From NCBI GenBank assembly GCA_965248435.1, contig OZ252100.1, positions 3,584,001 through 3,648,000 of the forward strand: a stretch of DNA of 64,000 nt. Reading direction: 5' to 3'. Under the pieces are notes generated by a model that ran no database searches, was not told where the DNA came from, and worked only from the letters and a program-made list of their open reading frames with translations. The translations under genes and the position numbers were made by a program. The DNA is from Candidatus Latescibacterota bacterium (GTDB lineage: Bacteria; Latescibacterota; UBA2968; GCA-2709665). Of this stretch, positions 1-64,000 are shown one piece after another. Position 1 is the stretch's first letter, and the number at the start of each line of letters is the position of its first letter.

Positions 1-1630
1 CGAAATGGTACTCCCCAGGTTCGACCATCAACCGCTCACTCGCGAAGAGATAGCCCTCCCTCGTCGCGTCGTAGACGACCCACGGCATCTTTTCCAGCCG
101 GCCGACCTCTTTCCTTACCGTGTCCCAGGCCGTGTCGAACAGGAAGAGACCCTGCTTCAGGTCCACGGAATGCACGCCCGTTGCAGCGGATTCGTGTTTG
201 ACCTCCTCACCCGGGAGGGCGTAGTAGACTTCGACGCGTGACTTGCCGTTCGACCCACGAAACTGGGCGATCTGGAAAGGGGCATCGTATCGCTCCCAGC
301 CGTAAGGATCCTTGTAATATTCGGATACCCTTGCGACTAGACTGCTATAGCCGAGGGGATAGCCGCCCATCCAGGCAAGCCCGAACCTCCAGTGGTCGCG
401 CGTGTCGGTATTCAAGAAGATGAGGCTGAATCCGGGATATTCCCACTGCTCTGCCCTCGGTTTATGCTGAACCGGGGCTGTGGATACCCTGGCGACCTGG
501 TAGAGGTAGTTCTGGTACCAGCTCGGTTTGTCCAGATGGGTGTCGATCTCCGCGGGCGTCACCCGCCTCGACACGGGACGCCCGTAGCGAATGTAGGCCT
601 CTCCTTTGGCAGTCGTCCAGCCTGGAATTCCCCTGACGGGTTCTCCGAATCGGAGATTGGCATAGGCCACCCGGCCGCAGTGCTCCATCAACCGCTCGTT
701 TACCGGTGTCAGGTAGAGTGGATCCCGTTCGGTCCAGAATCGCCTCAACGCCTCCTCGGTCGCCGGAGTTTCCTCTTCTTTGATTGCCTTTCGGTCCGCC
801 ATAAGAAAGACCGATTTCATGAACAGCTGTTCTTCCTCGGTCATCCGAGCCAGACCGGAAACGTAGGCTCGGTATGCGGTTTTCAGGTCTTCCTTGGCCT
901 GATATCCCAACCCGACGGCGAAGAAGGCTTCCGAACTCTCGGATTCATCATTCAGCTGGTCTCGGAAGAGGTCGATGAGTTCATCGGGCATCCCGGACTC
1001 GTAGTAGACCAGCCCGAGCAGGATGCGAGCGGGACGATGCTCCGGGTCCGCGGAAAGGGCTCGACTCAAGTAGTCCTCTGCCTCCTTCCGTTCGGGCTCT
1101 GCGAACCTCTCCAGGCTGTAGGTCTTCTCCGTCACTCCATAGTCGTCGTAGTTGTAGTCGACCCATTCCGCATCCAGATATCGTGTCATCTGCCAGGCCG
1201 CGTACCGCCCGGCCAGGTAGAGGGCCCCGGCGTGGTTGGGATCTTTCTCTATCGCCCGCTTGGCGTACTTTCGGGCGGTTCCGCGCCTTCCGATCGTCCA
1301 GAGCAGATCGGCATAGGTGTGAATGTAGTCCGCATTATCCCGCTCTTTTCTTATGGCCCTCTGCACCCAGAGCGACGCATCGTATCGCGAGGAGACCGTC
1401 CCTTTGGCGATATAAATCTTCGCGAGCGTGTGCATGGCCTTGCCGGTCTTGTCGCGACGCAGTGCGCGCTTCACGATGCTGACGCGCTTCTTGTACTCCA
1501 GTGTCGTGTCTGATGCCACGGCCAGGAGCGAATCCACGAATGGCGCGGACTTGTCGGCTTCCACCGGTGCTGCGATGCCGACTGAAGTCAAGAGACAGAT
1601 TGCGAAGGCATATGGCATGAATCTTAGCAC
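1..1630 (-). CDS. GWxTD-domain protein with signal peptide and TPR-like repeats (3' end runs off window)
   Basis: Not in the ORF track; translated by hand. GTG at 1630 after GGAG, hydrophobic N-terminus (MLRFMPYAFAICLLTSVGIAAPVEA), TPR-like helices, and FWTERDP..NERLMEH..RVAYANLRF..GWTTAKGEAYIRYG, which matches the GWxTD family pattern. Confidence 0.8.
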   Translation of the reverse strand, partial: MLRFMPYAFAICLLTSVGIAAPVEADKSAPFVDSLLAVASDTTLEYKKRVSIVKRALRRDKTGKAMHTLAKIYIAKGTVSSRYDASLWVQRAIRKERDNADYIHTYADLLWTIGRRGTARKYAKRAIEKDPNHAGALYLAGRYAAWQMTRYLDAEWVDYNYDDYGVTEKTYSLERFAEPERKEAEDYLSRALSADPEHRPARILLGLVYYESGMPDELIDLFRDQLNDESESSEAFFAVGLGYQAKEDLKTAYRAYVSGLARMTEEEQLFMKSVFLMADRKAIKEEETPATEEALRRFWTERDPLYLTPVNERLMEHCGRVAYANLRFGEPVRGIPGWTTAKGEAYIRYGRPVSRRVTPAEIDTHLDKPSWYQNYLYQVARVSTAPVQHKPRAEQWEYPGFSLIFLNTDTRDHWRFGLAWMGGYPLGYSSLVARVSEYYKDPYGWERYDAPFQIAQFRGSNGKSRVEVYYALPGEEVKHESAATGVHSVDLKQGLFLFDTAWDTVRKEVGRLEKMPWVVYDATREGYLFASERLMVEPGEYHF

Positions 1631-1932
1631 TTTGAGAGACTCCTGGTGCAGCGCACAAAGCGAAAAGTGTGATGGAGATGGGCCGAGAAGGATACCCGAT
1701 CTCATACATCGAGTCAAGCCGCTTCCGCCGGGAAACAGTCTACGAATGGATGGTGCCCTTGTTGGTTTGTGCTTGCAGGAGGTGGATCGTTTGGTATTAT
1801 CTTCACACCTGGTTACTTGTCCCTTTGAACTCTATAATGCCGTCTCCCTTTGGAACGCTTCTGGCCTTCAGTTGGTGTCAGAATTCTCCAGGACGGTTTG
1901 CCAGCCAACCTTTGGACAGAAAGGCCAACAAG

Positions 1933-2688
1933 ATGAGTCTCTATGCTGACGTCGCGACGCGTCTGGAATCCTCACTGAAGCTCGCGCTTCCACCGATTTC
2001 AGTATGTATCACAAACGAGGTGCCAGAGGGCATCCCGCGCTTCTCTGGAAAGGCCCCGGCAGGGTGCCTGTTCTGGCAGGAGGCGGCAAAAGGCCCTTTC
2101 TTCACCTCGACGGAGGACCACGAGCTGTGCGCCATCGGAGTACATACCCACCACATGGCGGATCCCTCTCCGTCATACGCGTCCGAGCTGGGTCAGGTCC
2201 TACAGGTGATGGCCGAACTGGATTACGTACGTGAAGAGGATGTGGCGCAGATCCCCGTCGTGACAGAAGCGTCAAAACACGTTTTGTACTCGCCTCTGGC
2301 CGACACGCCGCTTCCGCCCGATGTGGTCCTGCTGTTTGCCCACTCCAGACAGGGGCTGGTGATCACCGAGGCGGTCCAGCAGGTCCAGTCCGACATTCCC
2401 CCGGCCATGGGGCGACCGGCCTGCGCCGTGATCCCTCAGGCGATCAACTCTGGCAGAGCTGCCCTGAGCCTCGGCTGCTGCGGCGCGCGTGCCTATCTCG
2501 ATGCCCTCTCTGACGATACCGCGTTGTGGGCGATTCCGGGAAATCAGATCGAGGTCTACGCCAAGAGGATAGAGGCGCTGGCGAGCGCCAACGAAACGCT
2601 GAGCGAGTTTCACCAGCTGCGCCGGAAAGATGTGGAGTCGGGCCTTACGCCGACGATCGAGGAATCCCTGTCGCGACTCGCCGGATGA
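1933..2688 (+). CDS. DUF169-like protein
   Basis: Cys pattern GC.FW, ELCAIG, RPACA, SLGCCGAR. ATG at 1933 chosen instead of the extended ORF start. Confidence 0.7.
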   Translation: MSLYADVATRLESSLKLALPPISVCITNEVPEGIPRFSGKAPAGCLFWQEAAKGPFFTSTEDHELCAIGVHTHHMADPSPSYASELGQVLQVMAELDYVREEDVAQIPVVTEASKHVLYSPLADTPLPPDVVLLFAHSRQGLVITEAVQQVQSDIPPAMGRPACAVIPQAINSGRAALSLGCCGARAYLDALSDDTALWAIPGNQIEVYAKRIEALASANETLSEFHQLRRKDVESGLTPTIEESLSRLAG

Positions 2689-2699
2689 GAGGGTATCTG

Positions 2700-3371
2700 A
2701 TGCGCTACTTGATTCTGAGCCTCTTTCTGGTCCTGTTCTGTCGCCCCGCCTCCCTGCGAGGCGGGCAGAAGGGTGAGCATCAGGATGCGGAGCGCTGGGA
2801 TCGACGGTATGACACGGAGAAGTACGTCTACGGAAGGGACCCGGTCCAATTCCTTAAGGAGCAGATCGCAAATTTAGGGAAGGGGAAGGCGCTCTGTCTT
2901 GCGGCGGGGGAGGGGCGCAACGCGGTCTATCTTGCGGAGCAGGGGTTTGAAGTGGTCGCCGTGGACATCTCGACCAAGGGATTACGAAAATGCCAGGCGC
3001 TCGCCAAGGCACGTGGTGTCGAGGTTAGAACGGTCGTCGCGGATCTTGAGACCTACGAATTTGAGCACGGCGTGTATGATCTGATCACCGATTTCTACTA
3101 TTACCAGCCCGATCTGTTTGGCGATGTAATCAAGGCCTTGAAGCCAGGCGGCAAGTTCATCCTGGAGACCTTCACGGTCGATCATCCCCAGATCGCTGAC
3201 TATGGTCCGCGTAACCCGAACTACCTCGTCAAACCCAACGAACTCCTATCCTACTTCTCTAATCACCGGATTCGATATTACGAAGATACGATCATCGATC
3301 GAGATGAAGGAATGCATCGTGGGAAGCGGGCGGTGGTGCGGCTCGTTGTCGAAAAGGCTGCGAAGAAGTGA
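2700..3371 (+). CDS. class I SAM-dependent methyltransferase (TehB-like) with predicted signal peptide
   Basis: LCLAAGEGRNA motif I, VAVDIS, WDRRY N-terminal motif; hydrophobic leader MRYLILSLFLVLFC. Confidence 0.8.
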   Translation: MRYLILSLFLVLFCRPASLRGGQKGEHQDAERWDRRYDTEKYVYGRDPVQFLKEQIANLGKGKALCLAAGEGRNAVYLAEQGFEVVAVDISTKGLRKCQALAKARGVEVRTVVADLETYEFEHGVYDLITDFYYYQPDLFGDVIKALKPGGKFILETFTVDHPQIADYGPRNPNYLVKPNELLSYFSNHRIRYYEDTIIDRDEGMHRGKRAVVRLVVEKAAKK

Positions 3372-4195
3372 ACGACTTCCTGACTTTTTTCTGGGATATC
3401 CACCCGGAGCTGGTCAGAATAGGTCCGTTCGCCATCCGTTGGTACGGACTGTTCTTCGGTCTGGCCTTCTTCGTGGGTTTCTACATTATCCGGTCGATCT
3501 TCAGGCAGGAACAGAAACCGGAACGGGACCTGGACCGGCTGGTGACGTATACGATCGCCGGCGCCGTGATCGGCGCCCGGCTCGGTCACTGTCTGTTTTA
3601 CGACCCGGGCTATTATCTGAGTCATCCGCTCGAGATCCTCATGGTGTGGCGCGGCGGGCTGGCCAGTCACGGCGGCGCCGCGGGCATCTTTTTCGCGTTG
3701 TACCTCTACGCGCGAAGCAGGCCGGACCAGCCCTATCTCTGGCTGTTGGACCGTGTTGCCATCCCCACTGCGCTGGGCGGGTGTTTCATCCGCATCGGCA
3801 ACTTCTTCAATTCCGAGATCATCGGCACACCAACAGACCTCCCCTGGGGGATCGAGTTCGGGCGGGTGGATTCGTTCGTCAGACATCCCGCACAGCTTTA
3901 CGAATCGATCGGCTACGGGCTGATCTTTGTGCTGCTGTTCTTGATCTATCGCAAACAGTTTCAAGACGCGCCACGCGGTTTGTTCCTGGGGACATTTCTG
4001 GTCGCCGTGTTTGCCTTCCGGTTTTTCATCGAGTTCGTGAAGATGCGTCAGGCGGCCTACGGCCACGGTATGCCGCTGAGCGTGGGGCAGTTGTTGAGCA
4101 TTCCCATGGTTGGATTGGGTTTGTTGTTGCTGTTTCGCGCATGGAGAGCTGCATCAGGCAGACCGCGGACGACAGACCACAGACCACAGCCGTGA
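3368..4195 (+). CDS. lgt: prolipoprotein diacylglyceryl transferase
   Basis: RWYG, GARLGH, GGLASHGG, RIGNFFNSEIIG and RHPAQLYE signature motifs. Confidence 0.95.
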   Translation: MNDFLTFFWDIHPELVRIGPFAIRWYGLFFGLAFFVGFYIIRSIFRQEQKPERDLDRLVTYTIAGAVIGARLGHCLFYDPGYYLSHPLEILMVWRGGLASHGGAAGIFFALYLYARSRPDQPYLWLLDRVAIPTALGGCFIRIGNFFNSEIIGTPTDLPWGIEFGRVDSFVRHPAQLYESIGYGLIFVLLFLIYRKQFQDAPRGLFLGTFLVAVFAFRFFIEFVKMRQAAYGHGMPLSVGQLLSIPMVGLGLLLLFRAWRAASGRPRTTDHRPQP

Positions 4196-4236
4196 TGCAG
4201 AAGATGCTAACTATGATTGCAGACAGACAGTAGCGA

Positions 4237-4590
4237 TCAAACCGTGGCCAGCATGGGCCCGAGCGGACGTCCGCCCAGCAGGTGCATGTGCAGGTGATAC
4301 ACTTCCTGGCCTCCGTGTTTTCCACAGTTCACCAGGAGCCGATAGCCCTCCTCGCCTACTCCTTCTTCTTTCGCCAACCTGGCCGCGACCGTAAACAACC
4401 TTCCCAGGGCCTGCTCGTCTTCCCCCGTGACGTCGTTTACCGTTGGGATCAGCTTGTTCGGTATGATCAGAATGTGTGTCGGGGCCTTGGGCTGAATGTC
4501 CCGGAACGCGGTTACCAGATCGTCCTGGTAGACGATGTCTGAATCGATCTCCTTTCGGATGATCTTGCTGAAGATGGTCTCTTCCGGCAT
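4237..4590 (-). CDS. hinT: histidine triad nucleotide-binding protein
   Basis: [39 protein letters not shown] (HxHxH triad). Confidence 0.92.
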
Positions 4591-4710
4591 GGGGCCTCCC
4601 TGTGATCTTGAGGGATGGGACAAGTGCGAATTTCACGACAGAATAATAAAAGGACCTGGACCCAATCCAGATCCAGGCTCGTTCACGCCGAAATATGTAC
4701 AGAAGCGATT

Positions 4711-5184
4711 CTATTCGTCCTCCGTCTGAGACAGCTGTTCCATCTCGAGTCCGGACTCTTTCAGGAGCTGCGCGTAGACCTCTTCCAGCTCAGGCTCGTA
4801 GTCATACGGTTCTACGTAGTAGATTTTGACCATGCCGGCCTGGATAGATTCTTTAAGACACCAGAAGCAGGGCCTCGTCGTGGAGTAGATCACGGCGCCC
4901 TCTGTGCGGGCGCCGTGCCGCGCCGCAAAGGCGAAGGCGTTCTGTTCTGCGTGCGCGCAGAGGCAGGTGTCCACGCCGTGTCCCGATGGAATGTCGGATG
5001 CGCAACGGGGGCAGCCTCCTTCGAAGCAGTTTTTGACTCCGATGGGTGTACCGTTGTAGCCGGTGCTGATGATGTTCCTGTCCCTGACGATGACGGCACC
5101 GATCTGACGGCGGATGCAGTTGGATCGCTCGGCCGCCTTGTAGGCGATGTTCATGAAGTAGCGGTTCCACGAAGGTCTTTTCAT
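4711..5184 (-). CDS. dCMP deaminase family protein
   Basis: RPSW..YFM, TGYNG, HAEQNA and PCFWC zinc motifs. Confidence 0.92.
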   Translation of the reverse strand: MKRPSWNRYFMNIAYKAAERSNCIRRQIGAVIVRDRNIISTGYNGTPIGVKNCFEGGCPRCASDIPSGHGVDTCLCAHAEQNAFAFAARHGARTEGAVIYSTTRPCFWCLKESIQAGMVKIYYVEPYDYEPELEEVYAQLLKESGLEMEQLSQTEDE

Positions 5185-5380
5185 TGGAGCTCCATCTTGG
5201 TAGAGGCAAACGTAGTCACGGGAATGAATATAAACTCAGTCAAGGAAGCAGGCAAGGGCGTCTCGGGGACAAAACTCACTCGCTCAGTTTTCGTCTTGTC
5301 TCTCGAAGTTTGTGAAGTATATTTTCCGAGTGGTTGTGCCTGATTTAAGAGCAAATCAACGGGAAGACCGAGGAAAATCA

Positions 5381-7219
5381 ATGGAACCCACGAAGACCGC
5401 TTTCGGAATCTGGAGCGGCGGTCGATTTATGCACTTCGGCACGGACATTGGGGCGGAACGCCTTTCGGCCCTAGTGCGGAGGGCATACGAGGCCGGTATC
5501 CGTACCTTTATGACCGCGGATGTCTACGGCGAGGGCGAGGCAGATCGGCTGCTGGGGGACGCGCTGTCTGAGTTCGAGCCGGATTCCTACTGTCTCGTGG
5601 GCGCGGCTGGACACGATTCTTATACGGGAAAACGACAGGCCGAGCGGGGCTACCCCCGATTCACGGATCCGCAATTGAGGGGACCTGAGGAGTACCGTTC
5701 TTACCTTCGCATGGCAGCGGAGAAGCAGCTGGAGCGTCTGGGCAAGGACCGGTTCGACCTTTTCCTGCTCCACAACCCTGATGCCACCGGCTACACGCAC
5801 GAGGCGGTCTGGAAGGGGATGGCCGCCCTCAAGGAGACCGGGATCACACGGCTGCTGGGGATCGCACCGGGACCTGCGAACGGGTTCACGCTGGACCTGA
5901 TTGATGCGTTCGAACGTTACGGAGAGGTGATCGACTGGGCGATGATTATCCTGAATCCACTGGAGCCCTGGCCCGGTGGGTTGTCACTTCCGGCGGCCGA
6001 AAAATACGATGTAAAGGTGATCACGCGGGTGGTGGACTATGGGGGTCTGTTTCACGATGGCCTGAAGCCGGGGACGCAGCTTCCCAGGGGGGATCACCGA
6101 TCGTTCAGACCCCCGGGCTGGATCGAGGTCGCCCACGAGAAGCTGGACCGGTTCCGGGAGATCGCTCAGAGCCACGACATGACGCTGCTTCAGCTGGCGT
6201 CGCAATGGGCGCTGGCACAACCGGCCGTGGAAAGCGTTGTTCCGACGCTCATTCAGGAGTCCGAAGAAGATTCGAAACCGATCGAGGACCAGGTGAAGGA
6301 CCTCGCCGGCGTGTCGATGTGCCCCCCGCTCTCGGACGAGGAGGTGGAGGAGATCGGGCGGTTGGGTGACAACCGCAACTGTATGGCGCTCAAAGGGGCT
6401 TCGACCCAGTACCTGGGTCAACCCCAGGGCGACCAGTGGCCGATGACACCGGAGCTTCTGGAGATCGGGAAGCGATGGAAGATCGATCCTGACAGGGATC
6501 TGTTTTACGCTGAAGATGCGAGAGATATTCGGGAGTTCGGCGCCCCTCGGCACGGTGTCCCTCAGACGAGCCAGCGGCGGCTCTACCTGCAGCTCCAGGC
6601 GTTCGGGAATTGCCGGGAAACCGACGAACTGGTCGAGGCGTTAAAGGGGAGCGGGCTGGAGAGTGTGCTTTACAAGGATCTGAATGATCCTCGTGGTGTG
6701 GCGGTGCTCCTGATTACCGAGGACCCGGGCGTGCTGGCTTCCGAGGCCCGAGGCCTGCTCTCCGGTGAACCGTTTGGTTCTTTGCAGCACAAGCCGGACC
6801 TGACGATGGTAGGGAGGACATATTCCGGCGGACACGAACAGGTCCTGGAAGACTGGCTGCTCGTCAAGCCGAGGCGCAACGCGCTGAATCGCGAGTGGCC
6901 CTGGGCCGTCTGGTACCCGTTGCGGCGAAAACCCGAGTTCGGCCGGCTGCCGAGAGCAGATCAGGGGCGGATCCTGGGTGAGCACGCCAGGATCGGTAGG
7001 ACGTATGGCCAGGCGGGGTATGCCAATGACATTCGTCTGGCGTGTCACGGGCTGGACCGAGATGACAACGAGTTCGTGATCGGTCTTGTAGGACCGGAAT
7101 TGTATCCCCTTTCGCGCATCGTTCAGGAGATGCGGAAGTCGGAGCAGACTGCCAAGTACATCCAGTCACTCGGGCCGTTCTTCGTGGGTCAGGCGGTCTG
7201 GCAGAGCCCGTTCAAGTAA
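5381..7219 (+). CDS. aldo/keto reductase fused to a C-terminal chlorite dismutase/HemQ-family domain
   Basis: N-part TADVYG, LERLG..DLFLLHNP, QLASQWAL. C-part WYPLRR..ILGEHARIG..DIRLACHGLD..EFVIG..GPFFVG. Single uninterrupted ORF. Confidence 0.8.
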   Translation: MEPTKTAFGIWSGGRFMHFGTDIGAERLSALVRRAYEAGIRTFMTADVYGEGEADRLLGDALSEFEPDSYCLVGAAGHDSYTGKRQAERGYPRFTDPQLRGPEEYRSYLRMAAEKQLERLGKDRFDLFLLHNPDATGYTHEAVWKGMAALKETGITRLLGIAPGPANGFTLDLIDAFERYGEVIDWAMIILNPLEPWPGGLSLPAAEKYDVKVITRVVDYGGLFHDGLKPGTQLPRGDHRSFRPPGWIEVAHEKLDRFREIAQSHDMTLLQLASQWALAQPAVESVVPTLIQESEEDSKPIEDQVKDLAGVSMCPPLSDEEVEEIGRLGDNRNCMALKGASTQYLGQPQGDQWPMTPELLEIGKRWKIDPDRDLFYAEDARDIREFGAPRHGVPQTSQRRLYLQLQAFGNCRETDELVEALKGSGLESVLYKDLNDPRGVAVLLITEDPGVLASEARGLLSGEPFGSLQHKPDLTMVGRTYSGGHEQVLEDWLLVKPRRNALNREWPWAVWYPLRRKPEFGRLPRADQGRILGEHARIGRTYGQAGYANDIRLACHGLDRDDNEFVIGLVGPELYPLSRIVQEMRKSEQTAKYIQSLGPFFVGQAVWQSPFK

Positions 7220-7510
7220 CGAATAGCAGTAGAAGTTCAACAGCCGGGATTGGCGAAAATCGGTGACGGGAGAAACCGATTCGCTGATCCCTTTTTTTAT
7301 CACGGAAGACACGGAAAGATTCGAGTGAAGCAAAGAGACTCGAACTGGCGCTGGATCAGGAAGACTGGTGAGATGACAAAACGAATACTTTACACGCCGC
7401 GTCTGGCTGGCGGTCGCGTTCAGCAGAAGTGTGGCGGGAAGGCGTTTGACCTTCAAATTTGTCGAGTAGATGGTTTCGTCAGAGTCATTGCAATCAGCCG
7501 ACAGATGCAA

Positions 7511-8299
7511 TTACTCGGAGGCCTGCGGCTCTGCGCCTTCCATCTTCTCGAGGATCGCCTTCCGCATCGTCCGATCGGTCAGCCCCGGAAACCACTGGCC
7601 CAGTCGGGCGGCGACGCGGTTTTTGAATCCCGGAATGAGGACGCGACGGCGTGACTTCACGGCGCGGAAGATCTTTTCGGCCAGTTCCTCGGGGGCCATG
7701 CGGCGAAGTTCCAGGGCCGGATCCGGGCTGTGTCGCCTCGCGTGAGCGGTGCGCACGGGACCGGGAAAGACGGTGAGGACGTTTATATCCTGTGGCGCGA
7801 GAGCAACGGAGAGGCTTCTGGCATAAGAGGCGATGCCATCCTTAGTCGCTGCATAGACCGCGGCGCCGGGGTAGCCCGTGTAGTAAGAGAGAGAAGAGAC
7901 GAAGACGATAGTCCCCTTACCTGCGATCTTTTGCCGACTGAGAAGCTCTGAAGTGAGCACCATCGGCGCATTCAGGTTGACATCGATGAGCCTCCCATAG
8001 AGTCCGGGATCGATCTCTTGAAAGGCTCCCGTTTCGTTGATCCCCGCGTTCTGAACGAGGAGGTCGATCGAAGGACCTTTATCGACTTCGTCTACGACGC
8101 GAGCGATCTCGGAGGATTTGCTCAGGTCGGCAACCACGAAAGCGATCTGCGCTCCCATCCCCGTCAGTTCGCTCTTCGTCTGCTCCGCCTTTTCGGCATC
8201 GATATCGATTCCGAGAACGGACGCGCCATCTCGAGCAAATCGAAAGGCGAGCGATCGACCGATCCCGTCCGCCGCGCCGGTGATGACGCAAAACATCAA
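7511..8299 (-). CDS. short-chain dehydrogenase/reductase
   Basis: TGAADGIG, QNAG, YAATK. Confidence 0.9.
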   Translation of the reverse strand: MMFCVITGAADGIGRSLAFRFARDGASVLGIDIDAEKAEQTKSELTGMGAQIAFVVADLSKSSEIARVVDEVDKGPSIDLLVQNAGINETGAFQEIDPGLYGRLIDVNLNAPMVLTSELLSRQKIAGKGTIVFVSSLSYYTGYPGAAVYAATKDGIASYARSLSVALAPQDINVLTVFPGPVRTAHARRHSPDPALELRRMAPEELAEKIFRAVKSRRRVLIPGFKNRVAARLGQWFPGLTDRTMRKAILEKMEGAEPQASE

Positions 8300-9075
8300 C
8301 GGGTTCCTCCTCTCATCACTGCGTCGATGACCCCTCTGAAATAGCTTCCCGTGAACCAGGCCAGCTTGTTTCCGAACCCGATGACGACGGTGCGCCGATC
8401 GCCCTGGATCGCCCGCGCGATTTTCGATGCGACATCTTCAGCTGAAGGGAAGCGCTCCCAGTCCACGACGTCTCGCCCGACTCCGATTTTGGCGTGGAGC
8501 CCCGTGCGGGTTGCGCCCGGATGGATCACCTGAACGCGTGCCGTTCCCAACAACTCGGTTCGCAGGCTCCTGCCAAACCCTTCGAGAGCGGACTTCGTGG
8601 CGGCGTAGACGGCATACTCCGGGCAGGGTAGCGCAGAGACAACCGATCCAATGAGGACGATCTTCCCTCTGACAGGTTGTACGAAGGCGACCAGTCGGTG
8701 AGAGAGAAGGATGGTACCGGTCAGGTTCACCGAAACGACGTTTCGAATCGACTGCTCCGTCTGACGTTCCACGGGACCGTAATAGCCTGTACCCGCGTTG
8801 TGTATCAGAAGATCGATGCCTTCGATCTCCAACTCGAGAAGGAAATGTTCGACCTGCGCGGGACAATAGGGGTCGCTGAGGTCGGTCTTGCAGTAGGTGC
8901 CTGGGGTGAAGAGAGCGGGGTCGAGTTCGGAGAGGGGCCGACGTCCGAGGAGGATCAGCCGAGCGCCACCGGCGCGATAAAGACGGGCCAGGGCAAGGCC
9001 GATGCCGTCCGTCGCGCCGGTAATCAGGATCGTGGATCGTGGATCGTCGCTCGTCGTTCGCAAACCAAACCTCAC
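8296..9075 (-). CDS. short-chain dehydrogenase/reductase
   Basis: TGATDGIG, HNAG, YAATK. Start uncertain because it lies in a repeat. Confidence 0.88.
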   Translation of the reverse strand: MRFGLRTTSDDPRSTILITGATDGIGLALARLYRAGGARLILLGRRPLSELDPALFTPGTYCKTDLSDPYCPAQVEHFLLELEIEGIDLLIHNAGTGYYGPVERQTEQSIRNVVSVNLTGTILLSHRLVAFVQPVRGKIVLIGSVVSALPCPEYAVYAATKSALEGFGRSLRTELLGTARVQVIHPGATRTGLHAKIGVGRDVVDWERFPSAEDVASKIARAIQGDRRTVVIGFGNKLAWFTGSYFRGVIDAVMRGGTR

Positions 9076-9084
9076 CGTAAAGAT

Positions 9085-9113
9085 GTAGAGACGCCCCGCT
9101 GGGGCGTCTCTAC
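9085..9113. repeat. GTAG-type REP palindrome (further copies at 31592-31617 and 33980-34008)
   Basis: GTAGAGACGCCCC-GCT-GGGGCGTCTCTAC hairpin, seen three times in intergenic positions. Confidence 0.85.
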
Positions 9114-9143
9114 ATCGGTGGTGGAGGGGGATGTCTGGGAAAC

Positions 9144-10076
9144 TCAGTTGTTGTAGAGCAGATAGACGAGGAGGTCACCCACTGCCTGCAGGCTTACGGG
9201 ACTACACTTGTCTGCGGTGTCATGAGTCGTATGCCAGTGCGGGTAGTCGAAGTCGATCAGGTCGATGACGGGCATGCCAGCCTCCATGAGGGGGATGTGG
9301 TCATCCTGAATCGCATACTTGGGCTCCCTGTGAAACTGCTCCAGGCCGATGGCTTCGGCAGCGTTCCATACACGGGCCACGACGTCCGGGTATCGAGCGA
9401 GGGAAAAGCGCTCGACGTGGATGTTCAAGTTCGTGTCCCCAATCATGTCCAGCAGGATTCCCATTCGGGGACGATAGAGACCCTCTCGCTTCCTGGCAAA
9501 CTCCCGGGCCCCCAGAAAGTAGTCACTCACATCTCCGCGCAGACCCCGGCCATAATCCTCTCCGTCGAAGAGGACGATGTCCACACCGAGGCCGGGATCG
9601 GATTCCCCAAGGCACCTCGCGATTTCGAGAAGGACGGCCACGCCTGAGGCGCCGTCGTTCGCGCCGAGGATCGGCCTGCTGCGAACCGCAGGATCGGGAT
9701 CTCTGTCTGCGTAGGGCCGCGTGTCCCAGTGGGCACAGAGCAGGATTCGCTCCTCCATCTGTGGGTTGAACTCGCCGTGCAGGTTTGTGAGAGAGACCGT
9801 CGAATCGACTTTCTCATCGTAGTATATAAAGGGCTCTGAATAGGCGGTGTCCGCGTGTGTCCGCAGCTCCTCCAGGAGGAACACTTTCGCGGCTTCGTGT
9901 CCTGTTGATCCAGGATTTCGGGGTCCGAAGTCCGTCTGCCTGATGAGCAGGGCGTACGCGCGCTCTCCGTCAAAAGCGATCGGGCTGGCTTCCGCCGGGT
10001 TGCCGTTCACCGGGCGCTCCTCTCCGGAACAGGAGGCCGATATCAGAAGAAGCAGCGCAGCCAAAATTTTTCCCAT
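9144..10076 (-). CDS. M28 family peptidase / glutaminyl cyclase-like lipoprotein
   Basis: Lipobox-like ISASC; intact AHWDTR, GANDGASG, FDGEDYG, LDMIG, DDH and WHT motifs. Confidence 0.9.
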   Translation of the reverse strand: MGKILAALLLLISASCSGEERPVNGNPAEASPIAFDGERAYALLIRQTDFGPRNPGSTGHEAAKVFLLEELRTHADTAYSEPFIYYDEKVDSTVSLTNLHGEFNPQMEERILLCAHWDTRPYADRDPDPAVRSRPILGANDGASGVAVLLEIARCLGESDPGLGVDIVLFDGEDYGRGLRGDVSDYFLGAREFARKREGLYRPRMGILLDMIGDTNLNIHVERFSLARYPDVVARVWNAAEAIGLEQFHREPKYAIQDDHIPLMEAGMPVIDLIDFDYPHWHTTHDTADKCSPVSLQAVGDLLVYLLYNN

Positions 10077-10240
10077 CACAAGCAACCTCTGGAAGGAGTC
10101 AAAAAGGGAATCAAAAAACCATGACCGGATCGTCTCACATTTCATATATTGGCGGCCGGAGAACTCACCCGTATCTGTCTCCGCAGGTCTTACATTCAAT
10201 AATATAAGAAAAGAAGGGAAGGAAAAAGGGGAGAGGTCCG

Positions 10241-11476
10241 ATGATTCACAAGGTTGAGGCGCTGAATTACCGCTGTTTCAATTACATCGGTCAGCGCCTT
10301 AATCGCTTCCAGGTCCTGGTCGGACCGAATTCAAGCGAGAAGACCAGCTTCCTGGACGTGATCGCCTTTCTGGGAGACCTGGTTCGCAAAGGAGTGGATG
10401 GAGCGATCAAACAGCGAACCCGGGACTTGCACGACCTGGCCTGGGGCCGCGAGGGGGGGAGATTCGAGCTCGCTTTAGAGGTTTCCATCCCCCAGGAAAT
10501 CCTGAACCGTCTTCCAGATCAAGATTTTAGGGCCTGTCGGTACGAGGTCGTGATCGCCTCGAACCCGGAGTCAGATGAGCCTGCGATCCTGTCGGAGAAG
10601 GTCCTTGTCCTTTTGCCCACCGATGTTCCGAGGGACCCTCAGGAAACGCTCTTTCCCCTCGGGGGTGCCGTTCCGGAGACGCTCGTTACGCCAAGAGGTG
10701 TAAGAAGCGCGAAGACCCTGGTGAACAAAGTCCCGGGGGGCAACGACCACTTCTATGACGAGACCGGACACGGATGGGATCACGCGTTCAAACTTGGATC
10801 CAAGAAATCTGCCCTGGGGAATCTGCCAGAGGACGAGGGCCGGTTTCCGGTTTCCACGTGGCTGAAGGGGATGCTGGTCGACGGCATATACCGCCTCAAT
10901 CTGGAACCCCTTGTGCTCCGGAAGCCCAGTCCGCCCGGCCAGCCAGGCGCCTTTCGGCCCGACGGGTCCAACCTCCCGTGGGTGGTCGAAGACCTCAAAC
11001 GGGCTGATTTCGACAGTTATTCTGCCTGGACCGAACACGTTCGCTCGGCGCTGCCGGATATCGAGTCTGTGAGTACGGTGGAGCGTCGGGAAGACCGGGC
11101 TCGTTATCTCCTCGTTCGCTACCGCGGCGGTCTGGAAGTCCCGTCCTGGATGGTGTCGGATGGCACGCTGAGATTCCTGGCCCTATCGCTCCCTGCGTTT
11201 CTACCCGGCTACGACAAGACCTACCTGATCGAGGAACCTGAAAACGGCATCCACCCGGAGGCCGTAGAGCACCTTTATGCCTTCCTGCGATCTGCTGAAT
11301 CTCAGGTCCTGGTGACCACGCATTCCCCCGTGATCCTGGAGACTGCGGAACCTGACCGCGTTCTCTGTTTTTCGAAGAACCGGGAAGGGGCGAGCCAAAT
11401 CGTGTCCGGTGAGCAGCATCCGGCGCTCAGAAACGGGCGTCAGGGTGACCTTTTTGCTCCGGGTAACTTTGATTGA
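10241..11476 (+). CDS. AAA/ABC-type ATPase (AAA_21-like)
   Basis: Walker A-like GPNSSEKTS, SDGTLR signature, LIEEPENGIHP Walker B/D-loop, TTHSP H-loop. Confidence 0.85.
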   Translation: MIHKVEALNYRCFNYIGQRLNRFQVLVGPNSSEKTSFLDVIAFLGDLVRKGVDGAIKQRTRDLHDLAWGREGGRFELALEVSIPQEILNRLPDQDFRACRYEVVIASNPESDEPAILSEKVLVLLPTDVPRDPQETLFPLGGAVPETLVTPRGVRSAKTLVNKVPGGNDHFYDETGHGWDHAFKLGSKKSALGNLPEDEGRFPVSTWLKGMLVDGIYRLNLEPLVLRKPSPPGQPGAFRPDGSNLPWVVEDLKRADFDSYSAWTEHVRSALPDIESVSTVERREDRARYLLVRYRGGLEVPSWMVSDGTLRFLALSLPAFLPGYDKTYLIEEPENGIHPEAVEHLYAFLRSAESQVLVTTHSPVILETAEPDRVLCFSKNREGASQIVSGEQHPALRNGRQGDLFAPGNFD

Positions 11477-11782
11477 GCGAAGTGCAGTGCAGGTTAAGGA
11501 AGTTCGCGGCGAGAGAAGAGAAGTGGAGATACGCCGGCGAGGGAGTTCTCCCGGCGTTTCTTTTATCACGGAAGAACACGGAAGCTACGGCGGAGACCGT
11601 GATGACACGGAAAACATCGAGTGAGGTGTACAACACCCGCACCTGCACCCGGTTAAGAAGAGACCTCAGGAGGCGCGGAGGGCCACGGAGCCTCCCTCCC
11701 CAAAACCGATTCGAAGCCTTGTTCTCCCTTCACGGAAGCCTGTCCCTCGCTTGACGCGGGAGGGGCTAGGGGGTTAGGTCTT

Positions 11783-13150
11783 GTGAATATCATCCTGATC
11801 ATTTCAGATACCTACCGGTATGACAACCTGTTCGATCGGGCGAGTATGCCGGTGCGCACGCCCCATCTCGATCGTTTCTCAGAGCGAGCTGTTAGTCTGT
11901 CGAGCATGGTTCTTGCAAGTTTTCCGACGCCTTCACACAGGACCGATGTGACGACGGGGCGCTACTTCTGGCCGTGGGCGGATCGGTCGCTGACGAATCA
12001 TTCACCCGTGCTGCTTGAAGAGGCAGGTTACGTCACGCAGTTTATCTGCGATTGCCCGCACCTGTTCAAGCGGGGCATCAACACCGGTTTCAACGGGGCG
12101 TATGAGCTTCGAGGCCAGGAGGGGGACACTTACTTTCTCAGAATGAATCGTCCGTTCAAAGAGGCCATGCCCCTGGACAAGACCCGCCAGGACTATCACT
12201 TCCAGGGCCGCAACCTCGTCGACCTGCATTGCTGGACGAACCGGCACTGGTACCGGGAAGAGGATCGCTTTGCCCCCCGGATAGCAGGGCTGGGTGTGGA
12301 GTGGCTCGAGGAAAATTTCGCGCATCACCCCTTCTTCTTGTGGCTCGACTTCTTCGATCCGCACGAGCCCTGGGATCCGCCCGAATACATGGTGAAGCGT
12401 TATGACTCCGATTACACCGGCACTCCGATGATCCATCCCAACTACGGCAGGGCCAGCGATATGACCGCAGAGGAGTTGAGAAACCTGCGGGCACACTACT
12501 GCGCAGAGGCGGAGCTGGCGGACCGGTGGGTGGGACGCGTGCTCGAGAAGATCGACGATCTGGGGCTCTGGGAAAATTCGATCGTGGTGTTCACATCTGA
12601 CCACGGGATGAGTCTCGGCGAGCACAACCAGGCGGGGAAGGCGAACCGGAACCTGAGTGACGAACGGTTCTGGCCGCTCTATCCGGAGATCGCGCACGTT
12701 CCCTTCATGGTTGCCGCTCCCGGACTGGAGGGGGGAACGACTGTGGATGCCCTCACACAGCCTGTGGATATCCTGCCGACCCTGATGGATCTGGCGGATG
12801 TAGAGGTTGCGCCTCCACAGCCGTTCCACGGCCGGTCTTTCGCGCGGGCGCTGAAGGGAGAGCAACAAGCGCCGCTGAGAGAGATCGCGATCTGCTCGGC
12901 GACGTTGCGGGGTGAGGCGAACGGGCCTCCGAAGAAGTGGACGACGCCGGTCGTCTACACCGATGCGTGGGCATACGTACCGATCGGTCAAGGAGGGGAG
13001 CGCGAGTTATACCATCTCGAGGACGATCCTTATGGCGAACGCAACGTCGCTCCAGACCATCCCAAAGTCGCCACCGATCTGCACGCAAAGTTTGTGAGTT
13101 GGCTTCGCAAAATGGAAGTTCCAATTAGAGTGATTGATCTATACAACTGA
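11783..13150 (+). CDS. sulfatase/alkaline phosphatase superfamily hydrolase
   Basis: IISDT.R.D, FFDPHEPWDPP, FTSDHG, ELY...DP. Confidence 0.88.
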   Translation: MNIILIISDTYRYDNLFDRASMPVRTPHLDRFSERAVSLSSMVLASFPTPSHRTDVTTGRYFWPWADRSLTNHSPVLLEEAGYVTQFICDCPHLFKRGINTGFNGAYELRGQEGDTYFLRMNRPFKEAMPLDKTRQDYHFQGRNLVDLHCWTNRHWYREEDRFAPRIAGLGVEWLEENFAHHPFFLWLDFFDPHEPWDPPEYMVKRYDSDYTGTPMIHPNYGRASDMTAEELRNLRAHYCAEAELADRWVGRVLEKIDDLGLWENSIVVFTSDHGMSLGEHNQAGKANRNLSDERFWPLYPEIAHVPFMVAAPGLEGGTTVDALTQPVDILPTLMDLADVEVAPPQPFHGRSFARALKGEQQAPLREIAICSATLRGEANGPPKKWTTPVVYTDAWAYVPIGQGGERELYHLEDDPYGERNVAPDHPKVATDLHAKFVSWLRKMEVPIRVIDLYN

Positions 13151-13174
13151 GGGATTCTAACGAGGAGAGAAACC

Positions 13175-14122
13175 GTGGACGTTCAAGAGGCAAAGGCCGT
13201 TTTCAGAGGGAGCACGATTTCTGTAGCGACGCCGTTTACGGAGGACTTCGAGCTGGACCTCGACGCCCTGCGCGAGAACATCCGCTTCATGCTCGACCGG
13301 GGCGTGAAACGAGGCAACGGCCTACTGCTCGTCGCTGCTGCGGGCGGCGAGTTTCCGATGCTCAGCTTTGATGAACGCTTGCAGGTGATTGAGGCCAGTG
13401 TAGAGGTTGCTGCCGGCGAGATCGAGGTGGCCGCGAGCATCCAGTTCAACGGGACGCGTGAGGCTGTGGAATTTGCCCGTCGCGCACACGAGGCGGGAGC
13501 TTCCCTGGGTCAGCTCTCCTCACCGTACTACTATCCTCCCCCTGAAAAGGACATCTTCCGGTTCTTCAAGGCGGTATCGGATGACAGCGACCTGCCCATC
13601 ATGGTCTACAACAACTGGTGGAATACGCCCAACATGAACGTGGACACAGTGGATCGGCTGGCGGAGCTCCCGAACGTGGTCGCCCTCAAATGGTCCGCCC
13701 CCAACAGCGGCCAGTACAGCGAAGGGCTTCACCGACTTGCGGACCGGCTCGCGATCATCGACAACAACGGGCAGGTCGTCTGGTCAAACGTGATGGGCGC
13801 GGTGGGATTCGTCACCCACGTCAGCAACTTCTGGCCTGAGTACCCACTCGCGATCTGGCAGGCCCTGGAGCAGGGAGACTATCCGAAAGTCGCCCAGGTG
13901 CTCGGCGAGTTCCAGTTCGTTTGGCAGGCCTGGCGCAAGAAAGTCGAGGCTGAAACAGAGGGAGAGGGCCCTTTCATCAAGGCGGCAATGGAAGGGGTCG
14001 GCCTGCCTGCCGGCCCGCCCCGCCCGCCGGCGGCCCGCGTGAGCGCCGGACTGCGGGAGGCGTTTCGCGAGCTCGCCGAAGAGACCGGCATTCCGAGGGC
14101 CGCGGCTCCAGTGGCGGCCTGA
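13175..14122 (+). CDS. dihydrodipicolinate synthase family aldolase/dehydratase
   Basis: TPF..D...D, GGEF..LS, SPYY, MVYN, and Schiff-base Lys in ALKWS. Confidence 0.88.
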   Translation: MDVQEAKAVFRGSTISVATPFTEDFELDLDALRENIRFMLDRGVKRGNGLLLVAAAGGEFPMLSFDERLQVIEASVEVAAGEIEVAASIQFNGTREAVEFARRAHEAGASLGQLSSPYYYPPPEKDIFRFFKAVSDDSDLPIMVYNNWWNTPNMNVDTVDRLAELPNVVALKWSAPNSGQYSEGLHRLADRLAIIDNNGQVVWSNVMGAVGFVTHVSNFWPEYPLAIWQALEQGDYPKVAQVLGEFQFVWQAWRKKVEAETEGEGPFIKAAMEGVGLPAGPPRPPAARVSAGLREAFRELAEETGIPRAAAPVAA

Positions 14123-14149
14123 CACGATCGGGAAACGAGGATTCGTATT

Positions 14150-15004
14150 ATGGCCAAGATCACCGCGACCTCCTCGCTCGGTTGGGCACACTACACGCTC
14201 TACGAGGCGCTGCCCCGTATCAAGGCGCGGGGCTTTCAGCGCGTCGAGATCGCGAGTTTCTACAGCTACTGCTTTCACTTCAATTTTGGGAGCCCGACGC
14301 CGGGCGAGCTGAAGCAGATGCTGGCGGATCTGGAGCTCGAACCGGTCTGTCTGAACTACTGCGGAAGCAATCAGGAGGCGTGGCGAAACGAAGAGATCGA
14401 CCGGTTTGTTGCGGACTGGACGCGGAAGCTGGAGCACATGGCCGACGTCGGCATCCCGATGATGACGATGCTGTTCGGGACCCGCAACGACCGGCCTGAC
14501 CAGGAGGCCCAGCTGGCCAACTCGGTGGAGGCCTACGATCGCGTCGGAGAAGCGGCGGCTGGGTTGGGCATCCGGATGCTGCTCGAAGTACCTCATCTGT
14601 GGACCATCATCTGGGGGCCCGAGCAGGTGCTCTGGGTGATGGATCGCCTGTCGAGCGATAACGTCGGCGCGCTCGTGGACTCGAGTCACTGGGGCATTTC
14701 AGGCTATGATCCTGACGCCTTTTTCGACGCGCTGGGAGATCGGCTCTGGCACGTGCATCTCCGGGACTCCCAGGGGCCTGACAGCGCGGACTGGAATCAG
14801 GATCTGGAGCTGACTCCTGGCAAAGGGTCGGTGGACTTCGGGAAGTTCGCCCGGGCGCTGGATCGCGTCGGGTACGTGGGAGATGTGTCGCTCGATTTCG
14901 AATACCGGGATATGACGCTCGACGGAATCGAGTGCGAATATGATGCCGGACTAAAATATCTGGCGAAGGCCGGATGGGAGGTTGCGGAGGGCGTGCAGTA
15001 TTGA
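14150..15004 (+). CDS. sugar phosphate isomerase/epimerase (xylose isomerase-like TIM barrel)
   Basis: LLEVPH, VDSSH, HVHLRD, PGKGSVDF, SLDFE. Confidence 0.85.
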   Translation: MAKITATSSLGWAHYTLYEALPRIKARGFQRVEIASFYSYCFHFNFGSPTPGELKQMLADLELEPVCLNYCGSNQEAWRNEEIDRFVADWTRKLEHMADVGIPMMTMLFGTRNDRPDQEAQLANSVEAYDRVGEAAAGLGIRMLLEVPHLWTIIWGPEQVLWVMDRLSSDNVGALVDSSHWGISGYDPDAFFDALGDRLWHVHLRDSQGPDSADWNQDLELTPGKGSVDFGKFARALDRVGYVGDVSLDFEYRDMTLDGIECEYDAGLKYLAKAGWEVAEGVQY

Positions 15005-15145
15005 GGGTTTCGAATCGCAATGGAAATCCCCCTCAATCCCTCCCTCGACTCGCAAGCTCGCTCGGGACAGGCCTTTTCCAAAGGGGGAAGAATGCATCCA
15101 TCGGTCAGTATAGTCGGCAAATGAGCAATGTCCCCCCTTTGCAAA

Positions 15146-16467
15146 GGTTCATCACCGATTTCCGGGGAAGGCGTGGCGGATTCTAAGAAAGAAATAATTA
15201 TCATCCCTGAAGCCATATGCCATCCGCTTGATGACCTTGATTTTGTTGTTAATTCCCTCAATCAGGCTTGTCCCGATGGGATAGTCACAGTGAGCTAGGA
15301 TTCCTGGCATATACGTCTTCAGATTGCGTGCGAATTTCTTGAGTGGCTCGATCTTGCTGTAGATGGCGCGTCGATACCACTGATTCCAGAATCTGTTGGC
15401 CGCAGCTCTGGATCGATAAGACCAGAGATGATTGAGATCCTCTTTGAGGAGGTATACCGTGTAGAGGCGTTTGTTTGCAGAAAGCAATTCTCTTAGCGAC
15501 ACTCTGTCTTCTTTGCTCGTGACATTTGCTTTGCTGCGCAGGAGCAACCACCGTTGGTTCTGAGTCACTTTGCGATCGGGTCGGCCACCGCGCACCCGAC
15601 CCAGTTCGTCGATGCGTACTCGCTCGACGACGTCGCGGTTGTACTTGGCTTTAACGTGATACAGGTCATAGATGATGTCCACATCCGGACAATGGGATCG
15701 CACCTCCTCTTCGTAGGCACCGTTCATGTCCATCGCCACGGCCTCAAGTTGCTTGCAGCCTTCTTCTCCAAGGAGGTGGAAAAACGGGCGGATGTCCTCT
15801 CGACTTCGGCCGCGACCCACCCATAGGACACGCTTGGTCTCCATGTCAACAATCACTGTGGCGTAGCGATGGCCCTTTTGGATCGCAAATTCGTCCATGC
15901 CGATCACCGTGACCCTGGCAAAATCCGGCGGTTCCAGCTCTTGCTGGAGATGGGTCTTGTGAATGCGCTTCACGGTATTCCAGCTCATCCCATAGTGCTG
16001 TGCCACGTGCTGGATGGGCAGGACTTCGCACAATCGAACAACACTTTCAGCCAGGCGTTGAGTGACCCGTGAATACCGATCCAGCCAGTCAATCTGCTCC
16101 GTCCGGCAGCCACATCGGGGACATAGGACGCGCCGGGAGTGCACGATCAGCCTGGTTCGAGACCCCCAGATCGGCAAATCCTGAGCAAATCGCACTGCCC
16201 AATCATGAACCCGGTACGCCTTCTTCCCGCAACCACCACACCGAGGAAGGCGGCCTGTCTTGGGACGTAACTCGACTCCAACAACGTCTGCTTCCTGACG
16301 TTGAATGCCAACTACCACAAACCCTTGCCACCTACCCAGTAAGGATATACTTTGCACCTGAGACAACGCGCTCTCCTTTCTACCTTCAGGTTTATAGAGG
16401 ATACTCTGAAGATAGGTCGGATGCCGTTGTCTCGTCTATTTTCTACCCCAACATTTGACGAAGAACC
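15146..16467 (-). mobile_element. ISL3-family insertion sequence (1322 bp)
   Basis: Termini GGTTC...GAACC with imperfect IR; 8-bp TSD TTTGCAAA at 15138-15145 and 16468-16475. Confidence 0.92.
15152..16366 (-). CDS. ISL3 family transposase
   Basis: CxxC zinc finger, GMDE, AMDM, YDLYHV, EGINNKIKVIKRMAYGFR. Confidence 0.95.
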   Translation of the reverse strand: MSQVQSISLLGRWQGFVVVGIQRQEADVVGVELRPKTGRLPRCGGCGKKAYRVHDWAVRFAQDLPIWGSRTRLIVHSRRVLCPRCGCRTEQIDWLDRYSRVTQRLAESVVRLCEVLPIQHVAQHYGMSWNTVKRIHKTHLQQELEPPDFARVTVIGMDEFAIQKGHRYATVIVDMETKRVLWVGRGRSREDIRPFFHLLGEEGCKQLEAVAMDMNGAYEEEVRSHCPDVDIIYDLYHVKAKYNRDVVERVRIDELGRVRGGRPDRKVTQNQRWLLLRSKANVTSKEDRVSLRELLSANKRLYTVYLLKEDLNHLWSYRSRAAANRFWNQWYRRAIYSKIEPLKKFARNLKTYMPGILAHCDYPIGTSLIEGINNKIKVIKRMAYGFRDDNYFFLRIRHAFPGNR

Positions 16468-16829
16468 TTTGCAAAGGGGGGCAGGGGGGATTTGAATTTC
16501 GAGAAGAAGAGATCCCTTCACGTCCATTGGGATGAATGCTATGCCATCTACAACTAAAATCAAGACGCCCTTAGAGGCGGACTGGATCTGGACGTCAGAA
16601 GACCTGCCGGCCAGAAAGATGTGCAGACCCTGCGCATCGACGGAAAGGAACAGCCGATCGAGCCGGTTTCTCGGCTGGAGGGATGCACGGGGCTGGAGGT
16701 GGAGGTTGCGCTTGCATGAATCGCTGTTCAAGACCGCAGACCGCAGACGACGGACAGCGAGATGAATAGCGCGATCTTTTGGGTTTTGAGTCGTCCGTGG
16801 TCGAATTTAGGGGTTAAGGAACGCCGCAG

Positions 16830-17648
16830 ATGCTGGTGACTGATTTTGCAAACTCCTATCAACACTGGACCCGGCCTCCGCAGCGGATCATCGAGGCAGA
16901 AGCATCCTACAAGCTCTGGAGCAGGCCGTCAGAAGCTGACGAGGTTGAGCCGTCGGGGGAGATGGACTGGGGGAACAGTGCGCGCATTCAGATCGAAGCC
17001 CGCACCGTGCTGACGGATGAGGCGTCGGGCGAGTCGGACGAGTTCTTCCTGATCGTTCCGTGCCGAGCGGAGTGGATGTATCGGGAAGACGCCCTGTTTC
17101 AGATGCCCAACTGGGAATACCGGCAGATCTATTCGCGCACGCGGGGTATGGGGCTTTGCAGAGCGTTAACCTCAGAAGGGGAGCAGCCCTTTTCGACGAC
17201 GCTTGAACGCTACACATCAACTCGCCTCGTCGTGAAGCCTCTGTCCAATCCACGGGTACTCGAGAGCGACGAGGCGGTGATCGAGGCAACTGAGAACCGT
17301 CTGCCGATGGTCGCGCAGACGGAGATTTCAGACGCGGAAAGTGGAATGAATGCGCTGATCGAGTACCCCGTAAAGACGATGAACTATCACCCGGAACGGA
17401 ACCGATTTCAGGTGGATACCGGGTCTGTGATGTGGCCGGACTTCTCGGCCCTTTCGGACCACTGGATCGAGTGCCTCTGCCTGGCACACGTGATCTACAA
17501 CCGATTCGATCGCACGGAATTTATCGTTCGTCGTCCGACGCCCGTCAAGGTAGACGCGGAGGAGGTCTGTCGGGTGCTTCACTATTCCGAAGTTTATCAG
17601 AAACAGGCGAAGCATACGATCTTCTGTGGCGAGAAAGCAGGACAGTAA
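16830..17648 (+). CDS. hypothetical protein (paralog of 17814-18572)
   Basis: Long ORF with extensive amino-acid identity to the next ORF (DFANSY, WGNS.RI, PCRAEWMYR, IEYPVKTMNYHPERNRFQVDTG). Confidence 0.8.
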   Translation: MLVTDFANSYQHWTRPPQRIIEAEASYKLWSRPSEADEVEPSGEMDWGNSARIQIEARTVLTDEASGESDEFFLIVPCRAEWMYREDALFQMPNWEYRQIYSRTRGMGLCRALTSEGEQPFSTTLERYTSTRLVVKPLSNPRVLESDEAVIEATENRLPMVAQTEISDAESGMNALIEYPVKTMNYHPERNRFQVDTGSVMWPDFSALSDHWIECLCLAHVIYNRFDRTEFIVRRPTPVKVDAEEVCRVLHYSEVYQKQAKHTIFCGEKAGQ

Positions 17649-17813
17649 CACAAAGCGGGATCTGGGCACTCAGATTTCGGGCTCTATTAATTTACCGGGA
17701 GCCGGTTCCCCGACTGGAGCTTGTCCTGAGCGAGCGCAAGCGAGTCGAAGGGTCGGGTCCCACCACGAGGCGTGCCACATCGCACCAACCTAAAATTTGA
17801 GGAGGACCTGCAA

Positions 17814-18572
17814 ATGGAAGTTCTGGATTTTGCGAATTCCTACCAGTTCTGGGACAGCCCCCCCAACCTCGAGGACAAACGAAAACCCGGTCATATGAAG
17901 TGGGGCAACAGCGTGCGCATCGCGATCGAGGCCCGAACGGTCCTGACGGACGAGGAGACGAGCCAGTCGGACGAATTCTTCCTGATCGCCCCGTGCCGCG
18001 CTGAGTGGATGTACCGGGATGATGTCCTGTTTCAGATCCCGAGCCGGGAGTATCGTCAGATCTGGTCACGCGCGAGGGGGATGGGTGTGGGCAGGGGAAT
18101 AACGTATGAAGGGGGACAGCCCACATCTGATACGCTGGATCGCTTCAATAGCTTCGATATCGTCGTCGAAACGATCCAGAGCCCGAGGGAACTCGAGACA
18201 GACGAAGCGGTGATCGAGGCGACCGAAAAGAATCTGCCGATCGTCGTGCAGACGGAGATCTCGGACGCGGAGAGCGGGATGCGTGCGGTGATCGAGTACC
18301 CCGTGAAGACGATGAACTACCATCCCGAACGGAACCGATTCCAGGTCGACACCGGACCGGTGATGTGGCCCGAGTTCTCGGCCCTCGGGACGCACTGGAT
18401 AGAGTGCCTCCGGATGTCACACGTGATCTATAACCGATTCGACAAAGCGGAGTTCATCATTCGCTGTCCGACGCCGATCGAGGTAGAGGGTAAGGAGGTC
18501 TGCACGGTCCTTCATTATTCGGAGGTGCATCAGCACGAGGCGACAAACAAGATTTATTGTCCCTCAACCTGA
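17814..18572 (+). CDS. hypothetical protein (paralog of 16830-17648)
   Basis: ATG at 17814 after GAGGAGG; aligns end to end with the upstream ORF. Confidence 0.8.
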   Translation: MEVLDFANSYQFWDSPPNLEDKRKPGHMKWGNSVRIAIEARTVLTDEETSQSDEFFLIAPCRAEWMYRDDVLFQIPSREYRQIWSRARGMGVGRGITYEGGQPTSDTLDRFNSFDIVVETIQSPRELETDEAVIEATEKNLPIVVQTEISDAESGMRAVIEYPVKTMNYHPERNRFQVDTGPVMWPEFSALGTHWIECLRMSHVIYNRFDKAEFIIRCPTPIEVEGKEVCTVLHYSEVHQHEATNKIYCPST

Positions 18573-18645
18573 AGAACCGTATCTCGTATTTCGGGGCTCA
18601 CATCCTTCACCCATTCTCGTCAAAGAAGCAAGAAAAGGAAACTCC

Positions 18646-20202
18646 ATGGCTAACGCAGATCCCGAGATTCCGTTCCTGATCGGAGAGGATTTCACTCAGC
18701 GCGAAAACGTGACCTGGCGGGTCGAACAGGCGGGAGGCGATGCATCACGCGCACTGTTGGAACCAGAAATGCCGTGGGACGACGGCCATCCTTTCCTGCA
18801 CGGCACCGTCGCTCACGACCCGATCGACGGGCTCTGGAAGGCGTGGGGAACCGCGTCCCCGAGTGCGCAGTTTCGCACGCAGCTACGACGCCTCGGCTAC
18901 CTCGAAAGCGAGGATGGGGTCAGCTGGCAACGGCCGGAACTCGACCTGAGTCCGATTGGGGATCACGAACGCACGAACGTCCTCCTGGATCTGGACACCG
19001 GGGGATATTCACTCTGCTCGAGCGTGCTGATTGATCCCGAAGCGGACGAGACACGTCGCTATGAGATGTTCGTGCTTCGTCAACCGGGCAGGCCTGCTGA
19101 TTTGAAAGCGGCAGAGACAGTAACCGGATTTACGGGGTCAGACGGCAGGGGGGCTCGAGCCTCCGGTCTTTATCGTTACTTCTCCGGCGACGGGATTCGC
19201 TGGCAGCCCTCGACCGGACCGCTGATGACGATTGAAGGCGATCCGCTGAAGTCCAAGAGCACGAACGACAATATATTCGTCTACCGCGAGGCGGACGGGA
19301 CATATGCCGCCTACCACAAGATGGTCGTGCGGAATTTTCCCGGGTCCATCTACCCTTACGAGACCTCATTCGGAGTGTGTCGCGTTCTCGTTAGACGGAC
19401 GAGCGAAGACGGAGTCGATTGGAGTGAACACGAGCAGGTCGTGCTGCCGGACTGGCGAGATACCCACGACACCCAGTTCATGGAGATCTCCGTGACGCCG
19501 GCCCCGGGAGGTTACCTCGGCGTTCTGACCGTCTACAAGACCGCGAACCAGACGATCGAGCTGCAGTTCGCCGCTTCGCGAGATGGGCGGTACTGGTGGC
19601 GCCCGGACCGCCGTCCCTGCGTCGTGCAGCCTCCTGTCGGCGACTACGGTGGGGGGATGATGTGGGGAAGCCACCACATGATCGTGGACGGTTCGCTTAT
19701 TCATTATTATTATAGCGGACTCCAGGGCATCCACGGGGATGTGTTGGGCACCCAGGAGGCGGAGATCGCCGCCGCGGAGGGGAGGACTTACAAGCCGACG
19801 CCTAACCTGCACGGCGAGATTATCAGTCGCCTGCCGAATCTGATCTCCTTCCAGGGCGCGCTCTGTCGCGCGACCTGGACCAGAGGCCGTCTGTGGGGCC
19901 TGGCAACCGCTTCGGGTGGGAGACTGGAAGGGAGCGCGACCACGGCGTCGACATTGCGTGAGGGCCAAAAGCTGAGGATCAACGCGAGCACAGTGGACTA
20001 CGGAGAGATCGTCGCGGAACTTGTGAACGATGAAGGCAAGGCCCTGCAGGGCTTCGACCGAGAGGCGTGTGACTCGTTTTCGGGGGACGCCGATCGAACG
20101 GAGATGAGCTGGAACGGAAAGACGTCTTCTCCCGCTGACGGAGCGCGGGTGCGATTCGTCTTGCGGAATGCCACGCTCTATGGATTTGAGTTTGGCGATT
20201 GA
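18646..20202 (+). CDS. putative glycoside hydrolase-like beta-propeller protein
   Basis: Repeated SxDG..W Asp-box-like motifs (SEDGVSW, SGDGIRW, SEDGVDW, SRDGRYW) and a probable C-terminal beta-sandwich. Confidence 0.6.
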   Translation: MANADPEIPFLIGEDFTQRENVTWRVEQAGGDASRALLEPEMPWDDGHPFLHGTVAHDPIDGLWKAWGTASPSAQFRTQLRRLGYLESEDGVSWQRPELDLSPIGDHERTNVLLDLDTGGYSLCSSVLIDPEADETRRYEMFVLRQPGRPADLKAAETVTGFTGSDGRGARASGLYRYFSGDGIRWQPSTGPLMTIEGDPLKSKSTNDNIFVYREADGTYAAYHKMVVRNFPGSIYPYETSFGVCRVLVRRTSEDGVDWSEHEQVVLPDWRDTHDTQFMEISVTPAPGGYLGVLTVYKTANQTIELQFAASRDGRYWWRPDRRPCVVQPPVGDYGGGMMWGSHHMIVDGSLIHYYYSGLQGIHGDVLGTQEAEIAAAEGRTYKPTPNLHGEIISRLPNLISFQGALCRATWTRGRLWGLATASGGRLEGSATTASTLREGQKLRINASTVDYGEIVAELVNDEGKALQGFDREACDSFSGDADRTEMSWNGKTSSPADGARVRFVLRNATLYGFEFGD

Positions 20203-20247
20203 GACGACTTCGCGAATCTCATGGCCATTAGGTGCAGGCTAAATATC

Positions 20248-21002
20248 TTGCACGGGCGGGCTAGCCGCCCGTGGCACACGTGAAAGATTATCACAAGACA
20301 TATTGTGTGGCACCGGCAGCTTGCTGCCGGTGGAAAACGGCGAGCGGATAGTGCTAGTTTGAAAAGCGAATGGCCACACTCCCTCAAAAGCGTGTTCGAC
20401 ATTTTGACGTTGCCGGCCACGCGCACCATTTGACTTTTTCCTGCTATCAACAGATGTCACTTTTAACTAACGATTCGTGGCTGTGTTGGTTGTCAGAGGG
20501 TATCGAAAATAGTTTGGCGCGACACAGTTTCATTCTTCATGCGTTTGCTTATATGCCAAATCATGTCCACCTTCTCGTTCGATCGAAGAAGAAAGATTCT
20601 AGAATTGAGAAACTCCTGTTTGGTATTAAGCGACCCTTTTCTTTTAGGGTAAAGCGCAGCTTGCAGGAACAAGCGAGTCCGCTGTTGAACCAACTCCTGG
20701 TTCGCGAGCGACCAGGGAAGAGGGTATTCAGATTCTGGCAAGCAGGTCCGGGGTATGACAGAAACCTGAGTGCTGGTGAAAATGTCGTGGAAGCAATCAA
20801 GTACATCCATTTCAACCCGGTGAAGGAAGAGCTGTGCGATTCGCCCGAGCAATGGAAGTGGTCTAGTTGGGGTTCTTACCATGGTCTAGATGCACGTGAG
20901 CATCTGGTGTTACCTAAAGTTGAAGTTTTTGGCGGCTAGGAAGGTTTCACGATATAGCTAGAGATTTTGCACGGGCAGGCGAGCTGCCCGTGGCACACGT
21001 GA
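20248..21002. mobile_element. REPtron: RAYT gene flanked by REP palindromes
   Basis: TTGCACGGGC..GCCCGTGGCACACGTGA at 20248-20283 and 20967-21002, an inverted variant at 20304-20333, and lower GC inside. Confidence 0.8.
20370..20939 (+). CDS. REP-associated tyrosine transposase (RAYT / IS200-like Y1 HUH)
   Basis: HHLTFSC, MPNHVHLL (HUH), FWQ...YD, YIHFNPVK, WKWSS. Confidence 0.92.
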   Translation: MATLPQKRVRHFDVAGHAHHLTFSCYQQMSLLTNDSWLCWLSEGIENSLARHSFILHAFAYMPNHVHLLVRSKKKDSRIEKLLFGIKRPFSFRVKRSLQEQASPLLNQLLVRERPGKRVFRFWQAGPGYDRNLSAGENVVEAIKYIHFNPVKEELCDSPEQWKWSSWGSYHGLDAREHLVLPKVEVFGG

Positions 21003-21036
21003 TTTATCTAAATTTGAAGTACGCTAGGAGGATTTG

Positions 21037-21828
21037 ATGGACGAACCGACCGTTCAACAACTCATGGATCTGTCGGGGCGTGTCGCACTGATCACAGGTG
21101 CTACGGGCTACCTGGGCTCGGCGATGTCTCGGGCCCTCGCGGAGGCTGGTGCCTCTGTTGTGATCAGCAGTCGGGATCGCGGCAAGGCACAGGCTGCTGC
21201 AGATAAACTGCCGCTCGCGGGAAAGGCCCAGCACCGGTGCGTCCAGCTGGACCACATGGAGGCGGATTCGGTGGAGAGCGGATTCGCCGAGGCGGTTGAG
21301 TCCGCGGGGAAGATCGATGTACTCGTGAACAACGGGAACGAGGCGCTTGGAAAAGACTTGACGACCGTGACCCAGGACGAGTTCAGCCGCGTGCAGATCA
21401 ACGCCTCAGGCTATTTCGCGCTCGCGCGCCTTTTTCACGATCACGTCGTGGAACGGGAGGCGTCAGGTAGTGTCATCATGCTGGGCTCGATGTACGGGCA
21501 GGTCGCCTCTTATCCAGATGCCTACGAGGGGCTGGGTCCGGCCAGTCCGGTCGCCTATCACGCACTCAAGGGCGGCATCATCCATCTGACGCGGCACCTG
21601 GCGATCTACTGGGCCAAGGACCGGGTGCGCGTGAACTGTCTGAGCCCGGGACCCTTTCCCTTCAATGCGCCGGACGCGGTAGTCGAGCGGCTCTGCACGA
21701 AGAGCCCGATGAAGCGGATGGGATTTCCGTATGAACTGAAGGGCGCGATCGTCTTTCTGTCCAGCGACGCGAGCAGCTACATGACGGGTCAAAATCTGAC
21801 GATCGACGGGGGTTGGACGGCCTGGTAA
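21037..21828 (+). CDS. short-chain dehydrogenase/reductase
   Basis: TGATGYLG, YHALK, VNCLSPG, MTGQNLTIDGG. Confidence 0.9.
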   Translation: MDEPTVQQLMDLSGRVALITGATGYLGSAMSRALAEAGASVVISSRDRGKAQAAADKLPLAGKAQHRCVQLDHMEADSVESGFAEAVESAGKIDVLVNNGNEALGKDLTTVTQDEFSRVQINASGYFALARLFHDHVVEREASGSVIMLGSMYGQVASYPDAYEGLGPASPVAYHALKGGIIHLTRHLAIYWAKDRVRVNCLSPGPFPFNAPDAVVERLCTKSPMKRMGFPYELKGAIVFLSSDASSYMTGQNLTIDGGWTAW

Positions 21829-21876
21829 GAGCGTATCTCGCGAAAACAATCTGCAATCAGGTTCAGAGGGGGCGAC

Positions 21877-23217
21877 ATGACAACTGAAGCGAAAACTAAA
21901 CACTCCGTAGAGAAGTCGATGGCGCTCTACCGAAAGGCGGAGCAGCTGATTCCCGGCGTGGCGCAGTTGATCAGCCGCAGGCCGACGAGGCGGGCGTTTG
22001 GCGTGAGCCCGGTTTACGGCGCCCGAGCCAAGGGGTGTCGGATCTGGGACATCGACGGCAACGAGTATGTGGACTGGATGAGCGCGGTTGGACCGATCAT
22101 CCTCGGGTATGCGGACGAGGTGGTCGACAACGCGGTGAAGGAACAGATCGACCGCGGCTCGATCTACAGCCTGCTTACAGAGGCCTCCGTAGAGCTGGCG
22201 GAATTGCTGGTTCGCTTGATTCCTTCGGCCGAGATGGTACGCTACGCCAAGGGTGGGGGCGAGGCGTGTGCCGTGGCCGTGCGCATCGCAAGAGGCGTAA
22301 CGAGACGGGATCGCGTGTTGTTCTGCGGGTATCACGGCTGGCACGATTGGTACCAGGCGGCGAACCTGGGGAACGAGAAGCTCCAGCAGCATCTGTTCAG
22401 CGGCATCGAGCCGATCGGTATCCCTCGTGTGCTGGAGGGTACCGCGATCCCGTTCGAGTATGGCGACAACAACATGCTCGAAGACCTGCTCAAGGAACAC
22501 GACGGGGAGGTGGCCTGCGTCATCATGGAGCCCATGCGCTCCGAGATTCCTCCAGAGGGCTACCTGGAAGGCGTCCGCGAACTGGCGACGAAGTACGGCG
22601 TGATTCTGGTCTTCGACGAGGTCTCGTGCGGGTTTAGGGTTGCGTTGGGCGGGGCCCAGGAACTGACCGGCGTGACTCCGGACATGACGGCGCTGGCGAA
22701 GGGAATCTCCAACGGGTATCCCATGGGCGCCGTGGTTGGCAAGCGAGATGTGATGGCCCCGGCCGCCCAGATGTTCGTTTCAAGCGCCTACTGGGACGAC
22801 AATGTCGGGATCGCGGCTGCGCTCACCACATTGAAAGAACTCGAACGTCGGGACGCGGTGAGCCATTTCGAGCGGATCGGGACGTCGTTCAAGGAGAGGA
22901 TCAACCGGGCGGCGCAGGAGACCGGGTTGGATGCGGAGTGCTTCGGTGTGCCGGGACACCCGAGCACGCGATTTAATTTCGAGGATGGGGTCACGGCCAA
23001 GAAGGTACAGACCCTGTTCGCGCAGGAGACGGAGAAGCGCGGAGTAATTATGGGGAACTTCCTCAACTGCGCGCACGACGAGGCGGCGCTGGATCACACC
23101 GAGACGGCCGTGAGGGAGAGTTTTGAGGTTATCAAGGAAGGTCTCGATCGCGACGGGCTGGACGATCTGATGGAGACGGAGGTTCAGGAGGAATTTTTCA
23201 AACGGTTGGTGAGGTAA
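21877..23217 (+). CDS. class III PLP aminotransferase (GSA aminomutase-like)
   Basis: WDIDGNEYVD, GYHGWHD, FDEV..GFR, and PLP Lys in AKGISNG. Confidence 0.9.
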   Translation: MTTEAKTKHSVEKSMALYRKAEQLIPGVAQLISRRPTRRAFGVSPVYGARAKGCRIWDIDGNEYVDWMSAVGPIILGYADEVVDNAVKEQIDRGSIYSLLTEASVELAELLVRLIPSAEMVRYAKGGGEACAVAVRIARGVTRRDRVLFCGYHGWHDWYQAANLGNEKLQQHLFSGIEPIGIPRVLEGTAIPFEYGDNNMLEDLLKEHDGEVACVIMEPMRSEIPPEGYLEGVRELATKYGVILVFDEVSCGFRVALGGAQELTGVTPDMTALAKGISNGYPMGAVVGKRDVMAPAAQMFVSSAYWDDNVGIAAALTTLKELERRDAVSHFERIGTSFKERINRAAQETGLDAECFGVPGHPSTRFNFEDGVTAKKVQTLFAQETEKRGVIMGNFLNCAHDEAALDHTETAVRESFEVIKEGLDRDGLDDLMETEVQEEFFKRLVR

Positions 23218-23357
23218 GAGAATTGCGGATTTCGGATTGAAAGGCATGGCTGTGCAGGCAAGCTCAGGACAAGCTCCTGTTGGCGAAGGCGATCATCGCG
23301 ATGCAGTTGTTCACCGTCCCAATGACACATATGGTTTGGATAGGGAGATAATCCTTC

Positions 23358-24356
23358 ATGGCGAAAGTCGATTATACAGAGTTTGATCAAGAGATCTGGG
23401 ACAGGGAGCTCGAAGATTTCGTACCGTCCGTGGTCTACGACATGCACACACATATCTGGTCGGAGGCCCATCGGGGTAAAGAAAGTACGAAAGCCGGGGG
23501 CATGCGGTTGGAGATCGATTACCAGGACCATCTGGATTGGGCGGCGAAGCTCTACCCGGGTCGGGAGATGCACTACCTGGTCATCGGAACGCCGGTTTTG
23601 GGCCTCGACCTGGAAGGCCACAACGACTGGATGGCGGCGGAACTGAAGGCAGATCCCAAGTCGAGAGTGCACATGATGGTGACGCCCGAACTGACGCCGG
23701 ACTATGTCGCGGAACAGGTCCGGAAGCACAATTTTCTGGGCCTGAAGTGCTACCGGGTCTTCGCACCCGACAGAACCTACTGCCGGATCCGCGATTTTCT
23801 CCCGGAAGCGCAGATCGAAGTGGCGAATGACATGGGGCTTTCCGTTACATTGCACATGTCGAAGCCGACCGGACCTGCTGACGCGGACAACCAGAAGGAC
23901 CTGAAGCGCTACACAAAGGAGTACCCGAATGTCCAGTGGATCCTGGCGCACTGCGCCCGGGGGTTCAACGCCTTCTTCCTGGAGGAGTCGATTGAATTCT
24001 ACAAGGACCTGCCCAACATCTGGTACGACACTTCGGCGGTGAACGATATCGTCTCTCATTTCCTTTTAATGAAACACGAGGATCGAAAACGGGTGATGTT
24101 CGGGTCGGACAACATCGTGGCAGGGTGTGCGCGCGGGAAGTACGTCACTTACGGGAAGGCCTGGGAGTACTTCAAGGGGTTTCCGGAGCTGGAACATTGC
24201 GACCCGAGGGCGACGTTTGTGATCTACGAACAGCTGCGCCAGGAACGGCACGTGGCGGATATGCTGGGGTTGACCCAACAGGAAATCGAAGACCATTTTT
24301 CAGGGAACGCGGTTTCTTTCTTCGAGACGGTTGGGCGTCTCCGGGGGTCTAACTAA
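23358..24356 (+). CDS. amidohydrolase family protein (Amidohydro_2-like)
   Basis: DMHTH, GLKCY, LAH, YDTS, FGSD. Confidence 0.85.
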   Translation: MAKVDYTEFDQEIWDRELEDFVPSVVYDMHTHIWSEAHRGKESTKAGGMRLEIDYQDHLDWAAKLYPGREMHYLVIGTPVLGLDLEGHNDWMAAELKADPKSRVHMMVTPELTPDYVAEQVRKHNFLGLKCYRVFAPDRTYCRIRDFLPEAQIEVANDMGLSVTLHMSKPTGPADADNQKDLKRYTKEYPNVQWILAHCARGFNAFFLEESIEFYKDLPNIWYDTSAVNDIVSHFLLMKHEDRKRVMFGSDNIVAGCARGKYVTYGKAWEYFKGFPELEHCDPRATFVIYEQLRQERHVADMLGLTQQEIEDHFSGNAVSFFETVGRLRGSN

Positions 24357-24481
24357 ATGTATAGGAAAAGGATAGTGGAGTAGGGCAGGTTTGCTCTTTC
24401 TGAGCAATATCAGACATGGGTTGATTCTAATATATAAGTTAAGCTATTCTTATCAATAGGCAGAAAGTAGAAAAAAACGTC

Positions 24482-24510
24482 TTGACAGAGTCCCGTGCGG
24501 GTATTATTTT
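24482..24510 (+). promoter_or_regulatory. sigma70-type promoter
   Basis: TTGACA-17 bp-TATTTT with an A-rich upstream tract, ahead of the beta-barrel gene. Confidence 0.55.
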
Positions 24511-24665
24511 TTGGAATCAGTGTAAAGGCAGATACGTCCAACTTCGGTTTGTCGGCCGGAGAAAGGGGGAATGCGTAGCGTATGACTGTGTCTGATTTTC
24601 GCCTGTTATCAGGTATCCGTAAGTCGTCAGAAGGTAGTGCATCTTATTTCATCAGGAGGTTTAGT

Positions 24666-25376
24666 ATGAAGGCATTGGGAATTGCTCTGTTGAGCCTGGT
24701 CCTCATCGCGGGACTGTCCTTCCCAGCCGACGCACAGGTTGCTGGCACGAAGGGATTCGGGATCCACGCGGCATACAACATCCCGACCTTTACGCTCAGG
24801 GAACATTATTCGTCCGGCGGAATCAAAGGTGGTGCACTGTTCGCCTATGTGGTCAACGAGACCTGGACAGCTGAAGTGGAAGCGAACTTCTCCCAGTACA
24901 CCGGTGGCGACGTTGAGGACGCTTCCTTCACCTGGAACGTGTCCGGCGCTGAGGTCTCCAGCCCGAGTGCAAAGTCGGAGATGAAGTGGATTACAGGGTC
25001 GCTCGCATTCCTGTATCACTTCAATCAGGGCGGATCCAAGCTCGGTGTGGGGGGCGGTGCTCCGTATGTGTCCTTCGGAACCGGCTTCTACCGCTACAAG
25101 AATGAAGTGAGCGGGCTGATCTGGCCGGGCCAGAAGTCCGAGCCGCTCGACACGAGCCTGCTGCTTCAGACGATCGAGGACCGCCGCGTTGCGCTCACGG
25201 TCAACGTTGGGCTCGGCGTCGAGTATTTCGCTTCCGAGAGTTTTGCCTTCGATATCCGTGGCCAGTACAACGTGAGTTTAGGTAACCTCCGGCCACGTGA
25301 GGCCTGGGACATTCACGAAGCATGGCCTCTGCAGAATCTCGACATCGGCGTCCGGCTGAAATTCTACCAGAAGTAA
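24666..25376 (+). CDS. outer membrane beta-barrel protein (OmpA/OmpW-like)
   Basis: AGGAGG RBS, signal peptide ending ADA, amphipathic strands (PYVSFGTG, VGLGVEY), aromatic residues near the C-terminus. Confidence 0.75.
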   Translation: MKALGIALLSLVLIAGLSFPADAQVAGTKGFGIHAAYNIPTFTLREHYSSGGIKGGALFAYVVNETWTAEVEANFSQYTGGDVEDASFTWNVSGAEVSSPSAKSEMKWITGSLAFLYHFNQGGSKLGVGGGAPYVSFGTGFYRYKNEVSGLIWPGQKSEPLDTSLLLQTIEDRRVALTVNVGLGVEYFASESFAFDIRGQYNVSLGNLRPREAWDIHEAWPLQNLDIGVRLKFYQK

Positions 25377-25401
25377 GCACGTCTCGTCGGTTTAGTACTC
25401 C

Positions 25402-25442
25402 GGCCATCGCCTGGACTTGTTCCAGGCGATGGCCTTTTTTTT
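25402..25442 (+). terminator. intrinsic terminator
   Basis: 14-bp stem GGCCATCGCCTGGA/TCCAGGCGATGGCC followed by T8. Confidence 0.9.
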
Positions 25443-26021
25443 AACACGGAGGTAATGGGAAGATCGCGAGGAATACGGAAGAGAGTCGAGTGAGGTGCGA
25501 CACACGCGGACAGGCGCTCGATCATGAAAGACGCTGGGGTGCGCGGAGGAAGAAAAGCAGACGGCAGATCGCGGACGGCCGAAAACGGCCTTGCGTTCGG
25601 GCCAATGTTCCACAATGGTTTTGTAATTCCTTTTGGGTGCGGCAATCACGCGGATAGTCTGTCGAGGCTGTGCGATTTATTCGATTGATTCAGGGTTCGA
25701 TAATTACCTCACTGGACCCCGCAGGCTGAAGCCTGCGACTACACCGAATCACACACTGATACAAAACGCGAACACATCCCCGGTCTGTACGGGCAACGCA
25801 TGGCGTCGCCCCAACTGAAAATTGCTTTGATTAAGAATACGACAGTGGCACCCCATTGCATTGATCACCGGTATCACGGGACCAGAAATCACCCGATGTT
25901 GACGAACCCATTGCGATCATTTCATTCACCAAATAGATTCGTGTAGTCGCACCCTTCAGGGTGCGGCGGGGAATGGGTCGGGGTAAGGCCCGCGACACCA
26001 CCACATGCGAGGGAAGTCTAC

Positions 26022-27129
26022 GTGGCCAAATATCGCGTCGCTTTGATCGGAACCGGGCGGGTCGGATACCAGTTCAGTTTCAGTGACCTGCCTGACAATC
26101 ACGCGGAGGCGATCGTAGAGAGCGAAGCGTGTGAGCTCGTGGCAGGCGTGAACCGAGGCAAAGAAAAGCTCGAGGCGTTCGGCGCACGGTTTTCGGTGAA
26201 CGCGCTGTTTCACGACTACGAAGAGATGTTGAGGGAGGTCCAGCCGGACATCTGTGTCGTGGCGACGCATCCGGAGTTCCACTGCGAGATGGTCGTCGGC
26301 TGTGCGGAAGCGTCTTCGACGAAGGCGATTATCTGCGAGAAACCGATGGCGCTGTCCCTGGATGAGTGCGACCGAATGATCGAGGCCTGTGAGTCACGAG
26401 GGGTTCTGATGCTGATCAACCACAACAGGCGCTGGTACCCGGAGTGGGCCCTCGCGCAGAAGTTGATCCAGGATGGGGCGATCGGCGAGCTGAACAACAT
26501 CTACTGCTACCTCGACGGTTGCAAGCCGATACCCTCGTGGCGGAGCGAGCACGAGGGACCCCTGCTCCACGATGCTACGCACTACTTCGATCTGATGGAC
26601 TTCTACGCCGGGGAGGTAGATTGGCTATGTGGGATGGCGGAGCAGCCGCCGGCGTCCCTGGGCGGTGGAGGACTTCAGTGCGGCGTTCTTGAAGTTCAAG
26701 AGCGGCGTTACCGGCGTGATGTATGGGGCCGAACTTACCGAGTATGCAGACTACGCCTTTGAATTGCGAGGCACAACGGGCGTGATCCGGATGATCGAGG
26801 AACAGGTCTGCCTGTTTCAGTCCGAGCGGGATGTCTACGAACCGGACAGCGGCTTCCAGTGGAGCAGTCTGAAGCCGAACGAAGTCGAGCGGCCTGAAGC
26901 GGCGTCGAGCTACGTCGTGGCCCTGAAGGAGCTGGTCCAGGCCCTGGAAAGTGGTGGATCGCTTCGGAGCGATGGTCGGACGGGCCGACGATCTATCGAG
27001 ATGATCTCCGCGATCTACCAGTCTCAGCTGGAGGGCAACTGCCCCGTGCGATTCCCTGTGGAAATGAAGGAATCGGGGGTCGCGGCCCTCAGGGATGCGG
27101 GTGTGTTCAGAGAGGGTGCCCGGGAATAG
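26022..27129 (+). pseudogene. Gfo/Idh/MocA oxidoreductase, frameshifted near 26645 (pseudogene or sequencing error)
   Basis: GTGRVG, CEKPMA, NHNRR and DATHYFD in frame 1; the C-terminal domain continues in the overlapping ORF 26629-27129. Confidence 0.75.
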
Positions 27130-27290
27130 ATGGGCCCGGAGAATGTTGGGACAGGAGTCAAGCAGGTAAGCGGAAGAATGCGAAACCGGGCTGGAGATCG
27201 GGTTTTGCTGATCGTTAAGGCGTTTTTCGTGGTTCACTAAGGTGAGTGATTATGACGATCATTCGAATGCTCAATAGAAACAGGCGGTGA

Positions 27291-29249
27291 ATGGTCAATC
27301 CGAAACCCGAAATCTCAAATCGGCAATCGATACAGCGTGCTCCTGAACGGGTCACCCTGCGGGCGTTTATCCTGGGGTTGATCTCGCTCGCCGGGATGTC
27401 CATCTACTCCCAGTTCTACACAAAGCATCTCGAGATCGATTTCCTTCCGCTCACGGCCCTCCTTCCCCTGGTGACCTGGATCGGGTTGAACATCCTGCTG
27501 AGAACGCTGTTTCCACGCCTGGCGCTGTCACGCACCGAGATGCTTCTGATCTTCGGGATCGTCTGGCTCCCTTCAGTGATCGGGGCAACGTGCGGTTATC
27601 TGGTGGGTGTGATCACGTCGCCGGCCTACCACGCCACTCCGGAAAACCGGTTCTGGGAGGTGGGCTGGCCGCATCTGCCCCACTGGATGTTTCTGGATCG
27701 CTCGGAATACGTCCTGGACGGGTTCTTTTCCGGGTTGGCCCCGGGGGATTCGATTCCGTGGGGACCGTGGATCACGCCAATCTTCTGGTGGTTGACGGGC
27801 ATACTCGGGATGGTGATGACGGGTTTCTTCGCCAGTGTGATTTTTTACAGACAATGGACGGACAAGGAGCGCCTGACCTTTCCCCTGGCTACCGTTCCGC
27901 AGGATCTCGTTCGGGTATCCGGCCGGGGCCGGGTGCCTGATGTGATGAAGAACTGGCTATTCTGGATCGGGTTCGCCTGTACGGGAGGTGTGGTATTTTG
28001 GAACATCGCGGGATATTTCATCCTCCACATGCCCAGGATCACGATCTACGATACGATGGGCGTTCACGTCGTGAACATCGGGAGGGGGTTCCCTCTCTAC
28101 CATCTCCGGGTTCAGCCGCTGCTAATGGGCATTGCCTATCACTGTCCGCTGAACCTGCTGTTGACCTTCTGGATCTTTTATCCCCTCAAGATCCTGAAGG
28201 AGGGGCTGATGAACCGGATCGGGTTCTCGGTGGGCCTGGAGGGTCAGCCGGCCACTCCGGGCGAGATATTGACCCTGGAGGCGAACGGTGCCCTCTTTTT
28301 CCTGGTCGCCTGGTCGATCTGGATCGCGCGGGACCACGTGAGGGACACCTTCCGGAAGGCCTTTTCGGGCCTCCGGTCTGAAGACGACGGCCTGCCGGTG
28401 ACTTACCGCACGGCATGGCTGGGGTTCATCTGCTGCGGGATTTTTATGCTGGGCCTGTTCGTCTCGATCGGGTTCAGCTGGCACGTCGCGATCGTCCACC
28501 TGATTCTGGCCTTCGTGGCCTACTTCGGGGTGAGCAAATATTCGGCCGCGACCGGTTTCTTCTTCCTCAGACCGCAGGGCAGCAAAGGGGGACGCATCAT
28601 TCAGACGATCTGGGGAATCGGAAATATGAAGCCCGGTGACCTGGCCGGGTTGGCGATGGTGAACAACCAGGCGTTCGCGGGAGGGGGCGCGCGAATCCTC
28701 GCGATCCCGGCGACGCCGCATTTCTTCCGGCTCCTCGGCGACGCCCTGCGGCGGCATCCCCTGATCTGGGGGGCCTTGCCTGTCGCCGTGCTGACGGCCT
28801 ATGCCGCGGCCCTGGGAACATCGATCAGTCACGGCTACTTGACTGGAAAGATGAATATGATTCGCGGTCCGTTGCCTGGATGGGGCTCGTTTCTGAGGAT
28901 CGTTTCCGTGATGGAAGGGTCATCCGTTTCCTATTTCGACTATCAGAAACTGGGGGTCTGGATCTTCGGGGCTGCGGAGACCGGGCTGCTGACCTACTTG
29001 ATGTCGAGTTTCTCTGGGTGGCCCATCCACCCGCTCGGGTTGGCCTTCCCTCAGTTTTACGGATTTAGCATCCTCCTCGTCTGGCTTCCGAAGTACCTGA
29101 TCGTCCGGTTCGGAGGCGTTCATCTTTATCGACGTTCGATCCCGTTCTGGTACGGGTTCATCGTGGGGTATATCGTCGGAATCGGCCTTTCGACCGTCGT
29201 GGACATGATCTGGTTCCCGACATCCATGCACTGGGTGTATGGCTGGTAG
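27291..29249 (+). CDS. DUF6785/DUF6784-like polytopic membrane protein, copy 1
   Basis: VTLRA, PEN.FW, IPWGPW..P, QW...ERL.FPL, WPIHPLG, K....R.GG..LY; many TM segments. Confidence 0.75.
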   Translation: MVNPKPEISNRQSIQRAPERVTLRAFILGLISLAGMSIYSQFYTKHLEIDFLPLTALLPLVTWIGLNILLRTLFPRLALSRTEMLLIFGIVWLPSVIGATCGYLVGVITSPAYHATPENRFWEVGWPHLPHWMFLDRSEYVLDGFFSGLAPGDSIPWGPWITPIFWWLTGILGMVMTGFFASVIFYRQWTDKERLTFPLATVPQDLVRVSGRGRVPDVMKNWLFWIGFACTGGVVFWNIAGYFILHMPRITIYDTMGVHVVNIGRGFPLYHLRVQPLLMGIAYHCPLNLLLTFWIFYPLKILKEGLMNRIGFSVGLEGQPATPGEILTLEANGALFFLVAWSIWIARDHVRDTFRKAFSGLRSEDDGLPVTYRTAWLGFICCGIFMLGLFVSIGFSWHVAIVHLILAFVAYFGVSKYSAATGFFFLRPQGSKGGRIIQTIWGIGNMKPGDLAGLAMVNNQAFAGGGARILAIPATPHFFRLLGDALRRHPLIWGALPVAVLTAYAAALGTSISHGYLTGKMNMIRGPLPGWGSFLRIVSVMEGSSVSYFDYQKLGVWIFGAAETGLLTYLMSSFSGWPIHPLGLAFPQFYGFSILLVWLPKYLIVRFGGVHLYRRSIPFWYGFIVGYIVGIGLSTVVDMIWFPTSMHWVYGW

Positions 29250-29253
29250 AAAG

Positions 29254-29292
29254 GCCGGGTACCGGGGAATCAAAACACGGGTACCGGGTACC
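29254..29292. repeat. ACCGGGT heptamer-based repeat with AAAACACGGGTACC core (also ~33912-33948, ~37980-38030, ~47695-47724)
   Basis: The same ~40-bp unit recurs shortly after stop codons four times. Confidence 0.75.
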
Positions 29293-29441
29293 GCAAAAGA
29301 TAGGCGAAACTGATGTCCTGACGCATTGGTTCGCCAGCAGGAGCTGTTTACAAAATTGTATGCCAACACCCTGAATCATTCCGTCGCCAACAGGAGTTGG
29401 CTCCTACCGGATACAATCCGCCCATTCAACCGGTAGGAGCC

Positions 29442-29574
29442 GTCTCCCGACGGCGAACAATTCGACCACGGTTTTTCTATCCGTCAACCGAAGGCGGTCT
29501 CCCGACGGCGAACAATTCGACCACGGTTTTTCTATCCGTCAACCGAAGGCCGCCTCCCGGCGGCGAATATTCGG
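29442..29574. repeat. 55-bp tandem repeat (~2.4 copies) arising from a GTAG-type REP
   Basis: Units start at 29442, 29497 and 29552; preceded by an inverted pair GGCTCCTAC...GTAGGAGCC. Confidence 0.85.
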
Positions 29575-29585
29575 TTACTGAGACA

Positions 29586-31538
29586 ATGGCAATACCCCAA
29601 CCCATAACCAAGCCGACCGAACAGCGAGCCTCTGAAGGCGTGACCCTGCGGGCGTTCGTCCTGGGGCTGATCACGATCGTGGGGATGTGCATCTACTCGC
29701 AGTTCTACCGGAAACATCTGGCGATCGATTTCCTGCCCCTTACTGCCCTCCTGCCCCTGGTGTTCTGGATGGGGTTGAACATCCTGCTCAAAACGTTGTT
29801 CCCCCGCCTGGCGATGTCACGTACGGAGATGCTGGCGATCTTCGGGATCGTCTGGCTCCGTCCGTAATGTGGGCAACGAGTATGTACTTGATCGGTACGG
29901 TCACATCTCCGGCCTACTACGCCTCTCCTGAAAACCGGTTCTGGGAGGTGGGCTGGCCCCATCTACCCCACTGGATGTTCCTGGATCGCTCGGACTACGT
30001 CCTGGAGGGGTTCTTCTCCGGGTTGCCCGAGGGGGATTCGATTCCCTGGGGCCCGTGGATCACGCCGCTTTTCTGGTGGTTCGCGGGCATCCTGGGGATG
30101 GTGATGACGGGGTTCTTCGCCAGCGTGATCTTCTACAGACAGTGGGCGGACAAGGAGCGCCTGACCTTTCCGCTGGCCACGGTTCCGCAGGATCTGCTCC
30201 GGGTATCCGGGCGAGGGCGTGTTCCGGATGTGATGAAGAACGGAATCTTCTGGATCGGATTCGCCTGCACGGGAGGGGTGGTCTTGTGGAACATCGCGGG
30301 ATATTTTCTGCTCCACATGCCCAGGATCACGCTCTATGACGGGATGGCGGCCACCGCCGTGAACATAGGGAGGGGGTTTCCTCCCTATTACCTCAGGCTG
30401 CAGCCCCTGCTGATGGGCATCGCCTATCATTGCCCTCTGAACCTGCTGTTTACCTTCTGGATCTTCTATCCCATCAGAATCCTTAAAGAGGGGTTGATGA
30501 ACCGGGTCGGGTTCTCGGTGGGCCTGGAGGGTCAGCCCGCAACTACAGGCGAGATTTTGACGCTGGAAGCGAACGGTGCCCTCTTTTTCCTGGTCGCCTG
30601 GTCGATCTGGATCGCCCGGAATCACCTGAGAGTTACCTTTCGGAAGGCGTTCTCGGGTCCGCGATCCGATGACGATGGCCTGCCGGTCAGCTACCGCGCG
30701 GCCTGGCTGGGGTTCATCTGTTGCGGGGTCTTTATGGTTGGGCTGCTGGTTTCCATCGGGTTCAGCCTGCCCATCGCGATCGTCCACCTGATTCTGGCAT
30801 TCGTGGCCTACTTCGGGGTAAGTAAATACTCGGCCGCGACCGGGTTCTTCTTCCTGAGACCGCAGGGCGGGAAAGGGGGGGGGTATCATCAGGAGTATCC
30901 TGGGACTGGGGAATATGAAGCCGGGTGACCTGGCTGGGCTGGCGATCGTGGGCAACCAGGCGTTTGCTGGAGGGGGGGCACGAATCCTCGCGATCCCGGC
31001 TACGCCGCACTTCTTCCGGCTCCTCGGCGAGTCCCTTCGACGTCATCCGCTGATCTGGGGGGCGGTGCCTGCCGCCGTGCTGACGGCCTTCGTGGCGTCA
31101 CTGGGGACCTCCATCAGCCTGGGCTACTCAACCGGAAAAATGAATGTGTTACGCGGTACAATGCCGGGGTGGAGCTCGTTTCTGAACATCGTCTCCGTTC
31201 TGGAAGGTTCATCCCTTTCCTATTTCGACTATCAGAAACTGGGGGTCTGGATCTTCGGGGCTGCGGAGACCGGGCTGCTGACCTACTTGATGTCGAGTTT
31301 CTCTGGGTGGCCCATCCACCCGCTCGGGTTGGCCTTCCCCCAGTTTTACGGATTCAGCATCTTCCTGGTCTGGCTGCCCAAGTACCTGATCGTCCGGTTC
31401 GGCGGCGTTCAGCTCTACCGGCGCTCGATCACGTTCTGGTACGGGTTCATCGTGGGTTATATCTTCGGAATCGGCCTTTCGACCGTCGTCGACATGATCT
31501 GGTTCCCGACGTCGATGCATTGGGTGTATGGCTGGTAG
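29586..31538 (+). pseudogene. DUF6785/DUF6784-like membrane protein, copy 2, with two frameshifts
   Basis: Colinear with copy 1 across three ORFs. One base is missing in a C-run near 29858 and one extra G lies in G9 at 30875-30883. Confidence 0.75.
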
Positions 31539-31864
31539 GAAGGCCGTCGTTCGTCGCTCGTCGTTCGTAAAACTCAAACTTCACGGCAGATGTAGAGACG
31601 CCCCGCTGGGGCGTCTCCATAGCGTAGATGGTGGATCGCGGTCGCGTGACATTTTAGTCGTCCTGATGAATTGTGCGACTGTGAGGCCTATCCGCGCGGG
31701 AATGAATTCCCGCGCTGTAGATTCACCAAGTCCGCCACCTGGCGGACTCGATGGTAATTTGTATCCCGCTGACTGGATGGCAGATTGGAAACGCGTTGGG
31801 GCACGGCCTGCTGTGCCCTAACCGTGAATGTTCAACGTCCTAAAATTGCCTGAATGGATGATCG

Positions 31865-33820
31865 ATGGCAATTGCAAAACCAGAAACAGATCCGGCGGTG
31901 CAGAAGGCCCCCGAACGGGTGACGCTGCGGGCCTTCGTCCTGGCGTTGATCACGATCGCAGGAATGCACTACTACACGATCAACTACAGGGCGCACTTCA
32001 TGATCCACTTCATGCCGCCTACGGCGCTGCTGCCGCTGGTGACGTGGATCGGGATCAACCTGTTTCTGAGGACAGCGCTTCCCCGCTATGCGCTGTCACG
32101 CACAGAGGTACTGACGATCTTCGGGATCGTCTGGCTCCCGGCCACGATGCCGGGGGGTGTGTCGAGTTATCTGTTGAGTGCCGTCGCCGGTCCTGCCGAG
32201 TACTCGTCTCCGGAGAACCGGTTCTGGGATGTCGGCTGGCCCCATCTGCCTCAGTGGATGTTTTTGAAACCGTCGGAGTATGTCGTCGGGGGATTCTGGT
32301 CCGGGCTCCCAGAGGGAGACGCGATCCCCTGGGGCCCGTGGATCCCGGTCCTCTTCTGGTGGTTCATGGCCGCGCTGGGGATGGGGCTGACCGGATTCTT
32401 CGCCAGCACGCTCTTTTACAAGCAGTGGCTCGAGAACGAGCGACTCATCTTCCCGCTGTCGAGATTCCCGAGCGATCTCCTGGCGCAATCGGAGAACGGT
32501 CGCGTGCCCGACGTGATGAAGAACTGGGTCTTCTGGATCGGGTTCGCGTCTACATCGGGCATCCTCTTCTGGAATATCGCTGGCTACTTCGTCCTGCATA
32601 TGCCCAGGATCATGCTTTTCGAAACATTGGGCACGCACGTCGTCCACATCGGCCGCGGATTTCCCCCCTACCACCTCAGGGTGCACCCATTGCTCATGGG
32701 CCTGGCCTACCACTGCCCCCTGAACCTCCTGTTCACGTTCTGGATCCTCTACCCCCTGGATATCCTGAAACAAGGGATCATGAACCGGGTCGGGTTCTCC
32801 GTCGGGCTTGAAGGTCAGCCTGCCACGCCCAGCCACATTTCCACCCTGGAGGCCAACGGTGCCCTCTTCTTCCTCGTGGGCTGGTCGATCTGGATCGCCC
32901 GACACCATTTGAAAGAGACCTACCGGAAGGCCTTTTCTTCCCCTCGGCAAGCGGACGACGGGGCACCGGTCTCCTACCGGGCGGCCTGGCTGGGGCTCGG
33001 CTGTTCCGGCATCTTCATGCTTGGCCTCTTCGTGTCGATCGGGTTCAGCCTCCCGCTGGCGATTTTTCACGCGTTGATAACGGGGGCGGCCTACTTCGGC
33101 GTGACCAAATACTCGGCCGCGACCGGTTTCGTGTTTTTGAGGCCGCCGTCCGCCAAGGGTCACGCGGTGGTCAACTGGTTGTGGGGGACGGGCAACATGA
33201 CACCGGGAGACCTGTCGGGGATGGCGATCCTGAACAACCAGGGGTTCGCCGGCGGGGGCACGGCACGGATGCTCTCGATTCCGGCCACGCCGCACTTTTT
33301 CCGCCTCCTGGGAGATGCCCTGCGTCGAAACCCGCTCATCTGGGGCGCGCTTCCCGCAGCACTGCTGGTCGCCTTTGTCGCGACCATGGGCGCCAGCATT
33401 CAAATGAGCTACGTGGAAGGGCGACTGAATTTGAGCTCGGGCCCTACCGGTTGGGGCAAGTTTCTGGGGATGGTCCCTGTTCTGGAAGGGGCGTCGGTCA
33501 CGCGCTTCGACTACCAGAAGTGGCTGGTCTGGATCTTCGGCGGGGCCGAGGCGGGATTTTTGACGTTTATGATGTCGCGATTTTCGGGCTGGCCGATCCA
33601 CCCGCTTGGGATCGCCTTCCCCCAGTTCTACGGATTCAGCGTCTTTCTGGTCTGGCTGCCCAAGTTTCTGATCGTCCGCTACGGCGGCGTGACTCTTTTC
33701 CGGCGCTCCCTGCCGTTCTGGTATGGTTTCCTGGTCGGGTACCTCGTCGGCGTCGGCGCCTCGACCGTCGTCGACATGATCTGGTTTCCGACCTCCATGC
33801 ATTGGGTGCATGGATGGTAA
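31865..33820 (+). CDS. DUF6785/DUF6784-like membrane protein, copy 3
   Basis: Same motifs as copy 1; ends MHWVHGW. Confidence 0.75.
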   Translation: MAIAKPETDPAVQKAPERVTLRAFVLALITIAGMHYYTINYRAHFMIHFMPPTALLPLVTWIGINLFLRTALPRYALSRTEVLTIFGIVWLPATMPGGVSSYLLSAVAGPAEYSSPENRFWDVGWPHLPQWMFLKPSEYVVGGFWSGLPEGDAIPWGPWIPVLFWWFMAALGMGLTGFFASTLFYKQWLENERLIFPLSRFPSDLLAQSENGRVPDVMKNWVFWIGFASTSGILFWNIAGYFVLHMPRIMLFETLGTHVVHIGRGFPPYHLRVHPLLMGLAYHCPLNLLFTFWILYPLDILKQGIMNRVGFSVGLEGQPATPSHISTLEANGALFFLVGWSIWIARHHLKETYRKAFSSPRQADDGAPVSYRAAWLGLGCSGIFMLGLFVSIGFSLPLAIFHALITGAAYFGVTKYSAATGFVFLRPPSAKGHAVVNWLWGTGNMTPGDLSGMAILNNQGFAGGGTARMLSIPATPHFFRLLGDALRRNPLIWGALPAALLVAFVATMGASIQMSYVEGRLNLSSGPTGWGKFLGMVPVLEGASVTRFDYQKWLVWIFGGAEAGFLTFMMSRFSGWPIHPLGIAFPQFYGFSVFLVWLPKFLIVRYGGVTLFRRSLPFWYGFLVGYLVGVGASTVVDMIWFPTSMHWVHGW

Positions 33821-34100
33821 TGTAACGCTAGGCAATTGCGGAATGCCCGATTGGGGATTGCGGAATGAAAAACAAATCTCACCGCGGAGACGCAGAGGAC
33901 GCGGAGAAGACTGGGTACCGGGAAACCAAAACACGGGTACCGGGTACCGTAAAACCGTGGATCGTCGTTCGTGGTTCGTGTAGAGACGCCCCGCCGGGGC
34001 GTCTCTACGGCTAACGGGGGATTGAGGGGGATTTCCCGATGATAACTGGATTAGCTTTACGCGATACGAAACGCGATATTACGGGTGAGAGAGGTCATCC

Positions 34101-35372
34101 ATGAAGCTCACAGCGGAACAGGAAGAAGCGCTGAAAGGCCGGTCCGGTCCGGTCCTGGCCAGATACATGAAATGGTTTGTCGATTGGGGCCACGCCATGG
34201 GGGCGGAGAGGCTGGTTCCGGTCACGAACGTTCACTGCATCCTACGTACCCCGCTCCTGAAAGGGATGTCGGAAGACACACTGGATGTCTACATCGAGGA
34301 GTTTCGAGCGCTCTGCAAGCACAAGGTGAAATGCAAGACCCTGACGCACGCGAAGACGCAATGCAGGACTTCGGCCCCTTCAGGATTGACGCAGATCACG
34401 TCCGAGGATGAAATAGGAATCAGCCAGAAGGAGCTCGATTTTCAAGAAGAGCTCAACCGGATCGCTCAAGAGGCAGGAATTTCGACGACGTGGTCCTGCA
34501 CGCCCTATCTCGTGGGCAGCGTCCCCGAATTCGGAGAGATCTGTGCGTGGACGGAGTCTTCCGCGGTGGTCTTCGCCAACTCGATCCTCGGGGCGAGGAC
34601 AACCCGCCACGGGATGGAAAGCTCGCTGGCGGCCGCGTTCCTGGGCTGGGTGCCGGAATTCGGCGTCCTGCTGGATGAGAATCGGAAGGCCTCGATCCAG
34701 GTGGATGTCGACGCCGACATGAGATCGAAGAGCGATTGGGGCGCGCTTGGATATTTTGCGGGCGAGATCGCAGGAACGGAGATCCCGGTTTTCGTCGGTG
34801 TGGATCGGATCGGTCCAGAAGAGGCGAAGCAGCTGTCGGCGACGCTGCCGTATTCGGGTCAGGGTACGACGATGTTTCATATCGCTGGCGTGACGCCCGA
34901 GGCGCCGTCTCTGGACAGCGTACTCGACCCGGATAGAGAGATCAGGCGCATTTCCTTCGGCGAGAATGAAAGGCGAGAAGCCTACGGGAAGATGACCACG
35001 TTGGGGAAGGGGGAGGCGGTCGACGCAGTGATTCTGGGCTGTCCCTTCAGCTCCTTGGAAGAGCTGGAAGAGATCTCCAACCATTTGCAGAAGGAGAAAG
35101 TCGCTCCAGGGGTGAGGTTTATCGTCTGTACCTCGCACGACACCCTGGATCTCGCTTCGAAGGCGGGTTACGCGGACGTTATCCATCAGGCAGGAGGAAC
35201 GTTGATGGTGGACAGCTGTCCCGGTGCGATGGGGAAGATGCGTCCACAGAATGTGGTCTCGAACTCCTTCAAGCAGGCCTTCTATGGACGCAGCGCCCTG
35301 GAGGCCAGGACGGGCGTGGCGGACCTTGGCGGCTGCATCGAAGCGGCGATCAAGGGAACCTGGATGGCATGA
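34101..35372 (+). CDS. aconitase X catalytic (large) subunit, DUF521
   Basis: MKLTAEQE..L.G..G, SCTPY, WTESSAVVFANSILGART, FHIAGVTPEA, LGCP, DSC. Confidence 0.9.
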   Translation: MKLTAEQEEALKGRSGPVLARYMKWFVDWGHAMGAERLVPVTNVHCILRTPLLKGMSEDTLDVYIEEFRALCKHKVKCKTLTHAKTQCRTSAPSGLTQITSEDEIGISQKELDFQEELNRIAQEAGISTTWSCTPYLVGSVPEFGEICAWTESSAVVFANSILGARTTRHGMESSLAAAFLGWVPEFGVLLDENRKASIQVDVDADMRSKSDWGALGYFAGEIAGTEIPVFVGVDRIGPEEAKQLSATLPYSGQGTTMFHIAGVTPEAPSLDSVLDPDREIRRISFGENERREAYGKMTTLGKGEAVDAVILGCPFSSLEELEEISNHLQKEKVAPGVRFIVCTSHDTLDLASKAGYADVIHQAGGTLMVDSCPGAMGKMRPQNVVSNSFKQAFYGRSALEARTGVADLGGCIEAAIKGTWMA

Positions 35373-35782
35373 AAAAACAGAAGATTCGAGGGAGGAAGGT
35401 GATCGGAGGCAAGGCCTCGGGTGAGGCGGCCGTGAGCGAGACCGCGCTCTGCTTCAGGTCGGAGTTCAACCCGATCGAAGGGCGCGTGATCGATTCGAAT
35501 CACCCCATGTACGACAGGATCCTTACCGGCAAGGTCGTGGTTATGCCGTCGACGAAGGGGTCGTCCGGAAACACGATGTTTATGAGAATCGCCTCTCTCG
35601 AGGGCAAGGCGCCTTCCGCCCTGATCCACAAAGAGATCGATTCGCCCCTCGTGCTCGCGTGCGCGATCGCGAACATTCCCCTGGTGCAGATCGACGAGAA
35701 GGCGTTTGGCTCGATACAGGATGGAGATTGGGTTGAGGTGGATGCGGATAGGGGAATTATTGAGGTGTCGAGGAAAGAGTAG
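35369..35782 (+). CDS. aconitase X swivel (small) subunit, DUF126
   Basis: G.A.GEA, G.VID..HP, PSTKGSSG; ATGA overlap with the large subunit. Confidence 0.9.
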   Translation: MKKQKIRGRKVIGGKASGEAAVSETALCFRSEFNPIEGRVIDSNHPMYDRILTGKVVVMPSTKGSSGNTMFMRIASLEGKAPSALIHKEIDSPLVLACAIANIPLVQIDEKAFGSIQDGDWVEVDADRGIIEVSRKE

Positions 35783-35807
35783 AGCACAAATGCGCGTGAT
35801 TGCTGGG

Positions 35808-35903
35808 GGAATGGAGTAATGGAGTGTTGGAGTAATGGAAAGGCAAAACCAAGAACCTGCTTGATTTTCCCAATACTCCATTACTCCAGTACCGCAATAC
35901 TCC
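35808..35903. repeat. inverted pair of 8-bp-period repeats (GGAGTAAT / ATTACTCC)
   Basis: GGAGTAATGGAGTGTTGGAGTAATGG ... CCAATACTCCATTACTCCAGTACC can form a long hairpin. Confidence 0.75.
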
Positions 35904-35992
35904 AGAATCGCGGAGTCGGTAGCAAAGTGCCCAGACATAGAAATTCAGATTGAAGAGGGCTTCATATCAACACACCCGAATGGAGGTAACAT

Positions 35993-36883
35993 ATGGCAAG
36001 CAGTACAAAACGTGAACCGCTGAGGTTCCTGGTTGTGGTCGCCCACCCTCACGATTTCACCCACTGCGCCGGGACGTCCGGGATTCACATCAAGATGGGC
36101 GACTCCGTTACCGTGGTCACGATGACGGACGGCGGCATGAAGCACAACGAGCGCTACATGGACGAGCTCATGAAACCGGAAGCGGAGCGGGACCCGGAGG
36201 TGATGAGCCAGACGCCGAAGGACTACGCCGCGCAGAAGGAGAAGGAACTCCGGGGAGTGTGTGAAATCTTCGGGGTGACCGACCTTCGGATCCTGACCTT
36301 CCCGGAACCGTTCCGACGCTCCCGGTCACCTGAGGCCCTGGAGGTGCTCGAAGATATCATCCGGGATGTGCGGCCGCACGTGATGATCACTCACGCGCCG
36401 TTCAACTTTTCGCCGGTCGGGATTTCGCGGAACAGCATGGGTGTCGCGATCCTGAACGACCACCGGGAGACGGCGATCACGGCGCTGGAGGCCAGGGTGA
36501 GGCCGTCGTCGACGCCGGATTATGAGAACAAGAGACAGGCGCACAAGATCGCGGCCACTTATTTCCTGGGCGTGGACGTGATGCCGAACGAGATCGACTT
36601 CTACGTGGATATCTCGAGGTGGGGAGAAGAGCGGATGCAGGCGGAGGGCCTGTTCGCGAGTCAGGGTCAGGACGACACGTTCGCGCGGCTGCGGATAGAG
36701 AAACAGGTGGGGAACGCGGGCTGGTGTGCCAAGACTCAGTACGCGGAGGGGTTCGTTCGGGAACAGATCGAGACGCTTTCCTGTATCACGGTTTCTGAGT
36801 GGGACATGCTCCGGGCGACCGGTTCAAACATGGACATGATGAGGCATCGGGCAGGGGAGATCATGCTGACGCCTGAAATCTAA
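35993..36883 (+). CDS. PIG-L/LmbE family deacetylase
   Basis: VAHPHD, MTDG, DVRPHVMITH, NDH, YAEGF. Confidence 0.85.
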   Translation: MASSTKREPLRFLVVVAHPHDFTHCAGTSGIHIKMGDSVTVVTMTDGGMKHNERYMDELMKPEAERDPEVMSQTPKDYAAQKEKELRGVCEIFGVTDLRILTFPEPFRRSRSPEALEVLEDIIRDVRPHVMITHAPFNFSPVGISRNSMGVAILNDHRETAITALEARVRPSSTPDYENKRQAHKIAATYFLGVDVMPNEIDFYVDISRWGEERMQAEGLFASQGQDDTFARLRIEKQVGNAGWCAKTQYAEGFVREQIETLSCITVSEWDMLRATGSNMDMMRHRAGEIMLTPEI

Positions 36884-37086
36884 GGGCCGTCGTTCGTGGA
36901 TCGTGCGTCGTGTCCTTTGGGACACGACAGGATCGTCGTTCGCAAACGAAAAGCAATTCTCACCGCAGAGACGCAGAGATCGCAGAGGAAATCGATGATG
37001 AAAGGAAAAACCGGGTAGGGGCGAACCTTGTGTTCGCCCGCACAAATACGTTAGGCGAATGAACACCACTTGAATGGAGGTTCTTT

Positions 37087-37977
37087 ATGGCAGGCAATTC
37101 AAAACGGGAACCGCTGAGTTTCCTCGTCGTCATCGCTCACCCGCACGATTTTACCCACTGCGCCGGGACGTGCGGCATTCACATTAATAAGGGCGACTCG
37201 GTCACGGTGGTTACGATGACGGACGGCGCGCGGAAGCACAACGAGCGTTTCATGGACGAATTGATGAAGCCGGAGGCGGAGCGCGATCCTGAGGTGATGA
37301 GCCAGACGCCGGATCAGTATGCCGAGAAGAAGGCGAACGAGATCCAGGGCGTCTGCGCCATCTTCGGCGTGACAGACCTGCGAATCCTGACCTTCCCGGA
37401 GCCGTTCCGCAATTCGCGCTCGCCCGAGGCGGTGGAGGCGCTGGAGGACATCATCCGGGACGTGCGTCCGCACGTGATGATCACACACGCACCGTTCAAT
37501 TTTTCGCCCGTGGGGATTTCGCGGAACAGCATGGGATGCGCGATCCTGAACGATCACAGGGAGACGGCGATCGCGGCCCTGGAAGCCAGGGTGAGACCGG
37601 CGTCGACGCCGGATTATGAGAACCAGAAGCAGGCGCACAAGATCGCGGCCACCTACTACCTGGGCGTGGACGTGATGCACAATCAGGTGGACTTTTATGT
37701 CGACATCTCGCGATGGAAGGAGCAGCGGATGGAGGCGGAGGCCATGTTCGACAGCCAGGGACAGTCCGTGGAGTTCGCCCACAAGCGAACCGAGAGGGGC
37801 GCGGGGGGAACGGGCTGGCACGCGAAGACGCAGTATGCGGAAGGGTTCGTCCGGTCCGAGGTCGAAACACTCCCCTGCATCACAGTGCCTGAATGGAGCA
37901 TGATGTACGCGACCCGACCCTCGATGGACCATATCCGGCACCTGGCGGGTGAGCTAATGCTGACTCCTGAAATTTGA
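37087..37977 (+). CDS. PIG-L/LmbE family deacetylase (tandem paralog)
   Basis: Same length (296 aa) and motifs as the upstream gene. Confidence 0.85.
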   Translation: MAGNSKREPLSFLVVIAHPHDFTHCAGTCGIHINKGDSVTVVTMTDGARKHNERFMDELMKPEAERDPEVMSQTPDQYAEKKANEIQGVCAIFGVTDLRILTFPEPFRNSRSPEAVEALEDIIRDVRPHVMITHAPFNFSPVGISRNSMGCAILNDHRETAIAALEARVRPASTPDYENQKQAHKIAATYYLGVDVMHNQVDFYVDISRWKEQRMEAEAMFDSQGQSVEFAHKRTERGAGGTGWHAKTQYAEGFVRSEVETLPCITVPEWSMMYATRPSMDHIRHLAGELMLTPEI

Positions 37978-38637
37978 AGACCGGGTACTGGGTACCGGGA
38001 AGTCAAAACACGGGTACCGGGGTTCGGGTATCCGATGCCCTAGAAATTGAAGGAAATCATTTTCTCCCCCCTTTCCTCCAGGGAAGCATGTCCCGCGCGA
38101 GACGCGGGAGGGAGCCGGAGGGGTTAGGTCTGAATCGGTATAAATGTTTATTTGTAAATGACTTAAGAACAACATAAAACGTGATGTGTAACAATGTTTC
38201 GGTCCAACGGAGGGTCGGCTTTCCGCACTATTTGGAGTAAGACTTTGTTTTTTAAATTGTTAGTGAGAAATTGTATTCAAGATCGAAAAATTCGGGGTCA
38301 TTCTTCTTTTTTTGCTTGACCTAACTGATTTAGGACGTTAATTTTATAGATCAGTATTTGGATAATGGCCATTTTTATGGGGGGTGTTATGAAAGAACGC
38401 CCGATCGTTTTGTACTACAAATTTATTTTTGGCCGCACAGCCCGGGGTGCAGATGTGCGGCATTTCTATGTCTGACATGAAAGGAGGGATGCCCGCGCGC
38501 GCGATTGCAAAAGATTCCGAACTTCAAACGCGGTGATTAAAACGTAATTTTTCAAGATAGGAGGCTAAGTGGCAAAGAGATCTAGATTTAAACGTTCGTT
38601 AGGTTTAGTTTCGCCGGGTAACAACCAAGGAGGAAGT

Positions 38638-41600
38638 ATGAAGTCATTTAATATTATCGTATCCATCATTCTGGTGGGGGCCCTCTTCGCCTTCGTGCCG
38701 ACCGACGTGTTGGCCAGCACGTATGGCAAGGTAACGGGCTCGATCCAGGATGAAAACGGGAACCCGCTTCCCGGGGCAAACATCGTGATCGAAGGCACGC
38801 AGCGCGGCGCCACATCAGACGCCGACGGCAGCTTTCTGGTCATCGGTGTGCCGCCGGGCGAGCACCAAGTGACGGCCTCGATGGTCGGTTACGGCACTTC
38901 GGCCCTGCAGAAGGTGCTCGTGCAGTCGGACTTCACGACCACGATCAGTTTCAGCCTGACGGAGGCGGCGCTGGAGGCGGCCGAGATGGTCGTGACCGCG
39001 CAGCGTCCGCCCGTCGAAGTGGACCGGACCTCGAGTCGGTACGTGATCGACATCTTCGAGATCGAGAACGTCCCGCTGGCTCGGTCCGCTGAAGACCTGA
39101 TCGAGCTGGAGCCCGGCGTGTCGTTGGACGGCGCACTGCGCATCCGGGGTCGCAGCAACGATTCCCAGACCGCGGAGATCGACGGGGTCCGGCTGATCTG
39201 GACCGACGGCGAGACCTCCATGGGCGGTCGTGGCAGCGTCATGCTCACCGGGGGGATCAACAAGAGCGCCCTGCAGGAGGTGAGCATACTGACCGGCGGC
39301 ATGGATGCCGAGTACGGCCACTCCTCCTCGAGGGTCAGTTTCGTCACCCAGGATGGGGGGTCCGCGTTTTCGGGCATGGGCGAATACCGCCTGACCCCGC
39401 CCGGGAAGAAGCACTGGGGCAGGGACGTCTACGAGAGCGGCCTGATGAAGAAGAAGCTCACCGACGTGACCGGCTCCGCCTCTTTCCCGTCCGGGCTGTC
39501 TCCGACCGACTACACGGGCGAGATCGGCCACTACTTCGAGGGATCCGCCGGCGGTCCGATCTCGGATCAGGCAGGGTTCTTCGGGTCCGTTGCCCACAGC
39601 CGGGAGGCCACCATCTTTCCGGAGGCCTCGCTCACGGAGCCGTTCAACATCAAGGGCTCGGGCAACGTCACCTTCCGGCCGACGGGCGACCTGAAGGTGA
39701 AAGTGGGCGGGATGTATTCGAAGGATAAGATATGGAGGGGCGAGCGGCGGGCCATGACCACTTCAGGCGGCATCTGGGGTGCGTATGCGCCCAACAACGT
39801 CCTGAACCTCTTCCTTCCGGCCGACTACAGCGCGATGGGCCAGCAGGAGGAGAAGAACGCCCTCTACTACGCCGTCGCCACGCATTCTCTTAATCCTAAG
39901 ACGTTCTGGGAGTTTCGGGCAGCATACTCGACGAGGCTGATCGAAAACACCGAGACCAAAGTAAGCTCCACCTCGAGACCGATTGACGAGTACGGTTTCA
40001 CGCTTCCATACGACTACAATAATAGCGACGACACGGATCGCACGAGGTGGATCTTCAAGGGCGACATCACCAGCCAGATGCACAAGAACCACCTCGTCAA
40101 GGCCGGGTTCGAGCACGTCCGTTACAGTGTCCTGGAGTCGCGGCTGGACTTTAATGTCGCCAGCCCAAACGTCGCGATGGTACTCGTCGGATTTGACGAT
40201 CCGGCGATCGGGATGAAGCCGGGCAAGCCCAACCAGTACGCGGCCTACGTCCAGGACAAGATGGAGTTCGAGGGCCTGGTGATCAACGCCGGCGTCCGGA
40301 TCGATGCCTTCCAAGCTGGCGACGTCTTCGAGCCAGGGGCCGCGAACTGGATGCACTACCAGACGATCACCCGCCACCGCAACGTGCCCCTGATCGACCA
40401 CGGGACAATGTGGAGCGTCAGCCCCCGGATCGGGATCTCACACCCGATCAGTGAGCGCGCGACCGTCAGGTTCTTCACGGGGCGGTTCCGGCAGTTGCCC
40501 AGTTTTCATGGTTTCTGGTACCATGCCTGGGTCGGGAGTGACCCCATCTCGCTGGACCTGAACAACGACGGTTCGATCAGCCAGCAGACGGAGCTCTACA
40601 ATCGAATGACGCTGAAGCACAACGGCTTCGGCCCGTCCCCGGGCATCAGAGAGGGGCGGGAGCAGACCATGGAGGTCGGAGCGGACTGGAACTTTGCGGG
40701 CGACTATGTCGGGTCCCTGACCATGTTCTACGCCGATAAGAACGGGACCGGCTCTACCTACTACATGCCCCCGGAGAAACTGAACCCCGTCGGGTTCAGG
40801 GGTGAGAACATGAAGGCGCAGTCCAACAACCCTGGATTCGATTCCAGGCGGGGGTTCGAGCTCTCGTTCAAGAAGATGTTCAGTCAGATGACCTCGTTCA
40901 GCGTGGCGTGGAACGTCCAGTGGGTCGCCCAGTTCAGTTCGTTTAAATTCAGCTATATGCATCCCGGCGCGAACTACGTGAACAGCGACCGGTGGTTCCT
41001 GGGCGTGGACATCAACTCCGACGGGTCGGAGACGCCTCACGTACCTTCGGCGGCTGAGCGGGCTGAGTACGCTGCCATCGCACAGGCGGACCTCAACAAT
41101 TCCCTCGCCCTCGTGGGCGCCGCCGCTGAAGAGAACGGGTTCTGGTTGCCCGTGGTGGAGGACGGCGTAGAGGGCAACTATATCGACCAGCGTCAGGGGG
41201 TCCGCATCAGCAGTTTCCTGGAAGGCACGGATCGGCGCAACTACGGGAGTGCGCAGTTCCTGTTCTCCGCGCCGACGGACTTTCACATAACGGCCCTTCA
41301 GGGGTTCCGGGCCACGTTGCTCTACCGGATCCAACAGGGGACTTCCTTCCCTTACACGCCGATTGGATCGCCGCCCAAACAGGTGTCCGGACCTCCTTCG
41401 ACGGTGACGGACGTGAACTTTGAGAGAGATTTCTCGTTCGGCCAGGGCGGCACGATCACGGGCTTCCTGGAGATCAAGAACCTGTTCGACCAGCGGGACA
41501 ATGTGATCTTTGGCGGCTCCGGTTTCGAATTCAGCTACATGGCGTACGGGCTGCAGACGCGGCCACCGGACGATCCGGACTTCCTCGCGTATGGCAACAT

Positions 41601-41739
41601 CGACGAGTACAACCTGGTCTACGGTGCCTCACAGGTCAACAACGTCCACAACACCTACAGATACTTCGACCTCGTGGACAATGCCCTTGCCCTCGGCGAG
41701 CCGCGACTTCTCGTTCTCGGCGCCCGGTTGAGGTTCTAA
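38638..41739 (+). CDS. TonB-dependent receptor with N-terminal carboxypeptidase-regulatory-like domain
   Basis: Signal peptide, G.V.G.I.D..G.PLPGAN, plug region (PGV..IRG..IDG, TGG.DAEYG), YVQDKME, SPRIG.SHP, IKNLFD, and terminal PR....GARLRF. Confidence 0.92.
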   Translation: MKSFNIIVSIILVGALFAFVPTDVLASTYGKVTGSIQDENGNPLPGANIVIEGTQRGATSDADGSFLVIGVPPGEHQVTASMVGYGTSALQKVLVQSDFTTTISFSLTEAALEAAEMVVTAQRPPVEVDRTSSRYVIDIFEIENVPLARSAEDLIELEPGVSLDGALRIRGRSNDSQTAEIDGVRLIWTDGETSMGGRGSVMLTGGINKSALQEVSILTGGMDAEYGHSSSRVSFVTQDGGSAFSGMGEYRLTPPGKKHWGRDVYESGLMKKKLTDVTGSASFPSGLSPTDYTGEIGHYFEGSAGGPISDQAGFFGSVAHSREATIFPEASLTEPFNIKGSGNVTFRPTGDLKVKVGGMYSKDKIWRGERRAMTTSGGIWGAYAPNNVLNLFLPADYSAMGQQEEKNALYYAVATHSLNPKTFWEFRAAYSTRLIENTETKVSSTSRPIDEYGFTLPYDYNNSDDTDRTRWIFKGDITSQMHKNHLVKAGFEHVRYSVLESRLDFNVASPNVAMVLVGFDDPAIGMKPGKPNQYAAYVQDKMEFEGLVINAGVRIDAFQAGDVFEPGAANWMHYQTITRHRNVPLIDHGTMWSVSPRIGISHPISERATVRFFTGRFRQLPSFHGFWYHAWVGSDPISLDLNNDGSISQQTELYNRMTLKHNGFGPSPGIREGREQTMEVGADWNFAGDYVGSLTMFYADKNGTGSTYYMPPEKLNPVGFRGENMKAQSNNPGFDSRRGFELSFKKMFSQMTSFSVAWNVQWVAQFSSFKFSYMHPGANYVNSDRWFLGVDINSDGSETPHVPSAAERAEYAAIAQADLNNSLALVGAAAEENGFWLPVVEDGVEGNYIDQRQGVRISSFLEGTDRRNYGSAQFLFSAPTDFHITALQGFRATLLYRIQQGTSFPYTPIGSPPKQVSGPPSTVTDVNFERDFSFGQGGTITGFLEIKNLFDQRDNVIFGGSGFEFSYMAYGLQTRPPDDPDFLAYGNIDEYNLVYGASQVNNVHNTYRYFDLVDNALALGEPRLLVLGARLRF

Positions 41740-41828
41740 TCGAATGCGGATTGTGGATCGGGGATTGCGGATCGGAAATGCCATCCAATATCCCCGATTC
41801 CAGATCTTAACAGAAGGAGTGCTTTACG

Positions 41829-44294
41829 ATGAAATGCATTTCTTTTAAGTCACTGTCCGGTCTGTTCTTGGCTGGCGTGTTCCTCGCCGGTACGGTGGCC
41901 GCCGAGGCGCAGTTTACAGGCGTCACCGACGTCACCATGTGGGGTTCGAGGCGCGGCTTTTTCCGGGGGATACCCGGGGACAGCTTCGCCCCCAACGGCC
42001 AGTCCGGCTCCACCTGGGACACCAAGAAGGGCCGGGGCGCGGGCCAGTGGTCCTACCCGTTCAATTATGCGACCCTGTGCTGTTTCACGCCCAAATATGA
42101 TGACGCCGATCTGTGGGGAGCTATGGCAGAATACTCGGCGGGGCAGATGCAGGACAACGCGGCCGGAAAGGGCGTCATTGTCCTGCAGAACACGAACGGA
42201 GAGAAGTTCGTCTCCTGGACGGGTCCGAACGTTCCCAGTTCGGACACCCTGCCGCTGATTTACGACATCGAAAACAGTCGGTACAGCTACGATGCTGCAG
42301 TCAACGCCGCGCTCGGGCCCGCGGAGCAGTTCCAGTTCGGGTCCGGCAGTTCGATCGGCGCCCCGTATCTGGGCCGCGAAACGGTGACGCCCAGCTACGT
42401 CGGGGACTCCAATCTCGGTCCTGGGGGAGTCGGGGAGAACACGACCAACTGGTACCCAGGCGCACTGTCCAAGCTGGACGCTGGCGTCGCGGCGCACCAG
42501 ACGGACTGCTACGAGATCAACAACTACGACTGGTCAATCTACGCCCCGGTGCAGAACGAGGCTGAAAAGCTCTCGGTTTGCCAGTGGACGCACAAGAACG
42601 ACCTGGTCGTCACGCGGATCAACCGTGGCTGGAGCCACCAGGACCTCGACGACGGAATCCTCTGGGATATCGAGATCGAGAACCAGGGCAGCGCGACGAT
42701 GAACGGCGTCCACATCGGGTTCATGAACACCCTCTACACGAGCGTGTTCGGGTGCAAGTGGTGGAACGCCAACGTCGGGGCGATTATGCAGTACCGCGAC
42801 CCGGGGTGCTACGACGACTGGTTCAAGTTCACCGAGGCGCCGAACTACGTGGCCGCCGGTGGCGACGCGGACCTGGTCGGGAAGATCATCCACTACGTCT
42901 ACGACGGGGACGACAAGACGGTGTTGTTCCACGACGACACGGGAGACCCGAACGACAATTCGATTCGCTCCCCCTATATGTTTCGTGGCTTCAACATGGG
43001 GAACATCCCGGACGGCGTGCTCCAGTCGCCGGCCTTCGTGGGCACGGGGTGGCTCGCGTTCCAGAACACCGGTGCCAGCCATACCTTCAACGAGTACGAC
43101 AAGGCGCAGGGCTACAACGATCCGGTCGGATTCAGCGGGGCGCTAGGGAAGTACTGGCCGGTAATCAAGCGGGGCGTCGCCGATGAGCCGTTCGAGGCCA
43201 AGGGCTGGACGGCCGCGCAGCAGTATGACGGCTTGTTGGGGGCGACGAACGATGACCCGACCACGGACATCCAGGAGCAGTTCCAGAGCACATTGATCGG
43301 TCCCTACAACCTGGACCCGGGAGACAAGGCCAAGGTCGTGTTCTTCATGTTCGGCGCGCACGGAGGGATGTTCGAGTTCGGTCCGGAGGGCTCCGGTTAC
43401 TCCAAGGATGTCATGCGCTGGGCGTTCGATAACGCCGGCACGTTCGGGACTGATGTCGCCCTTCGAAAGCAGAAGTTTATCGGCGACGGTCACAAAGGGG
43501 TCGGGATGGTATATGACCACTTCGCGTTCGCCTACGCGAACGACTATCAGATCCCGAACACCCCACCCGACATCGAAAGGAGTTTCTCGTTCAGCCCGGA
43601 AGCGCAGAACGTGATCTCCTGGCCGTCGGCCGAAGACGTGAACCCCGACTACGGCGGCACGTCGGACATCACGGCATACCGGATCTATACCTCCGACTTT
43701 GACGATTCGGGGGGATGGCGCCCGGTTGGCGAGGTCCCGGCGACCGGCGCGAGCTCCTACACCTTCATCGATCCAGAGTCGGTGGCCGGGTTCGGCTATT
43801 TGTACACGGTGCGCGCCGTGGCCTCCGCCAAGACAACCTGGAGCGAGGGGAACGCGACACTCGCGGACCTGCCAGCCCGGATGGCCTCGCACGTGACCGG
43901 CGGCATGATGGGCGGATTTGCGGCGGTCGAGCAGACGCTCTGGCAGCCAAAATACCCGAAAGCAGCCCCGGCTACGGCGTTCGAGAACCTGGATGAAGTC
44001 CCGCGGGTGGTGCCCAACCCGTTCAGCCTGTCGCGGGACAAAACGGAATCGAACTACCAGAGCGGGCTGAATATCCGGTTTACCGGGGTCCCAGCCAAGT
44101 CCACGATCCGGATCTACTCGGTCTCGGGCGATCTGATGAGAGTGATCCAGCACGATGACCCGAACGCGGGCGAGGCGGTCTGGACTCAGAACGACAGGTT
44201 CTCCAGCGCCACGGTCGGGACGGGTGTCTACTATTTCGTCGTTGAAAACGCAAGCGGCAAGACTCAGAAGGGGACCTTCGTCGTCCTGAGATGA
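41829..44294 (+). CDS. secreted protein with C-terminal T9SS type A/FlgD-like Ig domain
   Basis: Signal peptide ending AEA; Fn3-like segment (ISW..YRIY..YTFID..YTVRAV); CTD VVPNPF..IRIYSVSGDL..W..GVYYFVV..GTFVVLR. Confidence 0.75.
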   Translation: MKCISFKSLSGLFLAGVFLAGTVAAEAQFTGVTDVTMWGSRRGFFRGIPGDSFAPNGQSGSTWDTKKGRGAGQWSYPFNYATLCCFTPKYDDADLWGAMAEYSAGQMQDNAAGKGVIVLQNTNGEKFVSWTGPNVPSSDTLPLIYDIENSRYSYDAAVNAALGPAEQFQFGSGSSIGAPYLGRETVTPSYVGDSNLGPGGVGENTTNWYPGALSKLDAGVAAHQTDCYEINNYDWSIYAPVQNEAEKLSVCQWTHKNDLVVTRINRGWSHQDLDDGILWDIEIENQGSATMNGVHIGFMNTLYTSVFGCKWWNANVGAIMQYRDPGCYDDWFKFTEAPNYVAAGGDADLVGKIIHYVYDGDDKTVLFHDDTGDPNDNSIRSPYMFRGFNMGNIPDGVLQSPAFVGTGWLAFQNTGASHTFNEYDKAQGYNDPVGFSGALGKYWPVIKRGVADEPFEAKGWTAAQQYDGLLGATNDDPTTDIQEQFQSTLIGPYNLDPGDKAKVVFFMFGAHGGMFEFGPEGSGYSKDVMRWAFDNAGTFGTDVALRKQKFIGDGHKGVGMVYDHFAFAYANDYQIPNTPPDIERSFSFSPEAQNVISWPSAEDVNPDYGGTSDITAYRIYTSDFDDSGGWRPVGEVPATGASSYTFIDPESVAGFGYLYTVRAVASAKTTWSEGNATLADLPARMASHVTGGMMGGFAAVEQTLWQPKYPKAAPATAFENLDEVPRVVPNPFSLSRDKTESNYQSGLNIRFTGVPAKSTIRIYSVSGDLMRVIQHDDPNAGEAVWTQNDRFSSATVGTGVYYFVVENASGKTQKGTFVVLR

Positions 44295-44337
44295 GCAGTA
44301 GCTGCTCGTTCCACGCCTTTCAAAAAGGATATCGACC

Positions 44338-45336
44338 ATGAAACGGATTGTATGTGGTATGTGGTGCGTCGCGCTGTTCGTCGTCTTCGCCGCATACCCT
44401 GTCTCCGCGCAGCAGCGCGGGCAAGTCGAAGCGGATATTCAAGAGTATGATGCCAGCGATACGGCCTTCAACAAGACCACGCCCTCCACGTTCTCGTTCC
44501 TCAAGGTGGAGCAAAGCGCCCGGGTCGCGGGCATGGGAGACGCCTACACGGCGGTCGCTGACGGGATCGAAGGGATTTACTTCAACCCGGCCTCGATCGC
44601 AAGCATCGACCGTGTCGGGTTTACCTTCGGCTACTCCAAGTGGATCGTGGATTCCGAGTTCTACTCGGGCGCCCTCGCGATCAACCTGGGCGCCGGCCTG
44701 GTCGGGGGGATCTCCTTCATCAGCTACAAGCTTGCGGATGTCGAGGAGACCACGACGCTGAAGCCGCTGGGCACCGGGCGGATGCTGGACCTGGGCGACC
44801 TGGCGGTCGGGTTTCATGTCGCAAGAAAGATGACCGACAAGCTGCAGGTAGGCGGTATGTTCCGCTATGTCCAATCCAAGCTCGACCACGCGGAACTCAA
44901 CGGCATCTCGGTGAGCTTTGGCACGCTCCTGCACACCGGGTTCCGGAGCCTGCGGATCGGGATGTCCATGAAGAACATGGGCAACCAGCAGACCGTGGTT
45001 TCCGAAAGGGCGGCGGTTCCGATCCTGTTCAACATCGGCAGCTCCATGGAAGTCGTCGGTGAGCTGGGCGACCCGCTCTCGGTGACGGCCTCTTTCGAGG
45101 GCGCCTACTTCACCGACACGAAGCAGCGTTACAACGTGGGCGCGGAGCTCTGGCTGAACAGCATGATCGCGGTCCGTGCCGGCAAGAAGTTCGAGTACGA
45201 TTCGGAAGACTGGTCTGTCGGCGGCGGTTTGAAGGGTAACTTCGACGGACGCAATGTCGCGCTGGACGTGGCCTATTCCGAAATGGGGTCGGATTTCGAC
45301 AAGCCGATCCGGGTGACGTTCTCCGGTTCGTTCTAG
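44338..45336 (+). CDS. PorV/PorQ family outer membrane barrel
   Basis: FLK...SARVAGMGDAYTAVADG...IYFNPA signature; terminal Phe. Confidence 0.85.
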   Translation: MKRIVCGMWCVALFVVFAAYPVSAQQRGQVEADIQEYDASDTAFNKTTPSTFSFLKVEQSARVAGMGDAYTAVADGIEGIYFNPASIASIDRVGFTFGYSKWIVDSEFYSGALAINLGAGLVGGISFISYKLADVEETTTLKPLGTGRMLDLGDLAVGFHVARKMTDKLQVGGMFRYVQSKLDHAELNGISVSFGTLLHTGFRSLRIGMSMKNMGNQQTVVSERAAVPILFNIGSSMEVVGELGDPLSVTASFEGAYFTDTKQRYNVGAELWLNSMIAVRAGKKFEYDSEDWSVGGGLKGNFDGRNVALDVAYSEMGSDFDKPIRVTFSGSF

Positions 45337-45363
45337 TCCAGCCCACCGCTGTAAGATGTTGGC

Positions 45364-45402
45364 AACCGCCCGGAACCTTAGGTTTCGGGCGGTTATTTTT
45401 TT
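45364..45402 (+). terminator. intrinsic terminator
   Basis: AACCGCCCGGAACC-TTA-GGTTTCGGGCGGTT followed by T7. Confidence 0.88.
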
Positions 45403-45414
45403 ATCTTGGAGAAC

Positions 45415-45579
45415 AAATCCCCCCTGCCCCCTCCCTCGGCAAGCTCGGGACATGCTTTTCCAAAGGGGGAGGATTAACCTTGCTGAAAGAGTACCCATTC
45501 AGGAATAGAATCTTCCCCCTTTAACAAAGGCCTGTCCCGAAACGAGCCTGCGAGTCGAGGGAGGGACTGAGGGGGATTT
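45415..45579. repeat. MITE-like palindromic element, IS-free copy
   Basis: AAATCCCCCCTGCCCCC...GAGGGGGATTT with internal CCCCCTTT-n-AAAGG hairpins; homologous to the ISL3 and IS481 flanks. Confidence 0.8.
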
Positions 45580-45625
45580 CAAAATGCATCGCTTTTAGAA
45601 CTGTTCACCCTGGAAAGTCCCCAGA

Positions 45626-47689
45626 TTGGCAACACCCGTACAGAAAACCGCCCCCAGTCAGACACCTGAACCCGACACGGAGCCGACCGCGCGCCGGGGG
45701 TTGACGGCGCGATCCGTCATGCTCGGTCTGGTTGGGGTCGTCGCGATGAACGTGATCGCCGTCTACGTGCCCTACGACTACCAGGGCTCGTTGATGACCT
45801 ACACGCACGTCCCGATGGCGATGCTCATCGTGTTCGTGCTGATGGTCATCTGCGGCGCGGCCTTCTCGCGCTGGACGGGAATCGTGCTTTCCACGACGGA
45901 GTGGCACACGATCCTGGCCATGGGCATCGTCGCGGCCGCGGTCCCCGGCTACGGGCTGACGACCTACCTGCTCGCCCTGATGGCCGCGCCCCACTACTAT
46001 CCTGCAGTCTACCGCTCGTCGACGGCGCCGTGGGAAACCTTCCTGTATCCCTACACCAAAGATTGGCTGTTCCCCAGCAATGAAGGGAACGCGGTCTCGT
46101 GGTTCCACGAGGGCCTGCCTCCCGGCGCGGAAATCCCGTGGGATGTCTGGGTGGTCCCGCTCTTCTCGTGGGGCACGATGATCGCGGCCTTCTTCCTGAC
46201 CCTGGCCTGCGTGGCGGCCATCCTTCGGAAGCAGTGGCTGAGGAACGAGCGCCTCGTGTTCCCCGCCACGGTGCCGCTTGTGGATATGGCCGCGCACCCC
46301 GGGTCCGGGAGGCGCGCCCTTCCGGAATTCACGAAGCACTTCCTCTTCCGGGTTGGATTCTGCATCTCCTTCGGGATGATCGCCTGGAACTGTATCAGCT
46401 ACTTCATCCTCAACTTCCCACGGTTTCCGATCGGCGAGGGGGATTTCAAGCAGTTCAGCGAGGAGTTCCCCAATGTGATGGTGTCGCTCGACCTCTACAC
46501 GCTCTTCTTCTCCTATTTCGCCAGCCTGGACGTCCTGTTCAGCCTCTGGTTCTTCGACCTGGTGTATATCCTGGAAGCCGGGGGTCTTCACGCGTTGGGG
46601 GTCGACACGAGGCCGGTGAGCGGGGCTGCCCGGGGCGTCATCATTTCACAGACGATGGGGGCCTATGCCGTGTTCGCGCTTTCGGTTTTCTGGGTCGCGC
46701 GCGGTCACATCAGAGACGTTTTCCGAAAGGCGCTGAACCGCGATGCGCCTGTGGACGACCAGGACCAGCTTCTTTCCTACCGAACGGTGGTGATCGGTCT
46801 GATCGTCGGCCTGGTCTTCATGTTCCTGTGGCTGACGCGTATCGGCTACGAGGCAGTTTTCGCCGCCCTGGTCCTGCCGATCGTCATCCTGGTTTACGTG
46901 GGCATGGCCAGGATGGTCGCCGACTCAGGCATGCCCTTTCTGAGCATCCCCCGCGGCGTTTCGGGGTTCGGATACGTAGGGAGGATTGTCGGCCGGGATG
47001 CGACGAGTGCGAGCACACTCGTGGCGCACCACTGCGAAGACATCCTGTTCCACCATTTCAGGGGGCTCTTTCTGCCGGCCCTTGCACACGCGGGTCGGAT
47101 CGCGGAGGGGGTGCGGGGAAATCGCCGACATCTGATGGCCGCGGTTGTCCTCGCCTTTTTCGTCAGCCTGTTTCTCTCTGTCACGTTGACACTCGATCTG
47201 GCCTACCGCAAGGGGGCCCACGCCTTCAACAGCTGGATGATCGGAGACTGGGCGTCTCGGCACCTCAGAAACGCGGCGCAGAGCGTCAGCTACAAGTTCA
47301 AGAATCCGTCTCCACCCATCCATATTCGAAGCCCCGACCATCTCGCCTTTCTCACGATCGGTGGGGCGGCCATGGCCGGGTTGACCTATCTACGGCACAC
47401 CTTCTTCTGGTGGCCGCTCCATCCGCTGGGGCTCGCGCTTGTGGGGGCCGAGCTGGTCCGCCGGACGAGCACGACCCTTTTCCTGGCCTGGCTGATCAAA
47501 CTGCTCATGCTGCGCGTGGGCGGACAGGCGGTCTATCAGAAGTCGTTTCCGCTCTTCCTCGGACTGCTCGTCGGCTATGTCCTAGGTGTGGCGTTCTCCG
47601 GGTTGATCGATGCCATCTGGTTCCCCTATCAAGCGCATCCCGTTCACACGTTGGGATGGTACGACGGCCCGGCTGTGTTTCACTACTAA
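45626..47689 (+). CDS. DUF6785/DUF6784-like membrane protein, copy 4 (divergent)
   Basis: GLTARS, IPWDVWVVP, KQW...ERLVFP, WWPLHPLG, K..MLRVGG. Confidence 0.75.
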   Translation: MATPVQKTAPSQTPEPDTEPTARRGLTARSVMLGLVGVVAMNVIAVYVPYDYQGSLMTYTHVPMAMLIVFVLMVICGAAFSRWTGIVLSTTEWHTILAMGIVAAAVPGYGLTTYLLALMAAPHYYPAVYRSSTAPWETFLYPYTKDWLFPSNEGNAVSWFHEGLPPGAEIPWDVWVVPLFSWGTMIAAFFLTLACVAAILRKQWLRNERLVFPATVPLVDMAAHPGSGRRALPEFTKHFLFRVGFCISFGMIAWNCISYFILNFPRFPIGEGDFKQFSEEFPNVMVSLDLYTLFFSYFASLDVLFSLWFFDLVYILEAGGLHALGVDTRPVSGAARGVIISQTMGAYAVFALSVFWVARGHIRDVFRKALNRDAPVDDQDQLLSYRTVVIGLIVGLVFMFLWLTRIGYEAVFAALVLPIVILVYVGMARMVADSGMPFLSIPRGVSGFGYVGRIVGRDATSASTLVAHHCEDILFHHFRGLFLPALAHAGRIAEGVRGNRRHLMAAVVLAFFVSLFLSVTLTLDLAYRKGAHAFNSWMIGDWASRHLRNAAQSVSYKFKNPSPPIHIRSPDHLAFLTIGGAAMAGLTYLRHTFFWWPLHPLGLALVGAELVRRTSTTLFLAWLIKLLMLRVGGQAVYQKSFPLFLGLLVGYVLGVAFSGLIDAIWFPYQAHPVHTLGWYDGPAVFHY

Positions 47690-47796
47690 AGGATCGGGTA
47701 CCGGGAATGCAAAACACGGGTACCGTAGCATGTTGTATCGCACCGTGGCAGACGATTGATATGTATCTCGACAGAAGACGGAGCAATAATCAATAT

Positions 47797-48851
47797 GCTG
47801 GATTCAATGACTAAGTGCAACACTTGGACTTGAAGACTTCAGCTGGTGTTTTGAAGTTAAGACATTTTCTTGGTCGGTTGTTGATCCGGTTCTGAATTTT
47901 CTTTAACTCGTGTTTGCTGACCTTTGAGAAGTCTGTCTTCTTGGGGAGGTATCTGCGGACCAGACCGATAGCGTTTTCCACAGCGCCTCGCTCCCAGCTG
48001 TGGAACGGTTTGCAGAAATAGGATTTGGTGCCAAGCACCTCGTTGACCCGTTGATGTTGGCCGTTTTCGGATCCGTTGTCATATGTGATGCTCTTCCTCA
48101 TGTGGGGAGGATGTCGCCCAAGGCGTCGATTAATCGCTTCGGCGACCTCCGAGGGTCCGTTCTTTGCCAGCTTAGCCAGGTGTAGGTATCTCGACGATCG
48201 CTCAAGACAAGCGCCAACGGCCTGTTTGCTCTCACGAGAGATGATGGTGTCGGATTCCCAGTGGCCAGGTTGTTTCCGTTTTTCGATGTAACGGGGACGT
48301 CGATCGATCGAAATACGGCCTGGAATGTGGCTTTCCCGGTGTTTTCGGGTATGCCACCGCGGCTTTCGTTTTTTGTGAGCTCGGGATAAGCAAGCAACCA
48401 GATCCCGCTGCTTGTGCACCTTTGGATCGTAGATATACTGGTAGATGGCTTCGTGGCTGATACCCGCGCTCGGACGCTCCTCGGGAAGCCTCCCAGCGAT
48501 CAACTCGGGAGACCATCCTTGCTTGAGTTTGGTCTCGACATATCGCCGGATAACCGGATTCTTCAGCCGTTTCCGCTTGCCGGCCTCCCGCTTACGTTTC
48601 TCAGCCCTTCTGTGAGCCTGGAGGCCCGAGTAACTCTCAGCTATCGGGGACGGATTACGTTTCAACTCTCTTGAAATCGTGCTGGCGCTCCGGTCAAGGG
48701 CCTTGGCAATATCTCTAAGGCTTGCACCAGTGGCTCGACAAAGCGCAATCTGCTCGCGTTCGTCTATCGTAAGATGCTTGTAATTGTTTCCCATACACTT
48801 AGGATAGGACAGTTGCTACCCTAAGTGTTGCACTTCCTTATTGAACTCAGG
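47797..48851 (-). mobile_element. IS30-family insertion sequence (~1055 bp)
   Basis: Imperfect ~28-bp IRs (CTGGATTCAATGACTAAGTGCAACACTT / CTGAGTTCAATAAGGAAGTGCAACACTT); probable 3-bp TSD TAT. Confidence 0.85.
47811..48794 (-). CDS. IS30 family transposase
   Basis: HTH STISRELKRN, WSPE.IA, GHWESD, TYDNGSE, SWERG..EN, NNRPRK.L. Confidence 0.95.
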   Translation of the reverse strand: MGNNYKHLTIDEREQIALCRATGASLRDIAKALDRSASTISRELKRNPSPIAESYSGLQAHRRAEKRKREAGKRKRLKNPVIRRYVETKLKQGWSPELIAGRLPEERPSAGISHEAIYQYIYDPKVHKQRDLVACLSRAHKKRKPRWHTRKHRESHIPGRISIDRRPRYIEKRKQPGHWESDTIISRESKQAVGACLERSSRYLHLAKLAKNGPSEVAEAINRRLGRHPPHMRKSITYDNGSENGQHQRVNEVLGTKSYFCKPFHSWERGAVENAIGLVRRYLPKKTDFSKVSKHELKKIQNRINNRPRKCLNFKTPAEVFKSKCCT

Positions 48852-49063
48852 TATCCAACACGCAATATCCAATAATCAAGGGCGATAATGAAGCGTGGGT
48901 CAATTTTGGATTTCGGATTTGGGATTGCGGATTGAAGAGGCTGGATCACGAAAGGACACGAAGAAACACGAAGTTTCAACCACCCAATGATCTCCTGAAG
49001 AGCTTGGCTACAGTCCACGAATGACGATCGGCAGTTGTACTTGGAGGGGACTTAGGGTAACCG

Positions 49064-52000
49064 ATGGCTGATTTTCTGCAGTTGCTTCGCCGTATCGCTT
49101 TGATCCTCCTGATCGGGCTCGGCGCTGTCGCCTTCCTCTTTTTCGGGATCGGACCTGAACGCACCTCCCCGTGGCTGACCGACCTCCTCGGTCTGGAGCC
49201 GCCCCCACCCCTTCCACCTGCGCCCGTTCACGAGGCCGGGGACGTTTCGGGACGCGTGATCGATGCCGTGTCCGAGGCCGATGTTCGTCGTCTGATGGCC
49301 CGCTTCACGAGCCATGGGTCCCGCGTTCCGGGCTACTCCGGTCACGACGACGCGGCGCGGTTCATCCTGCAGGAGTTCGAACGCCTCGGCCTCGAAGGGG
49401 TGAAGACCGAAGCATTCGACGTGACCTCCCCCGTGGACAAGGGGGGGCGCCTTACCCTCACCAAGAGCGGTGCCTCCTTTTCCCTGCACTCAATCTGGCC
49501 CAACCTGGTGAAGACCTCCACGCTCCCCCCGGGAGGTGTGCGGGCTCGCTTGATTTACGGAGGTGACGGCACGTGGGAGACCTTTAACGGGCACGATATG
49601 GACGGTGCTGCTGTTCTGATGGAGTTCAACTCCTGGAACCGATGGCTCAACGCCGCTTCGCTGGGCGCAGGACAGATCATCTTTATCGAGCCAGACTCCA
49701 CGACGCGCGCGGAGGGCGAACAGAAGTACCTGATCTCGCCCAACGGGACCGAACGGTTCTGGATCGACAAATCCTCAGGACGTGAACTGCGGCGATTGCT
49801 GGAGAAAGAGGGGGAGGTGGAGGTGGAGCTTCACGCGCGCATGGACTGGGAGAAGACGGTTGCCCACAACATTCTGGGGACCGTTCCCGGGACCGATCCG
49901 GAGCTCAAGGACCAGATCATCGTGATCAACGCCTACTACGATGCGATGTCGGTCGTGCCGGCCCTGGCGCCGGGCGCAGAAATGGCCTGTGGAATCGTGG
50001 CGCTGCTCGAGCTCGCGGACTATCTCCAGCGACACCCGCCCGCGCGGACCGTGCTGCTTCTGGCCAGCTCGGCCCACCACTTCAGTTCACGCGGGATCTC
50101 CGATTTTCTGAGTCGTCACGCCCGCAAGCAGGAGGACTTCGCCGCGTTGATGACCGACCCGATCGACATCCGCCTGTTTATCGCGCTGGATCTCTCCAGC
50201 CGGACTGCCGAGATCGGCCTCTGGAACAGCGCGCCGAGTCACTACTATAAACAGTTCTTCACGCCGATCGGAAAGTCGCTCGTTCGATTCACCAGGGCGA
50301 TCGCTGAGGACTTCGGCCTCGATCCCCAGCGCGCGCTGATCGACGGCGTCAATCCACCCCCCGGGATGACGTGGAAAATCTTCAACCCCGGGAAACTCGT
50401 GAAGACTGAAGGCCTGATCGTGATGGCGGCCGGCACGCCGGCCCTTTCGCTTGTCACGTTGAACGATGCCCGCCTCGGCGTCGACACCCCCCTGGACAGA
50501 CCGGAGATCGTGGACTACGCGAACCTGACCGGACAGATCCGCCTGCTGACCGGCGTGATCGACCTGGCGCTCAACGACCCGGGTTTAATCACGGACTACG
50601 AACTGCGCCCGGAGGACCGCGTTCAGTGGCTGAAGGGGTATGCGAAGACCTTCCCTAGGCGCAGCATCGTCCCGGACCGCCCCAAGCCTGGAGCGATTGC
50701 GGCGGTGCGCCTTGGCAGGAGCGAGAATTATTCGTCGTCCAAATCGGCCAAAGGAGTTAGAGAGACCCGCTATGACATAGCCGACGAGAGGGGGGCGTTT
50801 ATCATCCCCGGCATTATCGAAAAGAAAGCGACCGCCTCAGTCTATGTTTTGGACTCCGATACGGGGGAGATCACTCACGCGCCCAACCGCGGCGTGCAGG
50901 CCGACATCTACAAGCCAGAGGTCGATATGGACTGGTGGATGACGGAGCAAATCAGTGTCCTGTTCCCCTGCGTCGCCACCGATTTTTACGACATCGTGGA
51001 TCCCCGCTATCTGAACAAGTTGTCGGAGGTCAGTGTATACGGGGAGGACAACGCGGCCCCACAGGAGTACGGTTACGATATCGGTTTGGGCGCGACCGGG
51101 GAACTGCGCCACCCTGAGTCGATGGCGGTCGGGACCCTCTTCACGCGTCCCGGGGAGAAGGTAAAGATCACGATGCGCTCCTGGGCGATCGGTCTTCGCC
51201 TCGTGCTGCTTAACGCGATGGGCGTGGAGACGGAGGAAGCCGCCCGCGGCGGAGGGTTTGTCACCCACGCTTCGGGCACCGTCCCTCGCACCGCCTACCA
51301 GGCGGCGAAGGATATGTGGATGCTGAACGAAAGCCGGATACGTGAACTGAAACGATTCGCGATCGAGAATCACAGACTGAACGTCCTCCACGCCCAGTCG
51401 GCAGACCACCTCGAGCAGGCCGAGTCTGCACTGGCACAAAAGCGCTGGGACCTGTTCATGAAGCACAGCCGGGCCGCCCTGGGTTTCGAGTCGCGGGCCT
51501 ATCCTGACGTGAAGGCCACCCAGAACGGTGTGATCCGGGGGATTATTTTCTTCATGGCCCTGGTGATCCCGTGCGCCTTCTTTGCCGAACGGCTCATCAT
51601 TACGGCCTCCGACATTCGGTGGCAGCTCACTGCCTTCGCCGGCATCTTCGGCGTGATCTGGGTCTTTCTCTACTTCGTACACCCGGCGTTCGAGCTCTCC
51701 AATCCGTTCGTCGTCCTGCTCGCCTTCATCATCCTTGCGCTTGCCGCCTTCGTCATTTCGCTGATCTTTTCCCGGTTCAACGAGAACATGAGGCGGCTGC
51801 GAACTTCAGACGTCCTGCTGCACGAAACCGACGTCGGCCGGGTGAGCGCCTCCCTGGCCGCCTTTCAGCTGGGCATCGCCAACATGAAGCGCCGTCGACT
51901 GCGAACCTGGCTGACTTTCCTCACGCTCCTGCTGCTCACCTTTACCGTCCTTTCGTTCACCTCGATCAAATCGTCGCTGCAGTTCCACAAGCTCCAGCGG

Positions 52001-53629
52001 GACGCAGATGGGGCCTACCCCGGCGTCCTGATCCGGACCAAGGCCTGGACGCAGCTGGAGGAAGTGGCCTACGACTACGCGAAAACCCACTATGAAGGAA
52101 TCGGAGTGGTGGCCCCTCGGACCTGGCATCAGAACATGGACCGACAGCTGATTCCGCTGGACCTGGATGGGAAGTCTGCCTTTGCGCTGGGTGCGCTGGG
52201 CCTGGCGCCCGAGGAAGCGGAGGTCACCGGGATCGACAAGTATCTGAAGGCAGGGCGCTGGTTTCGGCACGGAGAAAGGGCCTGCATCCTTCCGGATCGG
52301 CTGGCCGACGAATTCGGGGTTACCGCATCGGATCTAGGAACGCGTCAGATCAGGCTCTTCGGGGAACATTTGACGGTCATCGGGCTTATGGACGCGGACA
52401 AGCTTCGCCGGTTCAAGGACCTGGATGGTGAGATGCTGACTCCGCCTGATTTTATGGAGACAGGCCTCGCCAGCCGGCGCCGCGAGGGGCAACTGGAGCA
52501 TCGGGAGAGACAAGGGATCAACCAGCCGGCGGCGGATATCTTCGAGTTCCAGCATCTCGATCCGGACGACGTTTTGATCCTTCCATACGAGTTCATAAGA
52601 GAGGTTGGAAGTCCCCCGCAGTCCCTCGCCATTCGCTTCCATCCCGGAGTAGATATCGAAGCGCAGGTCAAGGCCCTGCTTTCCCGCCTCGCAGTGATCC
52701 TGTTCGCAGGACTCCCCGATGCAGATGGGAGGGTCAATGTGTCGGTCTACAGCTCGTTCGGCGACACCTCCTTCAGGGGACTCGGGAACCTCTTTATCCC
52801 GGTCCTGATCGCAGCCCTCATCGTGTTGAACACGATGATGGGCTCGGTCTACGAACGCTTTCGGGAGATCGGCATCTACTCCGCGGTCGGTCTGGCCCCG
52901 CTGCACATCGCCTTCCTGTTTATCGCCGAGGCGTGTGTCTATGCGGTCTTCGGCACGGTCGGCGGTTACCTCCTGGGGCAGGGGGTCGCCAAGATCATTC
53001 TCTGGCAGGGCTGGCTTACCGGTGTGACGCTCAACTACTCCGCCATGTCCGCTGTGTATGTCTCCGTCCTGGTGATGGCTGTGGTGGTTCTGTCCACGCT
53101 TTACCCGGCTCGGCAGGCCTCAAACATGGCGGTGCCCGACGTGACGCGCCGCTGGACGCTGCCGGATCCGGAGGGCGACCACTGGCGATTCGAGTTTCCC
53201 TTCACGGTCGGGGGCGGCGAGGTCTTCGGCCTCAGCAGGTTCCTGGTTGACTACTTCGAATCCCACAGCGGCGAGTCGACCGGAATGTTCATGTCTGAGG
53301 GCACGACCCTGGAGGCGCGGACGACAGAGAAGGGCGAGGGATGCAGGATCGAGACCACCATCTGGACCGCTCCCTACGACCTGGGGGTCAGCCAGCGAGT
53401 GAGTTTCGATGCATCGCCCACGGGTGAATTCAACATTTACGCCCTCTCACTCGCAATCGACCGTCTCTCCGGGGACGTCACCTCCTGGCAGCGGGTGAAT
53501 CGCGGTTTTATGGGAGCGCTCCGGAAGCAGTTCCTCATCTGGCGGACCCTGAGTCCCGAAGACCGTGCGGGCTACATCCAGAGAGGCGGCGAGATCCAGA
53601 CCGCAGACCACGGACCACGGACTGCATAA
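49064..53629 (+). CDS. M28 peptidase-like domain + MacB/FtsX-like permease fusion (1521 aa)
   Basis: N-terminal TM, SR.PG..GH..AA, PA-like insert, NILGTVPG..IIVINAYYD; N.KRR..RT.LT, MacB-like periplasmic part (GRWF, VIG), ERFREIGIYSAVG..FIAEA, YPARQA. Confidence 0.8.
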   Translation: MADFLQLLRRIALILLIGLGAVAFLFFGIGPERTSPWLTDLLGLEPPPPLPPAPVHEAGDVSGRVIDAVSEADVRRLMARFTSHGSRVPGYSGHDDAARFILQEFERLGLEGVKTEAFDVTSPVDKGGRLTLTKSGASFSLHSIWPNLVKTSTLPPGGVRARLIYGGDGTWETFNGHDMDGAAVLMEFNSWNRWLNAASLGAGQIIFIEPDSTTRAEGEQKYLISPNGTERFWIDKSSGRELRRLLEKEGEVEVELHARMDWEKTVAHNILGTVPGTDPELKDQIIVINAYYDAMSVVPALAPGAEMACGIVALLELADYLQRHPPARTVLLLASSAHHFSSRGISDFLSRHARKQEDFAALMTDPIDIRLFIALDLSSRTAEIGLWNSAPSHYYKQFFTPIGKSLVRFTRAIAEDFGLDPQRALIDGVNPPPGMTWKIFNPGKLVKTEGLIVMAAGTPALSLVTLNDARLGVDTPLDRPEIVDYANLTGQIRLLTGVIDLALNDPGLITDYELRPEDRVQWLKGYAKTFPRRSIVPDRPKPGAIAAVRLGRSENYSSSKSAKGVRETRYDIADERGAFIIPGIIEKKATASVYVLDSDTGEITHAPNRGVQADIYKPEVDMDWWMTEQISVLFPCVATDFYDIVDPRYLNKLSEVSVYGEDNAAPQEYGYDIGLGATGELRHPESMAVGTLFTRPGEKVKITMRSWAIGLRLVLLNAMGVETEEAARGGGFVTHASGTVPRTAYQAAKDMWMLNESRIRELKRFAIENHRLNVLHAQSADHLEQAESALAQKRWDLFMKHSRAALGFESRAYPDVKATQNGVIRGIIFFMALVIPCAFFAERLIITASDIRWQLTAFAGIFGVIWVFLYFVHPAFELSNPFVVLLAFIILALAAFVISLIFSRFNENMRRLRTSDVLLHETDVGRVSASLAAFQLGIANMKRRRLRTWLTFLTLLLLTFTVLSFTSIKSSLQFHKLQRDADGAYPGVLIRTKAWTQLEEVAYDYAKTHYEGIGVVAPRTWHQNMDRQLIPLDLDGKSAFALGALGLAPEEAEVTGIDKYLKAGRWFRHGERACILPDRLADEFGVTASDLGTRQIRLFGEHLTVIGLMDADKLRRFKDLDGEMLTPPDFMETGLASRRREGQLEHRERQGINQPAADIFEFQHLDPDDVLILPYEFIREVGSPPQSLAIRFHPGVDIEAQVKALLSRLAVILFAGLPDADGRVNVSVYSSFGDTSFRGLGNLFIPVLIAALIVLNTMMGSVYERFREIGIYSAVGLAPLHIAFLFIAEACVYAVFGTVGGYLLGQGVAKIILWQGWLTGVTLNYSAMSAVYVSVLVMAVVVLSTLYPARQASNMAVPDVTRRWTLPDPEGDHWRFEFPFTVGGGEVFGLSRFLVDYFESHSGESTGMFMSEGTTLEARTTEKGEGCRIETTIWTAPYDLGVSQRVSFDASPTGEFNIYALSLAIDRLSGDVTSWQRVNRGFMGALRKQFLIWRTLSPEDRAGYIQRGGEIQTADHGPRTA

Positions 53630-53870
53630 ACCAAGCGACAGAAGGTTCAGGTGTGTCGGTAAGAACAGATAGCGAGAGCCAGGCTAGAGCTGAATCATCC
53701 CGGCTTTAGTCATACGGGAGCAGGCGACAGGCGACGATCCACTGAGCGTTTGGTGAGCGTCCAGCGCGGGAATGAATTCCCGCGCTCGTGAAACAGGAAG
53801 TCCGCCCTGCGGCGGACTGAAGCCAGACCTCTTGCTCCACCTTCTGAGATGCGGATTAGTGGAGGTTCGT

Positions 53871-54563
53871 GTGGGTGAAAGCCAGGCAGAGATCTTTGAG
53901 CGCGATGGATTCCTGGTCGTGAACCGCATTTACGATGCCGAGGAGATGGTCAGTTGGAAGGAAGCCGTCGTCAGGATTATGCGGGAGGAGGGGAGTCTGG
54001 ACAATCTGCCTTCAGGCGTGAGGGTCTGGATGCTCGATGAACTTCACCCCTTCTTCAGAGAACGTATGAAGGACCCGTGCGTTATCGACGTCCTGAGGCG
54101 AGTCGTCGGTCCTGATCTCGAGTTTCTAAGCGTGAAGGCGGTCTACAAGAACCGCAGCACGACGTTCGAGTCGCCGTGGCACCAGGACTGGTATTACTGG
54201 AGAGGTGCCAGCAAGATCTCGATCTGGATCGCCCTGGATGACGCGAACTCCGAGAACGGCTGTCTCAAGATGATCCCCGGCAGCCACAAGAAACGGTTCG
54301 ATGTCCAGAAGGTAAAAGAAACGACCGGTTTCGGATGGCGGGCCGAGAGCGAAGCGCTGGAGGATCTGCCGGTCGTCACGCTGGAAGTCGCGTGTGGCGA
54401 CGCCGTCTTCTTCCACGATCAGATGCTCCACAGCTCTTATCCGAATAGATCGGGGACAGACCGATGGTCTATGATATCGACTTACCGGGATGCCTCCGTC
54501 GCCGACGACTCCACCAGCTGGGATCGTTCCATGTTGGTGAGTGGGCTGTCCGTCAATGGATGA
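53871..54563 (+). CDS. phytanoyl-CoA dioxygenase family protein
   Basis: PWHQD, WIALDDA..ENGCL..IPGSH, GDAVFFH..LH.S..N; GTG after GGAGG. Confidence 0.9.
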   Translation: MGESQAEIFERDGFLVVNRIYDAEEMVSWKEAVVRIMREEGSLDNLPSGVRVWMLDELHPFFRERMKDPCVIDVLRRVVGPDLEFLSVKAVYKNRSTTFESPWHQDWYYWRGASKISIWIALDDANSENGCLKMIPGSHKKRFDVQKVKETTGFGWRAESEALEDLPVVTLEVACGDAVFFHDQMLHSSYPNRSGTDRWSMISTYRDASVADDSTSWDRSMLVSGLSVNG

Positions 54564-54570
54564 AGGCGGA

Positions 54571-54720
54571 CCCCTCCCTCGGTCTCCCTCGACCAGGCTC
54601 GGGACAGGCCTCCCCTAAAGGGGAGGGAAGACAGGCGCCATCTAGTTTTACAAAGTCAAACACAGTGATCCTCGCTGCTCCCCCCTTCCCTTTAGGGAAG
54701 GGGGGTGGGGGGGGTTAGGT
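54571..54720. repeat. second MITE-like family ending GGGGTTAGG (related arms at ~11730-11779, ~38063-38128, ~60900-60940)
   Basis: CCCCCTTCCCTTTAGGGAAGGGGG hairpin followed by GGGGTTAGG; reverse copy at 60900. Confidence 0.65.
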
Positions 54721-54738
54721 CCGAACGATGAGACACAG

Positions 54739-57228
54739 ATGTTAGCGAACCTCTTACGCAGACGCAAATCGGCCCAGTTCCAGGAGATCGAGGAATACCG
54801 GGATCTGCTGGAAACACCCGACAGCTTTGAAGAGGGCTTCAACACCAAGACGATCCTGGGCGCCCTCTTCGTCTCGGTCATCATGGTCCCGGGCAACATC
54901 TACCTGGAGCTGATGATCGGGGGCTCGATCGGGGCGGCCGCGCAATGGGTCACGATCATCCTCTTCCTGGAGCTGTCCAAGCGGTCTTTCACCGTGTTGA
55001 AGCGGCAGGAGCTCTACCTCCTCTACTACGTCACGAGCGCGCTCGTGGCCCGGGAGACCGGCGCCTCCGACGGCATGCTCTGGAACCAGTATTTCGTCCA
55101 GTCTCCCGCGGCCAAACAGTTCGGGATCGCCAAGCTGATCCCCTGGTGGTGGGCCCCACCGCCCGGTTCGGAGGCCCTCGCCGAGCGGACCTTCTTCCAC
55201 CAGGACTGGCTCTGGCCGATCTCGATCATGGTCCTCGGCTTCATCATGGCGCGCATCGCCTGGTTCACCGCCAGCTACGTCCTGTTCCGGCTGACTTCCG
55301 ACTATGAGCGCCTCCCGTTTCCGTTCGCTCCGATCAACGCGCAGACCGCGATGGCCCTGGCCGAGGAGAGCAGCGGGGAGATCACGTGGAAATGGCGCGT
55401 CTTCAGCATCGGGGCGGTCATCGGGGTGGTCTGGGGCGCGATCTATGTGGGGGTCCCCGCGATCACGGGGGCGTTTATGGAGGAACCGGTCCAGATCATC
55501 CCGATCCCGTGGGTCGACTTCACGCAGTACACCGGCAACTTCCTGCCGGCGACGCCCCTCGGGTTCACGCTTCACCTGGGGCCGATCTTTGCCGGTCTGC
55601 TCGCGCCGTTCTGGGCGGTGATGGGGTCGTTTCTCGGTGTCGTGGTCCATTCGATCGCCAGCCCGATCCTGCACCATTACGGCTACATGCCTCACTGGAT
55701 CATGGGCATGGATACGATCCAGACGCACTTTGTGACCGGGATCGACTTCTGGATGTCTTTCGGGATCGGACTCACGTTCGCCATCACCGTCATCGGCCTG
55801 TATCAGGTCTTCACGGGTGTGCGATCTGCGAGGATCGAGAAACAGGAGAAGGGGAGCTGGACGCCTCCGGCCGGACGCGGAGACTTCCGGATCTGGATCT
55901 GCATCATCCTGTTCTGCATCGCCAGCATCTACACGATCGCGCTCGCCAAGGTCCTCTTTCCGGCCCTGATCGGCAGGACCGTGATGATCTTCTTTCTGGT
56001 CTTCGCCTTCGTCTACACGCCGCTCATCTCCTTTGTCAACGCGCGGTTGGACGGACTCGTCGGCCAGCAAACCAACATTCCGTATGTCAAAGAGACCACG
56101 ATCTTCCTCAGCGGCTTCCAGGGGGTCGACATCTGGTTCGTCCCGTTCCCGATGACCACCTACGCAGCCGAAGCCAATAAATTCAGAGAGATCGAACTGA
56201 CCGGGTCGAAGTTCACCGGCATCCTGAAGGCCGAACTCTTCATGGTTCCGCTGATTCTGTTCACCAGTTTTTTCTACTGGTCCTACATCTGGAAGCTGGC
56301 GCCGATCCCCTCGGATGCCTATCCCTACGCCCAGTTGATGTGGCCGCTCCGCGCGCTGCAGCAGAGCGTCTGGTATACGAGCACGATGCGCAGTGAAATC
56401 GTGCCCGACGCCAGGGCGGGAAACATCACCTGGATTCCGGGAAACCTGACCGACGGGGGCTGGTGGTACTGGCGTGCCCGGACACGGGAGGACACAGACT
56501 CGGAGGCGTTCAGGAAGCGATTCGAGGCCTGGATGTCGGGTCCCGAGAAGAAGGATTCGAACAGCGACGGGAAGATCGATGAGGAGGATCTCAGGGCGGT
56601 CGGTCCCTGGTCGCGGGTCGGAACCTTCTATACTAACTTCGAAGGTACAGACCCACCGCCTGACCCGCCACCGTCGGTCCGCGTCGAGCCCTTAACCCGA
56701 AGGATCTCAGAAACCTTGCCGTCCACGCCACCCGCGATTAAACGGCCCGTGGACGGCCACCACGTGGACACGCCCAACCCCAAGCTCATGATCGAAGGGT
56801 TTCTGGGCGCCGAGGGGCAGACCTGGGTCTACGAGTTCGAGGTCGATGAGGTCCCTTCATTCGATGGGGCCTTCCTTCAGAGTTCGGACGACAAGCCGAT
56901 CCTGTTCGAGGCCCTGAAGCCGAAGGTGATCGCGATCGGTTTCGCCGTCGGCCTGTTGACGTTCATCATCCTGTCCGTCTTCGGGCTTCCGATCCTCCTG
57001 ATCTTCGGCTACGTGCGGAGCCTGACCAACATCCCGCACGTGATGATCACCGAAATCATCGGCGCGCTCCTCGCGCGCTACTATTTCCAGAAGAAATACG
57101 GCAGGCAACAGTGGCGCCTCTACGCCGCCGTCCTGCTCGCCGGTTTCTTCGCCGGCATGGCCCTCGTGGGGATGGGCTCTGTCTCGATCGCGATGATACA
57201 GAAATCGGTCTCTGTATTGCTGTTCTGA
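54739..57228 (+). CDS. OPT-superfamily-like 'peptide transporter' membrane protein with inserted soluble domain
   Basis: FEEGF...T.LGA, AAQWVT.ILF.E, ERLPFPFAP, W..APIPS.AYP; soluble insert at ~56390-56900. Confidence 0.65.
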   Translation: MLANLLRRRKSAQFQEIEEYRDLLETPDSFEEGFNTKTILGALFVSVIMVPGNIYLELMIGGSIGAAAQWVTIILFLELSKRSFTVLKRQELYLLYYVTSALVARETGASDGMLWNQYFVQSPAAKQFGIAKLIPWWWAPPPGSEALAERTFFHQDWLWPISIMVLGFIMARIAWFTASYVLFRLTSDYERLPFPFAPINAQTAMALAEESSGEITWKWRVFSIGAVIGVVWGAIYVGVPAITGAFMEEPVQIIPIPWVDFTQYTGNFLPATPLGFTLHLGPIFAGLLAPFWAVMGSFLGVVVHSIASPILHHYGYMPHWIMGMDTIQTHFVTGIDFWMSFGIGLTFAITVIGLYQVFTGVRSARIEKQEKGSWTPPAGRGDFRIWICIILFCIASIYTIALAKVLFPALIGRTVMIFFLVFAFVYTPLISFVNARLDGLVGQQTNIPYVKETTIFLSGFQGVDIWFVPFPMTTYAAEANKFREIELTGSKFTGILKAELFMVPLILFTSFFYWSYIWKLAPIPSDAYPYAQLMWPLRALQQSVWYTSTMRSEIVPDARAGNITWIPGNLTDGGWWYWRARTREDTDSEAFRKRFEAWMSGPEKKDSNSDGKIDEEDLRAVGPWSRVGTFYTNFEGTDPPPDPPPSVRVEPLTRRISETLPSTPPAIKRPVDGHHVDTPNPKLMIEGFLGAEGQTWVYEFEVDEVPSFDGAFLQSSDDKPILFEALKPKVIAIGFAVGLLTFIILSVFGLPILLIFGYVRSLTNIPHVMITEIIGALLARYYFQKKYGRQQWRLYAAVLLAGFFAGMALVGMGSVSIAMIQKSVSVLLF

Positions 57229-57371
57229 GCGGCCAACTTGGGGACACGAGGCGATGCGGGTCGATGCATGACATGGAAAATCCCCCCTGCCCCCCTTTAA
57301 AAAATGGGGGAGATTGCTCTTTCTGAGGGAGTACCTATCCAGGAGTAAATTCTTCCCCCTTTTAAAAAGGG

Positions 57372-58677
57372 TGTACAGACTTGGGACATGGTATACACCC
57401 GTTTGGACACATGGCATACACTTCTAAAGTGGTGCATAATAGACCTCCAACAAGGAGGTCTTTATGCCGTGGCCGGAGGTATCCATTGTGTCTTCTCGGT
57501 TGGAGTTCGTCACGTTGGCGATGTCCGATGAGGTCAATATCCGTGTACTCTGCAGGCGGTTCGGGGTCTGTCCGAGTACTGCCTACAAGTGGATCAGACG
57601 CTATGAGCGTGATGGACCTGCGGGATTAGAGGATCAGTCTCGTCGTCCGCATTATAGTCCAAAGCGTACTCCCAAGAACATTGAAAGCCAGATTCTCGTC
57701 GTGCGTGATCAGCACCCGAGCTGGGGTGGACGGAAGATCCAGGATATTCTGCTCAAGAAAGGTATTTCATCGGTTCCTAGCCCCAGCACGATTACCCAGA
57801 TTTTGAGGCGAAACGATCGGCTTGATCCTGCCGAATCGGAAAAGAACAAAACCTGGCGCCGCTTCGAGGAGAAAGTCCCAAACGCCTTATGGCAAATGGA
57901 CTTCAAGGGTCACTTTCCCCTCTGGAAAGGGCGGTGTCACCCGTTAACCGTTCTGGACGATCATTCTCGTTATTCGGTCGGCCTGCAGGCCTGTGGCAAT
58001 GAGCAGGCGCCGACCGTAAAAGAACGCCTCACAGGCGTTTTCGAGAGGTATGAGTTGCCGGATCGGTTCCTGGTGGACAACGCTACACCTTGGGGCGGAA
58101 GAAGCCCGTGGGATCTGACGGGATTAACCATCTGGTTGATCCGGTTAGGCATCGGCGTGATCCACAGCCGACCTTATCATCCTCAGACACTGGGTAAGGA
58201 CGAGCGATTCCACAGAACACTCAACGAGGAAGTGCTTCGACATCGCGCCTGGCTGGATCTGGACCAGTGTCAGCGTGCGTTCGACAAGTGGCGACTCACA
58301 TACAATCTGGAACGGCCTCACGAAGCGCTAGATATGGCGGTGCCCGCAGAGCGATATCGTCCCAGCTCCAGAACCTTCCCAAAACAGCTTCTCCCGCTCG
58401 AATATGCACCTGGAGACCTGGTGAGGAAGGTTCAGGACAAAGGCGAGTTTTCGTTCAAAGGCCGGTTGTTCCAAGTCAGTAGAGCGTTGAGAGGCCATCC
58501 TGTCGCAATGAGAGCCACCAGGATCGACGGAGTGTTCGACGTCTTCTTCTGCCACAAAAAACTATCCACAATCGATCTAAACAGCACCCCAAAGGGGACT
58601 ATGACATCCCTATCCCCCTAGTCAAATGTGTATACCATGTCCCCGAACACCTGTTTACCATGTATCCGGTCTGTACA
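57372..58677 (+). mobile_element. IS481-family insertion sequence (1306 bp)
   Basis: Termini TGTACAGAC...GTCTGTACA, subterminal CATGG repeats, 5-bp TSD AAGGG at 57367-57371 and 58678-58682. Confidence 0.9.
57464..58621 (+). CDS. IS481 family transposase
   Basis: MPW start, HTH (LCRRFGV...YKW..RY), LWQMDFKG, DDHSRY, VDN, HPQTLGKDERFH, YN.ERPHEAL. Confidence 0.95.
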   Translation: MPWPEVSIVSSRLEFVTLAMSDEVNIRVLCRRFGVCPSTAYKWIRRYERDGPAGLEDQSRRPHYSPKRTPKNIESQILVVRDQHPSWGGRKIQDILLKKGISSVPSPSTITQILRRNDRLDPAESEKNKTWRRFEEKVPNALWQMDFKGHFPLWKGRCHPLTVLDDHSRYSVGLQACGNEQAPTVKERLTGVFERYELPDRFLVDNATPWGGRSPWDLTGLTIWLIRLGIGVIHSRPYHPQTLGKDERFHRTLNEEVLRHRAWLDLDQCQRAFDKWRLTYNLERPHEALDMAVPAERYRPSSRTFPKQLLPLEYAPGDLVRKVQDKGEFSFKGRLFQVSRALRGHPVAMRATRIDGVFDVFFCHKKLSTIDLNSTPKGTMTSLSP

Positions 58678-58829
58678 AAGGGGGATTGAGGGGGATTTCA
58701 AGATGCATCACGCTAGGGCCGCCCCAATGGCCTTGAAGGATGCAACTCGCCTGTCAGGGATGGCGAAAAACAAGAAGCGGCAGACGCATTCGCGTCTGCC
58801 GCTTCTGTAAGGTAGATTCTCTCCTGCGC

Positions 58830-59405
58830 CTAACCCTCGGTTGGATTCGCGTGTTCTCCTCCGGCTTCCCTCAACAATCCGGCGATTTCATAGCGGTTCC
58901 ATTTTAATGCTTCGTCCAGGGCCGTAAAACCTTCGGAACTTTTCTGGTTTATGTCCAAAGCAGCGTAATCGGGATTGAGCAGGATGCGGACCAGATCAAT
59001 ATCGTCGAGGTGGATCGCACCGAACAGGGACCTCCAATCCCCCTTGGCCCCGCGCTGGAGCAGGAACTGGACCACTTCGCGACCTTTATCTCCGTATCTG
59101 GGGACCGCCGAGACCGCCCGCAGCACGGTCAGTTCATCAGGCACGGCACCTCTATCCAGGAGCAGCCTGACGACCTCGGGGTTACCGCCAGCGACCGCGA
59201 CCTGCAGGGCGTTATTCGCCACAGCGCCCTGGTCGAGCAGCTGCGTCATCTGTTCCAGGTCGCTATTGATAACGGCGATCAACAACTGGGACGAAAGAGA
59301 CATCTCAGAGACGGAAATGGACTCGTTCGTATCGGTGGTGATGATCCTGCCGCTGTTACCGCAAGCGAGCCCACAGAGGGGCAGAATCCAGAAGGCGGCC
59401 TTCAT
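58830..59405 (-). CDS. ankyrin repeat lipoprotein
   Basis: Lipobox LAC; LL..GA repeats; GFTAL..A......IA.LL. Confidence 0.75.
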   Translation of the reverse strand: MKAAFWILPLCGLACGNSGRIITTDTNESISVSEMSLSSQLLIAVINSDLEQMTQLLDQGAVANNALQVAVAGGNPEVVRLLLDRGAVPDELTVLRAVSAVPRYGDKGREVVQFLLQRGAKGDWRSLFGAIHLDDIDLVRILLNPDYAALDINQKSSEGFTALDEALKWNRYEIAGLLREAGGEHANPTEG

Positions 59406-59517
59406 CGAAACGTCCATGCGGTCCATCCTACAGATTCTGCCGGGTTCGAGCGTTGTTCGATGAAAACAAAAGAAGGCCCGGGGGGCCTTCCCTCTGCGTC
59501 TCTACTCTCGCCTGAAT

Positions 59518-60699
59518 TTACTCAAAGATTTCGGTGTCCTGCCAGAACGTGGCCCATGCAAACCAGAAGGCGTTATGGGCCGGGACCTGAGTCAGACGTT
59601 TGCCCGAAAGCTCCCCCTCGATCGCCCTGCCCATCAGATTCCAGACCGTTCCGGTCTCCCTGTCCTTCATCATAAAGGGATAGACCGGATCGTTTGAAGC
59701 CACCTTGTCGAACGTCAGGATTTGGTTGACCCACCGGGAGTAGGGGATCGCCAACTGTTCGGCGCCGTAATACACCACGACGATGTCTTGTTCACCGACG
59801 CGGTCATTGATCACCGCCTCACTTCCCATGTTTTCGAAGGGGTAAGCCTTGGCCTGCGCCCCGAAACGGACACCGAGGACCATAGATTTGGGTTCGAATC
59901 GCTCCGCGATCGGATTGTCAAACAGTTGTGGGAACGTGGAGAAGATGGGAAGTGTGTCCAGCTCTCTATAACTGCCGTAGGGGTAAATCACGTAATGACT
60001 CAATTTGTAGACACCGTTGGATGCACTGACCACCTTTGTTTTCGGGTGGAGCCGCTTCCAGTAGCCCCACGTCGTCTCTACGACAGGCATAAGCGTCAGG
60101 GGTTCAAAAGAGCCCCTTATTCCCGTGGAGATCATCTGTGGATAAAGCGTGTTGCCATCCCGCCGGTCGTACATGATCAGATTGCTGTTGAACAGCATGC
60201 CGGAGACCCCGGTTGTGATTCGTTGGCGGTCCAAGCTCCGTCCCTCGAAAACCATGCCTGTGCTGGTCAGCGGGCAGAAGGTCACGACGACGGGTTGTCC
60301 GGCCACGGCATCGTTCACGACCTCGTGCCACCATCCGATGTTGTGTGGGTAGGCCTTGGCCTGCCCACTGATCTCCAAACCCATGACCAGATCGGTGTCT
60401 GCGAGGTAGCCGGCTGACTCGTGTCCCGGATCCACGAAAACGGGGTCGGTCAGTGCTGGAATCGCATCCCTGTCGATGATGACCTCGATCTCGTCGAAGG
60501 GGAATGATGAGATGTTCAAGAAGTTCTTCGCTGGACCAAGTGACGTTCCCGTCCCAGTGGTGGGTGCCGCAGCTCCGCCGCTGGTGCCGCCGCCGGTGGA
60601 AGGAGCCGGGCTTCCGGAATTTGTGGCGGAATCCCCGCCGCAGCCGAACAGTCCGAATCCGAAAACCGCAAGAATCACTGTAGAAAAGGTCCGCTTCAT
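59518..60699 (-). CDS. DUF3179 domain lipoprotein
   Basis: Lipobox LFGC, D.IPAL..P, AKAYP...WHEVVND, TFCPLT, GVSG.L.NSNLIMYDR, FWFAW..F. Confidence 0.88.
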   Translation of the reverse strand: MKRTFSTVILAVFGFGLFGCGGDSATNSGSPAPSTGGGTSGGAAAPTTGTGTSLGPAKNFLNISSFPFDEIEVIIDRDAIPALTDPVFVDPGHESAGYLADTDLVMGLEISGQAKAYPHNIGWWHEVVNDAVAGQPVVVTFCPLTSTGMVFEGRSLDRQRITTGVSGMLFNSNLIMYDRRDGNTLYPQMISTGIRGSFEPLTLMPVVETTWGYWKRLHPKTKVVSASNGVYKLSHYVIYPYGSYRELDTLPIFSTFPQLFDNPIAERFEPKSMVLGVRFGAQAKAYPFENMGSEAVINDRVGEQDIVVVYYGAEQLAIPYSRWVNQILTFDKVASNDPVYPFMMKDRETGTVWNLMGRAIEGELSGKRLTQVPAHNAFWFAWATFWQDTEIFE

Positions 60700-61130
60700 C
60701 GTCAGGTCTGCCCTGAGAGATAGATGGTGTAAGCCTTTAAAATATACGTCAATATTAATGAAATAGGCTTGCAAGATCTGTGCCTTGATGGAGATTGCCG
60801 TACAAAAACGTATAAATTACAGTTTATCAATATATTAACGCATTTACTACGAGTGTTGAGAGGGCTGGTTGATTGGGAGGGTTGTTATGTGTACGTGAGA
60901 CCTAACCCCCCTGGCCCCCCTTCCCTAAAGGGAAGGGGGGATGAGATGGTGAAACCCGCTATCTGACTATTGGTCCGAAAAAAGATGAGCCACTGGCGGC
61001 GGACTCGAGATAGGGGGATTTTTGTTTTTGATTTTAGCTTTTCGGGATTTATCCTGCTGACGTAATTGCGTGAATTGACTCACGAAGCGTCTTGAAATAA
61101 GCGCTTTTCATTTGTCTGAGGAAATCGGTT

Positions 61131-63128
61131 TTGGCTGAATCGGCCCCAGCGGCCCCAATGCCTGAACAAGCACCGTCATCCAGCGCGCGCGGGATCACGC
61201 TTCGTTCCGTGGCCGTTGGGATCGGGATCGTGGTCCTCGTCAACATCTGGGTGGTCTACGCGGAGACGATCGTCAGGTGCACCCGGCTGAATCTACAGAC
61301 GCTTCAGCTCACTCTGCTTTCGCTTTTCGTCCTCCTCGTCGGGCTCGCCAACCCGCTCCTGAAACTCGTTCAGAGGAGGTTCGCGTTTTCGTCCTCCGAG
61401 CTGCTCGCGGTCGTGGCGATCGGTATGGTGGGCTCGGTCGTGCCCACGACGGGGGTCTCCGGCTTTCTCCTGGGCATGATTTCGTCGCCGTTCTATTTCG
61501 ACACGCCGGAGAATATGTGGGGGGAGTTCTATCACCCCTACTTGAGTACGTGGGCCGTGCAGACGGACCGGGAGGCGCTTCGGGTGTTTTATGAGGGCCT
61601 TCCACCGGGCGCTGAGGCCCCCTGGACATCCTGGATCGTTCCCCTGGGCTGGTGGGCGAGCATCATCGCGGCCATCTTCATCGGATCTGCCTGCGCCATG
61701 GTGATCCTTCGCAAGCCGTGGGTGGAACACGAGCGGCTGGCCTATCCACTCGCGACGGTGCCGATCGAGATGGTAGAGGGCGCCGATTCAAACCGCCTGC
61801 TGCCGGAGTTTATGCAGGGCAGGCTGTTCTGGATCGGAGCTATCGTACCCTTCTCGCTCTTTTTCTGGAATACGATGCACTGGCTCTACCCACCCATTCC
61901 GCACTTCATTCTCTATCCACCGCCCCACTTCGAATACTTCCGGTTTACGCGATACTCTCCATTCATCGTCGTGCAGCCGCTCCAGTTCTACACGATCGGC
62001 ATCTGTTACTTCGCCAACCTGCAGGTGCTGTTCAGCGTCTGGTTCTTCTTCCTGGTGCACGTCGTGGAGGGGGGGATCAAGAATCGATTGGGCTACAGGA
62101 TCGGGTGGTCGTCCGATTCGTTCAGCGCCGACCCGCCGACGGAGGCCTGGCAGTGCCACGGGGCGCTTGCCTTCTTGGTGATCTGGCGGCTCTGGGTTGC
62201 GCGGCATCACTTGCGAGATGTCTTCTTGAGGGCGGTTCGATCGGCCCATCCCGCCGATGACCGCGGCGAGATGCTTTCCTATCGCGTCGCAGTCCTCGGT
62301 CTTCTGCTGAGCCTCTGCTACGCGATGTTCTGGCTTCATCAGATCGGGATGGATCCGGTCACCATCGCGATGTTCATGTTTTCAGGGGGGATTATCTACC
62401 TGGGCATGGCGAGGATCTCAGCGGAGGCGGGCGTGCCCGCTGCACAGTCGTCGGTGTCGCCGCAGGCGTTCGTGATGGACCTCAGGGGCACGGATGTGAT
62501 GTCCCGGGCAAACCTGACCGGCATCCTGCTTTCCTACTCGCTGATCGATTACATGCGCGGGCTGTTTACGCCCAGTCTCGCTCACGCGGCGAGGTGGGGT
62601 GACCTGATCAGGGGGAACCGGCGCCTCCTGCTGCTCTGGGTCGGTATCGGGGTGCTTGCCGGTCTGAGCGCTTCCGTATTGTTCACGATCCACCTCGGCC
62701 ACAATTACGGGGCCTACAACTTCTCGGGTCTCTTCTTCGGGGGGAATCCAAAACAGGTCTTTTCCTCGACAGCGGGGTTGATGCGGACGCCGGTGGCCCC
62801 GGATCCGATGCGGCTCCTGTTCTACGGGATCGGCGCTGTTGTGATGGCGCTGTTGACGTTCATGAGAAACCGGGTCGGCTGGTGGTCTCTCCATCCGATC
62901 GGATTCGTCCTCTCCGCGGCGGACAACAACGCCTCTCTGGTGATGCCTGTGTTTATCGCCTGGGCGCTCAAGATGATATTGATGCGTATCGGGGGCGTTA
63001 CGCTCTATCGACGCACAAAACCATTGTTCCTGGGTCTGCTTGTCGGCTATACGTTCGGCGTAGTCTGGTCGTTCGTCGTGGATGCGATCTGGTTTCCGGG
63101 GCACGGGCACTCTGTGAGTGGATGGTAG
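61131..63128 (+). CDS. DUF6785/DUF6784-like membrane protein, copy 5 (divergent)
   Basis: GITLRS, TPEN.W, PW..W..P, KPW...ERLAYPL, WSLHPIG, K..LMRIGG..LY. Confidence 0.75.
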   Translation: MAESAPAAPMPEQAPSSSARGITLRSVAVGIGIVVLVNIWVVYAETIVRCTRLNLQTLQLTLLSLFVLLVGLANPLLKLVQRRFAFSSSELLAVVAIGMVGSVVPTTGVSGFLLGMISSPFYFDTPENMWGEFYHPYLSTWAVQTDREALRVFYEGLPPGAEAPWTSWIVPLGWWASIIAAIFIGSACAMVILRKPWVEHERLAYPLATVPIEMVEGADSNRLLPEFMQGRLFWIGAIVPFSLFFWNTMHWLYPPIPHFILYPPPHFEYFRFTRYSPFIVVQPLQFYTIGICYFANLQVLFSVWFFFLVHVVEGGIKNRLGYRIGWSSDSFSADPPTEAWQCHGALAFLVIWRLWVARHHLRDVFLRAVRSAHPADDRGEMLSYRVAVLGLLLSLCYAMFWLHQIGMDPVTIAMFMFSGGIIYLGMARISAEAGVPAAQSSVSPQAFVMDLRGTDVMSRANLTGILLSYSLIDYMRGLFTPSLAHAARWGDLIRGNRRLLLLWVGIGVLAGLSASVLFTIHLGHNYGAYNFSGLFFGGNPKQVFSSTAGLMRTPVAPDPMRLLFYGIGAVVMALLTFMRNRVGWWSLHPIGFVLSAADNNASLVMPVFIAWALKMILMRIGGVTLYRRTKPLFLGLLVGYTFGVVWSFVVDAIWFPGHGHSVSGW

Positions 63129-63358
63129 GAAAGCCGACGGCAGACGGCGGACCGCAATAATCTCTCTTGTTGAAACAGTGGCTTGCCAGCATTTGATCAA
63201 AAGACGCAATTATGAAGTCGATTCTGACTCGATGGGTGGGGCTTATGCCATGAGCGAGACTGTTTTTAGGAAACTACAAGCAATGCGAAAGGCCATCGCC
63301 CCGAATGCATAGCTTTCTGTCGCATCGCGGCCGCCGTCTGCGGTCCGTGGTCTGCGGT

Positions 63359-64000
63359 CTATTCTATCGGGTCAAGCGGGTAAAGCGGCCTTGGCCGATG
63401 CTGGTAGGTAAAGTCTTCGGGATTGGCTGCGGTGGCGCCGGGGGTGTTTACGGTGATGATTCTCGATGAAACCGGTTCGTAGGCAGCGCGAGGGGCGACG
63501 GCACCCTTGACGACGATGATCCTGCGGGTCTCGGGACGGATGCCGAGGCAAAGGACCTGATGGAGGCTCGTCGGAGACTCGCGGAGGCTGGTGAGGACGA
63601 CGAGGTGGCCTTCCGGCGTCTCCACCACTGCTGTGAGGCCGGTGTCGCCGAAGCGCAGGCCGCCGTGCCTCGGTTCCGGCTCGATGTACCTTCCGTCTGC
63701 GATGAGGCGGACGGTCCCGGTGATGGAGATGGGATCGCCGTGCCGATCATCGGTCTTACCGCCTATCATGATACTGACTGCTTCACGCACGCCAGCGGTG
63801 ATGCATTCCTGAACGGCGTCCGGGTCGTAGATCAGGACCAGGCAGTCCGGGACGTTCTGGCGGAGGATTTCGGCGAATAGGATCGTAGAATCTCCCGGGC
63901 CCCCGCCCCCGATGTTGTCCCCGCAATCCATCAGGCTGACCGGACCCTTCGGTTCGGCGGCGGCTTCGCGGACCGCCGACTCAGGATCCGTCAGCTTTGC
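63359..64000 (-). CDS. M81 family metallopeptidase (MlrC-like), C-terminal part
   Basis: D.GDNIGGGGPGDST, GGKTD, IIVVK, RPRPLYPLD; ORF open to the window edge. Confidence 0.85.
   Translation of the reverse strand, partial: AKLTDPESAVREAAAEPKGPVSLMDCGDNIGGGGPGDSTILFAEILRQNVPDCLVLIYDPDAVQECITAGVREAVSIMIGGKTDDRHGDPISITGTVRLIADGRYIEPEPRHGGLRFGDTGLTAVVETPEGHLVVLTSLRESPTSLHQVLCLGIRPETRRIIVVKGAVAPRAAYEPVSSRIITVNTPGATAANPEDFTYQHRPRPLYPLDPIE

Follow-up and report, generated by a model that had tools for sequence, protein, structure and literature searches.

A probable three-part membrane module of DUF6785/DUF6784, FtsX-type and OPT-like proteins in Latescibacterota

DUF6785/DUF6784 is an uncharacterised membrane-protein family that is hugely multiplied in the genome of a Candidatus Latescibacterota bacterium (GenBank assembly GCA_965248435.1), and one locus of this genome raises the question of which genes such proteins work with and what they do there. 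The window analysed here is the whole stretch of 64,000 nucleotides around this locus (contig OZ252100.1, positions 3,584,001 to 3,648,000). The original prediction read it as a modular import system in which a single-copy core, made of an OPT-like protein and an M28-like/FtsX fusion, partners with interchangeable DUF6785-like paralogs that set specificity, fed by a TonB receptor.

Gene content of the window

27291-29249, plus strand: DUF6785/DUF6784 paralog 1, 652 aa, orphan membrane protein of predicted OPT/YSL fold (Pfam DUF6785 E 5.3e-71, DUF6784 E 1.3e-12)
29586-31538, plus strand: DUF6785/DUF6784 paralog 2, apparent pseudogene with two frameshifts
31865-33820, plus strand: DUF6785/DUF6784 paralog 3, 651 aa, orphan (Pfam DUF6785 E 2.3e-67, DUF6784 E 4.2e-12)
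34101-35372, plus strand: AcnX large subunit (Pfam E 8.2e-107)
35369-35782, plus strand: AcnX swivel subunit (Pfam E 5.6e-20)
35993-36883 and 37087-37977, plus strand: two PIG-L family deacetylase/amidase genes (Pfam E 1.2e-16 and 8.3e-16)
38569-41739, plus strand: TonB-dependent-receptor-like outer-membrane protein, 1056 aa (CarboxypepD_reg plus Plug)
41829-44294, plus strand: 821-aa protein, receptor partner, its C-terminus bearing a weak type IX secretion signal
44338-45336, plus strand: PorV/PorQ-family outer-membrane protein (NCBIfam NF033709, E 1.3e-39, 136.7 bits, cut-off 90)
45626-47689, plus strand: DUF6785/DUF6784 paralog 4, 687 aa, operon-linked, first gene of the trio (Pfam DUF6785 E 1.5e-90, DUF6784 E 3.1e-19)
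47798-48850, minus strand: IS30-like insertion sequence (transposase 47811-48794, HTH_38 plus rve), separating paralog 4 from the fusion gene
49064-53629, plus strand: M28-like/FtsX membrane protein, 1521 aa, middle gene of the trio (Pfam)
53772-54563, plus strand: PhyH-family 2OG/Fe(II) dioxygenase (Pfam E 1.9e-34), between the fusion and 829-aa genes
54739-57228, plus strand: divergent protein with an OPT/YSL fold in its structure model, 829 aa, third gene of the trio
57372-58677, plus strand: IS481-like insertion sequence (Pfam; transposase 57464-58621; terminal inverted repeats)
61131-63128, plus strand: DUF6785/DUF6784 paralog 5, 665 aa, orphan, structure modelled (Pfam DUF6785 E 3.6e-114, DUF6784 E 1.3e-22)
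63359-64000, minus strand: C-terminal part of an MlrC-like peptidase (MlrC_C E 8.1e-50), truncated by the window end

Pfam bore out the predicted families (DUF6785/DUF6784, M28-like/FtsX, AcnX, two PIG-L, PhyH and MlrC_C), and none of the 46 window ORFs scanned matched its ABC_tran, solute-binding or TRAP families, in agreement with the predicted lack of such importer genes. The genes are not all co-oriented as had been stated, since the MlrC-like, DUF3179, ankyrin and IS30 transposase genes lie on the minus strand. In NCBIfam, AcnX also matched part of the cis-3-hydroxy-L-proline dehydratase model, with a score under its cut-off, and the two PIG-L genes share 78% identity.

Five homologous membrane genes had been predicted; four are intact and match both DUF6785 and DUF6784, whereas paralog 2 is broken by two frameshifts. 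It is full length, with 75-86% identity to paralog 1 over residues 6-652, yet lies in three reading-frame pieces, because one base pair is missing near 29864 and one is added within a G-run at about 30875-30878. Logan contigs from runs X1 and X3, which represent a single sample that is possibly the assembly's own source, span 29521-30536 with 0 differences, and one X3 contig spans 30586-31245, again with 0 differences, so the frameshifts are present in reads and not just in the assembly. Paralogs 1-3 form a tandem triplication (68-86% mutual identity; 68% between paralogs 1 and 3), and paralogs 4 and 5 share 27-35% identity with these three and with each other. The predicted shared motif was recovered, as ERLxFP or ERLxYP at residues 193-208 of the DUF6785 paralogs and as ERLPFP at residue 190 of the 829-aa protein.

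Structural comparison with OPT/YSL transporters

The structure model of paralog 5 (pLDDT 80.9, pTM 0.84) matched barley Yellow Stripe 1 (YS1) in Foldseek with an E-value of 4.1e-9 (TM 0.63/0.69), and two YS1 chains were the sole chains at E <= 0.001. With VIA-align, 553 of 600 YS1 residues were aligned (Z 22.2, rmsd 4.4 A; runner-up chain Z 8.2). The model of the 829-aa protein, which had no family match in Pfam or NCBIfam and has an Ig-like beta-sandwich inserted at roughly residues 550-717, had a pLDDT of 71.0 and likewise matched YS1 (Foldseek E 8.9e-7; VIA-align Z 18.7, rmsd 4.8 A, 539 residues aligned; runner-up chain Z 5.7). For both models YS1 was the sole match, and it extended along almost the entire protein. 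Judged by these models, the DUF6785 paralog and the 829-aa protein have the OPT/YSL fold, as in plant metal-chelate and peptide importers; the OPT-like character predicted for the 829-aa protein is thereby supported, and the fold extends beyond that prediction to DUF6785/DUF6784. At the sequence level, homology to OPT is not established for the two modelled families, because Pfam OPT is silent on the DUF6785 proteins and gives sub-threshold, collinear C-terminal matches to both 829-aa copies (19.3 bits; cut-off 25.8), profile searches of PDB sequences gave no match, and the DUF6785 and 829-aa families match each other weakly when compared profile to profile (probability 4.4%, E 0.0093). Neither the NPG nor the KIPPR motif is present. 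OPT members are described as cation:solute symporters, with an oligosaccharide role predicted for one bacterial subcluster (PMC3061005), and YS1 as a proton-driven elevator-type dimer (PMC9691689).

Linkage of the three families

The 1521-aa middle protein of the trio matched Pfam FtsX (E 9.8e-15) and MacB_PCD, and joins a MacB-type periplasmic core, a 4-TM FtsX module and three to four further TM segments to a PA/M28-like ectodomain with a non-canonical metal site and a conserved C-terminal domain of ~165 aa. Its Peptidase_M28 match is partial (E 1.1e-6, HMM positions 1-96 of 193), and the PA/M28 ectodomain appears to be receptor-like and catalytically non-canonical.

In 76 of 80 Latescibacterota loci the fusion gene lies directly 5' of an 829-aa homolog; the exceptions are two loci with a 6-9 kb insertion between the genes and two whose upstream flanks are short and show no match. 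Since the loci, the best 80 of 396, contain many close relatives, these counts are not independent. Of the 66 loci with room, 50 have a DUF6785 gene no more than 900 bp upstream of the fusion gene, and 16 have none within 10 kb. Pairs without a nearby DUF6785 gene occur at L020, the third locus of this genome, and in G008 and G035; the other two of this genome's three pairs have a DUF6785 partner. Co-occurrence of the families, which had been predicted, was evident across the phylum: among 168 genomes, PF20581 and the 829-aa family each occur in 154, both in 153 and neither in 13. The two families are missing from all 13 genomes of family f10, and the sole discordant genomes, G025 and G028, are 57% and 67% complete, respectively. 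Trios are also present in deep-branching families (G003, G004 and G030), that of G003 carrying its genome's only DUF6785 gene.

Further, the families occur as natural gene fusions. The 2120-aa protein P0356 is 43% identical to the window fusion protein over 1439 residues and runs on into DUF6785 and DUF6784, both complete. In at least 35 protein clusters, FtsX and complete DUF6785/DUF6784 are combined in one polypeptide of ~2,100 aa (of 36 clusters found, counting that of the query, 35 had FtsX with DUF6785, at 51-89% identity to the query part), and one fused form, in the relative G143, is an uninterrupted 2119-codon frame. Adjacency, phylum-wide co-occurrence, linkage in deep families and these fusions connect the three families functionally, and that they constitute a three-part membrane module is a well-supported reading of the sequence data.

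The window trio is an IS-disrupted, recently duplicated copy of this module, which is found across Latescibacterota. It shares 86-88% DNA identity with the L019 copy (99.5% in the 829-aa gene; 85% identity between paralog 4 and its L019 counterpart), and the gene cluster is interrupted by two complete IS elements. The IS30-like element has 28-nt terminal inverted repeats and a contig depth of ~1100-1700 vs ~40 in its flanks, and contigs break at 47797. The position of the PhyH gene is not conserved, with a remnant only in genus-mate L021. Such disruption by IS elements and a foreign PhyH gene, together with the recent duplication shared with L019, might suggest that each of the three genes has a function of its own and that nothing but duplication and IS activity keeps them together in this genome. 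However, gene order is held across families of the phylum and in deep lineages, and the fusions span many clusters, so incidental adjacency is highly improbable and already strongly disfavoured.

A second question is whether a few core units of fusion and 829-aa proteins serve interchangeable DUF6785 paralogs, which would dock in trans, set specificity and be fed by the TonB-type receptor. Gene numbers speak for this, with 23 DUF6785 genes vs three fusion/829-aa pairs in this genome and up to ~88 first-look DUF6785 candidates vs ~9 matches in relatives in the phylum scan, as do the co-occurrence of the families, the orphans lacking a fusion gene of their own, and the natural fusions, in which a DUF6785 protein can work attached to an FtsX protein. 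The predicted excess of paralogs over cores therefore stands, but with three pairs here, and seven fusion-type genes in G143, the core is not single-copy. In a tree, 35 of 39 operon-linked DUF6785 genes, paralog 4 included, fall in one clade and 19 of 20 other own paralogs outside it; by this placement fusion-adjacent DUF6785 genes are a distinct subfamily, which fits dedicated partners better than interchangeable ones. In G143, at least four trios are complete, every one has a DUF6785 gene to itself, and two gene orders occur among them; the modelled orphan has a complete OPT/YSL fold, and according to PMC3061005 all characterised OPT members operate without such partners, all of which argues against interchangeable paralogs.

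The predicted receptor cassette consists of CarboxypepD_reg/Plug, 821-aa and PorV/PorQ-family genes. Plug scored 23.5 bits against a cut-off of 23.9, and no barrel family was detected in the receptor-like protein. The 821-aa protein belongs to no known Pfam or NCBIfam family and has a 40%-identical paralog in L108, where the gene order is the same. The genome has five paralogous cassettes, two of which immediately precede a DUF6785 gene, as a receptor-fed system might have it; however, the cassette is not conserved next to the trio, the receptor being found in none of the 80 related loci. We consider the interchangeable-paralog arrangement quite unlikely.

Possible function of the trio and the orphan paralogs

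FtsX modules of this type have a LolD/FtsE/MacB-type ATPase as their partner. A gene for one sits immediately upstream in 16 of 80 loci (the best 80 of 396), the linked ATPases scoring highest against LolD, darobactin-export and FtsE models, and its 76%-identical ortholog in this genome has no permease neighbour. There is no ATPase gene in the window, and none of 14 LolD-type matches in G143 falls within ~90 kb of any of its fusion-type genes, so ATP coupling is an assumption.

Most likely, the three trio proteins work as one inner-membrane complex, as suggested by synteny and by the fusions of the middle protein with DUF6785/DUF6784. The periplasmic M28-like domain would bind, rather than cleave, a peptide-like or glycopeptide-like solute and pass it to the OPT-fold proteins, which may import it by proton-coupled elevator transport like YS1. 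The FtsX-type module would relay conformational work, probably powered by a LolD/FtsE-type ATPase encoded elsewhere in this genome (C1:2242849-2243628). Transport direction and substrate are those that we infer from family precedent and gene neighbours only.

Permeases of the FtsX/MacB class are known to act in extraction, in export or in the control of hydrolases. The trio could be a device that, like MacB, LolCDE or FtsEX, serves the envelope or export and not a nutrient importer, its ATP-driven FtsX module acting on a periplasmic peptide, ribosomal peptide product or cell-wall fragment, its OPT-fold proteins recycling or releasing the product, and the orphan paralogs being unrelated importers. 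This would suit the FtsX and MacB_PCD domains, with ERFREIGIYSAVGLAP between two membrane helices of the FtsX protein almost fully invariant in 33 aligned proteins, and the models matched by the linked ATPases. It would also suit LysM in 19% of members of one Atlas cluster sharing the fusion protein's architecture, a PqqD-like peptide-chaperone gene after the pair in a distant clade, and one copy in this genome amid housekeeping genes. However, LysM is confined to a minority of that one related cluster, no conserved peptidoglycan hydrolase or outer-membrane exit duct gene lies beside the trio, and according to PMC3061005 every characterised OPT member is an uptake system. An envelope or export role therefore seems unlikely to us.

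The best overall explanation, which we favour with modest confidence, is that the conserved trio acts as an importer and the orphan paralogs as stand-alone importers. Of the DUF6785 genes in this genome, 18 lie within C1:3.61-4.01 Mb, every one on the plus strand, and the neighbours of orphans include sulfatases, GH127, BNR, GH28/pectate-lyase-like, GHL10-like, DHDPS, GFO/IDH/MocA and xylose-isomerase-like genes. Apart from paralog 4, the DUF6785/DUF6784 genes of the window (three intact and one pseudogene) are part of this massive expansion of an OPT-fold family, and the orphan paralogs, set in islands of glycan and glycoprotein catabolism, would most likely be stand-alone proton-coupled importers of breakdown products.

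Fold of the DUF6785/DUF6784 and 829-aa proteins

The window features on which this analysis bears are given below, the DUF6785/DUF6784 genes being called paralogs 1 to 5.

27291 onward: paralog 1
29586-31538: paralog 2, frameshifted
31865 onward: paralog 3
38569-45336, + strand: triad of TonB-type receptor, 821-aa protein and PorV-like protein
45626 onward: paralog 4, operon-linked
47798-48850: IS30-like element
49064-53629: 1521-aa M28-like/FtsX protein (here, the FtsX protein)
54739-57228: 829-aa protein
57372-58677: IS481-like element
61131 onward: paralog 5

Family searches bear out most of the gene inventory in the original prediction, which had named five homologous DUF6785-like genes, an OPT-like gene sharing an ERLxF/YP motif with them, an M28-like/FtsX fusion, and the enzymes AcnX, PIG-L (twice), PhyH and an MlrC-like protein. 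The Pfam models PF20581 and PF20580 (DUF6785 then DUF6784) both score above the gathering threshold, in order and within one protein, in the four intact paralogs (1, 3, 4 and 5), and the frameshifted fifth gene is matched piecewise. The 829-aa gene carries ERLxFP at the position equivalent to that in the paralogs; it matches neither PF20581 nor PF20580, nor any other Pfam or NCBIfam family. FtsX, MacB_PCD and the first half of Peptidase_M28 were matched in the 1521-aa gene, and the enzymes are AcnX with a swivel subunit, two PIG-L proteins, PhyH and MlrC_C. None of the ABC ATPase, solute-binding or TRAP families was matched in the 46 window ORFs scanned, in agreement with their reported absence nearby. 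The genes are not all co-oriented as had been stated, several being on the minus strand. In the RNA run X23 only a small share of the words was found, in short and imperfect pieces. Elsewhere in the window, a 635-aa ORF (5312-7219) combines two domains, one of an aldo/keto reductase and one of the chlorite-dismutase family.

Paralog 5 was modelled from an alignment of the 22 intact paralogs of this genome (pLDDT 80.9, pTM 0.84), and the 829-aa protein from 43 homologs (pLDDT 71.0). Foldseek searches of the PDB returned exactly two matches at E <= 0.001 for each model, in both cases the two chains of barley Yellow Stripe 1 (YS1; PDB 7wsr, 7wst), an OPT/YSL transporter (TC 2.A.67; PF03169), with E-values of 4.1e-9 for DUF6785 and 8.9e-7 for the 829-aa protein. 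In VIA-align, the DUF6785 model superposes on YS1 with Z 22.2 and an rmsd of 4.4 A over 553 of 600 residues (next chain Z 8.2), and the 829-aa model with Z 18.7 and 4.8 A over 539 of 600 (next chain Z 5.7). These figures indicate that in both families, as modelled, the OPT/YSL fold extends from end to end, with a similar size and an all-helical membrane build, although only 11-12% of the structurally aligned residues are identical to those of YS1. DUF6785 and DUF6784 are, on the predicted structure, two parts of one transporter fold, and the transporter fold that the original prediction had proposed to check against YSL/OPT structures is thus supported at the level of models. The 829-aa model also has a beta sandwich, inserted at about residues 550-717 and giving Ig-like matches at Z 5-6, a feature that sets it apart from OPT/YSL proteins. 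In three public DUF6785/DUF6784 proteins of 824-874 aa (P0293, P0320 and P0350), some 200 inserted residues separate the two Pfam parts at this same place.

At the sequence level, the link of both families to OPT is at best marginal. Unlike OPT/YSL proteins, neither family has an above-threshold Pfam OPT match: the DUF6785 genes give none at E <= 0.01, and the 829-aa protein stays below the cut-off of 25.8 bits, scoring 19.3 over a stretch limited to HMM positions 530-617. These sub-threshold matches are collinear and C-terminal in both copies of the 829-aa protein. Profile-profile comparison of the DUF6785 and 829-aa families was weak (probability 4.4%), and profile searches of PDB sequences with alignments of both families gave no match. 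The NPG and KIPPR motifs of OPT proteins, which are not universal in that family, were found by regular expression neither in the 829-aa protein nor in paralogs 1, 4 and 5. OPT/YSL activity is cation-coupled uptake of peptides or metal chelates. In the available text of one survey, NPG and KIPPR are present in many OPT proteins, which are described as cation:solute symporters with 16-17 membrane segments and uncharacterised prokaryotic members, and uptake of xylan oligosaccharides is predicted from gene context for one Bacteroides subcluster (PMC3061005). YS1 itself is described, in the accessible part of its structural report (PMC9691689), as a dimer driven by protons, in which each core domain is paired with a scaffold domain and for which an elevator-like model is given. 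The families described here further differ from OPT/YSL in their tens of copies per genome and in the association, or even fusion, of one branch with an FtsX-type protein; no such OPT is described in the literature that we found.

Gene linkage, natural fusions and copy number

A scan of one genome per species gave 396 loci with a relative of the 829-aa gene, and the best 80, many close relatives included, were examined. Among these best 80 of 396, the FtsX gene lies directly upstream of the 829-aa homolog in 76 and is parted from it by a 6-9 kb insertion in 2; the other 2 have no FtsX-protein match within upstream sequence of just 1.2 and 2.6 kb. Sixty-six of the best 80 have a full FtsX gene with at least 2.2 kb of upstream sequence, and in 50 of these a DUF6785 gene lies no more than 900 bp upstream; in the remaining 16, DUF6785 is absent from the entire locus. 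Across 168 genomes of the phylum, PF20581 was found in 154 and the 829-aa family likewise in 154, with discordance confined to two genomes (57% and 67% complete) and joint absence from all 13 genomes of one family (f10). The phylogenetic profiling that had been suggested as a check therefore shows that the families co-occur; since kin are not independent, their co-absence amounts to roughly one shared loss. Deep-branching genomes vary: G004 and G030 have the order DUF6785, FtsX gene, 829-aa type; G003 has FtsX gene, 829-aa type, DUF6785, the last being its only DUF6785 gene; and G008 and G035 have the pair without DUF6785. Some DUF6785 proteins are labelled Planctomycetota.

In a FastTree phylogeny of 59 proteins, 35 of 39 operon-linked DUF6785 proteins fall in one clade (SH-like support 96), which takes in one of this genome's own non-operon paralogs and leaves its other 19 outside. 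Three operon-linked proteins from a distant clade of loci (L062-L099) branch apart, and one, from L066, is a long branch of doubtful placement. In the loci of that clade, a 331-aa gene without a family and a PqqD-like peptide-chaperone gene (for instance, L079 12390-13385 and L098 13348-13779) come after the pair, and a membrane gene of the Hpre_diP_synt_I family often comes before it. In one genus (L024-L040, for instance, L028 13359-14519), genes with multiple BMC (microcompartment shell) domains follow the trio at a distance of a few genes.

Natural covalent fusions of the FtsX and DUF6785 parts also occur. A profile of 22 paralogs retrieved 6,962 representative proteins (50%-identity clusters) at E <= 0.001 from 1.84 billion. 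One of these, P0356 (2120 aa), is 43% identical to the window FtsX protein over 1439 residues and continues into a complete DUF6785 and DUF6784. Searching its DUF6785 part against proteins of 1,166-3,710 aa gave 36 clusters at E <= 1e-10, the query included; 35 contain FtsX and DUF6785 together, mostly at about 2,090-2,160 aa, from several sources and with 51-89% identity to the query part. In a relative with a complete chromosome (G143), one such fused gene is an uninterrupted frame of 2119 codons. Of the seven FtsX-type genes in G143, four belong to trios that also hold a DUF6785 gene and an 829-aa-type gene; two of these trios run DUF6785, FtsX, 829-aa type and two run FtsX, DUF6785, 829-aa type. 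One further FtsX gene has only a DUF6785 neighbour. Conserved adjacency, shuffled order within the trio and covalent fusion together bear out the claim that the three families belong together, and the best reading of these sequence patterns is that the trio is a physical, three-part module.

The proposal that a single-copy core partners with interchangeable paralogs fared less well. Of the 24 DUF6785 matches in the window's genome (5.67 Mb in two contigs), two are pieces of one pseudogene, which makes 23 genes; 18 of these lie at 3.61-4.01 Mb, all on the + strand, including six in tandem at 3992906-4005873. Because the genome also holds three FtsX/829-aa pairs (in the window, at 3066486-3076099 and at 5387209-5393996), the core is not single-copy. 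The second pair (L019) has its own DUF6785 gene directly upstream, and the third (L020) is 41% identical and has no DUF6785 nearby. Several complete trios in one genome fit dedicated partners better than one core with exchangeable partners, so the DUF6785 partners of the FtsX protein look dedicated rather than interchangeable. In first-look counts, which gave 28 candidates for the 24 matches in this genome, DUF6785 candidates number 1-8 in small-genome families and up to 88 in one relative (G141).

Between the window and L019, DNA identity is 86% for the DUF6785 gene, 88% for the FtsX gene and 99.5% for the 829-aa gene (window 54743-57229, L019 15617-18103), which suggests either that gene conversion took place recently or that a separate duplication came later, beside the IS481-like element. 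That element lies downstream of the 829-aa gene, and the IS30-like element separates paralog 4 from the FtsX gene; both have terminal inverted repeats. Contig depth over the IS30-like element is about 1100-1700 in the sequencing runs X1 and X2, against about 40 for flanking genes, so the element is highly multi-copy in that sample. Three ISL3-family transposase genes with identical Pfam scores cluster together (window 15152-16366; L111 11979-13193 and 17164-18378), and two of the three flank a DUF6785 gene at 5029497-5031413 of the main contig. Just upstream of the second trio, an FAA-hydrolase gene is split into two overlapping ORFs (L019 7293-8146), possibly by a frameshift.

Paralogs 1 to 3 are a tandem triplication, and paralogs 4 and 5 are just 27-35% identical to them and to each other. 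Paralog 2 is full length, in three frame pieces 75-86% identical to paralog 1. Relative to paralog 1, it has lost 1 bp near 29864 and gained 1 bp in a G-run near 30875-30878. Errors of assembly could produce such frameshifts; they are disfavoured by Logan contigs that are identical to the assembly at the first site (runs X1 and X3) and at the second (one contig of X3), with the caveat that these runs represent one sample, possibly the assembly's own source. As the frameshifts are reproduced there, we read paralog 2 as a pseudogene. A 48-nt element of GGGTACCGGG units (family D12) sits just past the stop codons of paralog 1 (29251-29298), paralog 3 (33907-33954), the second PIG-L gene (37984-38031) and paralog 4 (47690-47737). 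Logan contigs connect several of these intergenic regions, where depth is higher, which suggests a dispersed REP-like repeat.

The FtsX protein and its energy source

In the FtsX protein, the FtsX domain scores 55.1 bits (cut-off 25.5), and the MacB periplasmic core domain (cut-off 27) reaches 24.3 bits when the whole protein is searched and 29.3 for the fragment 51914-52780, as in type VII ABC permeases (MacB, LolC/E, FtsX). Hydropathy gives membrane segments at residues 11-29, 823-841, 855-873, 883-901, 946-970, 1244-1262, 1282-1300 and 1328-1346. MacB has four membrane segments around a periplasmic domain, and four hydrophobic segments likewise flank that of the FtsX protein; if the MacB rule applies, residues 30-820 and 970-1240 are presumably periplasmic and the last ~165 residues cytoplasmic. 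Unlike type VII permeases, the protein has an N-terminal PA/M28-like ectodomain of about 800 residues, three or four extra helices, and a conserved C-terminal domain of about 165 residues without a known family. It is at this C-terminal end that the DUF6785 part of the natural fusions is attached. An alignment of 33 proteins shows little or no variation in the three extra helices, in a large part of the C-terminal domain and in the loop ERFREIGIYSAVGLAP, which joins two of the four MacB-type segments. The ESM Atlas held no usable match to residues 1355-1521 of that domain; the whole architecture recurs there in clusters of 58, 299, 59 and 83 members, which bear automatic names only. A complex prediction of the whole 829-aa protein with residues 812-915 (the three extra helices), run without controls, gave a median of 0.25 against a mark of 0.32, a figure that speaks neither for binding nor against it.

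The N-terminal region weakly matches a PA-domain aminopeptidase (2ek8, E 9.9e-5) and Nicalin (7tm3, E 0.025), and the Pfam M28 match is limited to HMM positions 1-96 of 193. In an alignment to the Aeromonas aminopeptidase 2anp, the positions of its zinc ligands and catalytic base are changed: Tyr stands for the first His, Glu for the bridging Asp and His-His for the Glu-Glu pair; a full M28 domain with two-zinc ligands and catalytic glutamate is not found. In its weak matches, half-length M28 model and replaced positions the region resembles M28 pseudo-peptidase ectodomains such as those of Nicalin and of the transferrin receptor (PA plus M28), both of which are inactive. The replacements are themselves kept among 70 family members (Tyr291 in 68, Asp293 in 67, Glu306 in 67, His338 in 68 and His339 in 66), so an altered metal or binding site is possible, rather than a dead one. 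Pseudo-peptidase, the term used in the original prediction, is a fair label as far as these residues tell.

The FtsX protein has no Walker A motif. Among the best 80 of 396 loci, a 262-aa ABC ATPase gene of the LolD/FtsE type lies directly upstream of the trio in 16, its best NCBIfam models being LolD, a darobactin exporter, FtsE and MacB; in this respect the system again resembles type VII permeases. It departs from them in that the window has no ATPase gene and, in G143, none of 14 LolD-type ATPase matches lies within ~90 kb of any of the seven FtsX genes. An ortholog of the linked ATPase (76% identity) is present in this genome at 2242849-2243628 of the main contig, without an adjoining permease gene. 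An ATPase is probably involved in trio function, and the conservative reading is a shared one acting in trans; coupling without any ATPase is conceivable. The constant partners of the FtsX protein are OPT-fold proteins, not the membrane-fusion protein or hydrolase of type VII systems.

A fuller reading, which we put forward tentatively and consider rather unlikely as a whole, is that the trio would be a hybrid transporter of a new class, in which one or two OPT-fold elevator carriers are in physical contact with a mechanotransmission module of the MacB/FtsX type that bears a receptor-like M28/PA ectodomain and is coupled to them. The module would be covalently fused to one such carrier in some lineages, and the two OPT-fold proteins may form a heterodimer. 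ATP hydrolysis would gate a proton-coupled carrier, or the carrier's proton-driven movement would power the FtsX module instead of an ATPase. The expanded orphan paralogs, those outside such operons, may plug into the same scaffold. 

The logic proposed for the trio, a periplasmic binding module that would pass its solute on to an elevator-type carrier, is by functional analogy that of TRAP and other binding-protein-dependent secondary transporters. There is no homology to DctP, DctQ or DctM, families not found in the window.

Orphan paralogs and the outer-membrane cassette

The 75 scanned ORFs that neighbour the paralogs outside the window include four sulfatases, GH127, two BNR/sialidase-like, two pectate-lyase/GH28-like and GHL10-like proteins, together with three DHDPS-family aldolases, three GFO/IDH/MocA oxidoreductases, xylose-isomerase-like barrels, and MR/MLE dehydratase, RraA-like, DAO and M24 proteins. 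A six-member GHL10-like family often adjoins DUF6785 paralogs. Within the window, paralogs 1 to 3 precede AcnX (matched in part by the cis-3-hydroxy-L-proline dehydratase model) and the two PIG-L genes. These contexts fit the lifestyle predicted for the phylum, whose members are expected, in the available text of one study, to degrade hydroxyproline-rich glycoproteins as well as algal cell-wall or sulfated algal glycans, with GH127 (PMC4454575). We infer that products of such degradation, perhaps with glycopeptide fragments among them, are the putative substrates that the orphans take up. The original prediction had labelled the nearby enzymes amide- and peptide-processing; glycan-active enzymes and sulfatases make up most of the neighbours that recur beside the orphans, which disfavours a peptide-only range for them.

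A 13-member family without a Pfam match (~470-830 aa) also lies repeatedly beside DUF6785 genes and is a candidate family of glycan-active enzymes or binding proteins. Its members, by locus, are:

Window: 18646-20202
L102: 8361-9875
L104: 583-3072, 3206-5692, 10088-11617, 12173-13693
L105: 9999-11558
L106: 28-714, 9919-11424
L108: 8252-9799, 10951-12444
L110: 1999-3411, 3411-4811

The description of a TonB receptor cassette is to be amended, its actual make-up being a CarboxypepD_reg/Plug protein, an 821-aa protein without a family and a PorV/PorQ-family protein. The receptor's Plug match is 23.5 bits against a cut-off of 23.9, a SusC/RagA model is matched over its N-terminal 115 positions only, and neither a barrel family (even at E <= 10) nor a PDB sequence was matched. 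The 821-aa protein is matched by nothing in Pfam, NCBIfam or the PDB sequences, SusD included; triad proteins of this ~800-aa type carry a weak type IX secretion tail. The triad occurs five times in the genome, with identities of 43-45%, 33-40% and 50-53% for receptor, ~800-aa and PorV-like proteins respectively, the copies outside the window lying on the main contig at 3035352-3042064, 3766652-3773228, 3891500-3898155 and 3959339-3965857, all on the + strand. Two of the five copies are just upstream of a DUF6785 gene. The idea that this receptor feeds the trio does not generalise: the receptor is in none of the best 80 of 396 related loci, and among these the ~800-aa and PorV-like genes adjoin the trio only in a genus-mate (L021), so the link is local to the genus. 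The catabolic islands resemble polysaccharide utilisation loci (SusC/SusD) in combining a TonB-type receptor and partner surface protein with glycan enzymes, sulfatases and an inner-membrane carrier. They differ in having no SusD match, in receptor partners that are the ~800-aa protein without a family and a PorV/PorQ-like protein, and in a carrier of the OPT fold. The triad may be the phylum's outer-membrane counterpart of SusC/SusD.

The accessible portion of the transporter inventory in PMC4454575 makes no mention of this family, and a term search of a 2026 review of bacterial glycoside transporters (PMC13543919) finds neither OPT, TC 2.A.67 nor DUF families. In the main text of the literature searched we found no paper naming DUF6785, DUF6784, PF20581 or PF20580, and, in the titles and abstracts available, none linking FtsX with OPT or M28 proteins. 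These data would provide a fold and a likely role for two Pfam families of unknown function that span ~7,000 representative clusters at 50% identity, and they point to an inner-membrane uptake step of the Latescibacterota. The conserved and sometimes fused pairing of FtsX and OPT-fold proteins, for which we found no described precedent, may offer a test case for the coupling of a primary-transporter module to a secondary-carrier fold.
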